64,000 bases of DNA from positions 5,024,001 to 5,088,000 of the forward strand of contig CBDFKD010000002.1 of the NCBI GenBank assembly GCA_965248695.1. The letters are read 5' to 3'. Every line of letters begins with the position of its first letter. Within the stretch, counting starts at the first letter, position 1. The position numbers and the translations under genes are program-made. The notes under the pieces are model-generated. The model was not told the origin of the DNA, ran no database searches, and saw nothing but the letters and a program-made list of their open reading frames with translations. The stretch comes from Acidobacteriota bacterium (GTDB lineage Bacteria; Acidobacteriota; UBA890; WLXD01). Below are positions 1-64,000 of this stretch, one piece after another.

Positions 1-1455
1 TTCGCCTTCGTCCGCAGGTGACGGCAGATAGAAGAAGTACTCGAGAACGAAGTGGTGGTTGGGCGAGAGCGGTACGTCGAAAACCCAATCCTCGCCATAG
101 GAGCCCATTCTGGGGCCCAAGCCGGTATCGAACCGCATCTCACGCGCTCCTTTCCCCACCCCGTGAAGGTCGAAGGTAACCCGCGTACTCTCGGGGTCGA
201 AGTTCTCAGGATAGACGTGAGAACCGCTGTCCCAGCACCCGGCCTCCATATATTGATACTGGCCGAGAATCGGCTTCAGGAAGCACAGGCTCTCGAAGAG
301 GTTCGGCTGAACCATGGGCAACTGGGGATCTCTGACAATGATGCCGGCGTCGGCAAGCTTCTGCTGGTAGCCCTTCATTATTTCGCGGGGGGTAAGGCCC
401 GCCCGGACGGTCTCCGACAGGATCTCGGCGATCGTCAGATGTTCCGCCCAGAGCTTCTCGATGTCGGCCGGCGGTGCGCTCTCTCCGTCACGCAACACGT
501 AGGCGAAGAGTCCCTGGCTCGGTGCTGCAAGAATGTCGCCTCCTTGAACCACGCTGTCTTCCCAGCTTTCGCTCCCTCCCCGTTGCGATGGTTGGGTGCG
601 CATTCTGCGAAAGATAGTCATGCCCAAATCGCGAGTCTTGGTTGCGCCCGGCACGATGTCGGCCAGAGCGCGCCTCAGGCGTTCGAGCTCTTCCGCGCGC
701 ATCTTCGTGAGCAGCTCGACTTCGCTCGGCACCGGGCTGATGTTGTAGTCCATGATCAGGTATTCGGACGACACCAGCCTGTCGGCGTACTCCTCACCGA
801 GCTCCTCAGCTAGCAGGAGGTAGTCCGCGTGCGAAATCCCATCATCTGTTCTGGTGGAGGTCGCCCACGGAGCGAGCTGGTCTCGGTAATTGACCGCGAT
901 GCGCTCCGGGTCGCGCGCTTCAACGAAGGCTCCGAGGCCCTTGAATCGGTGGTCATACTCCGTCATCGGGCTCGACAAGGGTTCGCCATAGACAACCGGT
1001 TCGCCGACGATGTCGTAGGCTCCGAGCGCTTCCATCGGATCCGAGTAGTCGCTGCGGCTCTTCGCCAGTTCAGTCGACCAGTCCGAAAACACGACACGCT
1101 GTGAAGCTCGCCAGCGACGCCCGATAATCGCCCGCTCGATCCGATCACCACCACGGTCCGTGAAGACGAAGACACCGGAGGTGCTGCCTAGCTCTTCCGC
1201 CCCGAACGGATCGGGGATGGCGGCGCGCATCACATGGACCCACATGTCGATGCCACGGTTCCGCATGATCTTCGGCACGATGAGGTCGAACTTGTCCCGA
1301 CGAATCTGGTTGTTCTCCTCGCCGTAGCGTGAGGAACCTACGGGCTCGTCTTGAGCCACGGCCGCGGCAGCAAACAACGTTGCCAGACCGAATAGCAGCA
1401 ACAGGCTCAGGGCGCTGGCGCAAATCGTCCGGGAACCTGTCGAAGTGCTCTGCAT
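1..1455 (-). CDS. Secreted M24-family (Xaa-Pro aminopeptidase-like) protein, runs off the left edge
   Basis: Absent from the ORF track because no stop falls inside the window. Manual translation from ATG 1455 gives a signal peptide (ALSLLLLFGLATLFAAAAVA-Q), then RRDKFDLIVPKIMRNRGIDMWVHVMR, and later DLHGVG and HHFVLEYF, typical of M24-like proteins. Confidence 0.7.
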   Translation of the reverse strand, partial: MQSTSTGSRTICASALSLLLLFGLATLFAAAAVAQDEPVGSSRYGEENNQIRRDKFDLIVPKIMRNRGIDMWVHVMRAAIPDPFGAEELGSTSGVFVFTDRGGDRIERAIIGRRWRASQRVVFSDWSTELAKSRSDYSDPMEALGAYDIVGEPVVYGEPLSSPMTEYDHRFKGLGAFVEARDPERIAVNYRDQLAPWATSTRTDDGISHADYLLLAEELGEEYADRLVSSEYLIMDYNISPVPSEVELLTKMRAEELERLRRALADIVPGATKTRDLGMTIFRRMRTQPSQRGGSESWEDSVVQGGDILAAPSQGLFAYVLRDGESAPPADIEKLWAEHLTIAEILSETVRAGLTPREIMKGYQQKLADAGIIVRDPQLPMVQPNLFESLCFLKPILGQYQYMEAGCWDSGSHVYPENFDPESTRVTFDLHGVGKGAREMRFDTGLGPRMGSYGEDWVFDVPLSPNHHFVLEYFFYLPSPADEGE

Positions 1456-1529
1456 GTGCGTCAGACCTGCCTCGGTTGTCGTAGAAGTGCCCGTAGCCTG
1501 CTATGGGTCACTGGTTTCTCGCAAGCGCC

Positions 1530-1616
1530 GGCGACTTCGTCAGAACAGGCGATAACCAATGGAGAGATCGGCAAGAGTACAAGCGGCATCGGCGAGAGGT
1601 GACCGTCGTAGGCTCA
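1530..1616 (-). repeat. Degenerate copy of the promoter arm plus tRNA-Glu-like core repeat
   Basis: cgtcagaacaggcgataaccaatggag aligns to cgtcagagcttgcgagatccaacggag (22323); ggcatcggcga aligns to ggcaacggcga; gtaggctca aligns to gtagcccca at equivalent spacing. Confidence 0.6.
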
Positions 1617-1628
1617 GATCCGCGGGGA

Positions 1629-3557
1629 CTAGCCGTGGCGCATCTGCAAGAGCTCGCCGACGGCGCGGTGAGCCTGATCGATGGCGATCTCGGTCATGGC
1701 CCGTGCGCCGGTGTCGGAGTTGGCGATGGCGATCCGGCCACGAGGATGCCGGGCGGTGACCCAAGGGGCACGCTCGGGCGGCACCTCATCGGGCCTCCAC
1801 GCGATCTGACCCGTCTTCGGATCGAGGCCTTTAGCATAGCCGTGCGGCCAGCGGTTCACCGTGATGGCCTCGATGTCGCGCGCCGGGTCGAAGCCTCCGG
1901 CGGACAGTATCCGGCCGAGCTGGTCCCTGATCTTTCGCTCGAAGGTCGCGAACGTCGTCGCCAGCAGACCATGGCGCGCGGCCTTCCACTGCTCAGCCAC
2001 GGACCGCCCGCGGGCCTCCGGTACGAGGGGAACGCGCCACATGCGCACGACGATGGGCTCCTCGGGCGTACCAGCGTGTCGGTAGTTGCCGATGCTGATG
2101 GGTGGCGGCACATTCACGTTCTCGAAATAACTCCCCGGGCAGCGCACCCTGCTCACACCGAGCCTGGCGAAGGCGGTCCAGTTGCGGATCAGGACGTTGG
2201 TGTAGACAAGGGGCGACTTGAGTGCGTTCGATAGCGCCTGTTTTTGAGTATCCGGCAGCTCCTCGCAGATCAAAGGGATCACGGCGTTGTAACAGGCGAG
2301 CACGCAACGACCGGCGCGAACGCGCCGGGCGTGGCCGTCGCGGACGTAGGTGACCTCGACCTCCTTGGCGGTTCGCCGATCGCCACGGTGAGCTACCCGC
2401 ACCGCTGTGCTCTCCAGACGCACGCGGACAGCCGAGCCTTCCCGATCGAGCTTGCCGTAGTCGAACGGAGCGTCGACGATGTCCTCCATCGTGCTGCCGG
2501 GAGCGACCTCTGGGATCAGCGACCGGACGATCAGACGCGCGATCGACGCGTTGCCATCCGGAAACTGGAAGAAAGCACGCTCCTCGCGGTTATCATCGGC
2601 ACCATCATCGTCGTCGCCGAGCCCCAGCCCGGTGGTCCCAGGCCAGCGGCCGGCGCCGAGCCAGGCGGGGACGCCATCGAGGCCGATAGTCCAACCGCCG
2701 GAGGTCTCGAGGAAGGAGATTGCCTCGCGACCTATCTTGGCCACCTTCAAGAGAAAGTCTTCGTAGCTCGTGTTGCGAAGAAACTCGACCTTTTCCTCCA
2801 AGCTGAGGTGTGCCAGGTAATCGATGTTCGGCTCGTGGAGTCTTACAAGGTCATCACGTGCCGTTTCGGACAGGGGCGCGCGCGCCAGGAACTCGCGCCA
2901 AGAGGGCTCGCCTTCGCCTACCAGCAGCCGATCGGTGCCGAACGTTTCGCGGTCGAAGAAAACCGATCTGCGCAGGCCAAGTGAGCTGTACAGATCGCTA
3001 TCGACGAATTCGGAGTAACGGCTTACGTCGATGCCAATCCCGCGGATCAGGCGCTGGGCTCCTTCACCGTACTCGTTCAGGTTGGAGATAAAAATCGTGC
3101 CGCCATGTGACAGGAACATCCGACCGTCGAGCCGGAACTCGTTGCGCTTGGCATGACCGCCGAAGTCGTCGTGGTTGTCGAGAATCAGGATGCGGGCGTC
3201 GGGAACCGCTTCCTGGTAGAACCACGCCGCTGCGAGGCCGCTGAGGCCACCGCCAACCACGACCAGATCGTAGAGCTCACCCGTCTCCTCCGCGTTGTCC
3301 CAGCGCACGCCTTCGACAAGCTGGTGGGCAACCTCGTAGGAGCCGTCGTGGCTGCCGCGCATGCCGGTACGGATGGGTGGGTACGCGTCGGCGAGGGTCT
3401 GTGAGACCCCTCCCGGAGCCTCAGGGCTCGCCAAGGCGTTCGTCTGCGCCCACGGGAACGTGAGACTGCCGCTTAGCGCAACGCTGACACCGGAGACGAA
3501 GTCGCGACGGTTAATCTCCCGGTGCATCCCGAGATCACGATCATCACTGCTGGACAT
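1629..3557 (-). CDS. Tat-exported FAD-dependent oxidoreductase, spermidine dehydrogenase (SpdH)-like
   Basis: INRRDF Tat motif, YPPIRTGMRGSH, VVGGGLSGL FAD motif, LDNHDDFGGHAKRNE, ITVNRWPHGYA. Start moved to ATG 3557. Confidence 0.85.
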   Translation of the reverse strand: MSSSDDRDLGMHREINRRDFVSGVSVALSGSLTFPWAQTNALASPEAPGGVSQTLADAYPPIRTGMRGSHDGSYEVAHQLVEGVRWDNAEETGELYDLVVVGGGLSGLAAAWFYQEAVPDARILILDNHDDFGGHAKRNEFRLDGRMFLSHGGTIFISNLNEYGEGAQRLIRGIGIDVSRYSEFVDSDLYSSLGLRRSVFFDRETFGTDRLLVGEGEPSWREFLARAPLSETARDDLVRLHEPNIDYLAHLSLEEKVEFLRNTSYEDFLLKVAKIGREAISFLETSGGWTIGLDGVPAWLGAGRWPGTTGLGLGDDDDGADDNREERAFFQFPDGNASIARLIVRSLIPEVAPGSTMEDIVDAPFDYGKLDREGSAVRVRLESTAVRVAHRGDRRTAKEVEVTYVRDGHARRVRAGRCVLACYNAVIPLICEELPDTQKQALSNALKSPLVYTNVLIRNWTAFARLGVSRVRCPGSYFENVNVPPPISIGNYRHAGTPEEPIVVRMWRVPLVPEARGRSVAEQWKAARHGLLATTFATFERKIRDQLGRILSAGGFDPARDIEAITVNRWPHGYAKGLDPKTGQIAWRPDEVPPERAPWVTARHPRGRIAIANSDTGARAMTEIAIDQAHRAVGELLQMRHG

Positions 3558-3789
3558 GGGTCCTCCGGATTCTCTGACGCCGTTGCTGCGCGGACCGTCG
3601 GTTCTCGAGTCCCTAGCGATTCCTCTCGTGTCCAAACTCTACCGTTCCGGAGCCTAACGCCCAGTTGGGCTGAGTGCCACGATCGTAGGAGGTGCGCTCG
3701 TTGGCGGGGGTTCCTTGAGTGGAAGCGGCCATGACGGCAACGTCGTGATCGCGATAGGCTCCGACGCCATGATCGCCATACGAACCGAT

Positions 3790-4548
3790 ATGGACTTCAC
3801 CGACAAGCGAGTTCTAGTAACGGGTAGCAGTCGGGGTATCGGGTTTGCGGTTGCCAGAGCCTTTGTCGACGCCGGCGCCCGCGTCGCCATCAATGGCAGA
3901 ACAACGCACTCCGTGAGCGCCGCCATGGAGAGACTGGACGAGGGTGCGCGCCTGGCCGCAGCGCCCGGCGATATCGGAACCGTTCCGGGCTGCGAGTCGG
4001 TAGTGAGCACTGCGAACGACACCTTCGGCGGCCTCGATGTTCTGGTGAACAGCGCCGGTATCGTGTCGGCCAAACCCATCGAGGACAGCGACGAGGGAAT
4101 GTGGGACGCTCAACTCGACGTGAACCTGAAGGGCACCTTCTTCTGCTGCCGCGCGGCATTGTTCGCACTACGCGAGTCCAGCGGCAACATCGTCAACATG
4201 GCCTCGGATGCCGGGCTGATGGGGTTTGCAGGGGTCGCCGTGTACTGCGCATCGAAAGCAGGGGTCGTCAACATGACCCGCGCCATGGCGTTGGAGGTCG
4301 CGCCAGACGTACGCGTCAACTGTGTCTGTCCGGGCTATGTCGATACCGACATGATCCGCCGAGACAACATCGACAAGAAGGATGATCCGGCCGCAGCCGA
4401 GCAGAGGATGATCGACTACGCGCCGATGAAGCGCATCGCAACGCCCGCCGAGATCAGCCAGGCGGTTCTCTATCTGGCTTCATCCGAAGCGCGTTTCGTC
4501 ACGGGTGCGGCGCTAGCGATTGATGGCGGCGTGACCGCTGGCCGTTGA
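3790..4548 (+). CDS. SDR family NAD(P)-dependent oxidoreductase
   Basis: TGSSRGIG, NSAG, YCASK, NCVCPG motifs. Confidence 0.9.
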   Translation: MDFTDKRVLVTGSSRGIGFAVARAFVDAGARVAINGRTTHSVSAAMERLDEGARLAAAPGDIGTVPGCESVVSTANDTFGGLDVLVNSAGIVSAKPIEDSDEGMWDAQLDVNLKGTFFCCRAALFALRESSGNIVNMASDAGLMGFAGVAVYCASKAGVVNMTRAMALEVAPDVRVNCVCPGYVDTDMIRRDNIDKKDDPAAAEQRMIDYAPMKRIATPAEISQAVLYLASSEARFVTGAALAIDGGVTAGR

Positions 4549-4578
4549 GCTCCGGTCTGGCTCGCCGAAGAGTGTTTC

Positions 4579-5988
4579 TCAGGAGTACCCGATCAAAACG
4601 GCCACGGCCAATGCGATCGAGCCCACGATCCAGATCTTCACCATGAAGGGCAGGATGAATCGCAGCCAGCGGTCGTACGGGATCGCTGCCATGGCCAGGG
4701 CTCCCACCAGGACAGCCTGGGTGGGAACCAGGATGTTGCTGAACCCGTCGCCGAACTGGAAGGCCAGTACCGACACCTGCCGGCTGACGCCCGCGAGGTC
4801 GGCCAAAGGAGCCATGATCGGCATGGTGACGTAGGCCTGACCGGTTCCCGAGGGGATGAAGAAGTTGGCGATGCTCTGAACGAAGAACATTCCGATGGCG
4901 GAGAAGGCTCCTGGAAGCTCTCTCACGGGAAGGCTGATGCCGTAAACCAAGGTGTCCACGATGCCGCCCTCGTTGAGGATCACCGAGATGCCCCGGGCCA
5001 CGCCGATCAGCAGGGCAACGCTCGTGAAGCTCGCTGCGCCGGCGCCGAACTCCACCGCAGTGCGATCGGGCCTCATGCGGGCGATGATGGCAATGATCAC
5101 GGTGAGCGCGACGAAGACCGCCTGCATCTCGATCAGAAACCACTGCCGCTGGCTCAGCCCGTAGACAAGCACGATCTGCGAGATGGCAACGGCGGCCAGG
5201 ACCAACTTGTGTGTCGGGGTCATCGGGAGATGATCGGCGCCGGCGTCTCCGTCTACGCCACTGGTAGTCGACGCCCCAACGGGCGCGCTCACGTCGGCCA
5301 CCAGGCTCGCCGCTGGATCCCGCTTCACCTTCTTGGCATAGGACCAGACGTGGTGGATGCCGATCGGCAGGAAGACGACCATGAGCACAACGCGGTACCA
5401 AAGCCCCGATGCGGGTTGGAGCCCGGCGATGTCCTGGGCGAGAAGTGTGGTGAAGGGGTTGATGAGGGCAGCGCCGAAGCCGACGCCATACCCGATCATG
5501 ATGATCCCCACGGCCGTGACCCTGTCGTATCCGAGGGCGAGAGCGAGCGTGATGAGGACGGGGACAAAGGGGAAATACTCTTCGCCGAATCCGATGGTGC
5601 TCGAACCGAGGGCGAACAAGGTGGTTCCGCCGGCTACCAACCAGAAGGGTCGATCCCCCCATCGGCGGAGGAGAGCTCCTATGACGGCATCCACCGCCCC
5701 CGTGGCGCGTAGAACGGCGACCGCTCCCCCGATGATGAGGAGCAAGAAGATGATCTGGTGCGCGCCGGTCAGCCCCTTGGGAACGGCGGTCAGGCTGGCC
5801 AGTGGCGACAACGCCGGAGCATCGACGGTGAACTCGAAGCTACCGGGAACGACCTGGAGTCGCCCAGCCGCATTCTCCACTCGTTCGAACGACCCGGCGG
5901 GAAGGACGTAGGAGAGGATCTGGCCCAGGATCACCATCGCGAACAGGATGACCAGCGTGTGTGGGACCTTGAGCTTGCTTTTCGTCAC
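4579..5988 (-). CDS. YfcC-family membrane transporter (putative basic amino acid antiporter)
   Basis: KVPHTLVILF N-terminus, INPFT, FFIPSGTGQA, LAFQFGDGFSN; many hydrophobic segments. GTG start inferred. Confidence 0.85.
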   Translation of the reverse strand: MTKSKLKVPHTLVILFAMVILGQILSYVLPAGSFERVENAAGRLQVVPGSFEFTVDAPALSPLASLTAVPKGLTGAHQIIFLLLIIGGAVAVLRATGAVDAVIGALLRRWGDRPFWLVAGGTTLFALGSSTIGFGEEYFPFVPVLITLALALGYDRVTAVGIIMIGYGVGFGAALINPFTTLLAQDIAGLQPASGLWYRVVLMVVFLPIGIHHVWSYAKKVKRDPAASLVADVSAPVGASTTSGVDGDAGADHLPMTPTHKLVLAAVAISQIVLVYGLSQRQWFLIEMQAVFVALTVIIAIIARMRPDRTAVEFGAGAASFTSVALLIGVARGISVILNEGGIVDTLVYGISLPVRELPGAFSAIGMFFVQSIANFFIPSGTGQAYVTMPIMAPLADLAGVSRQVSVLAFQFGDGFSNILVPTQAVLVGALAMAAIPYDRWLRFILPFMVKIWIVGSIALAVAVLIGYS

Positions 5989-6209
5989 GATGGGTGCCTT
6001 CTGCTCACGACCTCGGCATCGAAGAATAAACAACTCGGCCAGCAAGCGCGGCTTTTCTCACCCCGATGCAGCGGGCCGAGTACACTGACGCCGCGCTCGA
6101 TGCGGTGAACCGGACGATACCGTCTCGCGAAGCCACCGGAGATCGCGGCACTGTTCGCCCCCGGTCGGGACGCCAGAGTCGCCGCCAACCAAGAAGGGGA
6201 ATCGCTCGC

Positions 6210-6971
6210 ATGAGATTGGACGGCATGGTGGGCCTGATCACCGGTGGCACCGCGGGAATCGGCACCGCCACCGCGGTGCGCTTCGCGCGCGAAGGAGCAT
6301 CGGTGGTACTGACGGGGCGCAACTCGGAGCGCGGCGAGGCGGTGGCGCAGTCGATCGCCGACGCCGGCGGCGAGGCAATGTTCATCCGCTCCGACGTGCG
6401 CCTTGCCGAGGATTGCCGGCAGGCCGTAGAGCAGACGCTGGAGCGCTTTGGCCGCATCGACATCCTGTTCAACAACGCCGGGGTGTTTCATCCGAAGACC
6501 GTTCCGGATTGTACCGAGGAGGAGTGGGACGAGACGATCGACTCCAGCCTGAAAGGGGCCTTTCTGATGTCGAAGTACACCATTCCGTCGATGATCGAGA
6601 ACGGTGGCGGCTCGATCATCCACACCAGCTCCGGCTGGGGCATCCTCGGCGGCGACAAGGCGGCGGCCTACTGTGCGGCGAAGGGAGGCCTGATCGTCAT
6701 GGCCAAGGCGATGGCGATCGACCACGGCCCCGACGGCATTCGCGTCAACTGCGTGTGCCCTGGCGACGTCGATACTCCGATGCTCCCCGACGACGCCGCC
6801 AAGCGTGGCCAGTCGTGGGAGGAGTATCTCGCCGGCTGCTCGGAACGGCCGCTGGGCCGCATCGGCACCGCTGACGAGATAGCGGACGCGGTGGTCTTCC
6901 TCGCTTCCGACCAAGCTTCGTTCGTCACCGGCGAGTCTCTGGTCGTAGACGGCGGTGGCGTCGCCGGCTGA
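6210..6971 (+). CDS. SDR family oxidoreductase
   Basis: TGGTAGIG, NNAG, YCAAK, NCVCPGDVDT; purine-rich RBS upstream of ATG 6210. Confidence 0.9.
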   Translation: MRLDGMVGLITGGTAGIGTATAVRFAREGASVVLTGRNSERGEAVAQSIADAGGEAMFIRSDVRLAEDCRQAVEQTLERFGRIDILFNNAGVFHPKTVPDCTEEEWDETIDSSLKGAFLMSKYTIPSMIENGGGSIIHTSSGWGILGGDKAAAYCAAKGGLIVMAKAMAIDHGPDGIRVNCVCPGDVDTPMLPDDAAKRGQSWEEYLAGCSERPLGRIGTADEIADAVVFLASDQASFVTGESLVVDGGGVAG

Positions 6972-6991
6972 AGCGCCCCAAGGGCCAAGAT

Positions 6992-7435
6992 TCATCGCAT
7001 CGACCTGGAGCCACCGGTTCGCTCTTCAATCGCGGCCCGCTCTTCCGGCGTAATCGGTCGATCCGGTTCCGATGCAATGCGCTCGTGAAGCGCACGGAAT
7101 TGCTCGACCAATTCCGGACTGTCCATGAAGTAGACGACCTTCAGAGGCTCGTCATTGTCCGGGTTCGCGATGCGGTGAAATGTGCTCTGCGGCACGAGGA
7201 TCACGTCACCAGGTTCAATGGTCTCGGTCTGGTCGCCCAGCGTCGCGGTGCCCCGACCTGACACGACATAGAACAGCTCATCGCCCTGGTCGTGAGCGTG
7301 GAGATTCGTCGTGTAGCCTCGCTGGAATGTTTGTTCAACCAGCATCGGGCTCAACGTTCCGGTCTCCGGCGATGCCTTGACGACAATGCCGTTCAGCAGC
7401 GGTTCACCCTCTCCCGACTTGAGAACGAGTCCCAT
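6992..7435 (-). CDS. Cupin domain protein
   Basis: HAHDQGDELFYVVSG and PGDVILVPQSTFH cupin motifs; GAGGGAGG RBS before ATG 7435. Confidence 0.85.
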   Translation of the reverse strand: MGLVLKSGEGEPLLNGIVVKASPETGTLSPMLVEQTFQRGYTTNLHAHDQGDELFYVVSGRGTATLGDQTETIEPGDVILVPQSTFHRIANPDNDEPLKVVYFMDSPELVEQFRALHERIASEPDRPITPEERAAIEERTGGSRSMR

Positions 7436-7577
7436 CGTTCCTCCCTCAGTCCGCGTCGCTGACATCGGATCCATCTCGCGCAGAAGCGACAATAGGCTGG
7501 AGATCGTCTGATCTCCCTGACCGACTATCACGAATCGGCGAGCACTGGCAGTGTGACGATGATCGCCCGTGCGGCCT

Positions 7578-9614
7578 CTAGCCGTCGTCGCCGCTGTGAC
7601 GTTCGAACCAGGCCATAGCGTGGAGCACCTTCGCGATCAGCTGGCTGGGACGCGCGGAGATGTTGTGGGAGGCCCCCGGGATCTGCACCAGCGCGGTCTC
7701 GATACGCCGCAGCTTCAGCGCGTGGTAGAGCTGCTTGGACTCCGACAGCGGCGTGCGCAGGTCGGCCGTGCCCACCATCACCATCGTCGGAGTCGTTATG
7801 TTGGCCACCAGCGACAGCGGCGAGAACTGCCAGTACCCCATGGGGTTTTCCCATGGGGCGCCCGGATAGCGGTAGTGCATGTAGCCGTCGTAGTTGTCGG
7901 CCACCAGGGTCTTGCTGATCCAGTTCACCACAGGTTTGGTGACCACCGCGGCACGGAACCGGTCGGTCTTGCCGACGATCCAGGCGGTCATGATGCCGCC
8001 GGCGCTGCCGCCGGTGACGTAGAGGCGGTCCTCGTCGATGTAACCGCGCGCGACCACGTCGTCGACCACCGACATGAGGTCGTCGTAGTCGTTGCCCGGG
8101 TAGTCGTGATACAGCAGGTTGCCGAACTCCTCGCCGTAGCTCGTGCTGCCGCGTGGGTTCGAATACACCACCACGTAGCCGGCGCTGGCGTAGAGCTGGA
8201 TCTCGGCGGAGAAGCGGTCGCCGTAGTTGGAGATCGGGCCGCCGTGAATCTCCAGTAGCAACGGGTAACGGTGCGCCGGGTCGAAACCGGGCGGGTGGAC
8301 GATCCAGGACTGGATGCGGCGGCCGTCGTGGGAGGACTCCGTCCAGATCGGCTCGGCCGGGGCGATGCTGCGCTGGCTCTTCAGGTCGGCGTTGAGCGCC
8401 GTAAGCAAACGGGGTTCGCCGGCGGGCTCCACCAGCATGACTTCGCTGGGGTCGTCAGAGGTCGAGTGGGTGAAGGCCACGGTGCCGTCGCGCGCTACGG
8501 AGAAATTGCCGCCTCCGTACGGCCGCCCTACCGACGACGTGCCACCGAGCCCCTCGGCGACCGATTCGAAGCGGCCTTCCGGCGTCGTGAACCCCAGCTT
8601 CGTGATCCCTTCGTCGTCGTAGGCGAAGAAGACCCCGCTGCCGTCTGCAGCCCACACCGGCCCATTGACGGAGCGGTCTAGCTCCTCGAGCACGGCGCGA
8701 GGCCTGGAGCCGTCGGCGCCCATGAGGTGCAGGTCGCTGGTCTGGTACGTCTGGATGCGATCGTCGAAGCCGACGTAGGCGACGAGTGAGCCGTTAGGCG
8801 CCGGCGCCGGGCTGCCGTCGGGGCCTCGGCGGTCGGTGAGCTCGGTGATGGCGCCGGTCGCCAGCGACACCGTGTAGATCTCGCTTTCTCGCCGCTCGTA
8901 CTCCCAGTCGCGGCTCCGGTTTCCGGTGAAGAGCAACGAGCTGCCGTCGGCTGTCCACACAGGCCCCTGGTGATGGAAGTCGTCAGTGGTGAGCTGGCGC
9001 GCGGAGCCGCCGTCGGCCGGGATCACGAACACATGGTTGAAGCCTGGCTCGATGAAGCCCCGGCCGTCGGCCTCGTGACGCACCCGTGTCTCCACGCGCG
9101 GCGGATCCGCCCACTCCGCCCCGGCCGGCCGGGGTGGCATCGAGGTTAGCTTCGGCGGCGTGGCGGGTATCAGCATCGAGAACGCGATCTGGCTGCCGTC
9201 CGGCGACCACGCGATGCTGCGCGGCGACCGCTCGAGCTGCGTGAGCCGCGCCGATTGCCCAGTGGCCACCCAGTAAAGGTAGATCTCGGTGCCGTCCTCG
9301 CCCCCGGCCACGTAGGCGATCCGTGACCCGTCCGGGGACCAGCGCGGAGACGACTGTGTGCCCTCGCCGCCTACGAGCGGCCGATTGTCAGTGCCGTCGC
9401 TGCGCACCATCCAGATCCGCCCCTCGCGACGGTCGCGCATGATGCTCATGCCGTTGCGCACGTAAGCCACCCAGTCGCCTTCGGGCGATATCTGCACGTC
9501 GGAGGCATACTCGATCTCGAACACGTCGAGAGCGGAGAACGGCTGCTGCTGGGCAACGACGAGCAACGCCGGCAACAGCGAAAGCGAGCCGGCCAACGCC
9601 AGGTACCTGATCAT
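7578..9614 (-). CDS. Secreted S9-family peptidase (acylaminoacyl/dipeptidyl peptidase)
   Basis: Signal peptide, WSPDG propeller repeats, IHGGP, NPRGS, GGSAGG nucleophile elbow, catalytic D and H. Confidence 0.92.
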   Translation of the reverse strand: MIRYLALAGSLSLLPALLVVAQQQPFSALDVFEIEYASDVQISPEGDWVAYVRNGMSIMRDRREGRIWMVRSDGTDNRPLVGGEGTQSSPRWSPDGSRIAYVAGGEDGTEIYLYWVATGQSARLTQLERSPRSIAWSPDGSQIAFSMLIPATPPKLTSMPPRPAGAEWADPPRVETRVRHEADGRGFIEPGFNHVFVIPADGGSARQLTTDDFHHQGPVWTADGSSLLFTGNRSRDWEYERRESEIYTVSLATGAITELTDRRGPDGSPAPAPNGSLVAYVGFDDRIQTYQTSDLHLMGADGSRPRAVLEELDRSVNGPVWAADGSGVFFAYDDEGITKLGFTTPEGRFESVAEGLGGTSSVGRPYGGGNFSVARDGTVAFTHSTSDDPSEVMLVEPAGEPRLLTALNADLKSQRSIAPAEPIWTESSHDGRRIQSWIVHPPGFDPAHRYPLLLEIHGGPISNYGDRFSAEIQLYASAGYVVVYSNPRGSTSYGEEFGNLLYHDYPGNDYDDLMSVVDDVVARGYIDEDRLYVTGGSAGGIMTAWIVGKTDRFRAAVVTKPVVNWISKTLVADNYDGYMHYRYPGAPWENPMGYWQFSPLSLVANITTPTMVMVGTADLRTPLSESKQLYHALKLRRIETALVQIPGASHNISARPSQLIAKVLHAMAWFERHSGDDG

Positions 9615-9625
9615 GGGCTGATCCC

Positions 9626-10231
9626 TCAGAGCAGTTCGACGACGATCTCGGTCGGTCCACCTGGCGCATTGATCGCCCAGCCTGGACCGTCGAGGTCGTA
9701 GGGGCAAGATGAGACGGCGCAGATGAGGTCCATGCGCGCCTTGAGCACTACGTAGCCGCCGGGCTCGACCACGGGCGCGGCCGGCGTATGGAACAGGAAC
9801 CCGTCTTCCACGGTCGTGTTGGTAAAGAAATTCACCGCGAAAGGGGTCACGGCGATCTCGTGGCCCATTTCACGCATTGCCATCTCGAGGTTCTCGGCGC
9901 AGCTCCGGTGATGACCCTCGACGCCGAATTGTTTGTAACGAATCGCGTCGCATGGGGCGATGATCAGATCGTGGATGCCCTCGGCTCCGTCTTCGACAAA
10001 ATCGAGCATCGGCCGCCGGAAGCGACTGAGGAAGGTGTCGCCGACTCGTGGGTGCAACGCGCGTGTCGGCATCCAGGTGTGGGCGGGAGACAGCCACTCG
10101 CCGACATCGTCCGCGCGGAAGGCAAAGAGGTCGGCGGACTGTTGGCCCTTGGGAGTGATGATGCGGAACAGCTGCCCCTCGGCGACCCGAAACGCACGGC
10201 CGTCGCCGGCCGGAACAACCAATGTCTCCAT
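9626..10231 (-). CDS. Urea carboxylase-associated family protein (DUF1989)
   Basis: GQQSADLFAF, HDLIIAPC, HRSCAENL, SSCPYD motifs. Confidence 0.85.
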   Translation of the reverse strand: METLVVPAGDGRAFRVAEGQLFRIITPKGQQSADLFAFRADDVGEWLSPAHTWMPTRALHPRVGDTFLSRFRRPMLDFVEDGAEGIHDLIIAPCDAIRYKQFGVEGHHRSCAENLEMAMREMGHEIAVTPFAVNFFTNTTVEDGFLFHTPAAPVVEPGGYVVLKARMDLICAVSSCPYDLDGPGWAINAPGGPTEIVVELL

Positions 10232-10285
10232 CTACGGGTCCGTCGGCACGAGTCGCTGCAGCTCCTCGAACCAGTTGGTGATGGC
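10232..10285 (-). pseudogene. Remnant of a kinase-beta-propeller gene C-terminus (AITNWFEELQRLVPTDP*)
   Basis: Fills the whole intergenic gap; 42/49 nt identical by eye to 19934-19982. Confidence 0.75.
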
Positions 10286-11482
10286 TCAGAAGGTGTCATT
10301 CTTGAGTCTGAACGTATCGGCCAAATCCGGGCTGTGATCGTCACCCACGACACGATGGGCCACGTAGTCGCCCATCATGATGCCGTGCTTGTAGCCGTGG
10401 CCTGAGCCGCCGCCGACGATCCAGACGTTGTCCATCTCCGGGTGGCGGTCGACGATGAAGTGGTCGTCGACGCTGTTTTCCAACTGGCACACCCGCGACT
10501 CGAGCACCGGCTGATCCGCCAGAGCCGGGAAAGCATGCACGACGAATTGGCGCGCCTGCGCGATCTCCTCGGCGGTCACGATCCGCTCGTCGGTGTCCGG
10601 ATCGAACGGGATGCTGTCCAAATAGGGTCGCACCTTCCAGCCGCGCCCCTCGATGCCCGGGAAGCCGTAAGCGCCCTGCATCTCCCACGTCGGACAGTTG
10701 GGGTAGATGAACCGGTTGTCGTCCATCGGTACGCCGTACCAGAAGGTGCTGCCGCGAGGAGTCTGGAGCTTGTTCTTCATCACCGAGGGAAACACTTTCG
10801 GCAGCCACGGGCCGCACGCGAAGACGAACGTATCGGCCGATACCGGCTCGCCGGTCGACAGCTCGATCTCCAGTAGCTTGCCTCCGGCGTGCCGACCGGG
10901 CTTGGCCCTGGCGGTGACCACCGTGCCGCCGGCGCGCTCGAAAGCTCCCGCGACGACGAAACAGGCTCGCCGCGCCATGAGGACACCGGTGCTGGGTACG
11001 TGGAACCCGAATTCGAACTCCTGGTGGTTGAACTGAGGATAGCGCCGAGCCAGCTCGTCGTGAGGCACGACCTCGTTGTCGATCCCGTGTCGATCGAGCA
11101 CCTCCTTGCTAGCCCGCAGATGCTCGGACCATTGGCGCGCCAGCGTCAGCTGACCCGTACGGTAGAAGAGTGGCCGTCCACCCCACTCCCTCTGGCGCGC
11201 GTCCCACCGGTCGAACGCTTGCACGACCCATCGGGTGTAGATCTCGCGCTCGCCGTATTGGGTACGGATCTGCCGACTCTCTCCGCCGGAGGCCGCCCGT
11301 GCGTTGCCGGCGCCGTAGGCGTCGATGAGCGTGACCCGGTGTCCCATTTCTCGCAGATAAAGGGCTGTCCAGCCGCCGAACGCTCCCGCCCCGATGACCG
11401 CTACGTCCGCCGTCGAGACGGCCGCCGGTCCGGACGTCTGAACCGCGTTGGTCGCTGCCCGCGGTTGCTCGTTGCCGCCCAA
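10286..11482 (-). CDS. FAD-dependent oxidoreductase, monomeric sarcosine oxidase/SolA family; start uncertain
   Basis: VIGAGAFG, ASGGESRQIR, ACGPW, GGGSGHGYKHG. No ATG start; TTG 11482 used. Confidence 0.8.
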   Translation of the reverse strand: MGGNEQPRAATNAVQTSGPAAVSTADVAVIGAGAFGGWTALYLREMGHRVTLIDAYGAGNARAASGGESRQIRTQYGEREIYTRWVVQAFDRWDARQREWGGRPLFYRTGQLTLARQWSEHLRASKEVLDRHGIDNEVVPHDELARRYPQFNHQEFEFGFHVPSTGVLMARRACFVVAGAFERAGGTVVTARAKPGRHAGGKLLEIELSTGEPVSADTFVFACGPWLPKVFPSVMKNKLQTPRGSTFWYGVPMDDNRFIYPNCPTWEMQGAYGFPGIEGRGWKVRPYLDSIPFDPDTDERIVTAEEIAQARQFVVHAFPALADQPVLESRVCQLENSVDDHFIVDRHPEMDNVWIVGGGSGHGYKHGIMMGDYVAHRVVGDDHSPDLADTFRLKNDTF

Positions 11483-11484
11483 CG

Positions 11485-12585
11485 TCAGCGCGCCTGCACG
11501 TTCAGCGGCCGGAAAGGTACGTATCTCACCAGGCGCTGCCGGTTGATTTCCCCCGCGTAGATGTTGCCGGCGAAGTCCACGCCAAGGAACTCGAGCCCCG
11601 GCCCGATGTCTGCGTCGTGTTGGGGAACGAAGTGCAGGACCCAAGCCTGCTCCTCTTTCAGGTCGCCGATCCGGATCCCCTTCTCCCACCCGAAGTTGCT
11701 CCGCCAGGTGTCCGGAGGGCCGGTTCTTGGCGTGCCCGAAAGGCCGTCGGCGGCGTAGAGGATATCGTTGCGGTCAATGAAGAGCCCGCTCGGCTTGCCG
11801 TATTGGGTCCAGATGTAGAGGGGCTTGCCGACTGGGTCGAAGACCTGGATCCGGCTGTTGCCGCGGTCGGCGACGTAGACGCGACCGCGGGAGTCGAGCT
11901 TGACGTCGTGGGGGTCGCTGAACCGACCCGGCTCCCTGCTCTCCGAACCGACGCCACCGCCCACTTCGAGAAGGAAGGTGCCGTCACGCGAGAACTTGAC
12001 GAGCCGGTTGTTTCCGCCCCGGTGCCCATCAGTGACCCAGATGTCCCCGTTTCTGGCGATCGCGACGCCGGACGGCCCGTTGAAATGGTGCGGACCGTTT
12101 CCCCAGACCCCGGCTTCGCCGAGCCGCATCACAACCCCTCCTCGCTGGTCGAGCTTCACGACCTGATGACCCAGCCCGAGGCTCTCACCAAGCTTCGCCC
12201 GGGCATCCCCGTGTGAGCCGCCCTCGGTCACCCAGAGAAAGCCCTCGTGATCCAGGTAGAAGCCGTGAGGGAAGCCGAAGATCCCTGCGCCGAAGCTCTC
12301 CACCAGGTTGCCGTCGAGGTCGAACTTGAGGATCGGATCCAAGTCGCTCCCGGCGCACTGATTCCCGCCACACCGGTCGAGCATCCACAGGTGCTGGCCG
12401 TCGGGGTCGGGGAAGGCTCCGCTCATGATCCCCAGCGTTCTTCCTTCGGGGAGTTTCTCCCAATCGAGCGTGACGCGGTACGGATTGATCGTGGAAGTTT
12501 GGGCGTACAGCCACCCGCCCAGCGTCACTGCCAACGCGCTCGAGACGGCCGCAACCGCCGCGCCTATCCGACGGGCATGCCGCAT
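11485..12585 (-). CDS. Secreted NHL-repeat protein (peptidyl-alpha-hydroxyglycine alpha-amidating lyase-like)
   Basis: Signal peptide; FPHG, FNGPSGVA, FSDPHDV, YVADRGNSRIQVFD NHL repeats. Confidence 0.85.
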   Translation of the reverse strand: MRHARRIGAAVAAVSSALAVTLGGWLYAQTSTINPYRVTLDWEKLPEGRTLGIMSGAFPDPDGQHLWMLDRCGGNQCAGSDLDPILKFDLDGNLVESFGAGIFGFPHGFYLDHEGFLWVTEGGSHGDARAKLGESLGLGHQVVKLDQRGGVVMRLGEAGVWGNGPHHFNGPSGVAIARNGDIWVTDGHRGGNNRLVKFSRDGTFLLEVGGGVGSESREPGRFSDPHDVKLDSRGRVYVADRGNSRIQVFDPVGKPLYIWTQYGKPSGLFIDRNDILYAADGLSGTPRTGPPDTWRSNFGWEKGIRIGDLKEEQAWVLHFVPQHDADIGPGLEFLGVDFAGNIYAGEINRQRLVRYVPFRPLNVQAR

Positions 12586-12590
12586 GCGAT

Positions 12591-12620
12591 CGGGCCTGTT
12601 TTGGTGCCGGGTTCCATGGC
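12591..12620 (-). pseudogene. Remnant of a Ser/Thr kinase gene N-terminus (AMEPGTKTGP)
   Basis: Resembles the xLxPGTKLGPY start of Pkn2-type kinases; lies between a promoter-arm variant and the NHL gene start. Confidence 0.5.
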
Positions 12621-12649
12621 CTTATCAAGGAGGCATAGGTGACCGGCTG

Positions 12650-12679
12650 AGCCTAGCGATGGAGCAAGCGAGGGTCCAG
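12650..12679 (-). promoter_or_regulatory. Variant of the repeated promoter arm (CTGGAC-N18-TAGGCT)
   Basis: agcctagcgatggagca...tcca resembles agcgtagcgccggagca...tcca at 29547. Confidence 0.45.
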
Positions 12680-12690
12680 GGTTCGGTTGC

Positions 12691-13866
12691 TCAGCCGGCA
12701 TCCACGGGTCTCCAGACCTGTTCCGCGATGCGGGCAAAGTTGCCTCCCATGATCGCCAGTATTGCGCTGTCGCCATAGCCGATATCAAGTAGTCGTTCGG
12801 TGATCTGGGGGATGGCATCGGGCTGAACGACCTGAGCGAACGGATCTGGGCCCGCCGAAGCGGGGTACTGGCGGGCGGGCCAGTACTTGGGGTCTGCCGG
12901 TGCATCGTCAGTTACCGGTGCATCGTCAGTTATCTGAACCGGTACGCTGTCGAGGCCGATGCCTACATGCTCGGGGCCAACCAGCTGAACCATGTATTCG
13001 ATATGGTCAACGAGGCGACTGACGGTACCGTCCTGCGGCCCGAGATACAGACTCACACCATTTATTGCGATTACGCCGCCCGTGGCAGCGCATGCCTCGA
13101 TGAGGTCGTCGGTGATGTTGCGCTCGTGATCCTGGAGGTTGCGGGCGTTCGAATGCGAGAAGATGACCGGCGAATCGGAGGCATCCATCGCCTCGAGGGC
13201 AGTTCGGTAGCCAGTGTGTGAACAGTCGACCAGCATTCCGACCCGATTCATTTCACGAATGACTGAGCGGCCGAACAGCGTCAGGCCGGTGTCGTCGTCG
13301 TGGCAACCGCCACCTGCCAGGTTGTTGAGATTGTAGGCGATGAGCATTTGGCGCACTCCGAGCCGGTAATAGAAGTCGACCATACCGACGTCACCGTTCA
13401 GGGCGCCCATACCCTCCAGGTCGAAACTGACCGCCAACTTGTTGTCGCGCCTGGCCTTCTGCACATCCTGAAAGGTCTCGACCTGAACGAAACGGTCGCT
13501 GTGCTTGCGAATCCAGTGCCGGTATTGCGACACCGCCTGGATAGCCAGTGTCCACGGGGTGGCGTCATAGCCGATGTTTACCGAGAGGAAGTCCGCGCCG
13601 GCGGCACTCCACAGCGCCAGCCACTGGAGATCTTCGGCCTTGTTGAAGCCCCAGCCGGCGTGATCGTCCCAAACCAGGGCTGAAGCGTGCAGGGCCGCCG
13701 CACGTTCCGAGACGCCCCAAGCTTGTACTTCGTCGATCAAAGCAGCGTGCGCATCGGCTGCCGCGGGTGGCGAGTGTGACCGGGCGACAAGAGCGGAAAG
13801 CGGCGTTCCTGCCAGAAACACGGGGCCGAGGAAACTGCCCAGAAACCGACGTCTTTGGATGCTCAT
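12691..13866 (-). CDS. Tat-exported membrane dipeptidase (M19 family)
   Basis: QRRRFL Tat motif, WDDH, DLEG, VDCSH, FSHSN, HVGIGLD. Confidence 0.9.
   Translation of the reverse strand: MSIQRRRFLGSFLGPVFLAGTPLSALVARSHSPPAAADAHAALIDEVQAWGVSERAAALHASALVWDDHAGWGFNKAEDLQWLALWSAAGADFLSVNIGYDATPWTLAIQAVSQYRHWIRKHSDRFVQVETFQDVQKARRDNKLAVSFDLEGMGALNGDVGMVDFYYRLGVRQMLIAYNLNNLAGGGCHDDDTGLTLFGRSVIREMNRVGMLVDCSHTGYRTALEAMDASDSPVIFSHSNARNLQDHERNITDDLIEACAATGGVIAINGVSLYLGPQDGTVSRLVDHIEYMVQLVGPEHVGIGLDSVPVQITDDAPVTDDAPADPKYWPARQYPASAGPDPFAQVVQPDAIPQITERLLDIGYGDSAILAIMGGNFARIAEQVWRPVDAG
12897..12932. repeat. Perfect 18-bp tandem duplication inside the M19 gene
   Basis: ccggtgcatcgtcagtta x2, encoding TDDAP twice. 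Confidence 0.9.
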
Positions 13867-14187
13867 TCAGACCACTACCCCTATCAATCAACCCGACAAG
13901 CCAGGTAGTCGATATCCTGCAACCTCCGCGCCGCCCGATGGTCCGGACCAATCCGACGAGCAGACCCGAGCCAGGCTCGTTGTCGGATCAGGGTACCTGA
14001 GACCTCCTCGGCGCGCGGCAAAAGCCCCTGATTGCGTCGCAAGCGGCATGAGATACGACGCTGAAGGAAGGAGATCGGGGACGAGTGCACGGCGCCCGGG
14101 CATCAGATAGGCTCTGGAGCCTTCCGCGCTAGGCTCCCCACGCCATACTTGCGCGCCGCCGATGTCTTCCAACTCCTCCGCGCCGAG

Positions 14188-15764
14188 ATGAACCTCCGCG
14201 ACCGCGACACTAATCCGGTACAGCCGACGGGCTTGGATTACTCACGAAAGCCAATAGAGGACTACGTCGACCTGATCGATGCGGCGGTCGTCTATGAGGT
14301 GGCGACGAGGACCCCGCTCGAGCTCGCCGGTAACCTGTCGGCGCGACTCGGCAACCGGATCCTGCTGAAGCGCGAGGACCTACAGCCGATCTTCTCGTTC
14401 AAGCTCCGCGGTGCATACAACAAGATCGCATCGCTCTCGCAGCAGGCGCTGGGCGCTGGGGTCATATGCAGCTCGGCCGGTAACCACGCGCAGGGCGTGG
14501 CACTCGCCGCGCGGCGGAAAGGCACGCGGGCGGTAATCGTCATGCCGGTCACGACACCGAGCATCAAGATCGATGCCGTCAGGGGGCTGGGAGGCGAGGT
14601 GATTTTGCATGGCGACACCTACGACGACGCCTACGGCAGGGCACGGGAGCTCGAGAAGATCGACGGTCTGACGTTCTCCATCCATTCGACGATCCCGCGG
14701 TTATCGCCGGCCAGGGCACCATCGGCAAGGAGATCCTCGAGCAGGCGGACGAAGCCGTGAGCGCCGTCTTTGTTCCCATCGGCGGTGGTGGGCTCATCTC
14801 GGGAATCGCAGCCTATATCAAGGCGAAACGGCCAGAAATCCGCATGATCGGCGTCGAGCCGGAGGATTCGGCGGCGATGGGAGACTCGGTCGCCGCCGGT
14901 GAGCGCGTCACCCTGGAGCATGTCGGCAGCTTTGCCGACGGCGTCGCCGTCAAGCAGGTGGGCGAGGAGACCTTTCGACTCTGCCGGGAGCTGGTCGACG
15001 ATTTCGTCACCGTCGATACGGATCAGATCTGTGCCGCCATTCGCGACATATTCGAGGACACGCGCTCGGTCGTAGAGCCTGCCGGAGCGCTGGCGACCGC
15101 CGGCGCGAAGCAATATCTCGCCGAACACGCAGCGCGGGACGAGACGGTCGTGGTGATCAACTGCGGCGCCAACGTCAACTTCGACCGGCTAGGCCACATC
15201 GCCGAGCGCGCCGCCGTCGGTGACCAGCAGGAGATGTTGCTGGCCGTCGAGATCCCGGAGAAGCGCGGCAGCTTCAAAGCATTCTCCGAAGCCGTCGGCC
15301 GGCGCGGCGTTACCGAATTCAACTACCGCTACAGCGACCCGAAGATCGCGCACATCTTCGTCGGCATCGAACTGCGTCGTGGACCGCGGGAACGAGCGGA
15401 GCTGATCGAGACGCTGCGGGGGCTCGGGTATCCGCTCGTCGACCTGAGCGATGACGAGTTGGCGAAGCTCCACATCAGGCACATGGTCGGCGGCAGGGCA
15501 GCGAACCTCGAGAACGAACGGCTGTTCCGCTTCGAGTTTCCGGAACGTCCCGGTGCCCTACTTGACTTCCTGACCGCGATCGGCGCGAACTGGAACGTTA
15601 GCCTCTTCCACTACGGGAACCACGGCTCCGACCACGGTCGGGTCCTCGCCGGCATCCAGGTGCCCAAAGAGGACTCGGACAAACTCGAGGCACACTTCAC
15701 CGAGCTGGGCTATCCGTACTGGGAGGAGAGCGACAATCCGGCCTACGCGATGTTCCTGGCTTGA
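14188..15764 (+). pseudogene. ilvA: Biosynthetic threonine ammonia-lyase, split by a frameshift near 14677
   Basis: [18 protein letters not shown] and SAGNHAQGV in one frame; VPIGGGGL, FADGVAV and the regulatory domains in another. ttc-tccatccattcgac lacks one base of the expected F-I-H-P-F-D. May be a sequencing error. Confidence 0.88.
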
Positions 15765-15848
15765 TGGCAAACTCGTGCTTTCACATCGGGGGCGACGTCA
15801 GGTCTCGGCGCGCGCGTGTGTCGAAAACCAGCCAAGGAAGATCGAACG

Positions 15849-17459
15849 ATGAGAAGTCTCGCTGCCGTCACCCTTGCGGGTGTTTTGTTGTCGGCCTGCG
15901 CCACCAGCCGGGGTGCCGACAATCGATCCGTGGTCGCGGCGCCGGGCACTAGCGGCACGCCCGAGTTTCTCCAGCCGATCGATCTGATTCGGTCCGCTCT
16001 CGGACCCTTCTCCTGGACGATCAGCACCAGCAAGCCACGAGCCCAGGAATACTTCGACCAGGGGATGCAGCTCCGGTATGCCTACAATGTGACGGAGGCA
16101 GCTCGCTCGATGGCCGAGGCGAGGCGCCTGGATCCCCAGTGCGCGATGTGCTTCTGGGGCGAGGCCTTCGCCCTGGGCTCGTTTCTCAACGGCGGCATGA
16201 GCGTCGATCGATCACTGCGGGCGCACGCGGCGATCGAGGAAGCAGTCGCTCTTTCAAGCAGCGCGACAGCCGTCGAGCGCGACCTGATTCTGGCGGCGCG
16301 AGATCGCTACCCCGCGAACTACGACCCTGAACAACGGCGCCCAGTCGACGAATCGTTCGCCGAGGAAATGGCGAAGGTGTACGAGAAGTACCCGGACCAT
16401 CAGGAGGTAGCCGTCGTATATGCGGTGGCTCTGTTCCTGCTCGAGGAGAGACTCGGTCACCGAGATGTCGAGGACCCCGATCTGATTCGACTTCACGGAG
16501 TGCTGACCGGCGTCCTGGAGGACAACATCGAGCATCCCGGCGCATGCCACCTCTACGTACACGCAACGGAGTCGAGCCAGCACCCGGAGTTGGCGCTCGA
16601 GTGTGCCGAACATCTCGGTCGGGCGGTGAAGGTCGCCAGCCACGTCCAGCACATGCCCTCGCATACCTGGAACGAGGTCGGTCTGTGGGGGCGGTCGGTC
16701 CAGGCCAACACTGCGGCCTGGCACTCGGACCAGAAAGCGGCGAAGAAACTCGGCTTCTCCTACGGGAGGACACACAACCTGCACATGCTGCTGTTCGCCG
16801 CCTCGATGGACGGACAGGGCGCGATCGCGACGCAGGCGGGCAAGGATTTCGCGAAAGTCGGTGGCAACACGATGCATCAGGTGTTGACCCTTCTGCGCTT
16901 CGGTCGTTTCGACGAGATCCTCCAAGTCAAGAAGCGCCCCTCGACTGAGATCGCTGGCGGCTTCTGGGAGTTCGCCCAAGGCTATGCCGAGCTACGGACC
17001 GGCGACGCAGCGGCTGCGGGCGAGCATCTGGCGCGGGTTCAGGACCTGGCGGAGCATTCCGAGGCAATGCTCCGGTTCCACGAAGGCAAACAGCTGATGG
17101 GCCTCGCAGCGGCGATCCTCGAAGGTGAGATCCTCCGCGCCCAGGGCGACCTCCAAGCCGCGATCGACGCGTTCGAGCGCGCTGCCGCCTTCGACGACCA
17201 GCAGCGCTACGACGAGCCCGAGCCGATCCCGTTCGCAGCCCGCCACTGGCTTGGCGCGGCACTCCTCGAGGCCGGGCGCCCGGCCGAAGCGGAGGACGTG
17301 TACCGAACCGAGCTCGCGGACCATCCGCACAACGTGTGGTCGCTCCACGGTCTGAGAGTCGCATTGGAGGCCCAAGGCAAGGCCGACCCAGAGGTGGAGC
17401 GAGACTTCGCCCAGAGCACTGCCAGAAGTGACACCTGGATCACTGCCTCCAGGTTCTAG
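15849..17459 (+). CDS. TPR-repeat lipoprotein
   Basis: LSAC lipobox, AQEYFDQG, DPQCAMCFWGEA, HPGACHLYVH, HMPSH, YDEP. Confidence 0.85.
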   Translation: MRSLAAVTLAGVLLSACATSRGADNRSVVAAPGTSGTPEFLQPIDLIRSALGPFSWTISTSKPRAQEYFDQGMQLRYAYNVTEAARSMAEARRLDPQCAMCFWGEAFALGSFLNGGMSVDRSLRAHAAIEEAVALSSSATAVERDLILAARDRYPANYDPEQRRPVDESFAEEMAKVYEKYPDHQEVAVVYAVALFLLEERLGHRDVEDPDLIRLHGVLTGVLEDNIEHPGACHLYVHATESSQHPELALECAEHLGRAVKVASHVQHMPSHTWNEVGLWGRSVQANTAAWHSDQKAAKKLGFSYGRTHNLHMLLFAASMDGQGAIATQAGKDFAKVGGNTMHQVLTLLRFGRFDEILQVKKRPSTEIAGGFWEFAQGYAELRTGDAAAAGEHLARVQDLAEHSEAMLRFHEGKQLMGLAAAILEGEILRAQGDLQAAIDAFERAAAFDDQQRYDEPEPIPFAARHWLGAALLEAGRPAEAEDVYRTELADHPHNVWSLHGLRVALEAQGKADPEVERDFAQSTARSDTWITASRF

Positions 17460-17504
17460 CGCGAACCAGCGGACCTCAACTCTTCCCCAAACCCGCGGAC
17501 CGGA

Positions 17505-17921
17505 TCAGATCCAACGCTTGCTTTCGGTCCGCTTCGAATACCAGATCATGAACGCTGCCACTACCGACGACATTAGAGTCCCGACCCAGACCTCGATTGG
17601 AACGTCGGCTGCGCCGAGGAAGGGGAACATCTGCACAACGACGCCAAGTAGCGACGCGATGAACAGGTAGTACGCAGCCGACTTCCTGAGCAGAAGCAGG
17701 AGGCAGCCAAGCGCGCCGCCGAAGACGCCGAGCGCAAAAGCTCCGGTAGCCCATACGGGCCGGCTTTCGATGATCGCCCGGTACGACTCGGACGTGGAAG
17801 CGAGCACGTCCGCATCCATCTGCGAGAAGAAGTTCATGATGCCCAACACATTCCAGATCAGCGCCACAGCGCCGATCGCCCAGAAACTCCACGGAACACT
17901 TCCAGCCGACTTGTCGCTCAT
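17505..17921 (-). CDS. Small membrane protein (about 4 TM helices)
   Basis: PWSFWAIGAVALIWN, PVWATGAFALGVFGGALGCLLLLLRK; RBS before ATG 17921. Confidence 0.8.
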   Translation of the reverse strand: MSDKSAGSVPWSFWAIGAVALIWNVLGIMNFFSQMDADVLASTSESYRAIIESRPVWATGAFALGVFGGALGCLLLLLRKSAAYYLFIASLLGVVVQMFPFLGAADVPIEVWVGTLMSSVVAAFMIWYSKRTESKRWI

Positions 17922-17972
17922 CGCATCCCCCGAGTCCCTGCTGTCTATCGCCCGGTAACGGGCGAGCGCCGC

Positions 17973-18004
17973 AAGCGTATCGTCAGCGCCGCCGAGTTCC
18001 AACG
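17973..18004 (-). promoter_or_regulatory. 32-bp repeated arm, sigma70-like TTGGAA-N17-TACGCT
   Basis: aagcgtatcgtcagcgccgccgagttccaacg; 30/32 identical to 19769-19800. Confidence 0.75.
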
Positions 18005-18168
18005 AGTCATTGCCAACTCACAAGCGCTCACGTATTTTGCCGCAGTCGCTCGGCTAGTGCCCGGCTGCTGCCTCGATCTGGCAGCGCGATGGCGTGGCGG
18101 CAGATCGTGGGCTGGTACCTACACGAGGACATGGAGCGGCTTCGACCTGTTGGCGCCATGGCCAGCGC

Positions 18169-18855
18169 CTAATCGGATGCGATCAAGCTCATCGCGAGGC
18201 CGCCGTTCGCGTCTGCCCGCACCTGCACCTCGCGCTGGAGGATGCGGTCACCCGCAACTCCCCACGCTGTTAGCAGGTACGACTGCTTCGGGATGTCCTC
18301 GACGCGAAAGCTCCCCTGATCATTAGCGATCGCCGCATATGGGTGCGAGACCACGAGGATGAGCGCCATCATCCCCGGGTGCATGTCGCAGCTGACGCTA
18401 TAGGGGCCGTTCTGCTCGAACCGGTGCTCGATCTCGTCGTCTTGCCTCAGGTCAACGTTGATGACCACGGCCTGTGTCTGCGCCTGTGTCACGCGCACGT
18501 TGTGCTCGGTGTCGTCGCCGTTGCCGAACCGCACCTGCTGACCTCTCGCGGCGATCGCCATCCGCGGAGCGAAGGTGCGGCCGAACTGCTCGATCGCGAT
18601 CGCCGTTGCCGGTGCCTCGCGTTCCGGTGCAACCGACGCTGCCTCTGCGAGAGGCTCCAACGACACGACCGCCGGGCCGAGCCCATCGGGGAGCGTCGCG
18701 AGCAGCGTTGCCGCCGCCGCGTCGGGATCAGCCGAGCTGTCGGGCTCGGGAGCGGCCGATCGCGAGCCGCCGGGAGCACACGACACCAGCACGAGCGTGA
18801 TGACCGTCGACCCCACCATCGGTCGCCGTTCCCGGGGGGCACGTCGCGAGTTCAT
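18169..18855 (-). CDS. Cupredoxin-like lipoprotein with a carboxypeptidase-regulatory-like C-terminus
   Basis: LVSC lipobox, FAPR, NGDDTEHNV and CDMHPGM copper-ligand pattern. Confidence 0.75.
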   Translation of the reverse strand: MNSRRAPRERRPMVGSTVITLVLVSCAPGGSRSAAPEPDSSADPDAAAATLLATLPDGLGPAVVSLEPLAEAASVAPEREAPATAIAIEQFGRTFAPRMAIAARGQQVRFGNGDDTEHNVRVTQAQTQAVVINVDLRQDDEIEHRFEQNGPYSVSCDMHPGMMALILVVSHPYAAIANDQGSFRVEDIPKQSYLLTAWGVAGDRILQREVQVRADANGGLAMSLIASD

Positions 18856-18930
18856 GCCGCGAAGTCTAACGAACTGTCGGTCCTCCAGTCAGCGGGCACG
18901 GCGGTGATGAAGCTACCGAGCTCCGATGCT

Positions 18931-18960
18931 AGTAGCCCCAATGGCGAAGATGTTGAACAC
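18931..18960. repeat. att-like copy of the tRNA-Glu 3' end
   Basis: agtagccccaatgg is 13/14 identical to 27684-27697; continues cgaagatgttgaac like ccaggatgttgaac at 22403. Confidence 0.75.
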
Positions 18961-19043
18961 CACGCAGAGTTCGTGGCGCGGCTCGCGAAGGCGGGGTAGG
19001 CGCTACTGACGTTCGCGCGACCCCAGGCGTTGCATGTTGCGGT

Positions 19044-19628
19044 TCAGCGAGCCGGTCGCAACATCGGCACGAACGGTGGTGACGTTCCCACTTGGACCTC
19101 GCCGAGCACCTCGAAGCCGTGGCGCTGATAGAGGGAGACGTTTCTCGGGTTCGTCGATTCCAGATATGCCGGCGTCTGATCATGGTCGCATTGCTGCGCG
19201 GCATACTTCATGAGCGCGCCCCCGATCCCCTTTCCCCGATACGCCGGGTCAACCCCGATGAGCGGCAGATACCAGTGCGGCTCGGCAGGGTGGTATCCAG
19301 CCAGCTGCTCGAACACTGCGTAGAGGTCGGTGCGGACCGACTCCGAGACGGTACTCTCAATGACCTCGCCCAGAGCTTCCTCATCAGGGTGCACATCGGG
19401 CGGCAGCCAGAGGGCGGTGCCGGCGCATTCCCCGGTGCAGTGGGCACTACCGTGGGCGAAGGAGCTGCCGGCAAACGCACGCGCGAACCGAGGCATGTTC
19501 GTCAGATACTGATGCGGATCCGGATAGCACCATCTCGCCACCGGATCGGCGACGAACGCCAGTACGATCGCATCGATTGCCGGACTCTCGTCGGCCTGAG
19601 TCGTCGTTCTGATCTCAGGGATCTCCAT
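19044..19628 (-). CDS. GNAT family N-acetyltransferase
   Basis: PHWYLPLIGVDPAYRGKGIG, AYLESTNPRNVSLYQRHGF; GGAGG RBS. Confidence 0.9.
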   Translation of the reverse strand: MEIPEIRTTTQADESPAIDAIVLAFVADPVARWCYPDPHQYLTNMPRFARAFAGSSFAHGSAHCTGECAGTALWLPPDVHPDEEALGEVIESTVSESVRTDLYAVFEQLAGYHPAEPHWYLPLIGVDPAYRGKGIGGALMKYAAQQCDHDQTPAYLESTNPRNVSLYQRHGFEVLGEVQVGTSPPFVPMLRPAR

Positions 19629-19768
19629 GGCTTCCTCCGGAGGCTGATCTGGTTCCCGTGTCCGCGATCGCGCGGATCGCGCTCCAGCTTGTCTAGTGGT
19701 CTCTCGCACTGACTGGCGCGAACAACGCAGCCGTGAAAGACCTACGAAGCAGGACGATGGGCGCCCAG

Positions 19769-19992
19769 AAGCGTATCGTCAGCGCCGGCGAGATCCAACG
19801 CCAGGTGTAGAGAGGCTATCGGGCGGCAGTTGAATTGAGGTAGTAGGCCCAATCACCCCGAGTTGGAACCGGATCTAGGAAGAGCTCCGAGGGCTGGATC
19901 GGCTACTTGCCTGATTCGGAGGGCTGAGCGCGTTACGGGGCCGTTGGCACGAGCCGCTTCACCTCCTCGAACCGGGTGGTGACGAGCGTCAC
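19769..19992. repeat. Complete cassette junction: promoter arm (19769-19800), tRNA-Glu-like core (19842-19852), recombinase-like tail (19840-19914, +), kinase C-terminal remnant (19933-19992, -)
   Basis: TTGGAT-N17-TACGCT on the minus strand; agtaggcccaa core; plus-strand translation VVGPITPSWNRI*EELRGLDRLLA*; minus-strand translation VTLVTTRFEEVKRLVPTAP*. Confidence 0.75.
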
Positions 19993-20202
19993 GCAATGGC
20001 TACTGGCCCGCATCTGCGCGCGGCTTTCGCACTCCTTCAGTTCCTAATACTCGAAGGACTTGCCGAGGAGTCGCGGGCCTGACTTCTACTGTCCAGGCAT
20101 AGACGGGCCGAGCCACACGAACCGGTACTCCCACGAGCAGCGAGAGCAGCTACGTATCTCCGACGACGGTGTGCTGGGTCCGCTTGAACCGATTCGCTTG
20201 TC

Positions 20203-22203
20203 TTACCGTATCTCGCTCGTACTGGAGGCTCTTCGCCGGGCGCGGCTTCGAACAAGCAGCTGCTCCCGCACCGCTCGATGTGCCTCGTCGATAGCCGAGT
20301 CGGTGTGTGTCGAGGCAGCGGCATCGGAGTTGGCGATGGAAATCCGACCGAATCGCCGGCTCCCGACTACGCACGGCCGATCGTCGGGTGTGAACAGCGC
20401 CCACTCGATGGGATCGTCCAGGGTGTTGTAGCTGTATGCATAGCCGTGCGGCCAGCGATTCACCGTGATCGCTTCGATGTCGCGAGCCGGGTCGAAGCCC
20501 CCACCCTCCAGCATTCGACCGAGCTGGTCGCGGATGTTGCGCTCGAATGTCTCGAAGCTCGTGGCCAACAGATTCTCTCGCCCGATGCGGTGCTGCTGCT
20601 TCTTCGGGTGTCCAGGAGCGCAGGGCGTTCTGGACATGTGCAGAATCATCGGGTCCTCGGGTGACCTGGAGGGTTGGTACTCACCGAACTGCACGGAGCG
20701 GCCAAGGCTGACCCCGCTGTGGTACATCCCCGGCGCGGTCACCCGTGAGACTCCGAGGTTCTTGAAGGCCTTCCAATCTCGGGTAAGGACGTTGGTGGAG
20801 ACGAGCGGCATCTTGACACCATACTTGAGCGCCACCTTCTGCTCGTCGGACATCTCTGGGCACAGGTGTGGGATGACCCCGTTCCAGCAGCCCATCACAC
20901 AGTGACGCGCCCGTACCTTCTCGGCCTTGCCAGCGCGTAGATAGGTAATCTCGACTTCGCGGGCCACATCGGGATCGCCCAGGTGCCGGACGGAGACGCC
21001 CATGCTGTTGAGGCGAATCCTGGCGTCGGAACCCTCGCGGTCTAGGCGGTCGTACCTGAGTCGCGACGTCATCGAGTCGTCCAGCGAGGTGCCGGGAAGC
21101 GCGTCGGGAATCATGGCGCGAACCAGCAACCGTGCCAGCGTCGCGTTGCCGTCTGGAAAGTGGATGTCCGGTCGATCGTCCCACTCGTTCTCGCGACCGT
21201 GTTGCCCGCCGCCGATGTGGGCAAGGGGGCCCACCAGGGGAAGGGTCTCGAGGTTCATCCCCTGGAAGCCGGGATAGCCCTGGGCCCATGCGTAGAGTGC
21301 CGGATGGGCGTCGATGCCAACGCAGAAGCTACCCTTCGGGCGGTCATCGAAGAACGGGATCACATCCGAGTGAACCTTGGCCAGATCGAGCAGAAAGTCC
21401 CGGTAGCTGATGCGTGCCAGGCGCTCCTTCTTGTCCGCATCCGACAGTCCGGGCATGGTGTCCGGGTTCGCATCGTCGTCGTAGAGCCGCGCGATGTCCC
21501 TCTGCGCCTCCGGAGACATCGGGGTCTTTGCGAGCCACTCGGCCCATGCACCCGATTGCCCGCCGCGTCCCATCACCAGCCGATCCTCGCCGAACACCTC
21601 CTTGCTGAAGAACGTGGCGTTGCCCAGGCCCAGCGATCCGTAGAACCTCCTACCCGCGGCGCTGGTGGCATAGGCGCTGTCGATGTCGATGCCGACCGCA
21701 GCGAGAAGCGTCCTGCAGACGGCGCTGTAGTGGCCCACAGACTCGAGGTACGACGTACCGCCGGGCAGCATCAGCGTACGGCCTCGATAGGTCATCTCGT
21801 TGCGCTTGGCATGGCCGCCAAAGTCGTCGTGATTGTCGAGGACAAGGACACGCGCACCGCGGCCAGCCGAGGTCAGGAAGAAATAGGCTGCCGAAAGCCC
21901 GCTCAGCCCCCCACCGACCACCACGCAATCGTAGCGCTCACCGGTATCGGCGGCATCGGTCCAAGAGTTGCCGTCGCGAAGCGCATGGCCGGCCTCGAAG
22001 GAACCGGGGTGGCTGCCGCGCATTCCGGTCAGGGCCGGGGGGTAGTAGTCCTGCGCGAGTGGCGCATAGGGCTTGCCCTCGCGTGCCGACGACCAGCCCG
22101 GTGCGATGAGCGCCCCCCCGATCGCAACCCCCACGCCGTTAACGAAGTCGCGCCGGGTGATATCACGGTGCATCCCTAGATCACGATCCTCACTTGTGGG
22201 CAT
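20203..22203 (-). CDS. Tat-exported spermidine dehydrogenase-like FAD oxidoreductase (second paralog)
   Basis: ITRRDF, YPPALTGMRGSH, LDNHDDFGGHAKRNE, ITVNRWPHGYA. Confidence 0.87.
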   Translation of the reverse strand: MPTSEDRDLGMHRDITRRDFVNGVGVAIGGALIAPGWSSAREGKPYAPLAQDYYPPALTGMRGSHPGSFEAGHALRDGNSWTDAADTGERYDCVVVGGGLSGLSAAYFFLTSAGRGARVLVLDNHDDFGGHAKRNEMTYRGRTLMLPGGTSYLESVGHYSAVCRTLLAAVGIDIDSAYATSAAGRRFYGSLGLGNATFFSKEVFGEDRLVMGRGGQSGAWAEWLAKTPMSPEAQRDIARLYDDDANPDTMPGLSDADKKERLARISYRDFLLDLAKVHSDVIPFFDDRPKGSFCVGIDAHPALYAWAQGYPGFQGMNLETLPLVGPLAHIGGGQHGRENEWDDRPDIHFPDGNATLARLLVRAMIPDALPGTSLDDSMTSRLRYDRLDREGSDARIRLNSMGVSVRHLGDPDVAREVEITYLRAGKAEKVRARHCVMGCWNGVIPHLCPEMSDEQKVALKYGVKMPLVSTNVLTRDWKAFKNLGVSRVTAPGMYHSGVSLGRSVQFGEYQPSRSPEDPMILHMSRTPCAPGHPKKQQHRIGRENLLATSFETFERNIRDQLGRMLEGGGFDPARDIEAITVNRWPHGYAYSYNTLDDPIEWALFTPDDRPCVVGSRRFGRISIANSDAAASTHTDSAIDEAHRAVREQLLVRSRARRRASSTSEIR

Positions 22204-22314
22204 AGCCTAGCCGCTCCAGGTTCTCAAACGCGGGAAGCGTGCGAAACGTCGACTCGTTACCAGGCTCGACCGAAGTGCAAATCGCATCCAGACTCTGACG
22301 TCGGCGAGCAAGGG

Positions 22315-22420
22315 AAGCGTATCGTCAGAGCTTGCGAGATCCAACGGAGGGAGTAGGAAGAGGCTGCGGGCAACGGCGAAACGGAGGTGGTAGCCCCAAC
22401 GGCCAGGATGTTGAACCACA
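22315..22420. repeat. Promoter arm plus tRNA-Glu 3'-end duplicate (att-like junction)
   Basis: 22315-22346 is 29/32 identical to 19769-19800; caacggcgaaa is shared with 27666; gtagccccaacgg at 22390-22402 is identical to 27685-27697. Confidence 0.85.
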
Positions 22421-22439
22421 TATCCAGTACGTAGCGCGC

Positions 22440-22505
22440 CCCACCCGCTTGTCGAGGATCTCGGTCAGGATGTCGCGATAATCGATCGTGATCTCTAGAT
22501 CCCTG
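22440..22505 (-). pseudogene. C-terminal fragment resembling DUF1501-family proteins
   Basis: Translates RDLEITIDYRDILTEILDKRVG; no upstream gene body. Confidence 0.45.
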
Positions 22506-22608
22506 CACCGTCCGCATGAAAGGCTGTACCGGCCAGCGAGGCGCGTCATCTCGACCCGTCGCGGCCGTCAAGCGGAGCGGCCTGCCTGTCCATTGTAGGC
22601 TGTGTCTG

Positions 22609-23037
22609 ATGCAGATCCACCGGGAGACGCTGGAGCGCGAGACCGCGCCCGATACCGACATTCATGACCTCACCGACGAGGTGCGGGCCGTCATCGAGCG
22701 CTCGCGTGTGAAGCAAGGCCAAGTGCTCGTCTTCACGCCAGGCTCGACCGCCGGCGTCACCGTCATCGAGTACGAGAGCGGCGCCGTGGCCGATCTAAGG
22801 CGGGCGATCGACCGGCTGGCGCCCACCGGCGAGCCCTACGATCACGACGCCCGCTGGGGCGACGGCAACGGTTACTCGCACGTGCGCGCCGCGCTGCTCG
22901 GCCCCTCGATCACCGCGCCGATCGTCGACGGTAGGGCGGTTCTAGGCACCTGGCAGCAGATAATTCTGTGCGATTTTGACAACCGGCCGCGAACCCGGAA
23001 AATCGTCGTGCAGGTGATGGGCGTCGTGGTTCCGTAG
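22609..23037 (+). CDS. yjbQ: YjbQ/UPF0047 family protein (secondary thiamine-phosphate synthase)
   Basis: PGSTAG, YDHD...NGYSHVRAALLGPS, LGTWQQI, DFDNRPR. Confidence 0.92.
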   Translation: MQIHRETLERETAPDTDIHDLTDEVRAVIERSRVKQGQVLVFTPGSTAGVTVIEYESGAVADLRRAIDRLAPTGEPYDHDARWGDGNGYSHVRAALLGPSITAPIVDGRAVLGTWQQIILCDFDNRPRTRKIVVQVMGVVVP

Positions 23038-23245
23038 CCTTGCCGGCCGCTTAGTCAACCCCCTCTCTCACCACCCGCCCGCAAAGCTAAAGCTAACGAA
23101 CGAGCTGGGCGGGCGGAGGTAGTCGATTCAGCAGGGTAGGTGTAATTGCGCGGCAGTCCGTTGTTCGGGATGACGCCGGATGGCATCACCTAAGCCGCTG
23201 TGTTCCATGCCTTGTCATTGGTTGCCCGGGTAATCTCCAGGAATT

Positions 23246-23641
23246 TCAGCTTTCGGCATCGTCCGGGAGAGCGTATCCACCCGATTCGTCGTTAACTTCG
23301 TCGCCAACCAGCGGCGGGTTGAAAATAGCAATGGCGCGCACTTCGGTATCCAGGTTGTAGCGGTGACGCTCATGTTTGTCGAAAGCATAGAAGACTCCCG
23401 GCTCCAGTCTATAAACGTCCCCGGTCTCGATGATCTCGACAGTGCCGGTTCCCTCGAGAACGTAAACGGCCTCGATGTGGTTCTTGTGCTCGACCTCGAG
23501 GTCGATGCCTGCCGAGCCGACGGCCTCGGTTACGGTGAAGCCCAAGTTGTCGGACGCGACCGCCAGGCGGGCGCTCACGAAACCATCCGCTTCGACGAAA
23601 TTCGGCGTCCCCTTCAATTGTGCAAATGTACGAAGAATCAT
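23246..23641 (-). CDS. ectC: Ectoine synthase-like cupin (solitary EctC)
   Basis: MILRT...SARL...DNLGFTV, HKNHIEAVY, PGVFYAFDKHERH, FNPPLVGDEVNDESGGY. Confidence 0.8.
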   Translation of the reverse strand: MILRTFAQLKGTPNFVEADGFVSARLAVASDNLGFTVTEAVGSAGIDLEVEHKNHIEAVYVLEGTGTVEIIETGDVYRLEPGVFYAFDKHERHRYNLDTEVRAIAIFNPPLVGDEVNDESGGYALPDDAES

Positions 23642-23726
23642 CCTGAGGTTCCCTTTGCTGGTTTGATATTCGTAGCTGGCACTATCGCTGGCGAAGTCTT
23701 CCGGCAGCACGTTGATCGAGACATCA

Positions 23727-23842
23727 CGATCGAGAGTGGAACTCCGGGGGCTGCATCGGCTGCTTGCATGATTCGGTGAGGCCGGCTGAGCGCGCTACTT
23801 GTCTGTCGGCGCGAGCCGGTTCAGCTCGTCGAAGAAGTTAGT
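23727..23842. repeat. Recombinase-like tail plus kinase C-terminal remnant (partial junction)
   Basis: 23739-23776 is 33/38 identical to 19882-19919 (ELRGLHRLLA*); minus strand 23795-23842 reads TNFFDELNRLAPTDK*. Confidence 0.8.
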
Positions 23843-24965
23843 TCGTGAGAACCAATCCTCGGCCGACGAGCTTTATGGGATCGGCTCCGGGCTTCGGAAC
23901 GAACTTGCTCAACCATCCGCCGTCCCAGCTGGCGACATAGACGTTGCCGTCCTGGTCCACGTCCATCTGGTGTGGACGCCCGAGGCCACCAGGAAAGCCG
24001 CCCCGCGTCCCGCCGAACGCACCCCAGTGGTACTGGAGGACCCCGTCCAGGTTGTACCTGAGGATCCGGTTCACTGCCGCAGAAATCACCCAGACCGCGT
24101 CATTCTCGTCGATGAAGATTCCGACGGGATCGGTGACGTCGGGCCACTCCTCGATGAACTCGCCGTCTTCCGTAAAGACTTGGATGCGGTTATTGGTCCG
24201 GTCGCCGACGTAGATGCGGTGATCGCGGTCCACGGCAACGCCGTGGATGAGGTCGAACTGTCCGGGGCCGCTCCCGACCGAGCCGAACTCCGACACGAGC
24301 TCGCCGGCCGCGTTGTACCTGGCGATACGACCGTTCTGGTAACCGTCCCCGAGCAGAAAGTCGCCGTCCGGGAGGAAGGTCATCACCGAGGCCTGGCCGA
24401 AGTCGAGCGGTCCCGGGTTCTTGTTCGCCCGTGCCTTCTCCCCGCTCTGGCGCGGGTTGGGGTCGAGGAGCCGCATCACGATCTGTTTGCCGTCGTTGGT
24501 GAACTTGATGACCTGCTCGTGGATGTCCCTGGTTCCTCCGCCGCGCTCGACGAGCCAGATGTGGCGCTCCGGGTCGTAGGGGCTGATGTAGACCTGGTGG
24601 GGAGTGTTGAGCATGGTGTCCCACTGGGTCCAACGCTCGACGATGTCCCCGTTCCCATCGACGACCACCATGTAGTTGGAGCTGTTCGGCCGCTCTTCGC
24701 CTTCGGCGTTCCGGTCGCCCCACACTGCAACGATAATCCGGTTCGGATTGTCAGCCGCCACACCAGAGACCTGACCCCAGGTCCACTCCTCGTCGTGGTC
24801 TGGCGCCGGCTTCCACCAGCCTGCCACCGGATCGTATCCTCCGGTACGGTCGTCCCCGCCCTTGATGACCGCCTCCGGTGCGGCCTGGTCCTCACCAGCG
24901 CAGGCTGGGAGTAGCGCCAGCCCAACGGCGAGGAAGAGGGCCACGTCCATGCGCTTTAGTTTCAT
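23838..24965 (-). CDS. NHL-repeat lipoprotein (amidating lyase-like beta-propeller)
   Basis: LPAC lipobox, PHQV, GDGYQNGRI, FDLIHGVAVD, YVGDRTNNRIQVF. Confidence 0.85.
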   Translation of the reverse strand: MKLKRMDVALFLAVGLALLPACAGEDQAAPEAVIKGGDDRTGGYDPVAGWWKPAPDHDEEWTWGQVSGVAADNPNRIIVAVWGDRNAEGEERPNSSNYMVVVDGNGDIVERWTQWDTMLNTPHQVYISPYDPERHIWLVERGGGTRDIHEQVIKFTNDGKQIVMRLLDPNPRQSGEKARANKNPGPLDFGQASVMTFLPDGDFLLGDGYQNGRIARYNAAGELVSEFGSVGSGPGQFDLIHGVAVDRDHRIYVGDRTNNRIQVFTEDGEFIEEWPDVTDPVGIFIDENDAVWVISAAVNRILRYNLDGVLQYHWGAFGGTRGGFPGGLGRPHQMDVDQDGNVYVASWDGGWLSKFVPKPGADPIKLVGRGLVLTN

Positions 24966-25003
24966 CGTCAAATCCACTCCCGAAAAGGCTTTCATAGACG
25001 CCG

Positions 25004-25990
25004 TGGAGTTGACCCGCTTCCGTGGACACCTTATGGCTAACGCCAAAGGAGTCTGCGATGCGAAGAACACGACCGCCTTATCCGCCGGAGTTTCGCCGGC
25101 AGATCGTCGAGCTAGCGCGGGCAGGACGCAGCGTGCAGGAGCTCGCCGAGGAGTTCGAGCCCTCGTACTGGACGATCCGTACATGGATCAAGCAGGCGGA
25201 TCGAGATGACGGGCTTAGCGCGGCTGGCCTGAGTAGCCAGGACAAGGAAGAACTACGGCGGCTACGCCGGGAAAACCGCCAGTTGAAGACGGAGCGGGAG
25301 ATCCTGGCAAAAGCCGCGGCCTGGTTCGCTCGGGAGACCGGCGCAGTACCCAAGAAGTCTTCGGGTTCGTGAGAGCTCACCAGGCCTGCTATCCGATCGC
25401 CACGATGTGCCGAGTGCTGGAGGTCTCCACCAGCGGCTACTACGCGTGGCGACAACGCCCTAGCAGTATGCGAGCACGACAGGATGCACAGCTGCGTGAG
25501 CAGATCGAGACGATCCATCGACTTAGCCGTGCGACCTATGGCGTGCCTCGGGTACACGCGGAACTGGCCGCCGACGGCGTTCGGGTGGGGCGCAAACGCG
25601 TGGCACGGCTGATGAGCCAGGCGGGGCTGGAGGGTGTCAGCCGCCGCCGTCGGCTGCGCACGACGCGCCGCGGTACTGACGCGCAGCCGGTGCCCGATCT
25701 GGTGAAACGTGACTTCGCGGTCGGTGCACCCGATCGCCTGTGGGTTGCCGACATCACGTACGTCTCTACGTGGTCGGGGTTCTTGTACCTGGCGGTGGTG
25801 ATGGATGCCTTCAGCCGGCGGGTGGTGGGCTGGTCGATGGCCAACCACCTGCGTACCGAACTGGTGCTTGAGGCGCTCAACATGGCGATCTGGCAACGCC
25901 GACCTGAGAGCGTGATCCACCACTCTGATCAGGGCACGCAATACACCTCGATCGCCTTCGGCCACCGCTGCAAGCAGCTCGGTGTACGTC
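25004..25990 (+). mobile_element. IS3-family element, truncated on the right by a second IS
   Basis: TG-starting left IR (tggagttgacccgcttccgtggacacc), orfA and orfB; orfB stops after HSDQGTQY...GVR. Confidence 0.88.
25058..25372 (+). CDS. IS3 transposase OrfA
   Basis: YPPEFRRQIVEL HTH; ELRRLRRENRQLKTEREILAKAAAWF zipper. Confidence 0.9.
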   Translation: MRRTRPPYPPEFRRQIVELARAGRSVQELAEEFEPSYWTIRTWIKQADRDDGLSAAGLSSQDKEELRRLRRENRQLKTEREILAKAAAWFARETGAVPKKSSGS

Positions 25991-25998
25991 TGACCTGA
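25369..25998 (+). pseudogene. IS3 transposase OrfB, truncated before the catalytic Glu
   Basis: YGVPRV, LWVADITY and HSDQG present; the DNAxxE segment is missing. Confidence 0.85.
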
Positions 25999-27250
25999 CC
26001 CCCGAAAACGGATCCGGATGTAATCTCACGATCTGGGTCAAGAACGGGAGGTCAGAATGCCGAGTAAGAGGCACAGCGCCGAGCAGATCGTACGCAAGCT
26101 CCGGGAGGCTGAGGTGGAGCTGGCTCGAGGGGCGACGGTCAAGGATGCCTGCCGCAAGCTAGCAATCACCGAGCACACCTACTACCGGTGGCGGCGAGAG
26201 TACGGCGGACTGAAGCTCAACCAGGCCAGAAAGCTCAAGCAACTGGAGAAGGAGAATGCCCGGCTCAAGAGGCTGGTGGCGGAAAAGGAACTCGACCTGT
26301 CGATCCTGAAGGAAGTGGCGGAGGGAAACTTCTGAGCCCAGCTCGGCGGCGAGAGGCGGTGGCACATGTACGGGGGCGGCTGGGCGTCTCGGAGAGGCGG
26401 GCGTGTCGGGTACTGAAACAACCACGCACGACACACCGGTACGTGCCAAGAGAGCCGCAACAGGAGCAGATTTTGACGGAGCGGATCGTGGATTTAGCCC
26501 GACAGTACGGGCGCTACGGATATCGGAGGGTGACAGCGTTGCTGCGCATGGAGGGCTGGTCCGTGAACCACAAACGAGTGCAGCGTATCTGGCGGCGCGA
26601 AGGGCTGAAAGTACCGAGAAAACAGCCCAAACGAGCACGGCTGTGGCTGAGCGATGGCTCCTGCATCCGGCTGCGCCCACAGCACCGGGATCATGTCTGG
26701 GCGTATGACTTCCTGCACCACCGGACGCACGACGGTCGGGCTATGAGGCTGCTGACGATCGTCGATGAGTACACACGAGAAAGCCTGGCGATCCATGTAG
26801 CACGGAAGCTCAACTCTGAGGACGTGCTGGAGCAGCTCGGGAGGTTGTTCGTACACCGGGGCATACCTGAGCACATCCGGTCGGATAACGGACCAGAGTT
26901 CACCGCCGAGGCGGTTCGCGACTGGCTGGGCCGGTTGGGCGTGGGGACGCTGTTCATCGAGCCGGGCTCGCCGTGGGAGAACGGTTACGTGGAGAGCTTC
27001 AACGGCAAGCTACGCGACGAGCTGCTGGATGGAGAGATCTTCTACACGCTCAAGGAGGCAAAGGTTCTGATCGAGAGATGGCGTCAGCACTACAACCGCA
27101 TGCGACCGCACAGCTCGCTGAGCTATCGGCCGCCCGCACCCGAAGCGACGTTGTTGAAGCCGGCTGCGCTCCGCTTCGCCGGCCTCAACAACCTCTTGTC
27201 AGCACCGAGTTACTGAGATAAGACATGGTACTAACCGCGGGGTCAGGTCA
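25991..27250 (+). mobile_element. Complete IS3-family element (IS407-like group), 1260 bp
   Basis: Terminal IRs TGACCTGACCCC / GGGGTCAGGTCA; GGGAAAC frameshift window near 26323; no target duplication (cgtc | aggg). Confidence 0.92.
26057..27216 (+). CDS. IS3 transposase OrfAB (-1 programmed frameshift)
   Basis: OrfA 26057-26335; OrfB with YGYRR, WAYDF, IRSDNGPEF, PGSPWENGYVESFNGKLRDE. Confidence 0.92.
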
Positions 27251-27519
27251 AGGGCGGGACGGGAGACGCGGACACGCGCACACTTCGGGAGCGACAGGGC
27301 TAGCCGGGACATTCGTTCTCTCTTGGCTTTGTGCCAGGGCTAGCCCACATCCTTGGCGGACGACCGAGGTCACCTGGTTAGCAGCTCTAGGGGCGCTTGA
27401 CCAAGAAAGCTTCGGTGCGGCGGATAGCCGCAAAGTAGCCGATCCTCAGAACACCCGTCGGAGGGCGCATAGTGTAGTTGATTGCCGGGCGGGGGATGAG
27501 CGAGCGAAGGGCGGTTTCG

Positions 27520-27581
27520 GCATACCCAGTGGGGTCGAGGATCTTGTCGCAGCTGTGTCGAGTTCCGGGTTCGATGGCACT
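27520..27581 (-). pseudogene. Decayed Ser/Thr kinase gene N-terminus (AIEPGTRHSCDKILDPTG)
   Basis: Matches the register of xxEPGTRLGxYxILxPLG; lies just downstream of the arm copy next to tRNA-Glu. Confidence 0.5.
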
Positions 27582-27607
27582 GCCGGGCGGAGGTGGAAAT
27601 GCGCCCG

Positions 27608-27685
27608 AGATCCATCGCCAGCGGAGGCGAGATCCAGCCGGTGGGGCAGGGGATGCACCGGAGGACAACGGCGAAATAGAGGGAG
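27608..27685. repeat. tRNA-proximal copy of the arm (promoter -10 box degenerate)
   Basis: atcgccagcggaggcgagatcca aligns to atcgtcagcgccggcgagatcca; caacggcgaaa shared with 22371. Confidence 0.75.
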
Positions 27686-27759
27686 TAGCCCCAACGGGAT
27701 TTGAACCCGTGCCGCCGGCTTGAAAGGCCGGTGTCCTAACCTGGCTAGACGATGGGGCC
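27686..27759 (-). tRNA. tRNA-Glu (TTC); CCA not encoded
   Basis: GGCCCCA/TGGGGCT acceptor stem, CCGGC-CTTTCAA-GCCGG anticodon arm, ACGGG-TTCAAAT-CCCGT T arm. Confidence 0.95.
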
Positions 27760-27805
27760 ACCCTGGAAAACCGCTGTGGCGAGGCCGGGTCACTAGGTAG
27801 AAGTG

Positions 27806-27878
27806 TGGGCCGTCAGGGGATCGAACCCTGGACACCCGGCTTAAAAGGCCGGTGCTCTGCCAACTGAGCTAACGGCCC
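27806..27878 (-). tRNA. tRNA-Lys (TTT)
   Basis: GGGCCGT/ACGGCCC acceptor stem, AGCTCAGTTGGCAGAGC D arm, CCGGC-CTTTTAA-GCCGG anticodon arm, GGTTCGATCC. Confidence 0.95.
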
Positions 27879-27884
27879 GGACGG

Positions 27885-27912
27885 AGTATAAACCGGGTCG
27901 TAGGGTGGCATG
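27885..27912 (-). promoter_or_regulatory. Putative sigma70 promoter of the tRNA pair
   Basis: TATACT -10 box 6 nt upstream of tRNA-Lys; weak -35. Confidence 0.5.
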
Positions 27913-27917
27913 CTCGT

Positions 27918-29430
27918 CTATTGCACGATCACGATTGCGTCGTTCGACGCAATCGCATCGCCGCAGCTGTTGCGGGCGATGATCCGAACGTAGTACGTGC
28001 CCGGACCGACCCCCGTCGCCATGAAACTGGTGTTCGGGCTGCTGAGATCTCGACCTGGAATGAGGTCGGATGCGCCGTCTCCTGACCCCGCCTGCAAGAT
28101 GTAGGTGGTGGGCGCGTTGGCACCGCCCTGGCTGCTCCATGTCAGGGTCACGGTTGTTCCGCTGACGCCGGAGGAAACTGTCACCGCGCTCGGCGGGCCG
28201 GTACACGATCCTCCTGCTGGCCCTCCGACATCCAATTCCACCTCATTCGATGGGCCGCTCGTGTCCACGAGATTGGTGGCATGAACACGTAGGAAGTAGG
28301 TTCGACTCCCGACGTTGTGGGTGACCAAGCTCGTCACATTGCCGACTCTCGAGATGACGATGTCACTGCCACCGGACGACGATCCGACGTGCAAAATGTA
28401 CTCGGTTGGAGCGCCACCCGAGCCCGGTGGGCTCCATGAGATCGTTACGGTCGAGCCGTCTGCGGACGCCGTCAGATTCGACGGAGCGCCTGGAGCGCTT
28501 TCTTCACCGCCACCGGTACCGTTCCCCGATCGGTAGTTCGCCACGATCCCGGCAGTCTCCTCGATGACGCGAGCGTTGTTAGAGATGCCTCCAACGCCTA
28601 TCGGGCCCGCCTCCGGCCCGCTGTAGGAAATGTTCGGATTCGAGAAGACAAGGAGCTCCAAGCACACCCGACGGAACCGGTCCACGCACTGGTCCACATA
28701 CGACATGACCGTTTGCCACGACTTGTTTGCCGACGGCCCGATGTGGACATGCCCGTGTCCGTCGCTGGAGTAGGCGCTGCCCTGCACGTACGGGTCGTGC
28801 CCCGGTCCCCATGTTGTGGCCGATCTCGTGAGCGAACGTATAGTTGGACACGCAAAAGAATGACGTCACGCTGAACGCCCATTCCGGGAACCCTGGCGAG
28901 ACCCAAGCGACCCCGCAGAAGTCGATTCCGTAGGTGAGCATGGCGACGAGGTCTGCCGCGTACCGTTCCCTGAGGGCGCCGACCGACTCCGACTTCCTGA
29001 GCCATGACAAGTCGTTGCTCATGGAGGACGATTCCGTGTAGGCGATCTCCTGCGTGTTGGCCAGGGTCAACCGAGCTCCTGAGCCACTGTTGCTGAAGGC
29101 GCCGTTCGTCTGCGCAACCCCCAGAAACGCCAGATTCTGAATGGCTGTCGTCCCACCGGCGCGCTGGCGCGCCTGCGGCGTGTACAGCACGAGGATCCTG
29201 ATGTCGCCGGCGCCATCCTTGGTCGTGGGGGTCGAGGTCTTTGTCTCCGGCTTCGCTGTGTCGCTCGGACGAGCGGGGAGGTGCTCCGGCGGAAGCAGCG
29301 CGCGGTCAATCTCCAGAACCCGATGGGTGCCGGCCCGTCCGGGTCTGACGCTGAAGGCCCGTTGACCGTCGCTGATCTCTGCTGTCAGCACTCCTTGGTG
29401 AACGACGAGGATGGCCTCCTGGTACGGTCG
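27918..29430 (-). pseudogene. M12B/reprolysin-like zinc metalloprotease with two FN3 domains; frameshifted, N-terminus apparently lost
   Basis: IRILVLYT, ADLV, CGVAW, FAHEIGHNMG then an extra G in GGGG (28800-28803); removing it restores G-T-G-H-D (HExxHxxGxxH), the TVMSY Met-turn and FSNP. APGAPSNL and TYYVRI mark FN3. Confidence 0.8.
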
Positions 29431-29545
29431 CCCTGGCTGGCAGAAACGAGCAGCAGCGCGAGCGTGATGGTCGGCACCGTTGTAGGGGACCGAAGTAGAT
29501 TGCCCAGGTCCATGACGCTCCCTGAGGCCAGGTAGTTGACAACTG

Positions 29546-29577
29546 AAGCGTAGCGCCGGAGCAGTTCAGATCCAACG
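29546..29577 (-). promoter_or_regulatory. 32-bp repeated arm, TTGGAT-N17-TACGCT
   Basis: aagcgtagcgccggagcagttcagatccaacg; both hexamers and flanks identical to the 19769 and 22315 copies. Confidence 0.7.
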
Positions 29578-29702
29578 GCAGGAGCGAGGCGAGAGCGCAG
29601 TGCGGACTGCGGAAGATGCGCCGGTGAACGTCGGCGTTTGCAACCAGTGTTCTACCCTGGGCGCCCGAACAGTGGATCAGGTCGCGGCGAAAGGAGACAT
29701 TC

Positions 29703-30738
29703 ATGGAGTATCGAGCCCTCGGCAGGACTGGCTTGCAGGTTTCCTGTATCGCCTTCGGAACCGACAACTTCCTCGACCCGACGCCGGAGGACGAGTCTCG
29801 GCGCATGCTCGACCGGGCGCTTGATGCGGGGGTGAACTTTCTGGACACGGGCGACGTGTACGCCGGCGGCGAAGCCGAGAAGATGATCGGCCGTGCGCTC
29901 AAGGACAGCGGCCCGGCGGCATGAGGTATTGCTGTCGACGAAGGTCGACCACTGCATGAGCATTCCGGGCCAATCGCTCGACGAGCACAGCCCGACGTCT
30001 GAGCCGAACCGACACGGTCTCTCGAAGTACAACGTCATCCGCGCCTGCGAGAACTCGCTGCGCAGCTTCCAGACCGACACCATCGACGTTTACTACGCTC
30101 ATAGGCACTCTCCCGAGATCCCACTCGACGAGACTCTTTCGGCGCTCGACTACCTGGTGCGCTCCGGCAAGGTCCGCTATGTCGGCACCTCGACGCATCC
30201 GGCGTGGGTGCTAATGGAGACGCTGGCGATCGCCAAGGAGCTCGGATACCAGCGAATCGTCACCGAGCAGCCGCCCTACAACCTGCTGGATCGGCGCATC
30301 GAGAACGAATTGATCCCGATGGCGCAGAAGCACGGCATCGGACTGATTACCTGGGCGCCGATGGGAATGGGAGTGCTGGCTGGCCGCTACGACGACGCCG
30401 ACGATCTACCTCAGGACTCTCGCGCCGTCTACAGGGGCGGCTTCTACCGCGACCGCGTCACGCCACGCGGCGTGGAGGTGGGGAAGCGCTTCGGTGCTAT
30501 CGCACGCGATCTGGGTTTGACATCGGCACAGCTGGCGCTTCTGTGGACCAAGGACCAGCTCGGGGTGACTGCGCCGCTGATGGGACCGCGAACGATGCAG
30601 CATCTCGAGGACGCCCTGCCGGTGGCCGACATGACGCTCGACGACGAGACGCGCGCCGCCTGTGACGCCCTCGTGCCTCCGGGCTCCGCCGTGGCGGACT
30701 TCCACAACACGTCGGGTTGGATGCGGATGTCGGTCTGA
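29703..30738 (+). pseudogene. Aldo/keto reductase, frameshifted near 29912
   Basis: MEYRALGRTGLQVS, DTGDVY, then an extra C (ggcccggcgg); continues LSTK, LVRSGKVRYVG, EQPPYNLLDR. May be a sequencing error. Confidence 0.85.
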
Positions 30739-30784
30739 GGCCCGTAGACGCCAGCGTGCTCCTCGGTTACCCCACATGACCGCT

Positions 30785-30896
30785 CCTGACTAAGAAATGT
30801 GCAGGATGCTTTCTTCTTGCTTTAAGGTATCTAAAAGAAGTAATTAATCACTTATAGAACTCAATTCTGACTTCTAATAACTACTCCGTGAAGTGA
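30785..30896 (+). promoter_or_regulatory. AT-rich upstream regulatory region
   Basis: About 110 bp strongly AT-rich (e.g. aaaagaagtaattaatcacttatagaactcaatt) in a GC-rich window. Confidence 0.5.
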
Positions 30897-31350
30897 ATGA
30901 GCAAGTCGAGTTCCAAGAAGTCCAGGGGCCGTCAGGTCGACGTGAGCCAGGGAGAAGAAAGCCCGATCATTCTCGTGGCCGACGACGACCCGATGATCCG
31001 CCTCACCGCGCGGACGACCCTGGAGAAGTGGGGCATGCGGGTAGCGGAGGCCGACGACGGGCCGGCCGCGCTCGCCGCACTTGACGATCACTACCCGTGG
31101 CTCGTGCTCCTCGATGTGATGATGCCCGGTATGGATGGTTTCGAGGTCTGCCGTCGGTTGCGGGAGTCCGAGGATCACTCACGCATTCCGGTCATGATGC
31201 TGACAGGGCTGGATGATACCGAGTCGATCCGGCGTGCCTATGACGCAGGCGCCACCGATTTCTTCACCAAGCCGGTGAATTGGATGATTCTCGCGGAGCG
31301 GGTGCGGTACATGCTGCGCGCCGCGTATGACAGCGGCCGTCTGGAACTGT

Positions 31351-32714
31351 GGATCCGGCCCGAGTCCTGTGGAAATAAAGATGGCGTAACCTCCGAGTAG
31401 GAAAAACACAAAGCCGCCACGAGCGGCAGGAGGCTACGCCGTGAAGCAGGTTAGCACGGAGGGAACCGGGCTCGTCGAGTTCCGGCAGGACGTACAGGCG
31501 CTGTTGCGCACCAGGATCCGCGAGGCGATCCAGATGACGCTTGACGAGGAGCTCACCGAGGCGCTGGGTTGCGACCGATACGAGCGCAACGGGCAGCGGC
31601 GAGGCTACCGCAACGGCAGCCAAAGGCGTCGGGTGACGACAGCCCAAGGGCTCCAGGAGCTGGACATACCGCGGGGGCGCATCGTGGGGCAAGACGGCAG
31701 CACCCGAGAGTTCCGCAGCGCGATCCTGCCACGGTACGCACGGCGAGCCCGGCAGGTGGACGAGGCGATCCTGGGAGCATACCTGGCGGGAGCCAACACC
31801 CGGCGGATCCGCAAGGCGCTCTCTCCGCTGCTGGGCAAGGCGCACCTGACCAAGAGCACGATCTCCAGGGTGGTGGGGCGCCTGAAGGCGTACTTCGAGC
31901 GCTGGAGACAGCGAGATGTGTCAGGCGAGCGGTACTGGATCCTGTATTTGGACGGGTTCCATCTGAAGGTCAGGCTGGCGAGGCGGGTCGTGTCGGCGCC
32001 GGTACTGGCGGTGCTCGGGGTCCAGCCCGACGGCCAGAAGGTGTTGGTAGCGTTGCAGTTGGCGGTCTCGGAGGCAGCGGTGCACTGGCAAGGACTGATC
32101 GAGTCGCTGGTGAGACGAGGGCTGCAGGCGCCGGAGGTGCTGATCGCCGACGGCCACAAGGGCCTGGCCAAGGCGATCGAGGTATGGCCCGATGTGTCGG
32201 TGCAGCGGTGCACACAACACAAGTGGAGCAACTTACGCGACCACTGCCCGGTTCATGCACGTGCGGAGATGAAGCGGGACTGGGATGCGATCGTCCGGGC
32301 CGATGACGGCAACCAGGCCAGAGCCGCCTACGCCGCCTTCGTACGCAAGTGGTCGACCCTCGTGCCCGCCGTGGCCCGGAGCCTGCAGGAGGCCGGCTTG
32401 AACCTGCTGACTTTCTACCAGTTCCCGAAGCCGATGTGGAAGACGCTGCGCACCACCAACGCCCTCGAGAACCTGAACCGGGAGTTCCGTCGTCGTACCA
32501 AGACGCAGGGCTCGTTCTCGACCGAGGCCGCTGGGGTGACGTTGCTGTGGAGCCTGGTCGCCTTCGGCCAGATCCGCATGCGACGCATCGATGGCCACCG
32601 GTTCTTGGCTCAGCTCACGTGCGGCCCCGACAAACAGGCCGCCTAACCGATAGGATCATCCGTCGTCGCGGAGGAGACGCTCATCCAATTTCCACGACAT
32701 TCGGGGCACATCCC
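31351..32714 (+). mobile_element. IS256-family element with 8-bp target duplication GGAACTGT
   Basis: TSD at 31343-31350 and 32715-32722; imperfect IRs (ggatccggcccga...gtggaaat / atttccac...tcggggcacatccc). Confidence 0.93.
31441..32646 (+). CDS. IS256-family transposase
   Basis: GYRNG, IPRGR, LYLDG, IADG, QRCTQH, TTNALENLNREFRRR. Confidence 0.95.
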   Translation: MKQVSTEGTGLVEFRQDVQALLRTRIREAIQMTLDEELTEALGCDRYERNGQRRGYRNGSQRRRVTTAQGLQELDIPRGRIVGQDGSTREFRSAILPRYARRARQVDEAILGAYLAGANTRRIRKALSPLLGKAHLTKSTISRVVGRLKAYFERWRQRDVSGERYWILYLDGFHLKVRLARRVVSAPVLAVLGVQPDGQKVLVALQLAVSEAAVHWQGLIESLVRRGLQAPEVLIADGHKGLAKAIEVWPDVSVQRCTQHKWSNLRDHCPVHARAEMKRDWDAIVRADDGNQARAAYAAFVRKWSTLVPAVARSLQEAGLNLLTFYQFPKPMWKTLRTTNALENLNREFRRRTKTQGSFSTEAAGVTLLWSLVAFGQIRMRRIDGHRFLAQLTCGPDKQAA

Positions 32715-34588
32715 GGAACTGTACGAGCGGATGCTCGAAGACGCCGGCCTCGCCCACTGGGAGTCGCCCGACGCGACCGAGAAGGTGATGGACTTCTCTC
32801 AGCGTTCCAAGGAGCTTCTGAGGCTCCCCTGGGCGACGAGCAGATGCGCCGAGCGCGAGTTCATGGAGCGGGTGCTTGCCAGCGATCGCGGAGAGTTAGA
32901 AGCGGTGCGCACGAAGGCCCGGGAGTTTGGCCGCGCATACACCATCGAGTATCAACTCTACGATCGCAACGATGACACGCTGTTCGTCATAGAGCGTGGC
33001 GAGATGCTCCGGGACGACCGCGACCGCGAGCCGAAGCTGGTCGCCACATGTCAGGACATCACTGCCCGTCGCAAGAGCGAGGAGCGGATCGAACGGCTGG
33101 CGAACTCCGATGCGCTCACCGGGCTACCGAATCGGCGTCTGCTCGACGACCGTTTCCAGCAAGCACTTCACCGGGCCGGCCGCCAAGAGCGACCGCTAGC
33201 GTGTCTGTTCCTGGATCTGGATCGTTTCAAGCAGGTCAACGACAGTCTCGGGCACTCGGCCGGCGACGAGTTGCTCGCCGAGGCGGCGAAGCGCCTACTA
33301 GGCTGCGTACGCGACGTCGACACCGTGGCCAGGTTCAGTGCGGAGATCGAGCCGACGGTGGCGCGCTTCGGGGGCGACGAGTTCGTCATCCTGCTCGAGG
33401 CGATGCGCAACGAAGACGACGCAGAATTGGTGGCTCGGCGCATCCAAGAGCTGTTTGCTTTCCCATTCTCCATCGGCGGCTACGATGATCTCCGAGTAAC
33501 ACCGAGTGTCGGGATCTCTCTGTTCCCGCGCGACGGTACGGACTCCGAGACGTTGCTCAAGCACGCCGACGCGGCGATGTATGAGGCCAAGGAGCGTGGC
33601 GGCAAGGACTACAGCTTCTTCAGCCAGGAGATCGACGACAAAGCGCAACGCCGGCTTTCCATCGAACAGGCGTTGCACCGTGCGCTCGACAACAACGAGT
33701 TCTTTCTCCACTACCAGCCGCTGTTCTCGGCCGCTGACGGGAGCCTCACTGGAGTCGAGGCGCTGCTGAGGTGGACCGGTCCGGAACACGGCATGGTCTC
33801 GCCTGCGGAGTTCCTGCCGATCGCTGAAGACACCACCCTGATCCTGGCCATCGGCGATTGGGTGTTGGAGCGGTCCTGCGCCGATTGGCGGGCTCTCTTC
33901 GACGCGGGGGTTCCACCGCTGCGAGTAGCGGTCAATATCTCGGCGCTGCAGCTGCGGCGTGGTGACCTCGTGGCGCGCATTCGATCCGTACTCGGCAGCA
34001 CCGGCTTCCCGGCGCAGTGCCTCGAGCTCGAGCTTACCGAGAGCCTTCTCATTGGCGACGCTTTCCACGTCCACGACGCGCTGGACAAGCTCAAGGAGTT
34101 GGATGTCAACATCGCCCTCGACGACTTCGGCACCGGCTACTCATCGCTGAGCGTCCTCAAGCAGTTTCCTATCGATCGAATCAAGATCGACCGCTCGTTT
34201 ATCAGGAACCTGACCGTCCACCCCGAAAACGAGAGCATTGTCAGCGCCATCATCGCGATGGCCGCCGGGTTGCGGATGCAGGTGAGCGCCGAGGGCGTCG
34301 AGCTCGACGAGCAGCTGAGCTTTCTCCGTAAGCGCGGCTGCGATGAAGTCCAGGGGTATCTGCTGGGGCACCCGCTGCCACTGGAGGAGCTGGTAGAGCA
34401 GCTCTTCGATCCTGACATTCGCTTGCCGGTGGCCTCCTGACTCCTGGACGTACCATCGGCTGGTTGCGCTTTGCGCCGACCTACCTCGCGTACCGTCCGA
34501 GGTTGCCCACAAGACGGTTGCCTCGCGTCGAAGGGCGGGTGATGCTTCGCGCTCGAGATCGCTCGCTTGTCAGGAGCGCACCACATCG

Positions 34589-34825
34589 ATGAACGGTATG
34601 ACCGCCAAACGGGTTCGCGAGCTACGCGGTACGGACACCGGCGCTGCGTTCGGTGAGCGAGTCCGGCTCGAGCTGGCCGACCTGCTCGCGGTACCCCTCA
34701 GCAACATTCCTAAGGTGAGCTATACACAGGTCTCGCGTTGGGAGAGTCGTGGCCTCGATCCGAGCACCGGGAAGATCTCGACGCTGGTCTACCTGGCGGC
34801 GCTACGGCGCTTGCGTCGGCGATAG
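34589..34825 (+). CDS. Small XRE-like helix-turn-helix protein
   Basis: RVRELR...VSYTQVSRWES pattern. Confidence 0.5.
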   Translation: MNGMTAKRVRELRGTDTGAAFGERVRLELADLLAVPLSNIPKVSYTQVSRWESRGLDPSTGKISTLVYLAALRRLRRR

Positions 34826-34885
34826 ACGGACGTCGGTGGCGAAGCGCAAGAGCTTCGTAGGTCCACCTTCACTTCCGCGACGGCG

Positions 34886-36304
<1,419 letters not shown>

Positions 36305-36448
36305 TCAACCCGAGGATCGTAGCAAGAGCCCAACGGGTCAACAAGCAGCCGGTATGCTACGCATCTGCCGCCAACTCGGCGGCCGGTCCCGGGCGCGACG
36401 GTCGTTGCCGTGCGCTCATTTGATCTTGCCCCGCCTGCTCGACAACCG

Positions 36449-36652
36449 ATGAATCTTGACTGGAAGCTCATCTGGATCGCCTTCGGCCTCGTGCTCATCA
36501 TCGAGGGGCTGCCGTACTTCCTCTTCCCGGAACGGGCCGTTGCGCTGCTGCGCCAGCTGGAGGACGCCGGGCCTGGACCGTTGCGGCTGTTCGGCTTTCT
36601 GGCAATGATGGCCGGGGTAGTGTTCCTTCTTGTCGGGCGCTGGCTTGCGTGA
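36449..36652 (+). CDS. DUF2065 (YjeT-like) small membrane protein
   Basis: AFGLVLIIEGLPYFLFP...LRLFG. Confidence 0.85.
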   Translation: MNLDWKLIWIAFGLVLIIEGLPYFLFPERAVALLRQLEDAGPGPLRLFGFLAMMAGVVFLLVGRWLA

Positions 36653-36670
36653 CGGACTAGCGATGGAGCG

Positions 36671-38176
36671 ATGGTGATCGAGATCGATGGTCTCAACCTG
36701 CGGTTGGCCGAGGTGGAACGCGTGGCGAGATCGGCCGGGCCCGCGGTCCAGCTCGCCGCGGCCGCGCGTGAGGCCATGGATCGTACGCGAGAGCACGTCG
36801 ACGCCATCGTGGAGTCGGGTGAGCCAGCCTATGGCGTGAACACCGGCTTCGGGCACTTCGCCGAAGTCAGCGTGCCGCCCGACCGGGTGCGTGAGCTACA
36901 GCTGAACCTGGTGCGATCGCATGCCGTGGGCACGGGCGAGCCCCTGCCGCCAGAGGCAGTGAGGGCGCTGCTGCTGTTGCGCGCCAACGTCATGGCGCGA
37001 GGTGCTTCGGGAGTGCGACCCGCAGTAGCGGATCAGATGCTCGGCCTGCTGCGAGCCGACGCGCTTCCGGTGGTGCCTCGTCAGGGCTCGGTCGGCGCGT
37101 CGGGCGACCTCGCGCCGCTGGGGCACCTGGCTTTGGTCCTCATTGGTGAGGGCGACGCCACGATCGATGGCGAGCGCGTGTCGGGCGCTGACGCGCTGCG
37201 CCATGCCGGGCTGGAGCCGCTGGAGCTTCTGGCTAAGGAAGGACTGGCGTTGCTGAACGGCACGCAGGTGATGACTGCCCTTGGTGTGCTTGCCAGCGCC
37301 GAGCTGTTGCGGCTCTGCAGCATTGCCAACGTCGCCGGTGCTCTGAGTCTGGAGGCGCTGCGCGGCAAGACAGGGCCGTTCGATCCCGTAGTGGCAGAGC
37401 TGCGACGTCACCCCGGACAGGCGGTGTGCGCCGATGAGCTACGCCACCTGCTACACGAGAGCGAGCTGGCGAACAGCGATGCGACACGGGTGCAGGACTG
37501 CTACTCGCTGCGCTGTATGCCGCAGGTGCACGGTGCCGCGGTCGATGCTTGCGAGGCCGTACGGCGGGTGCTCCGAATAGAAGTGAACTCGGCGACCGAC
37601 AACCCGCTCGTGCTCGCGGATGGCCGCCTGCTCAGCTGTGGCAATTTTCACGGGCAGCCAGTAGCCCAGGCGCTCGACTGGTTGGCGATGGCGGCCGCCG
37701 ACCTAGCGTCAATCTGTGAGCGCCGCATCAACCGGCTATTGAACCCCAACCTGTCTGGTCTGCCGGCGTTCCTGGTGCGCGACGGCGGAGTGCGGTCCGG
37801 ATATCTGCTGGTGCAGACCGCCGCCGCGTCGCTGGTATCCGAGACACGAACGCTGGCAGCGCCCGCCAGCATCGACAGCATCCCGACCTCGGCCGATCAG
37901 GAAGATCATGTGTCGATGGGCGTCTGGAGCGGCTGGAAGGCGATGCTGGCGGTGGTGAACTGCCGCCGGGTGGTGGCCATGGAGTTACTTTGCGCTGCGG
38001 AGGCAGTGAGCTTCCATTCCCCCGCGGTTCCGGCTCCGAGGCTGGGAGAAGCGCACGCCTGGGTACGGCAGGAGGCGGCAGCCCTCGACGCCGACCGCTC
38101 GCTCGCGGCGGATATCGAGAATCTGGCGAATCGCCTGGTCGATGACACGCTGCTCGCCCGGGTCGCGCTACGGTGA
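36671..38176 (+). CDS. hutH: Histidine ammonia-lyase
   Basis: YGVNTGFG, LVRSHA, GSVGASGDL (MIO), QDCYSLRC, NFHG, QEDHVSM. Confidence 0.95.
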   Translation: MVIEIDGLNLRLAEVERVARSAGPAVQLAAAAREAMDRTREHVDAIVESGEPAYGVNTGFGHFAEVSVPPDRVRELQLNLVRSHAVGTGEPLPPEAVRALLLLRANVMARGASGVRPAVADQMLGLLRADALPVVPRQGSVGASGDLAPLGHLALVLIGEGDATIDGERVSGADALRHAGLEPLELLAKEGLALLNGTQVMTALGVLASAELLRLCSIANVAGALSLEALRGKTGPFDPVVAELRRHPGQAVCADELRHLLHESELANSDATRVQDCYSLRCMPQVHGAAVDACEAVRRVLRIEVNSATDNPLVLADGRLLSCGNFHGQPVAQALDWLAMAAADLASICERRINRLLNPNLSGLPAFLVRDGGVRSGYLLVQTAAASLVSETRTLAAPASIDSIPTSADQEDHVSMGVWSGWKAMLAVVNCRRVVAMELLCAAEAVSFHSPAVPAPRLGEAHAWVRQEAAALDADRSLAADIENLANRLVDDTLLARVALR

Positions 38177-38925
38177 GCCGTACGGTGCCGAACGTCTGCC
38201 GTATCGGAGGCGTGTCCGTGGGGCTGCTGGCGGTGCTCGCCTGCGGAGCCGAATCGGTTGCGGCGCAGCGGACTTACGAGATCATCGACGACCTCGCAGC
38301 GCATGACTTCGGCGCGGCGTCGAGCCGTTATCGGATGTACGAGTCGGAGGTGTTGTCGCTCGAGGCGGCGCCGGTCTGGCGACGGGCGCTGGCGCACGAA
38401 GATGCCACCGTACGGGAATGGGCAGTAGACGCCCTGTCACGTGCCGGCGCCGCCGAGGACGTGGCTCGCATCACCGAGGTGCTCGACGACAGCTCGCGGG
38501 GCGTGCGACAGCAAGCCCTCGACGGGTTGATCCGCCTGGATCCGAGCGCCGCAGATCAGGCGTTCCGCGAGCGGCTCGACCGGTCGGCGCCCGAGCAAGT
38601 GGCACTGGCGGCGCAGGGTCTGGCGCAGCTCGGCGCGCAGGGAGCAGCCGTAGCGATTCTGAGGCGCGCCTTCGACGAGGAGTTGCCGGCGAGCACTCGC
38701 GGCGCGCTGATGCAGCCGCTGGCGGCTCTCGGCGACGCCGCAGTGGTGGGAGATCTGGTCGATCTGGCGCTCGACAGCGATGCGGATGTGCAGTTGCGGC
38801 GTCTGGCGGCCGAGGCTGTCGTCGCCATCGAGACGGCTGATCCCAGGGTTGCGCTGCGACGGCTGGCGACGGCGAACGACGAGTACATCCAGGCGCTCGG
38901 CGAGCGGGGGCTCGAACTCCAGTAG
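38173..38925 (+). CDS. HEAT-repeat protein, probably exported
   Basis: VREWAVDAL, VRQQALDGL, LRRLAAEA repeats; hydrophobic N-terminus. Confidence 0.75.
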   Translation: MSRTVPNVCRIGGVSVGLLAVLACGAESVAAQRTYEIIDDLAAHDFGAASSRYRMYESEVLSLEAAPVWRRALAHEDATVREWAVDALSRAGAAEDVARITEVLDDSSRGVRQQALDGLIRLDPSAADQAFRERLDRSAPEQVALAAQGLAQLGAQGAAVAILRRAFDEELPASTRGALMQPLAALGDAAVVGDLVDLALDSDADVQLRRLAAEAVVAIETADPRVALRRLATANDEYIQALGERGLELQ

Positions 38926-38952
38926 ATCAGGGAGTCGCGGGCGAGGCGGAAC

Positions 38953-39912
38953 CTATTTGCCTGCCACGGGCAGCGGCAGGCGCGACTGGATTGCCGTCAC
39001 TGCTGCTGCGGCGGCGGCGTGATGATTGTCCAGCAGAGCCCATAGCCAGCTGCCGCCGGTGTCGTCGTGGACATCACATACGTGGAGCCCGGAGCGACTG
39101 GCAACGCGCGCCGGCGAATCGATGATCTCACCATCGGCGTCGGTGGTGTCCACCAGGATTCCACCACTACGGAGCGTATCCCGCAGCTCATCGGCCGCCA
39201 CCCCACGAAGGTAGATGCTGGCCGCAGTACCGTGGAATACGGAAGCCCTCAGTGCCGTGAGAGCCGGCGCCGGAACTCCCAGGGCGGCGAGCTGCTGACG
39301 GATCGCTTCGGCGGCGCCCGCCGGCGGCGTGGCGTCGGGCCAGGTATCGAATGCGAGGCGGCGCCCGAAGGTCTCGTCCGTGCCGTCCCCGAAGTTGAGC
39401 ATTGCCGTGGCCTGCTTGGCCAGCTCCTCGGTGCCGGGGTCGGACAGCTCGGAGGCCGGAAGCATCAGGATTGCGACGCCGTTTGCGAGGCGCGCGCCGA
39501 TGCCGACCGACAGGGTGGCGAGCAGAAGCGTCCCAGCGTGCGGCACGGCGAGGAATCCGGTCGCTGCTGGACTGCCGGCCGCATCGATCAGCGTGACGTC
39601 TGCGGCGGAGGCGTGGGCACCGGTGCAATCGATGACCGTGCCACCAGCGGCGACCACCACGGGCGCGAACCGCTGCGTGGCTCCTGGATCACCACAGAAA
39701 CACACCAGCCCATGCTGGCGTAGGGAGTCCTCGCCGGCCTCCAGAACGACGCGGGCCTCGTTGCTGTACTTGGTTACCAGGCCGATCTGGTCTTCTAGAT
39801 CGAGGAGCTCGATGGCGCCGCCCGGGTAGCCGACCTGGGCGAGCATGTCCTTCAGGTCGCCGCCAAGGACGCTCGAGGAGCCTACCAAGGCCAGCGTTGC
39901 AGATGCACTCAT
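38953..39912 (-). CDS. Aspartate-semialdehyde dehydrogenase-like (Asd/USG) protein, degenerate
   Basis: LALVGSSSVLG, VIDCT, FGRRLAFD, SVFHG, WLWALLDN; catalytic Cys absent. Confidence 0.75.
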   Translation of the reverse strand: MSASATLALVGSSSVLGGDLKDMLAQVGYPGGAIELLDLEDQIGLVTKYSNEARVVLEAGEDSLRQHGLVCFCGDPGATQRFAPVVVAAGGTVIDCTGAHASAADVTLIDAAGSPAATGFLAVPHAGTLLLATLSVGIGARLANGVAILMLPASELSDPGTEELAKQATAMLNFGDGTDETFGRRLAFDTWPDATPPAGAAEAIRQQLAALGVPAPALTALRASVFHGTAASIYLRGVAADELRDTLRSGGILVDTTDADGEIIDSPARVASRSGLHVCDVHDDTGGSWLWALLDNHHAAAAAAVTAIQSRLPLPVAGK

Positions 39913-39945
39913 GCCTTGGTGAGCAGCCTTGTCGAGATCAGGACG

Positions 39946-40182
39946 TCAGTGTCCGATCTTGGCGAACTCCGTGTCGCGCGCCAACAGCGCCATGCGATCT
40001 TTGACCAGGAGCTTGCGCTTCTTGACGACGCTTTCTTCGAACCAATCCTGCTGGGTAAAAGGTCTTCGGTTGGCAATCTGCTCGAGTTGTTGCTCATACT
40101 GTCGATGCTCTTCATCCAAGCGCCTGAGTTCGTCGTCAGAGTTCGTCAGGCAGGCCCGGTGTTCGGTCTCGAGCAGCTCCAT
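39946..40182 (-). CDS. DUF465/YdcH-family coiled-coil protein
   Basis: RRLDEEHRQYEQQL...KKRKLLVKDRM. Confidence 0.8.
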   Translation of the reverse strand: MELLETEHRACLTNSDDELRRLDEEHRQYEQQLEQIANRRPFTQQDWFEESVVKKRKLLVKDRMALLARDTEFAKIGH

Positions 40183-40247
40183 ACCTATCCTCCTTGTTGC
40201 AGGTTGGAAGGCTGAGTCGCGCTATCGTACCACGCAGCCAGCCGGCC

Positions 40248-41000
40248 TCAATTCGAGTCTCGTGCCGTCGCATCGCTCTCCCGCCGCGCGGCAGTCTCGG
40301 CCATCTCGCGTAAGGGTGAGGGGCCGGGCACTGCGTCAGCTGGACGGATGTAAAAAGGCGCCAGGGCCGGCAGGCTGGCTGCGGCAGCGCGGGCTGCCAG
40401 CGTTGCAACGGCGATCGCCAGGGGCGCAGTATCCACCGGCCGCGTAGCCCCCACGAGGCGATCGTCGATCCGCGCACCGCTGCCCGCCGACACCGGTCGA
40501 ATGTCCTCGATCCGGGCGATCAGCTCGGGGGGCGTCACTAGCGCAGGGCCCCACTCGAAAGACATCCCGGCGGCCGGGAGGCTTTCGGCTGCGCTCAGTG
40601 CCGCGTAGAGCTGGCCGCGCCGCGCGTCGACCACCGCCAGCACCTGACCGGCGGCAGACTCGGCTGCCATGCCGGTCGCCTCGACCAAGGCCTCGAGCGT
40701 CGTAACGCCGACGGTGGCGGCGCCGATGCCCCTGGCCAGCCCAGCCGCCGTAGCGATGCCGACGCGAATTCCCGTGAAGGTCCCCGGGCCGATGCTGGAG
40801 GCAATGCGGTCGAGCTGTGCCAACGACAACCCAGCGGTCTCGAGGACGGATTCGATGCCATCGAGGATCCACGCGTCCGTCTGCGGCCCGAAGGGCCCGG
40901 TGGTGCTGGCGAGCACCTCACCACCGCGCACCAAGGCGACGCTGGCCGGTGGTGTGGCCGCGTCCAGGCCGAGGACGACAGGGCTCGACGATTCGGTCAT
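40248..41000 (-). CDS. tsaB: tRNA t6A biosynthesis protein TsaB
   Basis: VLGLDAAT, GPGTFTGIRVG, DARRGQLY, PFYIR. Confidence 0.93.
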   Translation of the reverse strand: MTESSSPVVLGLDAATPPASVALVRGGEVLASTTGPFGPQTDAWILDGIESVLETAGLSLAQLDRIASSIGPGTFTGIRVGIATAAGLARGIGAATVGVTTLEALVEATGMAAESAAGQVLAVVDARRGQLYAALSAAESLPAAGMSFEWGPALVTPPELIARIEDIRPVSAGSGARIDDRLVGATRPVDTAPLAIAVATLAARAAAASLPALAPFYIRPADAVPGPSPLREMAETAARRESDATARDSN

Positions 41001-41111
41001 CGTGCTCGGACCCGGACGACGGGCGCGGCGGTGGTTTGCGGCATGCGTGGTAACCTTCCGCTCCCGCTGCGATGCCGGCTCGGGCGCCCCGCCGCTACTG
41101 CATAAAGGATC

Positions 41112-43742
41112 ATGGCCGAAGCGTCGTCTCCGATGATGCGGCAGTACCATCGCATCAAAGCATCTCATCCCGATGCCATTCTGTTTTTCCGGCTCGGCGA
41201 TTTCTACGAGATGTTCTTCGATGATGCCGAGCTTGCCAGCGGGGTCCTGGATATTACCTTGACCGCTCGCGGCCGCGGTACGGCCAACGAAGCACCGATG
41301 TGCGGCGTCCCTCACCACAGCGCCGACGGCTACCTGGCGCGGTTGCTCGAAGCCGGTCACAAGGTCGCCATCGCCGAGCAGGTGGAAGAGGCGGCAAAGG
41401 CCAAAGGCATGGTGCGTCGCGAGGTCGTGCGTGTGCTGACGCCTGGCACCGTGGTCGAAGAAGATCTGCTCGACAGTCGCCGCAACAACTACGTGATCGC
41501 GGTGAGCGAACCCGGCGATAGGGTGGGCGTCGCGGCTCTGGACGTCTCCACCGGGGAGTTCATCGTTGCCGAGTTCGACGGCGAGAACCGCTTCATGCGC
41601 GCCCGCGAGGAGATCGGGCGCTGGGCACCGAGCGAGATCTGCCACGCCGAGTCGGACAATCCAGCCGCCTGGCTGGTACCCGAGGATCCGAGCCTGCCGA
41701 CGGTGCAGGGAATCCGCACCTGGAGCCCGTTAGCAGACTGGAATTTCGATACGGAGCGCGCTCGAGTAGGGCTGTGTGAGCACTTCGCCGTTGCGACGCT
41801 CGACGGGTTCGACCTCGGCGACTGCGATGCCGGTGTGGCGGCTGCTGGCGCCCTGCTGCGGTACGCCTCGGAGGAGAGTCACAAGGCGCCGTTGGGCCAT
41901 GTTCGATCGATGCGCCGCTATCGCGGTCGCGACGTGCTGCAGCTCGACGATGTCACGCGGCGATCGCTCGAGCTCACCGCGTCGTGGCAGCAGGGCGGGC
42001 GTGAGGGCTCGCTGTTGGCAGTGCTCGATCGGTCGGCGACCGCGATGGGTGGACGCCGGCTGCGACAGTGGCTGCTGCGGCCACTGCGCGATCCACAGTT
42101 GATCGATGCGCGCCTCGAAGTAGTGGACCGTCTGGTGTCAGCCGTGCGATTACGTGACGGTATTCGTGACGCGCTGCGGGCGGTGCATGACCTCGAACGC
42201 CTCACGACGCGGATCACGATCGGCTCGGCCACTCCACGCGACCTGTATGCGCTGCGAACCTCGCTCGAGGCGCTGCCCGCGGTCGTGGACGGGCTCGGTG
42301 AGCTGACAGGCGCGCGGCTAGGCAATGAGTTGGCCGGGCGGCTCGATCGGTGCGAAGACATCGCCCACACCGTGGCCGCCCGTCTGGTGGACGAGCCGCC
42401 TGTCAGCCTCGGCGCTGGCGAGGTGATGCGCGAAGGCTGTGACGCGCAGCTGGATGTGCTGCGGCGCTCGCGGGCGGAGGGCAAAGGGTTCATCGCCTCG
42501 CTCGAGGCGACGGAGCGCGAGCGCACCGGCATCGCGTCGCTCAAGGTGCGTTTCAACAAAGTGTTCGGCTACTTCATCGAGGTGTCCAAGGCGAATCTCG
42601 CCAAGGTTCCGGACAACTACCATCGCAAGCAGACGCTCACCAACGCCGAGCGCTTCATTACTCCGGAGCTCAAGGAATTCGAGGAGACCGTGCTCGGTGC
42701 CGAGGACAAGATTGCGGCACTTGAGCTGGAGCTATTCGGCGCACTGCGACAGGAGATCGGCGCTGAGGCGGAAAGGCTACGGCGCACGGCCGACGTGCTC
42801 GCCAGCCTCGACGCGCTGGCGGCGCTGGCGGATGGTGCCGCGCGAGCCGGATGGGTGCGGCCAGTAGTTGACGATGGGCTCGTCCTGGAGGTTCACGGCG
42901 GGCGGCATCCTGTGGTCGAGGCGTTACAACCCGACGTGCGCTTCACGCCGAACGACGCCTATCTGGACGGCGCCGAGCATCGCATCAAGCTGGTCACCGG
43001 ACCCAACATGGGCGGCAAGTCGACGTACTTGCGCCAGGTTGCGTTGATCGTGATTCTGGCGCAGATGGGGAGCTTCGTCCCGGCCGAGGCGGCTCGTGTC
43101 GGTGTCGTTGATCGAGTGTTCACGCGTGTCGGGGCGAGCGACAATCTGGCACGGGGCGCCTCGACGTTCCTGGTGGAGATGCAGGAAACTGCCAACATCC
43201 TGAACAACGCCACGCCGCGCAGCCTTATCCTGCTCGACGAGGTGGGGCGAGGCACGAGCACCTACGATGGCCTGTCGATTGCGTGGGCGGTGATAGAGCA
43301 TTTGCACGACACTGCCGAGCTCGCCTCACGCACCTTGTTTGCGACTCACTATCACGAGCTGACGGAGCTGGAGGAGCGTCTGGGCGGGCTTACCAACCTG
43401 AGTGTTGCCGTACATGAGTCCGGCGCCGGGGTGGTCTTCTTGCATCGAGTCGAGTCGGGGGCCGCGGACCGATCGTACGGTATCCATGTGGGGCGACTCG
43501 CGGGGCTGCCGTTACCCGTGGTGGCGCGGGCTGAAGAGATTCTCGCGCAGCTCGAAGGACACGAGAAAGGGGTGCCGGAACCTCGGGAAAGCGGGCGTAG
43601 CGCGCCGCAGATGAGCCTCTTCGCGCCGCAGCACCCGCTGACCGACGCGCTGGCCCAGCTGCAGCCGGAATCGATGACGCCGTTGGAGGCGCTGCAACTG
43701 CTGAGTCGCTGGAAGCAGAAGTACGGCGCCGAACCGGATTGA
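41112..43742 (+). CDS. mutS: DNA mismatch repair protein MutS
   Basis: PMMRQY, FRLGDFYEMF, TGPNMGGKST, STFLVEM, DEVGRGT, SYGI. Confidence 0.98.
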   Translation: MAEASSPMMRQYHRIKASHPDAILFFRLGDFYEMFFDDAELASGVLDITLTARGRGTANEAPMCGVPHHSADGYLARLLEAGHKVAIAEQVEEAAKAKGMVRREVVRVLTPGTVVEEDLLDSRRNNYVIAVSEPGDRVGVAALDVSTGEFIVAEFDGENRFMRAREEIGRWAPSEICHAESDNPAAWLVPEDPSLPTVQGIRTWSPLADWNFDTERARVGLCEHFAVATLDGFDLGDCDAGVAAAGALLRYASEESHKAPLGHVRSMRRYRGRDVLQLDDVTRRSLELTASWQQGGREGSLLAVLDRSATAMGGRRLRQWLLRPLRDPQLIDARLEVVDRLVSAVRLRDGIRDALRAVHDLERLTTRITIGSATPRDLYALRTSLEALPAVVDGLGELTGARLGNELAGRLDRCEDIAHTVAARLVDEPPVSLGAGEVMREGCDAQLDVLRRSRAEGKGFIASLEATERERTGIASLKVRFNKVFGYFIEVSKANLAKVPDNYHRKQTLTNAERFITPELKEFEETVLGAEDKIAALELELFGALRQEIGAEAERLRRTADVLASLDALAALADGAARAGWVRPVVDDGLVLEVHGGRHPVVEALQPDVRFTPNDAYLDGAEHRIKLVTGPNMGGKSTYLRQVALIVILAQMGSFVPAEAARVGVVDRVFTRVGASDNLARGASTFLVEMQETANILNNATPRSLILLDEVGRGTSTYDGLSIAWAVIEHLHDTAELASRTLFATHYHELTELEERLGGLTNLSVAVHESGAGVVFLHRVESGAADRSYGIHVGRLAGLPLPVVARAEEILAQLEGHEKGVPEPRESGRSAPQMSLFAPQHPLTDALAQLQPESMTPLEALQLLSRWKQKYGAEPD

Positions 43743-43744
43743 CG

Positions 43745-44881
43745 ATGAATCTGGCGCTCGGGCTGATATCGGGGACTTCGATGGACGGCATCGACGTGGC
43801 ACTCATCGGCTGCGATGGCGGTGCCGCGGCGTTGCCGACGCTTGCCGGCTTCCGAACGCAGCCGTACGAGCCGGGATTGAGCGCCGAGCTGCGCCTGTGC
43901 CAGGAACACGGTGACATCGCCCACCTGGCGCGATTGAACGTCGCCGTCGGTGAGGCCTTCGCCGACGCTGCGCTCGCTCTGCTCGATGAGCTCTCAGTGA
44001 GTGCCGAAGAGGTGTGCTGCATCGGCTCCCACGGCCAGACTCTGGTGCACCTTCCGGAGGCAGTCGAGGTCGGCGGCCAGGTGGTGCGCGCGACGCTGCA
44101 GATCGGCGACGCTGCGGTTATCGCGGCACGCACCGGCATTCCGACGGTGGCGGATTTCCGCTCGATGGACATGGCTCTGGGTGGAGAGGGAGCCCCGCTG
44201 GTGCCATTGCTCGACTGGCGCCTGTATCGCCACGCCAGCCGTGGGCGCGTGCTGTTGAACATCGGCGGGGTAGCGAACGTCACCGGGCTGTCGCCAGACG
44301 CGCCGCTCGAGTCGGTGATCGCCTTCGATACCGGGCCCGGCAATGCGCTGCTCGACGCGGTCGCGCGACAGCGGGACCTACCCGGCGGCATGGACGTCGA
44401 CGGGTCGCTGGCGGTATCCGGGCAGGTCGTCCCTGATCTGTTGGAAGTGCTGCTGGCCGACGGCTACTACGCCCGTACGCCGCCTAAGTCAGCCGACGCC
44501 AGACAGTTCGTGTCCCGCCTCGACGACGACACGGTCTCGCAGCTCGCCACTGCCGACGTCCTCGCCACGCTGGCGGAACTGACGGTAACCTCCGTGGCGG
44601 AAGCGGTGGATCGATGGCTTGCGCCCCACCAGCCGATCGACGAGGTGCTCGTGGCAGGCGGGGGATGCCACAATCGGGCCCTCATGCAGGGTCTCCGGGA
44701 GCGCTTCTCCAGCGTCGAACCGCTGCCAGCCGAAGACGGGATTGCGCCCGACGCGAAGGAAGCGGCAGCCTTCGCCGTGCTGGCGCTGGAGACACTCGCC
44801 GGGCGCCCGGGAAATGTTCCGAGCGCCACCGGTGCGTCGAAGGCGGCGGTGCTCGGAACGGTCACTAGGCCACCCGGATAG
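43745..44881 (+). CDS. anmK: Anhydro-N-acetylmuramic acid kinase
   Basis: SGTSMDGID, GSHGQT, GGEGAPLVP, FDTGPGN, KEAAAFA. Confidence 0.95.
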   Translation: MNLALGLISGTSMDGIDVALIGCDGGAAALPTLAGFRTQPYEPGLSAELRLCQEHGDIAHLARLNVAVGEAFADAALALLDELSVSAEEVCCIGSHGQTLVHLPEAVEVGGQVVRATLQIGDAAVIAARTGIPTVADFRSMDMALGGEGAPLVPLLDWRLYRHASRGRVLLNIGGVANVTGLSPDAPLESVIAFDTGPGNALLDAVARQRDLPGGMDVDGSLAVSGQVVPDLLEVLLADGYYARTPPKSADARQFVSRLDDDTVSQLATADVLATLAELTVTSVAEAVDRWLAPHQPIDEVLVAGGGCHNRALMQGLRERFSSVEPLPAEDGIAPDAKEAAAFAVLALETLAGRPGNVPSATGASKAAVLGTVTRPPG

Positions 44882-44966
44882 CGGCGTATCGAGGCGGATT
44901 TCGTGGCCAGAGCCAACCTGGGGTGCGTGGTACCATCGAGGCTTCCGCAGCCCCAGGAGGTGGGCG

Positions 44967-45947
44967 ATGCCTGCTCTCGAGCCAACGCCGTACATGTGGC
45001 ACAACGGCAAGCTGATCCCGTGGGCCGAAGCGACGGTTCACGTCGGTACCCACGCGCTGCACTACGGCTCTTCGGTATTCGAAGGAATCCGCTGCTACAA
45101 GACCGAGCGCGGCCCGGCGGTCTTCCGCCTGCCGGAGCACGCCCGCCGTCTGGTTGACTCGGCGCGCATCTATAGGATGGATCTCGACTACGACGCCGAG
45201 CAGCTGGCCGAGGCCTGTCTGGAGACCATCCGTGCCAACGAGATGGAGCACTGCTACATCCGCCCGATCACGTTTCGCGGCTACCATTCGCTCGGCGTCG
45301 ACCCGCTCCCGTGCCCGCTCGAGACGTACATCATGGTGTGGGAGTGGGGCGCCTATCTCGGGGAGGAAGCGCTCGAGTCGGGCGCCGATCTGAAGGTGTC
45401 GTCGTGGAATCGGATGGCTCCCAACACGCTGCCCTTCATGGCCAAGGCCGGCGCCAATTACATGAACTCGCAGCTCGTGAAGATGGAGGCGCTTTCGGAG
45501 GGCTTCGCCGAGGCGATCGCGCTGACTCCCGATGGGTTGGTGTCGGAAGGCAGCGGCGAGAACGTCTTCATCGTTCGCGACGAGATCGTTCACACTCCCA
45601 GCACGGCGGCGTCGATTCTCCCCGGGATCACCCGTGATTGCGTCATCACGCTCGCCCGCGACCTCGGCTTCGAGGTGCGCGAAACTGCCATCCCCCGCGA
45701 GATGCTGTACGTCGCTGACGAAGTCTTCATGAGCGGGACGGCCGCCGAGATCACGCCGGTCCGATCGATCGATCGCATCCAGATCGGGGCTGGCCAGCGC
45801 GGTCCGGTGACGGCTCAGATCCAGCGGCACTTCTTCGAAATCGTTCAGGGGCGAACGGACGATCTGTACGGCTGGCTGACGGCAGTGTACCCGGATGCTG
45901 GCGATCCACGCGCGGAGGCAATGGCGGGCGAGAGCTCGGTGGCCTGA
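44967..45947 (+). CDS. ilvE: Branched-chain amino acid aminotransferase
   Basis: HALHYGSSVFEGIRCY, AKAGANYMNSQL, EGSGEN, LPGITR, GTAAEITP. Confidence 0.96.
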   Translation: MPALEPTPYMWHNGKLIPWAEATVHVGTHALHYGSSVFEGIRCYKTERGPAVFRLPEHARRLVDSARIYRMDLDYDAEQLAEACLETIRANEMEHCYIRPITFRGYHSLGVDPLPCPLETYIMVWEWGAYLGEEALESGADLKVSSWNRMAPNTLPFMAKAGANYMNSQLVKMEALSEGFAEAIALTPDGLVSEGSGENVFIVRDEIVHTPSTAASILPGITRDCVITLARDLGFEVRETAIPREMLYVADEVFMSGTAAEITPVRSIDRIQIGAGQRGPVTAQIQRHFFEIVQGRTDDLYGWLTAVYPDAGDPRAEAMAGESSVA

Positions 45948-45957
45948 GGACAGCGAC

Positions 45958-47079
45958 ATGGATCTCGATACCCTTCTCTGGGAGGCTGTTGATCGTGGTG
46001 CCTCCGATCTCCACCTGCGAGCCGGTAGTCCACCGATGCTCCGTGTCGACGGCGAGATCGAGCCGGTAGACGAAGAGCAGGCGCTGACGTCGGCAGATAC
46101 CGCCGCCGTGGCGAAGGAAATCCTCAAGGACCACCACGTCAACCTGGAGGCCATGCGGGAGGTCGACGTCGGCTACGCGGTTCGGGAGTTGGGCCGCTTT
46201 CGCGTCAACTTGTTCACCAACAGCGGCCAGGTCGGCATCGTGCTGCGGATCATGCCGCCGGAACCGCTCGGACTGGACGAGCTCAACCTGCCCCCGGTAC
46301 TGGCCAAGGTCGCCAGCGAAAACCGCGGGCTCGTGCTGGTAACCGGCGTAACCGGCAGCGGTAAGTCGACCACCCTGGCCGCGATGATCGACCATATCAA
46401 TCGCAATCGGTGCCGCCACATCATCACGATCGAGGATCCGATCGAGTACGTTCACATCGACAGAAACAGTCTGATCACACAACGTCAGCTCGGACTCGAC
46501 ACCAACTCGTTTGCCGACGCGTTGCGCGCAGCGCTGCGGCAGGATCCGGACGTGATCCTCATCGGTGAGATGCGCGACCGCGAGACCATCGATGCGGCGG
46601 TGCTCGCCGCCGAGACCGGCCACCTGGTGTTCTCGACACTGCACACGGTCGACGCGCCGGAAACCCTCAACCGCATCCTGTCGACATACCCGCCGTACCA
46701 GCAGGAGCAGGTACGTACCCAGCTGGCGGATGTCCTCCGGTCCGTCATCTCACAGCGGCTCTTGACGCGTATCGACGGCGAGGGGCTAGTGCCGGCGGTC
46801 GAGGTGTTGATCAACTCGAAGTTCGTTTCCGAGTGCATCCGCGACGTCAAGCGAGCGCAGAAGATCCGCGACGCGATGAGCGAGGGAGGGGAGCGATACG
46901 GGATGCAGACGTTCGATCAGTCGATCCTCTCGCTTTGTCAACGCGAGCTCATCTCCGAGGAGGTCGCCGTGGCCGCCGCTACGGTGCCGAGCGATCTGAA
47001 GTTGCAGCTGCGCGGCATCGTTTCGGGGATCGACCCCGGACGCGGTGGTCAGGGGAGCGGCTCGACACGGTCCGGTTGA
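45958..47079 (+). CDS. pilT: PilT/PilU-family type IV pilus ATPase
   Basis: ASDLHL, GVTGSGKSTT, TIEDPIE, LRQDPDVILIGEMRD, ETGHLVFSTLHT. Confidence 0.92.
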   Translation: MDLDTLLWEAVDRGASDLHLRAGSPPMLRVDGEIEPVDEEQALTSADTAAVAKEILKDHHVNLEAMREVDVGYAVRELGRFRVNLFTNSGQVGIVLRIMPPEPLGLDELNLPPVLAKVASENRGLVLVTGVTGSGKSTTLAAMIDHINRNRCRHIITIEDPIEYVHIDRNSLITQRQLGLDTNSFADALRAALRQDPDVILIGEMRDRETIDAAVLAAETGHLVFSTLHTVDAPETLNRILSTYPPYQQEQVRTQLADVLRSVISQRLLTRIDGEGLVPAVEVLINSKFVSECIRDVKRAQKIRDAMSEGGERYGMQTFDQSILSLCQRELISEEVAVAAATVPSDLKLQLRGIVSGIDPGRGGQGSGSTRSG

Positions 47080-47558
47080 GCCCCAAGCACAAGCGCACGG
47101 CGTTTGCCGACGCACTGCGGATCATCGGCCTTCGCGATCTGTCGCAGCGTCGACTCCGAGAGAAGCTGTTGGCGCGCGACTACGCCCCGGACGAGGTCGA
47201 TGCCGCGGTGGCGCGTTGTGTCGAGCTCGGCTATGTCAACGATCACTCGTTCGGAGTCGACCGTGCAGGTGCGGTTCTCCGGCGGCGGCCGTGCGGTCGG
47301 TTGGGGCTACAGCGTGACTTGCAGCGACAGGGTCTGCCTCGGACAATGATCAACCGGGTGGTCGATGAGGCCTACGAAGAGGCTGGTGGTGAGCATGCCG
47401 TGCTTGCCGATGCCGTGCGTCGGTGGATAGAGCGTAACGGCGACCCGGTCGATTGGCCGGCCATCCGTCGGTGCTCGACTCACCTTGGGCGGCGTGGTTT
47501 CGCGGGGGGCGACGTCCAAGCGGCGCTTTCCCATTGGTTAGCGGCCTGTAGCAGATGA
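47076..47558 (+). CDS. recX: Regulatory protein RecX
   Basis: LREKL, LGYVND, GRLGLQRDLQRQG, LGRRGF; lies before alaS. Confidence 0.8.
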   Translation: MSPKHKRTAFADALRIIGLRDLSQRRLREKLLARDYAPDEVDAAVARCVELGYVNDHSFGVDRAGAVLRRRPCGRLGLQRDLQRQGLPRTMINRVVDEAYEEAGGEHAVLADAVRRWIERNGDPVDWPAIRRCSTHLGRRGFAGGDVQAALSHWLAACSR

Positions 47559-47582
47559 TGTGACCACCGGAGGGCAGCTTCC

Positions 47583-50234
47583 GTGAGCAACCGTAGCGAC
47601 GACATTCGGCAGAAGTTCATCGATTACTTCGCCGAGCGCGGCCACACGCACGTGTCGAGTAGCAGCCTGGTGCCGGCCGACGACCCGACGTTGCTGTTCA
47701 CCAACGCCGGTATGAACCAGTTCAAGGCTACCTTTCTGGGCGAGTCGAGCCGTCCGTACCAGCGCGCGGTGACGTCACAGAAGTGCATGCGGGTATCCGG
47801 CAAGCACAACGATCTCGAAACCGTCGGCCCGTCGCTGTCTCACCACACCTTCTTCGAGATGCTCGGCAACTTCTCGTTCGGGGACTACTTCAAGGCCGAG
47901 GCGATCGTTATGGCCTGGGAGTTGATGACTGAGCATTTCGCGCTGCCCAAGGAGCGCCTTTGGGCGACCGTGTTCGAGGAAGATGACGAAGCCGAGGAGC
48001 TCTGGCTGCGGGAGACCGACATTCAGCCCGGGCGCGTTCTCCGGCTCGGCAAGGAGGACAACTACTGGTCGATGGGCGACACCGGACCTTGTGGCCCGTG
48101 CTCCGAGCTGCACTACGACTACGAGCTCGATGAGCTGGGTGAGCCAGAGACGCCGGTCGACCTTGACTCCGATCGCTTCGTCGAGCTGTGGAACCTGGTG
48201 TTCATGCAGTTCAACGCCAACGCTGACGGCAGCGTCGAGCCGCTGCCGAATCCCAACATCGATACCGGTGCCGGCCTGGAGAGGCTGACGGCGGTCCTGC
48301 AGGGAACGCGCTCGAACTACGACACCGACCTGTTCCGGCCCATCATCGAGGCCGTCGCCGACAAGGCCGGTTGTGCCTACGGCGATGCCGCGGAGACCGA
48401 TGTGGCGCTGCGGGTGATCGGCGATCACAGCCGCGCGCTGGCGTTTCTGCTCGCCGATGGGGTCATGCCGGCAAACGAGGGGCGCGGTTACGTGCTCAGA
48501 AGGCTGCTGCGGCGCGCCATGCGCTTCGGCATGAAGTTGGGGCTCGATCAGCCGTTCCTGCGTGCCTCCGCCATGACGGTTGTCGACAGGATGGGTGCGA
48601 CCTTTGCCGAGCTGCAGGAGCACCGGGATCTGATCGCGCGCGTCGTGCACAGCGAGGAGGAGCGCTTCTTGCAGACGCTCGCGGCAGGCTCACAGATGTT
48701 CAACGAGCTCGCCGCCGGCCTGAAGGCAGCTTCGGAGTCGACGATCCCGGGTGGCGACGCGTTTCGTCTCTACGACACCTTCGGCCTGCCAATCGAGTTG
48801 ACCCGCGAGTTCGCCACGGCGGAGGGACTGGCCATCGACGAAGCGGGCTTTACCCGCGCGCTCGAGGCACAGCGCGCCCGCGCGCGATCGGCCTGGAAGG
48901 GCGCCGACGATGAGCCGCTGCGCCAGCTGGTACGGAAGCTAACGGTCGACAGCGAGCCGACGGAGTTTCTCGCCTACGCGGCTACCGCCGTCGATTCAGC
49001 GCGTGTCGTTGCGCTGGTGCGCGACGGGGGATCGGTCGACAAGCTCGGTGCCGGCGACAGCGGTGGCCTGCTGGCGGACCGAACGCCTTTTTACGCCGAG
49101 TCGGGCGGGCAGGTGGCCGACGTGGGCGAGGTGTGCTGGGACGCCGGATCCGGGTTGATTACCGACGTCCAGAGGCCCGTGGCGGGCGTCATCGTGCACT
49201 TCGTCGACGTCCAAGAGGGCGAGTTGGCGGTCGAGCAGGAGATCTCCCTTCAGGTCGACGCCGTGCGGCGCCACAGCATCCGACGCAACCACACCGCCAC
49301 CCATCTGTTGCACGCGGCGTTGCGTCGGCAGCTCGGCGAGCACGTGCGGCAGGCGGGCTCGCTGGTGGACGATGGTCGTTTGCGGTTCGATTTCACCCAC
49401 TTCGAATCGCTGGAGGCTGGCCGCCTCGAGAGCCTGGAGGCGGAGGTCAACGCTGCCATTCGGGATGATCTGGCCCTTGACGTCGAGGAGACCGACTACG
49501 ACGACGCCATCGAGCGAGGGGCGCTGGCTTTCTTCGGCGAGAAGTACGGTGATCGGGTGCGGATGGTGAACATACCCGGGGTGTCCACCGAGCTTTGCGG
49601 CGGCACGCACGTCGGCCGCACGGGCGAGATCGGTGGGCTCGCGATCCAGCGCGAAGAGAGCGTTGGAGCCGGAGTTCGACGGATCGAGGCTGTCACCGGC
49701 GATTCGGCCGTGCGTACGCTGCAGCACTATCGCGGTTTGGTGCGCGATGCAGCGGTACGAATGCGAATCCCCGAGGACGCCTTGGTCGACAGCGTTGGCA
49801 AGTTGGTGCAACGCGCCCAGGAGGCCGAGCGCGAGCTCGAGCGCCTGCGCCTGCGCCTGGCCTCGCAGCAGGCCGGAAGCGATGTCGACACTGATGCGGT
49901 CGAAGTCGAAGGCGTGCGCGTCTTGCGGCGCGAAGTCGATGGATTGGACGCGTCGGGAATGCGCAACCTGGTCGACGAGCTCAAGTCGAAGATCGGGTCC
50001 GGCGTGATCGTGCTGGGGATGCGGACGAAGGGGAAGGCGGCGCTGGTGGTGGGTGTCACCGCAGACCTGACCGCCCGCATCGGCGCCGACGCGGTGATCG
50101 GCGCGGTGGCGCCAATTATCGGGGGTGGTGGCGGCGGGCACCGTGAGCTGGCGCAAGCAGGCGGTCCCGAAGCAGGAAAAGTCACTGAAGCACTAGAGAG
50201 GGCTCCGGAACTGATTGCTGAACTGCTACAGTAA
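47583..50234 (+). CDS. alaS: Alanine--tRNA ligase
   Basis: DPTLLFTNAGMNQFK, HHTFFEMLGNFSFGDYFK, NHTATHLLH, ELCGGTH. Confidence 0.98.
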   Translation: MSNRSDDIRQKFIDYFAERGHTHVSSSSLVPADDPTLLFTNAGMNQFKATFLGESSRPYQRAVTSQKCMRVSGKHNDLETVGPSLSHHTFFEMLGNFSFGDYFKAEAIVMAWELMTEHFALPKERLWATVFEEDDEAEELWLRETDIQPGRVLRLGKEDNYWSMGDTGPCGPCSELHYDYELDELGEPETPVDLDSDRFVELWNLVFMQFNANADGSVEPLPNPNIDTGAGLERLTAVLQGTRSNYDTDLFRPIIEAVADKAGCAYGDAAETDVALRVIGDHSRALAFLLADGVMPANEGRGYVLRRLLRRAMRFGMKLGLDQPFLRASAMTVVDRMGATFAELQEHRDLIARVVHSEEERFLQTLAAGSQMFNELAAGLKAASESTIPGGDAFRLYDTFGLPIELTREFATAEGLAIDEAGFTRALEAQRARARSAWKGADDEPLRQLVRKLTVDSEPTEFLAYAATAVDSARVVALVRDGGSVDKLGAGDSGGLLADRTPFYAESGGQVADVGEVCWDAGSGLITDVQRPVAGVIVHFVDVQEGELAVEQEISLQVDAVRRHSIRRNHTATHLLHAALRRQLGEHVRQAGSLVDDGRLRFDFTHFESLEAGRLESLEAEVNAAIRDDLALDVEETDYDDAIERGALAFFGEKYGDRVRMVNIPGVSTELCGGTHVGRTGEIGGLAIQREESVGAGVRRIEAVTGDSAVRTLQHYRGLVRDAAVRMRIPEDALVDSVGKLVQRAQEAERELERLRLRLASQQAGSDVDTDAVEVEGVRVLRREVDGLDASGMRNLVDELKSKIGSGVIVLGMRTKGKAALVVGVTADLTARIGADAVIGAVAPIIGGGGGGHRELAQAGGPEAGKVTEALERAPELIAELLQ

Positions 50235-50330
50235 AGTGTCTGGATCGCACGCGCCGTTGACTGTTTGCGGAACGCGAGCGATGGAGTACGGGGTCTGCGC
50301 TACCGCTTGGGGGCAAGCAGGAGGGCTGTC

Positions 50331-50948
50331 ATGGCCGTTGCGCGGCGGCATGGCGTATTCAAGGCTGGGCTGGTAGGGGCCACGGTGCTCGTGCTGGTGC
50401 TGTTCGATGCGTCCCCGGCGAGCGCCCAGATCTGGGTGGTAACCGATCCTGACGGCTCGCAGCGCTTCACCAGTTCGCCGGAACCCGGAGCAGAGCTCTT
50501 CATGCGCACCCTCCACGGACTCCGTGCGCGGCGAGCGCGGAGCGTGGCGTCGGTGGCGCCGCGCTACCAGGACGAGATCGCGCGCGCGTCGGAGCGCACC
50601 GGGCTGGCTCCGGAGTTGATCACCGCCGTGATTGCAGCGGAATCCAATTTCAACCCCAACGCCGTGTCATCAAAGGGGGCGCAGGGACTGATGCAGCTGA
50701 TGCCGGCGACCGCGGCTTCGCTGGGCGTACGCGACGTGTGGGATCCGCGCCAGAATATTCGCGGCGGATCCGATCACCTGGCGCGGCTGTACGCCAAGTA
50801 CGACGATTTGAGCCTCGCGCTGGCTGCGTACAATGCTGGAGAGGGACGCGTGACGCAGTACGGAGGAGTTCCGCCGTTCCGTGAAACGCGAACCTATGTT
50901 CGGCGTGTTCTGAGTTACTACGAGCGCTATCGGGGAAGTGCACCGTAG
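50331..50948 (+). CDS. Lytic transglycosylase (SLT domain)
   Basis: AESNFNPNAVSSKGAQGLMQLMP, LAAYNAG, ETRTYV. Confidence 0.92.
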   Translation: MAVARRHGVFKAGLVGATVLVLVLFDASPASAQIWVVTDPDGSQRFTSSPEPGAELFMRTLHGLRARRARSVASVAPRYQDEIARASERTGLAPELITAVIAAESNFNPNAVSSKGAQGLMQLMPATAASLGVRDVWDPRQNIRGGSDHLARLYAKYDDLSLALAAYNAGEGRVTQYGGVPPFRETRTYVRRVLSYYERYRGSAP

Positions 50949-51128
50949 GTTTTCGCCCTGGAGCTATGTTTCTCTGGTTAAGACTGGCTACCAGTAGCTA
51001 GTCAAGGGACATTCGGGGCCCTGTTGCAGTAAGAGCGCTTTTCGTCATATACTTGACGTGATTGCTGATCACTGGGGCGGAAGTCAGGGAGAGGCTGCGT
51101 AAAGGGTGGCATGGCTCGGAGTTTTGCC

Positions 51129-52973
51129 ATGGCCATCAAGCGGACCCTGTTCTGTGTTGTCATAGGTTTGCTTGGGATCGCCCTTACGGCGAGCCCGAGC
51201 ATCGGCGAGGGAGTCGAAGCCGGCGGGCTGTTCGAACGCGCTGAGACTCTCTACCGACAGCTGCGCACCGTCGACCCGGAATGCGCCGACGACGCCTCCT
51301 GGAACCGTCTGCTGTCGGCCTTCGGCCGCATCCCGGTAGAATTTCCGGCTAACCCGCTGGCCGGCGATGCTCTCTGGCGCATCGGCGACATCCACTCACG
51401 GCGAATCGCCGCCGGCGATGCGGATGCCGCAATTGCCGCACATGCGGCCTACGACTCGCTGACTAGACGCTACCCGAGCAACGTCTACGCGCCCGAGGCA
51501 TACCTGCGTATGGGCGACCTGGCCCGTCCGGCAGAGGCGTCGGGATACTACTTCCGCTTGCTGGAGATCTACCCGGGTACGCCGCAAGCCGAGGAGGCGA
51601 GTCGGCGGATCACCGGACGCGGCACGCCATCGGCGACCGCGACCGTGGTCGCGGACAGCTCGCTTGCGAGCCCAGCCGCTCCCGAGCCGTTCAACGAGCC
51701 TACGTCAACCGTCGAGAAACAGCCGCCCGTCGAGGAGCTGGAGGCGATGCCCACCCCCGCCTCCGGTCCCTCGGCAGGGCGCGTTCCGTCGACACCCGTC
51801 ATGCCCGTGGCCGCGCCAGTCGAAATGAGCGGTACGCCCGAGACATTCGAGGCCACCGAGGCGGCGGAATCGGCCTCCCCACCGGCGATCACGGGTCGCG
51901 TGCTGAGCGTGCGCCATTTCTCCGATCGCAAACATACTCGCGTTGTCTTCGATCTAGACAACCCGGTCGACCACCGGGTTGGTGAGGCGCTATCCCCGCC
52001 GCGGGTGTTCATCGACTTGATCGGTGCCGATCTGGCGCGCAACCTACCGCGCAACCTGGCCGTCAATGGCGCCGGTGTGAGACAGATCCGCATGGCCGTC
52101 AACCGTCCGGGCGTCGTCCGCGCCGTCCTTGATCTGACCGGGTCACCGAAGTACAGCGTCTTCACGCTCGCGAGCCCACCGCGACTGGTTCTGGATGTTC
52201 CCAGCGCCTCCATGGCGAAGCAGCTCAACAGCGCCCGCAGACCAGATCCGCCGGCGGGCGGCTCCGAGGCACGTCAGTTGGGCTTCGGCGTGCGGCGTAT
52301 CGTCATCGACCCTGGTCACGGTGGTACGGCACCCGGGGCCATTGGCCGGTCCGGCGCGACGGAGAAGGATCTCACGCTCGACATTTCACGCCGCGTGGCA
52401 GGCAACCTGCGCAGCAGCAACTACGAGGTCATGCTGACGCGGGCCGATGACACTACGGTCGATCTGGAAGACAGGGCGGACTTTGCCACCGACAGCGGCG
52501 CCGATCTGTTCGTATCCATCCACGTGAACTCGAGCACGAACCGCAAGCTATCGGGCTTCGAGACCTACTACCTCGACCTGGCCACGGACCCGACGGCGGC
52601 CGAGACCGCCGCGCGGGAGAACTCCGGTGCCCGAGGTGGGGTCGGTGGCCTCAACGAAGTGCTCGACGAGATCGTCAGGAACGCCAACAAGCGCGAGTCA
52701 CGTGATCTCGCCAAGTCGATCCAGGACAGCCTGGTCATGCAGATGAGCAAAGAATACGGCGACGTCCGCGACCTGGGCGTCAAGCACGCCCCGTTCGTCG
52801 TGTTGGTCGGCGCCGAGATGCCAGCGGTGCTGATAGAAGTGTCGTTCCTCAGTAATCCGACCGAAGAGACGAGGCTGAACGAGGACGCTTACCGGCAACA
52901 GGTTGCCGACGCGATCCATATCGGCATCGAGAACTTCGTCGAGCAACGGCGCATGGTCACGACGGCCGAGTGA
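51129..52973 (+). CDS. N-acetylmuramoyl-L-alanine amidase (TPR-AMIN-Amidase_3)
   Basis: N-terminal TPR-like helices, Pro/Ala linker, AMIN repeats, IDPGHGG, EKD, SIHVN, LIEVSF. Confidence 0.92.
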   Translation: MAIKRTLFCVVIGLLGIALTASPSIGEGVEAGGLFERAETLYRQLRTVDPECADDASWNRLLSAFGRIPVEFPANPLAGDALWRIGDIHSRRIAAGDADAAIAAHAAYDSLTRRYPSNVYAPEAYLRMGDLARPAEASGYYFRLLEIYPGTPQAEEASRRITGRGTPSATATVVADSSLASPAAPEPFNEPTSTVEKQPPVEELEAMPTPASGPSAGRVPSTPVMPVAAPVEMSGTPETFEATEAAESASPPAITGRVLSVRHFSDRKHTRVVFDLDNPVDHRVGEALSPPRVFIDLIGADLARNLPRNLAVNGAGVRQIRMAVNRPGVVRAVLDLTGSPKYSVFTLASPPRLVLDVPSASMAKQLNSARRPDPPAGGSEARQLGFGVRRIVIDPGHGGTAPGAIGRSGATEKDLTLDISRRVAGNLRSSNYEVMLTRADDTTVDLEDRADFATDSGADLFVSIHVNSSTNRKLSGFETYYLDLATDPTAAETAARENSGARGGVGGLNEVLDEIVRNANKRESRDLAKSIQDSLVMQMSKEYGDVRDLGVKHAPFVVLVGAEMPAVLIEVSFLSNPTEETRLNEDAYRQQVADAIHIGIENFVEQRRMVTTAE

Positions 52974-53340
52974 TCACGGGTCGATACGTGGCGCTGAACC
53001 CGACGGCTTCGCCGACGGTCAGCTCGACCAGCCCGTTGTCGGGCAGCTCGCTGGCGACCAAATGCGCCAGATGCCTGGCGACCTCTTCGGCCGTCGGATT
53101 GAGGACGTCGAACGGTGGCAGCTCGTTGATGCACCGGCCGCGATGCCGTCGGGTCCACTCGCCGATCACCGCCCGTGCCTGTTGCGCGCTGGCCAGCGGA
53201 TCTCCGGTGGGTTCGAGCAACGCCGACACACGCCAGTGGTGAACGTGGATCGGTTCGCGGGTGCCGGCTGCGTCGATCCGAATGCGATGCGCGGCCGGGA
53301 AACTGGCCCGAACTCGGATTCGGATGATCGTGGCGTGCAT
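52957..53340 (-). CDS. QueD/6-pyruvoyl-tetrahydropterin synthase family protein
   Basis: FPAAH, IHVHHWRV, INELPPF, NPTAEE, VGE. Confidence 0.75.
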   Translation of the reverse strand: MHATIIRIRVRASFPAAHRIRIDAAGTREPIHVHHWRVSALLEPTGDPLASAQQARAVIGEWTRRHRGRCINELPPFDVLNPTAEEVARHLAHLVASELPDNGLVELTVGEAVGFSATYRPVITRPS

Positions 53341-53412
53341 GCGCTTCCATTTTATTCGCGGCGTCTGGCCGGCTAGAATCGGTAACCCAACTCGCCACCG
53401 GACGGATTCACG

Positions 53413-54009
53413 ATGAGCATCGATTCCAAGTCCTCGGAAACACTGTCGTCAGCGGGCGCCGCGCCGGTCAACATGTTGTGGACGTTGCCCAATGCGCTCA
53501 CCCTCCTCAGGATCTTCCTGGTCCCGCTATTGGTGGCGTTCCTGTTGACCCGTTACGCGTGGACCGGACTTGCCGTATTCCTCGCGGCATCGTTCACCGA
53601 TTGGTTGGATGGGCACCTGGCCCGCAAACATAAACAGGTGACGACGCTCGGGCAACTGCTCGACCCGGTGGCCGACAAGCTACTGATCTCGGCGGCCTTC
53701 GTCTCTCTCGTCCAGATCGGTCTGGCTCCCGCGTGGATGGTGGTGGTCATCATTGGGCGCGAGTTGGCGGTCACGGGTTTGAGGGCGGTCGCGGCGGCGC
53801 GCAACATCATCATTCCAGCCGGTAGGCTCGGCAAGTACAAGCTCGGCGCTCAGGTCGTGGCCGTATCCATCCTGATCCTGCGGGCGCGCTTCGACGGCCT
53901 CGAGGTAGCGGGCCAGATCGCCCTGTGGGTGGTGGTTGCCTTGGCGGCGGCGTCGGCGGCGCAGTACTTCATCGGCTTCTGGAACCGCGTTGGAATTCCG
54001 GAGTCTTGA
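53413..54009 (+). CDS. pgsA: CDP-diacylglycerol--glycerol-3-phosphate 3-phosphatidyltransferase
   Basis: LPNALTLLRI, TDWLDGHLARK, LGQLLDPVADK, RELAVTGLR. Confidence 0.93.
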   Translation: MSIDSKSSETLSSAGAAPVNMLWTLPNALTLLRIFLVPLLVAFLLTRYAWTGLAVFLAASFTDWLDGHLARKHKQVTTLGQLLDPVADKLLISAAFVSLVQIGLAPAWMVVVIIGRELAVTGLRAVAAARNIIIPAGRLGKYKLGAQVVAVSILILRARFDGLEVAGQIALWVVVALAAASAAQYFIGFWNRVGIPES

Positions 54010-54034
54010 GAATGGCCCAGCGGCCGCCGCGAGC

Positions 54035-55063
54035 TCATGATCGTACGAGCGATTCGCCTGGCGACGGATCCTGCCCGAGCGCGGTGAGCAAGCGACGCGA
54101 TAGCGTGGAAGCCATTTCGTCGTAGCCTCCTTCAGGAACCGGGACCTGCCCGCCCGCCATGGTGCCGTGGCCTCCCGCAGTACCGAGGCCGGCCACGATG
54201 CGTCGAATGAATCGGCCGGCGTGGGCGAAGGGATCCGTCGTTCGGAGTGAGACGACGAGATCGTTGCGATGCTGTCCCATGCAGCAAGACCACTCGGTAC
54301 CCTGAAGCCGCAAGAGGAAGTCGGCGATCTCGGCGACGATGTCCGGCGTCGCTACGGCCTGCAGGTCGGTCATCACCACCTTGTCGTAGATCACCGCGCG
54401 TTCGATGGCCTGATGAAATGCGCTGAAGTACTCGCGCGGCACCCGAGCGCGTTGTATTCGGGCCACCGAAGCCATGTCGGCCTGTTCCAGCAGGCGAAAG
54501 TAGGCAGCCCTGTCGGCGTCACCGGCCTCACGACCCAGATCGAGCGTCTCTGACCGAATTGCGTAGAACAGCGCGGTGGCGAGATCGGTGGGCAACTCCA
54601 GATCCGCAGCGTCGAGGTACTCGAGCATCATCGTCGCGGTCGCCCCGTATTGCTGACGTATGTCGGCAAAGGGCACTGTGTCGAGGTCGAACTTCAACGG
54701 GTGGTGGTCGAAGACTGCAACCAGCGGCCACCCCTCTACCCACGAGTTGTTGCCGGTGCCGGGCTGAGTGTCGACCAGGGCAACCGCCGAGACCTGGCTC
54801 AGGTCGAGCGTCGACAACGGTTCCGGGGCGAGGTTGAGGACCTGAACCATTGCACGGTTTTCTGCTCGGCCGATGAGGCCGGAGAACGCCACTCGCGCCT
54901 CCGTATCGCAGTGACCTTCGAGAAGGAGGCGCAGAGCGAAGGCGCTGGCGAGGGCGTCTGGGTCCAGGTTGTCGTGCGTCAGGATCACCGCAGAGGAGGC
55001 GTCGCGAAAAACCTCTTGCAGCTGGCCGATCTTGGCACCGAGTGGCGACGGCGCCGGCTTCAC
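54035..55063 (-). CDS. DHH-family phosphoesterase
   Basis: THDNLDPDA, LVD, FDHH, AGGH; GTG start overlaps the pepA stop. Confidence 0.9.
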   Translation of the reverse strand: MKPAPSPLGAKIGQLQEVFRDASSAVILTHDNLDPDALASAFALRLLLEGHCDTEARVAFSGLIGRAENRAMVQVLNLAPEPLSTLDLSQVSAVALVDTQPGTGNNSWVEGWPLVAVFDHHPLKFDLDTVPFADIRQQYGATATMMLEYLDAADLELPTDLATALFYAIRSETLDLGREAGDADRAAYFRLLEQADMASVARIQRARVPREYFSAFHQAIERAVIYDKVVMTDLQAVATPDIVAEIADFLLRLQGTEWSCCMGQHRNDLVVSLRTTDPFAHAGRFIRRIVAGLGTAGGHGTMAGGQVPVPEGGYDEMASTLSRRLLTALGQDPSPGESLVRS

Positions 55064-56547
55064 GCCTGTGCCCGGTGCCGCAGCCAGCTCACCAGCAGCC
55101 GTACCCCGAAGCCCGCACCACCGCGAGGTACGTACGGTGTCGGCTTTGTGCGATAGGCGGGGCCGGCGATGTCCAGATGGGCCCACGGTCGGTCGTCCAC
55201 GAAGCGCTCGAGAAACTTGGCGGCGGTGATCGCGCCGGCCCATCGGGCGCCGCTATTCTTGATGTCGGCGATCTTGCTGTCGATCATCTTGGCGTAGTGC
55301 GGAAACATCGGCAGGCGCCAAAGCGGTTCACCGACGCGCTCTCCGGCGGCGGTGAGCTCCGCCGCGAGATCGGCGTTGTTGTCCATCAGGCCGGCGACGT
55401 CCTCGCCCAGCGCCACGACACAGGCGCCGGTCAACGTCGCGAGATCGACGACACAGCGAGGATCGAAGCGTTCGCAGGCGTACGCTAGCGAATCAGCCAG
55501 GATCAGACGACCTTCCGCGTCAGTGTTGATCACCTCGATGGTCGTACCGCCGTAGGCCCGGATCAGGTCGCCCGGTCGGTAGCTATCGCCACCGGGCATG
55601 TTCTCCGCCATCGGTACGACGCCAATGACGCGCAGAGGCAGCTCGAGCTCGGCGACGGCACGCAAGGCGCCGAGCGTGGCTGCTGCCCCCGACATGTCCG
55701 ATTTCATCTCGTCCATCGAGGTGGCTGGCTTCAGCGAGATACCGCCAGTATCGAAGGTGACCCCCTTGCCGACGATAACGATGGGGTCGGCATCCGGGTC
55801 GGCTCCGGCGTGTTCGAGGATGACGACACGAGGCTCGACTGAGGATCCACGCGCCACCGCCAGAAGCGCATTCATGCCCAGGTCGCGTGCGGAGGCCTCG
55901 TCGATTACCTCGCAGCGGAGGCCCGTGTCGCTCGCCATCTCCTGTGCCCGCTTCGCGAGGGCCGGCGGGCGCTTGTCGCTCGGCGAGGTGTTGATCAGGT
56001 CGCGAGCCCAGTAAGTCGCCCGCGCGACTGTCGCGGCGATGGCGACTTCTTCCTCGGCATCTTCAGCAACACCGACGACTCGAACCTCGTCGATGCTCAC
56101 CTCGTCGTCCGCGGGCTGCTTGAACTCGGCGAATCGATACTCGCCCAGCAGCACCGCCTCGGCAGCGGCCGCTGCGGTGATCTTGTCAGGAGCCACCTCC
56201 GGACGCACTGCCACGGCCAGCCGGCGGGCACCGTGTCGGCGAGCTGCTGCGGCGCCTCGCGCCACGGCGCGCCGCCAGGATTCGAGGTCCACGTCGCTCG
56301 CGGCTCCGAGACCTACAAGAATGATCTCGTTCAGGCCGTCTCCGGCGGGCATTGGAAGGTGGAAACACCGACCGGCCTTGCCATTGAACGCCGGGCCGCT
56401 CAGCGCCGCGGCGATGCGGCCGTCCAGAGCCTCATCCAGTGAGTTCCAGGGCGCCACGTCCGAGGACTTGGGATAGGCGAGTATCAGGGCGTCAGCGTCG
56501 ACCTCGGTCGAGGCGGGACCGCCTACACGGATATTGATCTCGGTCAT
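55060..56547 (-). CDS. pepA: Leucyl aminopeptidase (M17)
   Basis: VGKGVTFDTGG, MKSDM, NTDAEGRL, ATLTG, HLDIAG. Confidence 0.96.
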   Translation of the reverse strand: MTEINIRVGGPASTEVDADALILAYPKSSDVAPWNSLDEALDGRIAAALSGPAFNGKAGRCFHLPMPAGDGLNEIILVGLGAASDVDLESWRRAVARGAAAARRHGARRLAVAVRPEVAPDKITAAAAAEAVLLGEYRFAEFKQPADDEVSIDEVRVVGVAEDAEEEVAIAATVARATYWARDLINTSPSDKRPPALAKRAQEMASDTGLRCEVIDEASARDLGMNALLAVARGSSVEPRVVILEHAGADPDADPIVIVGKGVTFDTGGISLKPATSMDEMKSDMSGAAATLGALRAVAELELPLRVIGVVPMAENMPGGDSYRPGDLIRAYGGTTIEVINTDAEGRLILADSLAYACERFDPRCVVDLATLTGACVVALGEDVAGLMDNNADLAAELTAAGERVGEPLWRLPMFPHYAKMIDSKIADIKNSGARWAGAITAAKFLERFVDDRPWAHLDIAGPAYRTKPTPYVPRGGAGFGVRLLVSWLRHRAQA

Positions 56548-56655
56548 CGAGTTGGCTCCGACAAGGGGAGACTAGCTGGCCTGCTGGGGCATCGGTGACG
56601 AGGCGCAACCCCGATATCGCCACCAGGATACGCAACGCTCATCTGTTACAGGCCA

Positions 56656-57213
56656 CTAGATGCGGGGTGCTGTGATCCCGGTCTGCGCCTGATACTTGCC
56701 ACTACGGTCAGCATACGAGGTCTCACAAGCCGGGCTGCCCTCGAAGAACAGCAACTGCGCGATGCCCTCGTTGGCATAAATGCGCGCTGGCAGAGGGGTC
56801 GTATTGGAGATCTCCAGCGTCACGTGACCTTCCCACTCCGGTTCCAGCGGAGTGACGTTGGTGATGATGCCGCAGCGCGCGTATGTCGACTTTCCGACGC
56901 AAACCACCAGGACTTCGCGCGGTATGCGGAAGTACTCGAGCGACCGGGCGAGGGCGAACGAGTTGGGCGGGATGATGCACTCTGGCCCGCTGTACTCGAC
57001 CACCATCGAGTTGACGTCGAAGGACTTGGGATCGACGACCGTGCTGCGCACGTTCGTGAAGATCTGGAACTCCTCGGCGATGCGCAGGTCGTACCCGTAC
57101 GACGATACGCCGTAGGAAATGATTCCATCGGAGACCTGGGTTTCCTCGAACGGCTCGATCATGCGCTGCTCGACCGCCATCTTCCGGATCCACGTATCAG
57201 GCTTGATGCCCAT
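56656..57213 (-). CDS. dcd: dCTP deaminase
   Basis: [34 protein letters not shown]. Confidence 0.97.
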
Positions 57214-57285
57214 TCATTGACTCCTAGCAGGCCCTGAAGAAAGCGCGGAAAACGGTTCGGGGCGCCATGGTTACGTTACGGTCTG

Positions 57286-58143
57286 TCAAACGGCCGTACG
57301 GCGTTGCTCGGCTCGGCCGCGCAAGCGTTCGCTCCATTGGATGGGAACCCTGTGCTGCCCCAGCTGCGCATCCCCACGGCCCGGACCGTGAAAGTCGGAT
57401 CCCCCGGAGGGTAGCAAACCCAGGCGCTCGCATGATTCCAGCAAGCTGCGCTCGCGCCGCTCGGGGTGTCGCGGATGACGTACCTCGATGCCGTCGAGCC
57501 CGAGGTTGGCGAGCTCCCCGAGGAGTTTTTCGCGCACCCGGCTGCTTCCGGGATGGGCCACGACCGCGACGCCACCGGCACCGTGAATCGTCGAGATGAC
57601 TTCGGCGGCATCGGCTGATCGCTTTGCTACGAAAGCCGGCCGGCCGATGCCCAGATACCGATCGAAGGCCTCTTGTGAAGCAGCGACGGTGCCGACTCGC
57701 ACCAGAGCGGCCGCCACATGCGGACGTCCGATCGGTGCTCCCGACGCCATGTCGGCGACGGCTGCCATATTTATCGGGATTCCGAGCTTGTGAAGTCGCG
57801 CGACCATGATCTCGGCACGTTCGTCGCGGTACGCGCGCTGGCGTGCCGTCAGCTCCCCGAGCTCCGGCGTCGTCGCATCGATGAACAAGCCGAGAATGTG
57901 GATTTCACGTCCCCCTGCCTGGCTCGAAAGCTCGACTCCCGGGATCACTTCCAGGTTCGCGCGTGCAGCCAAGCAACTGGCAGCGTGCTGCGCCCGGGCA
58001 ACGCCATCGACGGTGTCGTGGTCGGTGACGGCGACGGCGGCGAGCCCGGCGTTGACGGCCGCCGCCACCAGCTCCTCAGGAGTCAGCACACCGTCTGAGC
58101 AGGTCGTGTGCGCGTGCAGATCGACCGTGTGTTCACCAGACAT
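57286..58143 (-). CDS. PHP-domain phosphoesterase
   Basis: DLHAHTTCSDG, TDHD, GVE, HILG, AHP, GGSDFHG. Confidence 0.92.
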   Translation of the reverse strand: MSGEHTVDLHAHTTCSDGVLTPEELVAAAVNAGLAAVAVTDHDTVDGVARAQHAASCLAARANLEVIPGVELSSQAGGREIHILGLFIDATTPELGELTARQRAYRDERAEIMVARLHKLGIPINMAAVADMASGAPIGRPHVAAALVRVGTVAASQEAFDRYLGIGRPAFVAKRSADAAEVISTIHGAGGVAVVAHPGSSRVREKLLGELANLGLDGIEVRHPRHPERRERSLLESCERLGLLPSGGSDFHGPGRGDAQLGQHRVPIQWSERLRGRAEQRRTAV

Positions 58144-58348
58144 ACGTGTCCCATGGGAGTCGGCGCCCCATCCCGTCAAGCCACCGCTGGCGAGTGTCCA
58201 GGAGGCCGGAGCCGCGGTCAAGCCGCCGAATCGCCTCGGCCGTTGCCGGCTATACTTGTGGATAACGATCGAGCAGGGCATACGATGCACCCTCATTTCA
58301 TCCGGGTCGTCGTCGCCGCTCGTTCATCTTCCGACAACGGGCGTTGCG

Positions 58349-59521
58349 ATGCCGCAGGTGGTCGAGGCCGCTCAGCTGGGAACGAACGAAGATCAAGCGC
58401 TTATCGCGCAGACCGTGCGCGAGTTCGCCGAAGCCGAGATTCGCCCCTACGTGCGCGAATGGGACGAGGCGCAGCACTTTCCGGACACACTGCTACGCAG
58501 CATGGGCGATCTCGGGCTCATGGGAGTGATGATTCCCGAGCAGTACGGTGGTGCAGGCATGGGGCCCCGGGAGCTCGCCACTGTGATCGAGGAGCTCGCG
58601 CGGGTGGACCCGTCGGTGGCGTTGTCGGTGGCGGCGCACAATGGACTTTGTGTCGGGCATCTGATGATCGCCGCCAGCGAAGAGCAGCGGCGGCGCTACC
58701 TGCCACGGCTGGCGACGGCCGAGTGGGTCGGTTGCTGGGGGCTGACCGAAGCACGGTCCGGATCCGACGCCGCCGGTACCCAGACACGAGCCGTTCTTGA
58801 TGACACGAGCAACCAGTGGATTCTCAATGGCTCGAAGACGTTCAATACCAATGGCGCGCGGGCGGACCTGGCGGTCATCCATGCCGTGACCACACCCGGA
58901 CACGGCAACAAGGGGATCTCGGCGTTCGCGGTCGAGCGTGGCACGGCCGGTTATCGCGTTGGCCGCAAGGAGGACAAGCTAGGGATGCGCGCCAGCGATA
59001 CCGTCGAGCTGGTGCTCCAGGACTGCGCCGTTCCGGCGGAGAATCTGCTGGGCGAGCTCGATCATGGCTTCATAGATGCGCTCAAAGTGCTCGATCGCGG
59101 GCGTATCAGCATCGGGGCCCTGTCGGTCGGTGTTGGTCAGGCAGCGCTTGATGCGGCGATCGGGTACGTCCACGAGCGGCAACAGTTCGGGCGCCCGATC
59201 GGTAGCTTCGAGGCAATCCGTCACAAGCTGGCGCGGATGGCCGCCGAGATCGGGGCGGCGCGGCTGATGGTGATGCGCGCCGCGATGCTGCGCGAGCTCG
59301 GCAGGCCGTTCAAGAACATGGCCTCGATGGCGAAGCTCTACGCCTCGGAGGTCGGTATGCGTGCCGCCGAGGAGTCGGTGCAGATCCACGGTGGATACGG
59401 CTACGTGAAGGATTATCCGGTCGAGAAGTATTTCCGCGACGCCAAGCTCTGCACCATCGGTGAGGGGACCTCGGAAATTCAGCGGCTGGTCATCTCCCGA
59501 CAGCTCCTGGCGGCGATCTGA
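58349..59521 (+). CDS. Acyl-CoA dehydrogenase
   Basis: GLTEARSGSDA, LNGSK, KLGMRAS, QIHGGYGY, IGEGTSEIQR. Confidence 0.95.
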   Translation: MPQVVEAAQLGTNEDQALIAQTVREFAEAEIRPYVREWDEAQHFPDTLLRSMGDLGLMGVMIPEQYGGAGMGPRELATVIEELARVDPSVALSVAAHNGLCVGHLMIAASEEQRRRYLPRLATAEWVGCWGLTEARSGSDAAGTQTRAVLDDTSNQWILNGSKTFNTNGARADLAVIHAVTTPGHGNKGISAFAVERGTAGYRVGRKEDKLGMRASDTVELVLQDCAVPAENLLGELDHGFIDALKVLDRGRISIGALSVGVGQAALDAAIGYVHERQQFGRPIGSFEAIRHKLARMAAEIGAARLMVMRAAMLRELGRPFKNMASMAKLYASEVGMRAAEESVQIHGGYGYVKDYPVEKYFRDAKLCTIGEGTSEIQRLVISRQLLAAI

Positions 59522-59522
59522 G

Positions 59523-59948
59523 GTGGCGTTCGACGCGATACCGGTGGGACCTTTGGATCACGTCGCGATCGCCGTCCATGACCTCGAGGCGGCGGCGAAG
59601 CGCCTTGGCGGGCCGTTCGGTGTACAGCTCACGCACCGGGAAGAGATCGCCGGAGCCGAAGTGGAAGTGGCCTTCCTGCAGCTCCCGGGACAGACCAGCA
59701 TCGAGCTGGTGTGCCCCCTCGTCGACAACACGCCGCTGGCGCGGTTTCTGGATCGCCGCGGCGAAGCGTTGCACCACATCTGCTTCCGCGTCGACGATGT
59801 CGCTGCCGCCTTGGCGACCGCGCGACAGGCGGGAATCGATCTTATCGACGAGCAGCCTCGCCCGGGTGCCAGAGGCTCGCGCATCGCGTTCCTGCACCCG
59901 CGGTCGGTTGGCGGTGTGCTGATCGAGCTGAAGCAGAAGGCGGAGTAG
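59523..59948 (+). CDS. mce: Methylmalonyl-CoA epimerase
   Basis: DHVAIAV, IELV, GEALHHICF, PRPGA, AFLHP, GVLIEL. Confidence 0.9.
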   Translation: MAFDAIPVGPLDHVAIAVHDLEAAAKRLGGPFGVQLTHREEIAGAEVEVAFLQLPGQTSIELVCPLVDNTPLARFLDRRGEALHHICFRVDDVAAALATARQAGIDLIDEQPRPGARGSRIAFLHPRSVGGVLIELKQKAE

Positions 59949-59969
59949 GGAAGCGGGTGGCGCTGAGCG

Positions 59970-61160
59970 TCAGCGCTCTTCGACGTGCGGCTCGGGGCCG
60001 CGCTGCGGTGTGAACAGCCTCACCATGCCGTTGGCCTCCACCGCTGCGACGCCGCCGGGCCCGACTCCGACCGGAAAGCTGAGGTCGCCATGAGCGGTCA
60101 GCAGGACGGTTCGTGGCAGGCCGGGATCCGCCGGCCCGCTGGAGCGTAGCGGACCGCGCACCAGAGTCCAGGGTCCCGCCTGCGGGCTGGCGATCACCCA
60201 GCGCCCCCAGACCGCGAGGTCGGCATAAGTGCGGCCGGCAAGTGGCACTCGGTGCCTGTGGCTGCCGCCGCCGATGGCGTAGCCATGTAGGGCACCGTCG
60301 AGCCCAGCGACCCATACGAGGTCATCATTTGCTGCCGGGGCACCGGTGACCCGCACGCCAATCTCCTTGCTCCGCCAACGGCGCCGGCCGTTCTCGGCGT
60401 TGAGCGCAACGACCCGATAGTCCTTTGCGATTACGAACAACGTGCCGGCGATGGTGGCCGGCCGTGGGCCGCTGGCCTCGACGCCATCGCTGCTCCACAG
60501 CAAATGGCCATCGCGTATGCCGAGGGCGTGGACGCGGCCTCCCGCGTCGACGACGAAGAGTCGCTCGTCCGGTGGACTCGCGGTCAGCACCTGCGCTCCT
60601 TCCAGGTCGCGCTGCCATACCTGGGTGATGGTCGCGTTGGTGCCCTCTCCGCTGAGGCGCAGCGCGTAGACGCCGTCAGCGTCGGTCACGTACAAACGCC
60701 GGCCAATGACGGCGGTATCCAGCGGAGCGGTGTCGAAGTCGAATGCGGTCTTGGTGCGTCCTAGGGCGTCGAGCCACAGCCAGCGCTCCGGGGTTGCGAT
60801 GACCACGTCATCGTCGATGGCGATGGGCGGTCGGATGATCTCGGACGCCATGCGCAAGTGCCACAGCAACACGCCGTTGTCACGATTGCGGGCCAGCATC
60901 TGGGTGCCATAGACAATGAACACCGCCCTGGAGCCCAGGGCAGGTGCGCGTGTCGGCGGATCGGGCTCGTCGTCCCCGTCCACATCGAGCTCGAACTCGA
61001 GGTTCCAGTGCTCACGGAGAGCGACAGGCTCTACGTCCTCCGGCGCCACCCGGAGCGGAATTGGCGCCAGTGGGTCGACCATCCCTCCTCCTCCGCACCC
61101 GATCGAAAGGACGGCGAGGTACACGCAGGCCAGGCGACAGCATGACCGTAGGGAGCTCAT
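59970..61160 (-). CDS. PQQ-like (BamB-type) beta-propeller lipoprotein
   Basis: SIGC lipobox; repeated A-x-D/N-x-x-x-G-x-x-x-W motifs. Confidence 0.8.
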   Translation of the reverse strand: MSSLRSCCRLACVYLAVLSIGCGGGGMVDPLAPIPLRVAPEDVEPVALREHWNLEFELDVDGDDEPDPPTRAPALGSRAVFIVYGTQMLARNRDNGVLLWHLRMASEIIRPPIAIDDDVVIATPERWLWLDALGRTKTAFDFDTAPLDTAVIGRRLYVTDADGVYALRLSGEGTNATITQVWQRDLEGAQVLTASPPDERLFVVDAGGRVHALGIRDGHLLWSSDGVEASGPRPATIAGTLFVIAKDYRVVALNAENGRRRWRSKEIGVRVTGAPAANDDLVWVAGLDGALHGYAIGGGSHRHRVPLAGRTYADLAVWGRWVIASPQAGPWTLVRGPLRSSGPADPGLPRTVLLTAHGDLSFPVGVGPGGVAAVEANGMVRLFTPQRGPEPHVEER

Positions 61161-62047
61161 CGCGAGCCCCACTGGAGCTTGGTGCGCAGAATATCGAAGT
61201 ACGACCGCGGCACCGGCTGCAACAGTCGCACTGCGCGAGGGGATCTGCGGATGGTCACCGTCTCACCGGGCTGCAACTTGAAACCGGCCTGTCCGTCCAG
61301 AGTCAAGATGACTTCTTGGTCGCGCGATTCATGGCGGATCTGGATCACCGCATCGCCTGGCAAGACCAGCGGACGATTGGTCAGGGTGTGCGGGCAGATC
61401 GGTGTCAGCACGATCGCGTCGACCTCGGGCATGACGATGGGCCCGCCGGCGGCCAGCGAGTAGGCGGTGGATCCCGTCGTCGTGCAGATGATCAATCCGT
61501 CTGATGCGAAGGAGCTCACCAGATCGTCGTTCACCGTGGCGGTGAGCTCGACGATACGGGCCAGATCGGTCTTGTTGATCACCGCATCGTTGAGTACGTC
61601 GTGCCGGACGATCTCGGAACGAGCAGCGCCGCCGAGCTCGGCACGAAGCATGCTGCGCTCGCTGCAGACGTAGTTGCCGTCAAGCACGCTCTCGGTGGCG
61701 CCGATAAGCTCATCACGTGGCGTCGAGGTGAGAAACCCGAGGCCGCCATAGTTGACCCCCAGCACCGGGACGTCAGCCGCCGCGGCGAAACGGGCGATCG
61801 ACAGCAGCGTGCCGTCGCCGCCGAGCACCACCAGCAGGTCGACCTGTCTGGCGAGATCCGGTCGCTCGACACCGACACTGTCGCTTCCCAGCAGGCTCGC
61901 AGCTTCGACGTCGAGCGTGACCTCCACATTGCGTGCGCTGAGGGCCGCGATCAAGTCACGAAGCTCGGGCGCCAGGCTGCGCTTGCGCGGCTTCGAGACG
62001 ATCCCGACGCGACGGAAACGTGTCGTGCCAACGGCGCCCTCAGTCAT
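61157..62047 (-). CDS. nadK: NAD(+) kinase
   Basis: LGGDGT, GVNYGGLGFL, LND, DGLIICTTTGSTAYSLAAGGP. Confidence 0.95.
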   Translation of the reverse strand: MTEGAVGTTRFRRVGIVSKPRKRSLAPELRDLIAALSARNVEVTLDVEAASLLGSDSVGVERPDLARQVDLLVVLGGDGTLLSIARFAAAADVPVLGVNYGGLGFLTSTPRDELIGATESVLDGNYVCSERSMLRAELGGAARSEIVRHDVLNDAVINKTDLARIVELTATVNDDLVSSFASDGLIICTTTGSTAYSLAAGGPIVMPEVDAIVLTPICPHTLTNRPLVLPGDAVIQIRHESRDQEVILTLDGQAGFKLQPGETVTIRRSPRAVRLLQPVPRSYFDILRTKLQWGSR

Positions 62048-62867
62048 CCGGTACGTCCAACTCGTCGAGCCAGGCGGTCGAGCCAGCGATTGTATTCGCG
62101 TTACGGCCGAAATGGAGGAAGCACTCCCAGTTGCCCCGCGGCCCCCGTAGAGGGCTTGGATAGGCGCGACGAACCTGCCAAGCGAATTCCGCGGCGCCGT
62201 TACCGACGTCCTCGACGGCACGCCGGCGTGTTTGTGCAGAGCGCACGACGCCGCCCCGCTCTACCTTCTGCGGACCGGCCTCGAACTGCGGTTTCACCAA
62301 CACAAGCGCCTCGCAACGGTGGCCACAGACTCGGCTTGCTGCCGGCAGTAGCTTGAGCACACCGATAAAGGATACGTCGATCGTCAGCACGGTGATCGCC
62401 GCGGGGAGGCCCGGGGGCAAGGATTCTGTAGTCAGATGGCGGGCATTGCAGCGTTCCAGCACGTGGACGCGTGGATCTTGCCGGAGCTTCCATGCGAGCT
62501 GGCCGTAACCGACGTCGACCGCAACGACTGCTTCGGCGCCGTGCTGTAGCAGGCAATCAGTGAAGCCCCCGGTCGACGCTCCGAGGTCCAGACAGGTAGC
62601 CTCTGCGACGTCGATCCCGGAGGCGGCCAGAACGGGGGCCAGCTTGTCGCCGCCCCGACTCGCATAGCGTGGCCGTTCGGCAACTTCCAGATCGGCACCT
62701 GGCTTGATCTGCGTCCCGGGCTTGTGAACAGGGTGACCGTTGACGCGGACGTGCCCCGCGAGAACGAGTCTCCGGGCAAGGCTGCGGCTGGTTACCAGGC
62801 CGTGGTCGACGAGCGCCTGATCGAGACGGAGCGGGGAGTTAGCCACTCTAGCTACTGCGGTCGACAA
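62040..62867 (-). CDS. tlyA: TlyA-family rRNA methyltransferase
   Basis: RLD S4 domain, YASRGGDKL, DLGASTGGFTD, DVSFI, LVKPQFE. Confidence 0.95.
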   Translation of the reverse strand: MSTAVARVANSPLRLDQALVDHGLVTSRSLARRLVLAGHVRVNGHPVHKPGTQIKPGADLEVAERPRYASRGGDKLAPVLAASGIDVAEATCLDLGASTGGFTDCLLQHGAEAVVAVDVGYGQLAWKLRQDPRVHVLERCNARHLTTESLPPGLPAAITVLTIDVSFIGVLKLLPAASRVCGHRCEALVLVKPQFEAGPQKVERGGVVRSAQTRRRAVEDVGNGAAEFAWQVRRAYPSPLRGPRGNWECFLHFGRNANTIAGSTAWLDELDVPDD

Positions 62868-63765
62868 TCAGTCGAGCCATGCAGCGCAGCGCGTCAGCGT
62901 CGGGCCCGAACGGCTCCACTGCCTCGAGCGATATGTCGCGCAGACGAGCAGCCTCGCTGCGCGCCGCATCCACTCCGATCAGCGCCGGGAATGTCGGCTG
63001 GCCGCGGGCCGCATCGCCTCCCGGGCGCTTTCCGAGCTGGTCGACATCGCCTTCGACATCGAGCAGATCGTCCACTACCTGAAAGGCGAGCCCACTGGCG
63101 TCACCGTAGCGCTTGAGTGCCTCGCACTCGGTCTCGCTGGCGCCAGCGATCAGCCCGCCGCAGATCACTGTCGCGGTGAGCAGCGCTCCGGTCTTGGCGG
63201 CGTGGAGACGCCGCAGCGCAGGGAGCTCGATAGGCTCGCCGGTGGCCTCGAGATCGAGGGTCTGTCCGCCGCACATACCGATGCTGCCGGCGGCGGCACT
63301 GAGTCGCCGGGCCGCGGCTATCCAGCCACCAGGGTTCGGTGCGGAGCTGGCGGCAGTCGCCAGAGTCTCGAAGGCGAGCGCTTGCAGGGCGTCTCCTGCG
63401 AGGATCGCCACAGCGTCTCCGAAGAGCACGTGCGACGTCGGCTGGCCGCGTCGGAGCTCCTCGTTGTCGAAGGCCGGCAAGTCGTCGTGTATGAGGGAGT
63501 ACGTGTGGATCATCTCGGCGGCGCAAGCGGCCGACAGTACGTGCGCGGAAGCGACGCCGCAGGCACGTCCGGCGGCGATGGTCAGCAGCGGGCGTAGCCG
63601 TTTCCCTCCCGCGAATACGGAATGACGCATGGCGCGGTGCAGACTCTGGGGCTCGTGGTCGGCGGCCGGCAGGAGCCGCTCGAGCTCTTCATCGACGCCG
63701 GCGCGCTCCCGATCCAGAAACTGCAGCAAGTCGAAGTTGTTTCGGCCGGTCTCGGGCTCAGCCAT
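62848..63765 (-). CDS. ispA: Polyprenyl (farnesyl) diphosphate synthase
   Basis: GGKRLRP, HTYSLIHDDLP, RRG, KTGAL, FQVVDD. Confidence 0.93.
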   Translation of the reverse strand: MAEPETGRNNFDLLQFLDRERAGVDEELERLLPAADHEPQSLHRAMRHSVFAGGKRLRPLLTIAAGRACGVASAHVLSAACAAEMIHTYSLIHDDLPAFDNEELRRGQPTSHVLFGDAVAILAGDALQALAFETLATAASSAPNPGGWIAAARRLSAAAGSIGMCGGQTLDLEATGEPIELPALRRLHAAKTGALLTATVICGGLIAGASETECEALKRYGDASGLAFQVVDDLLDVEGDVDQLGKRPGGDAARGQPTFPALIGVDAARSEAARLRDISLEAVEPFGPDADALRCMARLIVDRSS

Positions 63766-64000
63766 CACCGCTTTCCGAGGCCGCCTGGTCGCCGGTCTCG
63801 GCGGGTGGCTCCATCGGTGCTGTGAGCGGCTCCCCTTCGAGATCTCGAGTCAACAGCTCGAGCTTCGCTTCCACGCCGGCCAGCCGGTCACGACAGGCAC
63901 GGAACAGGCCCACTGCGCGCTCGTATACCTCGAGGGATTGCTCGAGCGGGATATCACCCTCCTCGAGCTCACGCGCTAGCACCTCCAGCTGATCGAGGGC
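63758..64000 (-). CDS. xseB: Exodeoxyribonuclease VII small subunit (5' end outside window)
   Basis: LE...LEEGDIPLEQSLEVYERAV...C...L; lies before ispA. Confidence 0.88.
   Translation of the reverse strand, partial: ALDQLEVLARELEEGDIPLEQSLEVYERAVGLFRACRDRLAGVEAKLELLTRDLEGEPLTAPMEPPAETGDQAASESGDG

Follow-up and report, generated by a model that had tools for sequence, protein, structure and literature searches.

The segment at issue lies within a 64,000-nt stretch of genome that was analyzed as a whole (hereafter, the window) and extends from an intact tRNA-Glu(UUC) gene at one end to a direct repeat of the 3' end of that gene at the other (Table 1). The repeated core corresponds to the 3'-terminal 13 nt of the tRNA (27685-27697 on the forward strand), and identity to the tRNA spans these 13 nt only. 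An exact match to GTAGCCCCAACGG is found at 22390-22402 and at 27685-27697, and 12 of 13 positions match at 18932-18944; an earlier reading made from the letters alone (the sequence-only reading) was right about the 13/13 copy at 22390 and about the existence of the copy that it placed at 18931 with a score of 13/14. With up to two mismatches allowed, the core yields 8 matches against 1.45 expected, a count reached in 0 of 100 shuffles. In the 5.9-Mb genome, GTAGCCCCAAYGG has three matches (18932, 22390 and 27685), co-oriented and all within 8.8 kb beside the tRNA, and the reversed control pattern has none genome-wide, such that a check for scattered copies found none away from the tRNA vicinity (3/3 copies inside it). 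A fourth core, reported earlier as a 10/11 match at 19842, is diverged: positions 19843-19855 match the tRNA at just 9 of 13 positions and the consensus of their own subfamily, kept in two relatives, at 12 of 13. The unit to which it belongs nevertheless stood the shuffle check suggested for the junctions, as did the exact copy: spacer and core of the tRNA unit align with 22357-22402 at z=11.3 and with 19811-19855 at z=5.7, each reached by 0 of 1000 dinucleotide shuffles.

Table 1. Features of the tRNA-Glu region and related sequences in the window
Feature	Position	Strand	Evidence
Claimed fifth junction, unsupported as a member	1530-1622	.	nhmmer, shuffles
Relic of STK-family C-terminal codons, downstream of DAO gene	10232-10274	-	tail-family match
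Extra promoter-like arm without core	17930-18008	-	nhmmer E=2.4e-14
Core (12/13) and tail type 1 with unrelated left flank; distal attL-like junction	18932-19010	-	
GNAT acetyltransferase	19044-19709	-	Pfam
Unit copy upstream of GNAT gene: arm 19728-19810, spacer, diverged core 19843-19855	19728-19855	-	nhmmer E=1.2e-12
Tail type 2 and relic of STK-family C-terminal codons/stop (19918-19973)	19856-19973	-	kept in G002, G004
FAD/NAD-binding oxidoreductase (SpdH-like)	20203-22203	-	Pfam
Unit copy upstream of FAD oxidoreductase: arm 22270-22356, spacer 22357-22389, exact core 22390-22402	22270-22402	-	nhmmer E=3.8e-15
Tail type 1, relic of STK-family gene 3' flank	22403-22470	-	z=6.5 vs 18945-19012
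UPF0047 (yjbQ-like)	22516-23037	+	Pfam
Ectoine synthase-like cupin	23246-23710	-	Pfam
NHL-repeat gene	23784-24998	-	Pfam; start codon probably at 24998, from G003
IS fragment or copy (rve/HTH_21)	25004-25990	+	Pfam
IS3-family element	25991-27250	+	Pfam
tRNA-proximal unit: degenerate promoter-like arm with STK start relic 27565-27636, spacer 27637-27684	27565-27684	-	nhmmer E=1.1
tRNA-Glu(UUC) (ttc)	27685-27759	-	ARAGORN; Rfam tRNA 66.9 bits
tRNA-Lys(UUU), upstream neighbor of tRNA-Glu	27805-27878	-	ARAGORN, Rfam

The co-oriented cores bound segments of 0.9, 2.5 and 5.3 kb. The FAD oxidoreductase encoded in one of these has a paralogue at 1629-3635 (47% identity) and 591 relatives in a search of genome contigs. 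Directly past the stop codon of the NHL-repeat gene, in another frame, our own frame reading finds a C-terminal motif of a Ser/Thr-kinase (STK) family (23784-23833). For the first of the two insertion sequences, six long and nearly identical copies were counted genome-wide, and G007, which belongs to another genus, has one with 100% identity; the IS3-family element has 43 full-length genome copies at ≥98% identity. Among 30 ORFs scanned in the window (1-28787), two encode IS3-type DDE transposases and none contains an integrase domain (Phage_integrase), in agreement with the earlier statement that the array lacks an integrase or recombinase; remnants of integration or transfer genes were not found in the window either, and 0 of the 13 PF00589 matches in the genome fall inside it. 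The GC content at 18-28 kb (0.59-0.66, vs 0.61-0.70 elsewhere in the window) is not atypical.

The sequences next to the cores belong to a gene family. By sequence comparison, the arm is identified as the promoter-like 5' region of an STK gene family and the tail as the predicted last codons and 3'UTR of such a gene. The arm family has 33 matches across the genome at E<1e-3 (nhmmer), 4 of them in the window, a distribution without tRNA linkage that runs counter to the proposal that the arms are parts of a tRNA attachment site. A conserved kinase start follows 16 of the 33 arms, and a Pkinase gene was identified after the arm. Slots that run from an arm to a tail contain a kinase in seven cases and lack it in four, three of the four empty slots being in the window; at the position of the C-terminal relic downstream of the DAO gene, the relative G003 has a complete STK gene. 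Because one STK family supplies both the arms (5' ends) and the tails (3' ends), the repeating unit would originally have carried one kind of gene. A scan with the simple sigma-70 consensus flagged no arm (2 sites vs 1.9 expected, neither at an arm), so that the reading of the arms as putative promoters draws on their position and conservation.

The homologous arms claimed beside the cores fared unevenly. The copies at 19728 and 22270 are strong, the match at 27565-27636 is weak, and the copy claimed at 1530/1608 drops out, given that it has no nhmmer arm match at E≤10 and that its score against the tRNA unit was reached by 295 of 1000 shuffles. The relatedness of the tails that follow the cores holds for 22403 and 18945 (0 of 1000 shuffles reached their alignment score), but these tails derive from a dispersed gene family, with 26 matches genome-wide at E<1e-3 and 3 in the window, and are not tRNA-specific. 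The tail at 22403-22470 was aligned with 10 further tail-1 copies from four genomes, and tail 2 together with its core is >90% conserved over ~80 nt in three species. Two further candidates were rejected: tails as decayed tRNA bodies, with scores that were reached by 258, 34 and 682 of 1000 shuffles, and a structured RNA in tail 1, in which mismatches in the candidate stem are uncompensated (judged by eye). With Rfam, the window and five dispersed arm loci yielded the two tRNAs and nothing else.

Gene order near tRNA-Glu varies among relatives, as the sequence-only reading had anticipated. The downstream flank of tRNA-Glu differs in the relatives looked at (n=8: G002-G005 and G007-G009; G001, with a cupredoxin gene in another context, is uninformative on the empty site); all these are metagenome-assembled genomes, and G003 has 8% contamination, so that its gene order is possibly in part chimeric. 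Within the genus, left and right flanks swap exactly at the core, and all four att-like combinations are represented: flank F2-core-tRNA in G002, F2-core-tail 1 in G003 (~80% identity, 113 columns), spacer-core-tRNA in this genome and G003, and spacer-core-tail 1 in this genome, G002 and G004. The three right flanks, namely, tail 1, tail 2 and an integrase-side arm, join the core within ~3 nt of each other. The junction module is present in 5/5 genomes of the genus vs 0/6 in other genera of the family; in the outgroup genera G005, G007, G008 and G009, the 6 kb that follow tRNA-Glu contained neither an arm nor a tail, and the left side of the window showed no synteny.

The comparison with the closest relative, G003, bears directly on the breakpoints, which had been expected to coincide with the cores. 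In G003, the core is the exact point at which the FAD-oxidoreductase unit abuts a tRNA; the 5.3-kb segment is absent there, and the breakpoint of this difference is at 22402. The expectation fails elsewhere: just 1 of 21 long synteny-block ends is located on a core, and the FAD-oxidoreductase, yjbQ-ectC and NHL modules have ends 67 to 280 nt off the cores. These modules are 93-96% identical to their G003 counterparts, and the flanking core-genome blocks are 81-92% identical.

That the 3' end of tRNA-Glu serves as an integration site, as had been assumed, is real in this genus. G004 carries an island of 22 kb that includes a tRNA-Glu repeat of 42 nt and encodes a tyrosine integrase of 450 aa (L023:9765-11117), and in G002 an integrase with 52% identity to that of G004 (L119:3395-4600) is encoded 112 nt from a core copy. 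Truncated integrase remnants, which G003 and G004 have at junctions of this kind, are the only hint of an origin from autonomous elements. The genome analyzed here encodes no close homologue of these integrases (best tblastn matches, 32.6% over 178 aa and 22.7% over 291 aa). Because the window contains no integrase or remnant of one, past integrase action at this locus is deduced from the relatives.

With moderate confidence, we interpret the segment 18932-27697 as what erosion has left of an array built by site-specific accretion at the tRNA-Glu(UUC) 3' end, with the STK unit once repeated; the repeated pieces of the tRNA end are most likely scars of once-inserted mobile elements. Under this scenario, elements moved by the tRNA-Glu tyrosine integrases of the genus would have inserted, or been amplified, at the 13-nt core, and the tRNA end would have been copied once more with every such event. 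The repeated unit would have consisted of the core, the spacer, the promoter-like arm, one STK-family gene, its 3'UTR and the tail. The kinase bodies would later have been deleted or swapped for the FAD oxidoreductase, GNAT, yjbQ-ectC and NHL genes, and IS3 insertion, integrase loss and ordinary rearrangement of neighboring genes would have followed. The array is probably fixed in this genome rather than a working cassette system. We infer that integrases made these particular junctions and that kinase genes were the original content. Several observations speak against accretion: the window has no integrase or integrase remnant, copies of the junction in G002 also occur away from the tRNA-Glu downstream region, the identity with the tRNA is limited to 13 nt, the tails are not significantly tRNA-like, the core is, as judged by eye, not clearly better kept than tail 1, and the GC content is not atypical.

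Some of the same observations would fit a history of duplication, in which an STK gene downstream of tRNA-Glu was tandemly copied along with the sequence upstream of it, the final 13 nt of the tRNA included, and the junction was multiplied by unequal crossing-over and dispersal of kinase paralogues, with no site-specific recombinase involved. The arms and tails come from one paralogue family; G002 has an intact form of the junction between two tandem STK-family genes; and relatives hold copies at loci unlinked to tRNA, including 4 of the 7 non-tRNA junction copies in G002, which are outside the tRNA-Glu downstream region, and therefore the module also spreads with kinase genes by duplication. 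Moreover, in 16 aligned copies the conservation of the core is, by eye, not clearly above that of tail 1, and the array in this genome lacks an integrase. Duplication as the sole process is nonetheless unlikely, considering that the same few nucleotides are the meeting point of three unrelated right flanks and at least three left flanks, in all four combinations, that the arm upstream of an integrase gene is among those right flanks, and that the sole other tail-to-arm pair found in this genome (C2:1510329-1510620) is devoid of the core.

The model proposed by the sequence-only reading, with integrase-less cassettes of one to few genes, each with its own promoter, that are added serially and currently moved by a recombinase encoded elsewhere, appears improbable. 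It would account for the sizes of the segments between the co-oriented cores, the promoter-like arm ahead of each segment, the cross-species conservation of tail 2 with its core, and the cognate-type integrases in the genus. However, independent one-gene cassettes do not square with arms and tails from a single STK family, the arms being generic putative promoters of the family rather than cassette-specific ones; the modules common to G003 end off the cores with the one exception noted; no close integrase homologue is encoded here; and hallmarks of integrons such as intI are missing. Contigs of four public runs (X7-X10), possibly from the source sample, span every core junction with 0 differences, and the core-to-core joints that excision would have produced were sought in these contigs, which lose rare variants, and none was found. 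Six more runs (X1-X6) had small shares and stayed outside this comparison. A joint of 23833 to 25990/25991 was set aside, its sides being 22-28 nt long and two repeat families being touched.

A bolder variant, to which we assign a similarly low probability, is that the ~230-nt module of tail, 13-nt tRNA-Glu core, spacer and promoter is a live attP-like site, and that the kinases and their replacement genes, each lying between two such modules, are integrase-less mini-cassettes excised and re-inserted in trans by tRNA-Glu tyrosine integrases of the G002/G004 type. If so, mini-cassettes would go to tRNA-Glu and to secondary sites, amounting to integron-like shuffling with a promoter at every junction. 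The possibility that the core and its neighbors function as a regulatory or RNA element in the kinase intergenic region, matching the tRNA by coincidence or gene conversion, would fit the preservation of core plus tail 1 (~75 nt) and core plus tail 2 (~80 nt) across species but is very remote, given the lack of an Rfam family match, the uncompensated stem mismatches in tail 1, the confinement of the module to one genus and the flank swap at the core, which it leaves without explanation.

On the preferred reading of eroded accretion, the locus records a hotspot of integration at tRNA-Glu and a zone of genome plasticity in an Acidobacteriota genus that is uncultured, and suggests that att scars can sit inside kinase-family intergenic regions and be co-amplified with them, mimicking a cassette array. 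It also calls for caution, in that repeated "arms" next to tRNA fragments may be promoters or ends of paralogous genes rather than recombination arms. Should the junctions prove recombinogenic, they would offer a small, tractable model of trans-mobilized mini-elements.

Integrons comprise intI, attI and Pc, together with attC-type hairpin sites (imperfect inverted repeats) and promoterless cassettes that are read from Pc. The locus described here resembles them in its small co-oriented gene units between repeats that look like recombination sites, and differs in the absence of intI, attI and Pc, probably also of attC-type hairpins, and in that each unit has a promoter-like arm, of presumed function, instead of a common Pc. 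At the junctions, a tRNA 3' end is repeated directly, next to flanks that derive from the STK family. With tRNA-linked islands in general, the locus shares presence/absence polymorphism at the repeat (G003, 22402), but its base composition is not atypical and there is no cognate integrase inside; in G004 and G002, such integrases do occur at junctions of the tRNA-Glu type.

More specific parallels come from islands of other bacteria. The Prochlorococcus tycheposon islands (bioRxiv 10.1101/2020.12.28.424599) are likewise tRNA-linked, with repeated integration, scattered partial tRNAs and degenerate elements; here, in another phylum, there is no tycheposon-type integrase or replication module, and the flanks are of the kinase family. 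The ssrA islands of Dehalococcoides (PMC3146451) involve a serine recombinase, DsiB, and a tmRNA target. They resemble the present locus in forming tandem islands downstream of a small RNA gene with a short 3'-end repeat (20 bp vs 13 nt here), additional conserved sequence beside the repeat and high strain-to-strain variability, and for some of them, which have no integration module, a cis-mobilizable or fixed nature is considered possible in that study. The integrases of the present genus, in contrast, are tyrosine recombinases, the target is tRNA-Glu, and the genome analyzed here has retained no integration module at all.

A review (PMC5704250), which cites Pavlovic 2004 and Bellanger 2011, treats the tandem accretion by which integrative elements and cis-mobilizable elements (CIMEs) build up at a tRNA 3' end. 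Compared with such arrays, this locus has no recognizable ICE/IME remnant, its units are tiny (0.9-5.3 kb), the core is adjoined by sequences of a chromosomal kinase family, and any mobility is putative. Nevertheless, as in CIME arrays, co-oriented copies of the target 3' end bound segments without integration or transfer genes, the internal junctions look like attP, and related integrases are encoded in the genus. By analogy, CIME-type accretion, a process already described, would be the closest counterpart of this locus, rather than integrons.

The core repeats are real. The window lies in a 5.9-Mb genome of two contigs (G000:C2:5024001-5088000), and its genes for tRNA-Glu and tRNA-Lys are both on the minus strand, so that DNA downstream of tRNA-Glu is to its left. 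The core, GTAGCCCCAACGG, is the reverse complement of the last 13 nt of tRNA-Glu, and the pattern GTAGCCCCAAYGG occurs three times in the whole genome, always in the window and in the same orientation (reversed control pattern, 0 occurrences), which bears out the co-oriented repetition described in the sequence-only reading. The core together with the spacer to its left was significant against dinucleotide-shuffled DNA in all three pairings, as that reading expected of its junctions: the tRNA unit with the copies at 22357-22402 (z = 11.3) and 19811-19855 (z = 5.7), and these two with each other (z = 8.6), each with 0 of 1000 shuffles. A further copy placed at 1530/1608 was not upheld, having no arm match at E ≤ 10 and a score reached by 295 of 1000 shuffles. 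In four public runs, all of a single sample that is possibly the genome's own source, short-read contigs bridge every core junction with zero differences; the structure is thus not an assembly artefact.

Coordinates of tRNA genes, core copies and kinase-family remnants in the window
Feature	Position	Strand	Remark
tRNA-Glu(UUC)	27685-27759	minus	
tRNA-Lys(UUU)	27805-27878	minus	
Core copy	27685		exact
Core copy	22390		exact
Core copy	18932		12/13
Core copy (fourth)	19843-19855		9/13 to tRNA; 12/13 to subfamily consensus also carried by G002 and G004
Core match	47298-47310	minus	12/13, opposite strand, without unit flanks; probably chance
Arm	17930-18008		profile match, E < 1e-3
Arm	19728-19810		profile match, E < 1e-3
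Arm	22270-22356		profile match, E < 1e-3
Arm	29501-29585		profile match, E < 1e-3
Gene-end relic	10232-10274		after unrelated gene
Gene-end relic	19918-19973		after unrelated gene
Gene-end relic	23784-23833		after unrelated gene

The arm left of the cores is indeed a repeat, as had been proposed, but not one specific to the window or to tRNA junctions: a profile of this ~85-nt stretch detected 33 copies dispersed through the genome (E < 1e-3), 29 of them outside the window and only 4 within. On the gene strand, a conserved GTTGGAYC box is followed by a stretch whose sequence varies but whose length is fixed, then by a GATAGGCT/GATACGCT box and a leader; an ATG opening MEPGTKLGPYEI comes next after 16 of the 33 under a strict pattern. 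About half of the arms precede paralogues of a Ser/Thr-kinase (STK) family with this start, one gene behind an arm being a protein kinase by Pfam (1.6e-43), and the others precede unrelated genes. From this layout, the arm would be the promoter and 5' leader of the STK family. A simple sigma-70 scan did not flag the arms and Rfam gave no match to them; the dispersed copies may mark a regulon or be promoters for a specialised sigma factor. The sequence right of the cores constitutes a second dispersed family (26 copies genome-wide), which on the gene strand encodes the last codons of the STK family (NWFDELKRLVPTDP, stop) and then a conserved 3'UTR, with no significant likeness between these tails and the tRNA body. 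Since arm and tail are the 5' and 3' parts of one family, the proposed junction is a composite, consisting in gene direction of STK gene end, 3'UTR, tail, 13-nt core, spacer and the promoter of the next gene; an intact example lies between two genes of the STK family in the relative G002.

When every arm was matched to the first family tail downstream of it, seven slots (2.6-4.7 kb) contained a kinase and four did not; three of the kinase-less slots are in the window (DAO and NHL genes; FAD oxidoreductase; NHL gene and IS). The gene-end relics follow unrelated genes, as if foreign genes occupy former kinase-gene slots. At 10232-10274, G000 retains only the last STK codons where the relative G003 has a full STK gene, and kinase-domain fragments adjoin ectC and NHL. 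The array would thus once have repeated an STK-gene unit, the unrelated genes being later replacements, which removes the main reason for assuming independently captured cassettes. The stop codon of the NHL-repeat gene (TAA, 23838-23840) lies just ahead of the C-terminal motif of the kinase family, and the motif is read in the next frame, which suggests that a former kinase-family gene underwent a single-base frameshift. An IS3-family element occupies 25991-27250, and G000 carries 43 full-length copies of it at ≥98% identity; the neighbouring 987-nt IS piece (25004-25990) is 100% identical to G007:C1:7331-8317, from a different genus, an identity that suggests very recent transfer. The threonine dehydratase gene (14149-15764) comprises two overlapping ORFs (14149-14760 and 14757-15764) that divide the PALP domain, and G003 lacks 87 nt that G000 has at 14115-14201; a frameshift, a pseudogene or misassembly might account for this.

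Close relatives, found via a window protein, are all metagenome-assembled genomes labelled uncultured Acidobacteriota (contamination of G003, 8%). Across G000 and relatives of the same genus, differing left and right flanks join at the same few nucleotides of the core, and the four pairings that attB, attP, attL and attR would show are all present: an alternative left flank, F2, joined to the tRNA (G002) or to tail 1 (G003; ~80% identity, 113 aligned columns), and the spacer joined to the tRNA (G000, G003) or to tail 1 (G000, G002, G004). The core also has a third right flank, namely the upstream arm of a gene for a tyrosine integrase. Such a gene in G002, for a protein of 401 aa, begins 112 nt from a 12/13 core; G004 carries a 22-kb island with a 42-nt tRNA-Glu repeat and, beside it, a 450-aa integrase (52% identity between the two); in G004:C15 and G003:C25 this integrase-side arm persists, but the gene is cut down to its first ~105 codons. 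With integrases beside these cores, the tRNA-Glu 3' end is an integration site used in the genus, and we infer past integrase action in G000; that pure duplication produced the core copies is less likely.

In G003, the FAD-oxidoreductase gene and unit are joined at the core straight to a pseudo-tRNA that is a Glu/Lys hybrid, and the 5.3-kb segment of G000 is absent from this junction. The hybrid (G003:C22:43545-43664, L014) combines the tRNA-Glu 3' half with the tRNA-Lys 5' half, joined within near-identical anticodon stems, and is called tRNA-Gly(tcc) by ARAGORN; intact tRNA-Glu(UUC) was not seen in the G003 assembly. Elsewhere, ~22 kb of G002 downstream of tRNA-Glu (C9:2059453-2081208) is 94-98% identical to G000:C2:3814947-3832758, distant from the window, whereas identity in syntenic core blocks between the two genomes is only 74-81%, a difference indicating that a large segment was exchanged horizontally not long ago.

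The spacer-core-tail module is confined to the genus, being present in 5/5 of its genomes, G000 included, but in 0/6 genomes representing four further genera of the same family. Alignment of 16 copies from four genomes gave two tail types, the second (19856 type) >90% conserved across ~80 nt in G000, G002 and G004. A profile of the module detected in G000 only the three window copies and a degenerate one (C2:5552792-5552886); of seven non-tRNA copies in G002, three are in the 67 kb downstream of tRNA-Glu and four elsewhere.

Gene order does vary among relatives, as anticipated: most window genes are on G003:C22 at 93-96% identity in changed order. The expected coincidence of breakpoints with cores failed, with 1 of 21 in-window ends of 11 long G000-G003 blocks on a core (22402), plus a short 64-nt block starting at 18932. 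Other ends lie at gene boundaries; the DUF1989 block, for one, starts at the DUF1989 stop codon. The FAD-oxidoreductase block ends 67 nt past the stop, leaving 280 nt to the next core, and the yjbQ block starts 134 nt off the core. Core-bounded segments are therefore not the exchange units seen between genomes. One G003 junction within a signal-peptide coding region points to illegitimate recombination, or duplication then loss. The S9 peptidase gene (7522-9615), between DUF1989 and a cupin gene in G000 and elsewhere in G003 (93% identity), is a gene-precise relocation: the shared block reaches precisely to the ATG on one side and 56 nt past the stop on the other, with no recognisable repeat at the ends.

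The recombinase matches of G000 (13 tyrosine, 2 serine) all lie outside the window, in agreement with the sequence-only reading, and the best matches in G000 to the two tRNA-Glu integrases reach 32.6% across 178 aa and 22.7% across 291 aa. Public-run contigs contained no core-to-core joints, although rare forms may escape contigs. Contigs of runs X7 and X9 (depth 3.8 and 2) jump from 22817 back to 20238, the two positions being separated by 18 further letters; neither end is at a core, and these contigs may reflect a tandem or alternative yjbQ and FAD-oxidoreductase arrangement in a co-occurring strain. With arms and tails from one STK family, block ends almost all off cores and the integrases lacking a close G000 match, the proposal of independently captured cassettes is not supported, and an active integron-like system is unlikely.

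Accretion at tRNA-Glu that left att-type scars is the best reading of the core repeats, which have since been eroded and are embedded in kinase-family intergenic DNA. Accretion arrays of this kind, among them ones with segments that lack integration genes, are already described in other bacteria: for streptococcal cis-mobilizable elements (CIMEs; PMC5704250), for Dehalococcoides ssrA islands (PMC3146451) and for Prochlorococcus islands (bioRxiv 10.1101/2020.12.28.424599).

Follow-up and report, generated by a model that had tools for sequence, protein, structure and literature searches.

Ends of Pkinase-PD40 genes flank unrelated genes in an Acidobacteriota genome

Expanded paralog families abound in the large genomes of soil-type Acidobacteriota, and to our knowledge gene gain and shuffling in these genomes are poorly understood. 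In the 64,000-nucleotide stretch of one such genome analysed here (the window), three minus-strand sequences lying 3' of different genes translate to the same C-terminal peptide, and kinase-like N-terminal peptides stand on the other side of these genes. The locus thus raises the question of whether a kinase gene has repeatedly kept its promoter, start and end while its body was replaced by foreign genes, as the original prediction proposed. All six peptides behind this proposal were confirmed by translation of the minus strand.

The family named in the original prediction proved to be real, since Pfam searches, intact ORFs and database relatives all identify the peptides as termini of the Pkinase-PD40 family. 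The intact Pkinase+PD40 genes of this genome start MEPGTKLGPYEI and end NWFEELKRLVPT, the ORFs beginning MEPGTKLGPYEITEQLGAGGMG and ending in LNWFEELKRLVPTDP followed by the stop codon. The protein kinase domain (PF00069) was detected in the intact paralogs L001:1001-3676, L002:9279-12017, L014:1283-4498 and L019:1769-4501 as well as in the ORF L028:12419-15274 of the relative G003, and in all five it is followed by PD40 beta-propeller repeats (PF07676). The tail motif NWFEELKRLVPT lies 2-4 residues from the C-terminus in 92 of the 120 database relatives examined, which were the best of a search with 5274 of 8000 scored candidates at E<=1e-10. Four intact paralogs of this genome carry the N-terminus M.PGT[KR]LGPYEI followed by the G-loop, and a stricter N-terminal pattern was found in only 16 of the 120 relatives, indicating that the start marks a subfamily and not the whole family. 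No kinase domain was detected when the ORFs of the window units were scanned for Pfam domains, and these units are therefore relics rather than members of the family.

The three tails of the window form one DNA repeat family of about 50 nt (family D3 of a repeat search; nhmmer E 1e-12 to 1e-15), with tail-profile matches at 10232-10281 (E = 9.5e-16), 19931-19982 (E = 6.2e-13) and 23793-23842 (E = 3.3e-12) in the 5.9-Mb genome. Tail 1 (10232-10285) comprises the last 17 codons and the stop of a Pkinase-PD40 gene, tail 2 (19933-19992) is diverged, and tail 3 (23795-23842) begins on the stop codon of an NHL-repeat gene; all are on the minus strand. Genome-wide, 31 tails were found at E<0.01, 23 of them orphans. 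A protein profile detected at least 117 residues of the C-terminal domain upstream of eight tails, only 13-38 residues upstream of 11 and none upstream of 12, and PD40 repeats were absent upstream of 23 of the 31 in any frame. An exact run of at least 25 nt is common to 20 of the 31 tails and another copy, the runs of the window tails being just 16-22 nt. To the left of the window, a weak tail match at 5020311 was rejected because it probably arose by chance within a conserved gene, and another at 5019019 is a decayed relic, common with G003 at a synteny break. At a further locus (L016), a 255-nt tail-bearing piece is absent in G002 and G004, and an IS end abuts directly.

Two of the three predicted heads are significant. 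Head 1 (12592-12679, minus strand; E = 1.3e-10) runs from a conserved promoter-like upstream box through the 5'UTR to kinase codon 9, and head 2 (27562-27637, minus strand; E = 5.9e-5), just downstream of tRNA-Glu, retains the box, the 5'UTR and about 6 codons, with its ATG changed to ATC. The peptide reported for the latter (27520-27581) is kinase-like in 'AIEPGT', but its remainder is not. The third proposed head, VEPG, carries no weight with its four residues; there only the upstream box matches (22297-22352, minus strand; E = 0.33; 84% identical to repeat D1), the coding part being unrecognisable. Another D1 copy stands alone before a GNAT gene (19768-19810, minus strand), and a fourth, previously unlisted truncated head lies at 29471-29583 (minus strand; model positions 41-151; E = 2.8e-6). 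As had been anticipated, the upstream box and the tail are both found in intact paralogs as well. A sigma-70 consensus scan did not flag the box, and its promoter function is thus predicted from position alone.

Genome-wide, 16 of 31 heads are truncated, and a full-length scan found 13 heads of 150 nt or less and 5 of 150-900 nt. The 16 truncated heads precede different, non-homologous genes, and most stop 5-45 nt before the ribosome-binding site and start codon of the next gene. At genome position 5022566, the head-cargo join is shared unchanged with G003 and represents stable reuse of the (predicted) promoter. In at least two shells, namely L004 and the SpdH module described below, the cargo is inverted, and a kept promoter is therefore not a general reason for the retention of heads; promoter capture cannot explain those in the inverted shells. 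Head and tail pairs around cargo do recur elsewhere, but only 4 of the 16 truncated heads have an orphan tail within 6 kb, leaving 12 heads and most orphan tails unpaired.

Unit 1 is the locus at which replacement of a kinase body can be read from relatives. In G003, the tail preceding DUF1989 ends the intact Pkinase+PD40 ORF L028:12419-15274, and G001 also has a full-length kinase at this locus, whereas this genome has head 1, NHL-repeat gene 1 (11485-12585; junction J1; single copy in the genome), a 5'-truncated FAD oxidase block (Pfam DAO; 10286-11506; junction J2; three genome copies) and tail 1, all on the minus strand. The proposed body replacement was thus substantiated here by two congeners. 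The first join precedes the NHL ATG by 8 nt, the second connects NHL codon 363 to oxidase codon ~18, and the third follows the oxidase stop by 1-3 nt; none of the three was found among the matches listed from 20 relatives. The oxidase lacks the start codon and twin-arginine signal that are present in its own paralog. NHL gene 1, which shares 91-92% DNA identity with genes in G004 and in G012 of a different family, has had its own ribosome-binding site replaced by kinase codons. Tail 1 follows in frame directly 3' of the TGA of the oxidase ORF (10286-11689), and the DUF1989 ATG comes directly after tail 1. Judged from these sequence comparisons, the body of unit 1 is replaced through three illegitimate joins.

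The proposal of kinase shells around different cargo accordingly holds for unit 1, but for units 2 and 3 the origin of head and tail from one gene is not established. Unit 2 carries an SpdH-like NAD/FAD oxidoreductase ORF (20203-22203, minus strand) with tail 2 about 210 nt 3' of it, and in G003 the same block of box and SpdH-like gene lacks tail 2, just as the same NHL gene there lacks tail 3. NHL-repeat gene 2 of unit 3 (ORF 23838-25184, minus strand; congener homology over 23839-24998) shares AACT with tail 3 at their join. We rejected the possibility that tail 3 is the gene's own frameshifted C-terminus, since the natural end, LVLTN and the stop, is the same in the G003 ortholog. About 65 nt of 3' flank is common to tails 2 and 3. 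Two IS3-family elements (25003-27250, plus strand), of which G002, G004 and G012 have many copies, lie between head 2 and NHL gene 2. Furthermore, a minus-strand copy of the 3' end and trailer of tRNA-Glu (27685-27759) bounds a 5.3-kb insert adjoining the tRNA gene (direct repeat 22368-22402 versus 27663-27697, 86% identical; family D20). The stretch from 22.4 to 27.7 kb encodes an NHL protein, an ectoine-synthase-like protein, UPF0047 and IS3 transposases, and no integrase is among its ORFs. The tRNA core, originally suspected to belong to the kinase flanks, occurs only at the tRNA-Glu locus and in the single copy of it.

Exchange of contents between loci, also proposed originally, found support in a block that runs from the kinase G-loop to DDLKH and then through an inverted SpdH-like gene to a tail, and that occurs in 6 copies in 4 genomes at 84-95% identity. 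Its contexts have no other shared block of at least 250 nt in 9-10 kb. Homology between the copies extends no further than the kinase G-loop on one side and the stop of the tail on the other; the head-cargo join is common to five of the six copies, and five of the six end at the tail's stop. The N-terminal relic belongs to one kinase subfamily in G004, and in G003 and L002 it is chimeric, the G-loop being the point at which it passes into a second subfamily. No transposase or integrase family was represented among the 30 ORFs flanking the module. In the comparison of the window with G003, many block-order breakpoints abut heads or tails, and duplicated blocks have tails at their edge. The suggested search for a breakpoint motif gave a negative answer, in that breakpoints vary and share no motif, and no recombinase, RNA structure or fixed breakpoint that would point to capture machinery was found at the loci scanned. 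The SpdH-like family, used as a control, gave 67 matched stretches with few isolated fragments; its ends are less conserved than those of the kinase, so that this control gives no verdict on whether the kinases are special.

We therefore favour, with a probability of roughly 60%, the reading that the heads and tails are relics of a fast-turnover kinase-PD40 paralog family, in which illegitimate replacement was followed by homologous recombination at the conserved termini. In the first step, the kinase interior would be replaced by other genes or pieces through non-homologous joins, as found at unit 1 and as we infer for the others, after which the upstream box, the 5'UTR and a few codons would remain of the start of the gene, and 13-38 codons of its end. 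In the second, the termini, near-identical across dozens of paralogs (a 50-nt tail, and the first ~700 nt including the G-loop, which are 80-91% identical between paralogs), would provide portable homology, through which RecA-type recombination or double-strand gap repair may copy or move head-to-tail contents and reshuffle neighbouring blocks; this step is suggested by the one recurring module and the block boundaries. In a third, short relics would persist, as a relic between two functional elements could be lost only by a deletion wholly inside it, and some heads would now drive a newcomer gene from the predicted promoter. No dedicated recombinase or site would be involved. Against this reading, exchange is documented by one module only, whose six contexts could also reflect repeated loss of flanks, and the tail offers only about 50 nt of homology. 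In addition, one head relic of the SpdH module (G003_L059) is without the promoter part and thus does not lie in an intact landing pad. A bolder version, which we regard as tentative and rather doubtful, holds that the kinase ends might form a natural integrase-free cassette system, in which any DNA between a tail and a head, the latter a possible source of a promoter, is copied by RecA-type gap repair into any of the dozens of paralogous kinase loci, within the genome and between strains, the family serving as landing pads for gene gain.

The alternative that survives best, though we consider it unlikely, is pure decay combined with ascertainment bias: kinase copies would die by random indels, their last pieces surviving beside functional neighbours, and the termini would drive no exchange. 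Indeed, the family's relics are easily seen because its ends are conserved, and the variable, motif-free breakpoints and the 12 unpaired heads fit such erosion. So does a locus (tail-y) where 390 nt of kinase is kept in G003 and ~55 nt in G002 and G004, as do signs of relaxed constraint in the orphan tails, whose peptides, read by eye, have changes at family-invariant residues and in one case a lost stop. Comparison of tail 1 with the G003 ortholog shows 6 changes in 51 sites, about equal to the 8% divergence of the flank, and tail 1 is thus not homogenised. Simple decay does not readily account for the SpdH module in six unrelated contexts with its exact kinase-derived limits and chimeric N-termini, for a 54-55-nt tail present without any difference at two loci whose flanks are unrelated on either side, or for the tails at the edge of duplicated blocks.

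A dedicated integron- or island-like system, in which a recombinase supplied in trans would use the tail as attachment site and cassettes of one gene each would accumulate behind kinases, appears improbable. It would explain the arrays of kinase-tail, gene, tail, gene, tail in G004, the recurrence of one ~50-nt element at the end of single-gene units, and the tRNA-Glu copy bounding the 5.3-kb insert. However, the 5' limit of the tails varies (model positions 2-22), junctions cut into cargo genes, no attC-type cores were seen by eye, tails fold no better than shuffles (z -1.0 to +1.0, 15 copies), and IS transposases but no integrase were found among the ORFs scanned around 19 loci of this genome and 4 module contexts in relatives.

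Still less probable is retention of the tail for a function of its own, as a readthrough or frameshift peptide tag or as an RNA- or protein-binding element for the downstream gene. Tail 1 is in frame after the oxidase TGA, in three genomes its stop stands immediately before the first codon of DUF1989, and in one case an amidohydrolase fragment continues in frame into a tail; yet an in-frame join arises by chance one time in three, the other junctions are in differing frames, G004 tails also adjoin genes on the opposite strand, and the orphans have the altered residues and lost stop noted above. A terminator or RNA-element role was rejected, with fold z about 0 and a terminator scan blank at the tails. 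Finally, an assembly artefact can practically be set aside, since, although the genome has split genes (ilvA; a beta-lactamase) and the 50-100-nt repeats are of the size that confuses assemblers into false mosaics, every junction is spanned, with 0 differences and no indels, by independently assembled Logan contigs that come from four runs of a single sample, which rules out mis-joins but does not make the biology independent as that sample is probably the source of this genome, and the same kinds of relics occur in four other genomes of the genus.

If the ends of this family routinely serve as recombination anchors and promoter donors, they would explain local hot spots of gene-order change and provide a gene-gain route without any mobile-element enzyme, and annotators would be alerted to the presence of gene relics in many short 'intergenic' repeats. 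If only decay is at work, the relics are still a clear, countable record of rapid sensor-kinase gene death.

Among known systems, the heads resemble putative mobile promoters, reported as highly similar upstream regions before unrelated genes (Nijveen, Matus-Garcia, van Passel 2012, PMC3575422). Like these, the 16 truncated heads precede unrelated genes, most ending just before another gene's ribosome-binding site, and one head-cargo join is conserved between two species-level genomes; unlike them, the heads keep the source gene's first codons, often with a matching 3' relic, and at one locus are traceable to gene-body replacement, their promoter role being predicted. Bacterial pseudogenes shrink under deletional bias, and the short kinase remnants between functional neighbours look similar, but terminal relics of very short length are in excess and mark block boundaries, which goes beyond simple erosion. 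Integron cassettes are small, mostly single-gene units with folded attC sites and an IntI-type integrase. The units here also end in a repeated element of ~50-60 nt, sometimes in arrays, but their boundaries vary, there is no attC-like fold, no IntI-type integrase appeared in the ORFs scanned near the loci, and what is repeated is a kinase gene's coding end. The insert bounded by the tRNA-Glu copy resembles genomic islands at tRNA genes, but it has no integrase, the feature is local and absent from other kinase heads, and the repeat extends across the upstream box of the kinase, a pattern more in keeping with homologous than with site-specific insertion. Homologous recombination or gap repair replaces heterologous DNA that lies between conserved flanks during the switching of capsule loci and in the silent pilin cassettes of Neisseria, with their conserved 3' repeat; the SpdH module fits such a swap of unlike interiors by crossovers in conserved flanks. 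The flanks here differ in being the two ends of a single gene present in dozens of paralogous copies, so that the same cargo, which need not be related to the kinase, can land at many loci per genome.

Translation recovered the six terminal peptides of the original prediction as written, each at its position, and their proposed identity as the ends of Pkinase-PD40 genes proved correct. The genome that carries the window (5.9 Mb, 65% G+C) encodes intact Pkinase+PD40 proteins of about 900 residues, which begin with MEPGTKLGPYEITEQLGAGGMG, downstream of a conserved box and a 5'UTR, and finish with LNWFEELKRLVPTDP at the stop codon. Their named database relatives are Acidobacteria protein kinases, and the tail motif lies 2-4 residues from the end in 92 of the 120 best relatives. 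The three tails in the window, i.e. copies of the ~50-nt 3' end of such a gene (minus strand; tail 1, 10232-10285; tail 2, 19933-19992; tail 3, 23795-23842), fell into a single DNA repeat, family D3, in a repeat search, and a profile made from tail copies retrieved them from the whole genome with E-values of 9.5e-16, 6.2e-13, and 3.3e-12, respectively. Tail 1 is in frame behind the TGA of an oxidase ORF, tail 2 follows an SpdH-like gene at a distance of about 210 nt, and the start of tail 3 is the stop codon of the second NHL gene. A head profile, comprising the upstream box, the 5'UTR, and the first 25 codons, detected heads at 12592-12679 (E = 1.3e-10) and 27562-27637 (E = 5.9e-5), as well as an additional one, missing from the earlier list, at 29471-29583 (E = 2.8e-6). 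At the third listed head (22297-22352), the match covered only the box (E = 0.33), and the peptide VEPG does not count as evidence for a kinase head. In four runs of a single sample, Logan contigs span all of the junctions with zero differences and no indels, which excludes a mis-join; this sample is probably the source sample, and the support is hence probably not independent. An ilvA-like threonine dehydratase gene (14149-15764, plus strand) occupies two overlapping frames, split near 14757; the Logan contigs contain no indel there, so that the break is either real or common to the two assemblies, which were made from the same reads. In locus L011 (5285-6533), a gene for a beta-lactamase is split in the same manner.

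We then compared unit 1, consisting of NHL gene 1 and the oxidase, with the corresponding places in congeners. In the congener G003, whose blocks are 93-95% identical to those of this genome, the tail directly before DUF1989 is the end of a Pkinase+PD40 ORF that is intact and has a full head, and the same place in G001 holds a full-length kinase (model positions 9-2789), whose frame is broken about 100 nt ahead of the tail. This genome retains the tail-DUF1989 join (91.8% identity), with the NHL gene and the oxidase block as the body. Judging from these alignments, unit 1 is a true replacement of a kinase body by other genes, as originally proposed. The gene order around it differs as well, with an S9 peptidase that precedes the kinase in G003 and follows DUF1989 in this genome. 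The first join connects kinase codon 9 to a point 8 nt before the NHL ATG, leaving the NHL gene without its own ribosome-binding site, and the second connects NHL codon 363 to oxidase codon ~18, so that the oxidase has lost its start and twin-arginine signal. At the third, the tail starts 1-3 nt past the oxidase stop. None of the three joins was among the matches listed from 20 relatives. NHL gene 1 (11494-12591, minus strand) is single-copy in this genome, and its DNA is 91-92% identical to genes in the congener G004 and in G012, a genome of a different family, those gene copies having no head or tail alongside; the 91% identity across families suggests a recent horizontal transfer.

The claim that head/tail pairs enclose cargo stands for unit 1 and is weaker for unit 2 (the SpdH-like gene) and unit 3 (NHL gene 2 and ISs). 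G003 contains the same tRNA-copy/box/SpdH block, followed by other DNA and lacking tail 2, and also NHL gene 2, which there ends at the same natural stop, lacks tail 3, and is preceded by a kinase fragment (codons ~9-60). Since both blocks occur there without tails, an origin of head and tail from a single gene is putative in these two units. A copy of the tRNA-Glu 3' end (22368-22402) bounds a 5.3-kb insert, and the repeat continues through the kinase box; this tRNA core was not found at other heads. In G003 (C22:43545-43664, within L033), the 5' part of a tRNA-Lys and the 3' part of a tRNA-Glu are apparently fused into a hybrid tRNA-like gene, directly ahead of the box-SpdH block. Locus L016 (3230-3330; C2 ~4678320-4678420) carries a tRNA-like 3' end (T-arm, acceptor, and CCA) just before a kinase G-loop fragment and a 2OG-Fe oxygenase gene, and the matching place in G002 holds a different tRNA-like piece.

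The tail profile detected 31 tails in the genome at E<0.01. We applied a protein profile spanning the final 331 positions to the 1200 nt upstream of each tail, in all three frames, and the C-terminal domain extended over at least 117 residues in 8 cases, was limited to the last 13-38 residues in 11, and was missing in 12, making 23 of the 31 orphan tails. Several 'orphans' of the first scan (L019, L002, and L006) turned out to be full-length genes with frame changes. Truncation was also found in 16 of the 31 heads that include the box, and for only four of these truncated heads does an orphan tail come next on the same strand within 6 kb. Five truncated heads and five orphan tails lie in the 35 kb formed by the window and its left flank. 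Relics of this kind also exist in congeners; G004, for one, has arrays of the order kinase-tail, gene, tail, gene, tail. Locus L046 (G004 C13:43000-47500) reads kinase-tail, small membrane-protein gene, tail, opposite-strand lipocalin-like gene, tail, with a tail spacing of 640-760 nt. We also observed an internally deleted kinase copy (C2:3032335-3032721, minus strand), in which positions 66-147 of the head model are immediately followed by positions 2397-2703.

Pure decay of the kinase genes, combined with ascertainment bias, is a serious rival explanation for these relics, although we hold it to be the less probable one. At one tail-y locus, 390 nt of kinase are left in G003 and ~55 nt in G002 and G004, lengths that progressive erosion would give. 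The full-length scan yielded 13 heads of up to 150 nt versus 5 of 150-900 nt, even though the first 700 nt of the gene are 80-91% identical among paralogs, and the breakpoints are thus not uniform along the gene. Truncated heads end between a few bases past the box and codon ~12-24, and in most cases another gene, with its ribosome-binding site and start, comes within the next 5-45 nt. The join between head and cargo at genome position 5022566, just left of the window, recurs unchanged in G003, indicating that such fusions can be old and stable. A dedicated site-specific system is unlikely. Genome-wide, the breakpoints of truncated heads and orphan tails showed no motif in common, the starting points of orphan tails vary, several lying 0-30 nt past an unrelated gene's stop codon (oxidase, NHL, amidohydrolase, or Calx-beta), and the tails fold no better than shuffles. 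An IS3-family element (25991-27250; 367-residue transposase, identical Pfam scores) adjoins tails in four (L003, L011, L013, and L016) of the 19 loci retrieved. Its relatives occur in dozens of copies in G002 and G012, and in some Logan contigs a tail directly abuts the element's end.

A 2.4-kb block is present twice in this genome, in loci L002 (2124-4501) and L018 (2066-4501), with 95% identity, and its end is exactly the tail's stop. This module consists of a kinase relic spanning the G-loop through ..DDLKH, an opposite-strand SpdH-like gene, and a tail, and further copies reside in G002 (one), G004 (one), and G003 (two); their contexts (9-10 kb) share no other common block of at least 250 nt. 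The head/cargo join is common to five of the six copies and thus arose once, and the module ends at the tail's stop in five of six. The sequence left of the G-loop differs between copies: that in G004 retains, from the Met onward, the complete N-terminus of one kinase subfamily, and in G003_L059 and L002 this subfamily's sequence is joined, at the G-loop, to N-termini of the MEPGTK subfamily. Head and tail are both missing from the sixth copy, G003_L060, which lies beside a tRNA and housekeeping genes and may represent the native site of the SpdH-like gene. None of the 30 ORFs flanking the module matched transposase or integrase families. Exact runs of at least 25 nt with another copy were found for 20 of the 31 tails, and of at least 40 nt for 8. 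Crossover or gap repair acting on the two conserved parts, G-loop and tail, would leave such a pattern. The SpdH-like NAD/FAD oxidoreductase in the window (20203-22203) belongs to a family whose paralogs occupy many loci of this genome (67 matched stretches), and congeners carry many more.

Most likely, with a probability of roughly 0.6, shells would be made by illegitimate replacement and then copied and shuffled through their conserved termini, acting as portable homology. Short relics would persist, with some heads driving the new gene as putative promoters and squeezed relics being hard to delete. However, a single module carries the exchange part, the tail homology is short, at least two shells contain inverted cargo, and the promoter role of the heads is itself putative.

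The nearest described idea is promoter reuse (PMC3575422). Integron cassettes have a similar layout, but the kinase shells failed the integron tests made. Exchanges of unlike DNA through conserved flanking sequence are well known; the unusual feature here is that a single multi-copy gene supplies both flanks with its two ends.
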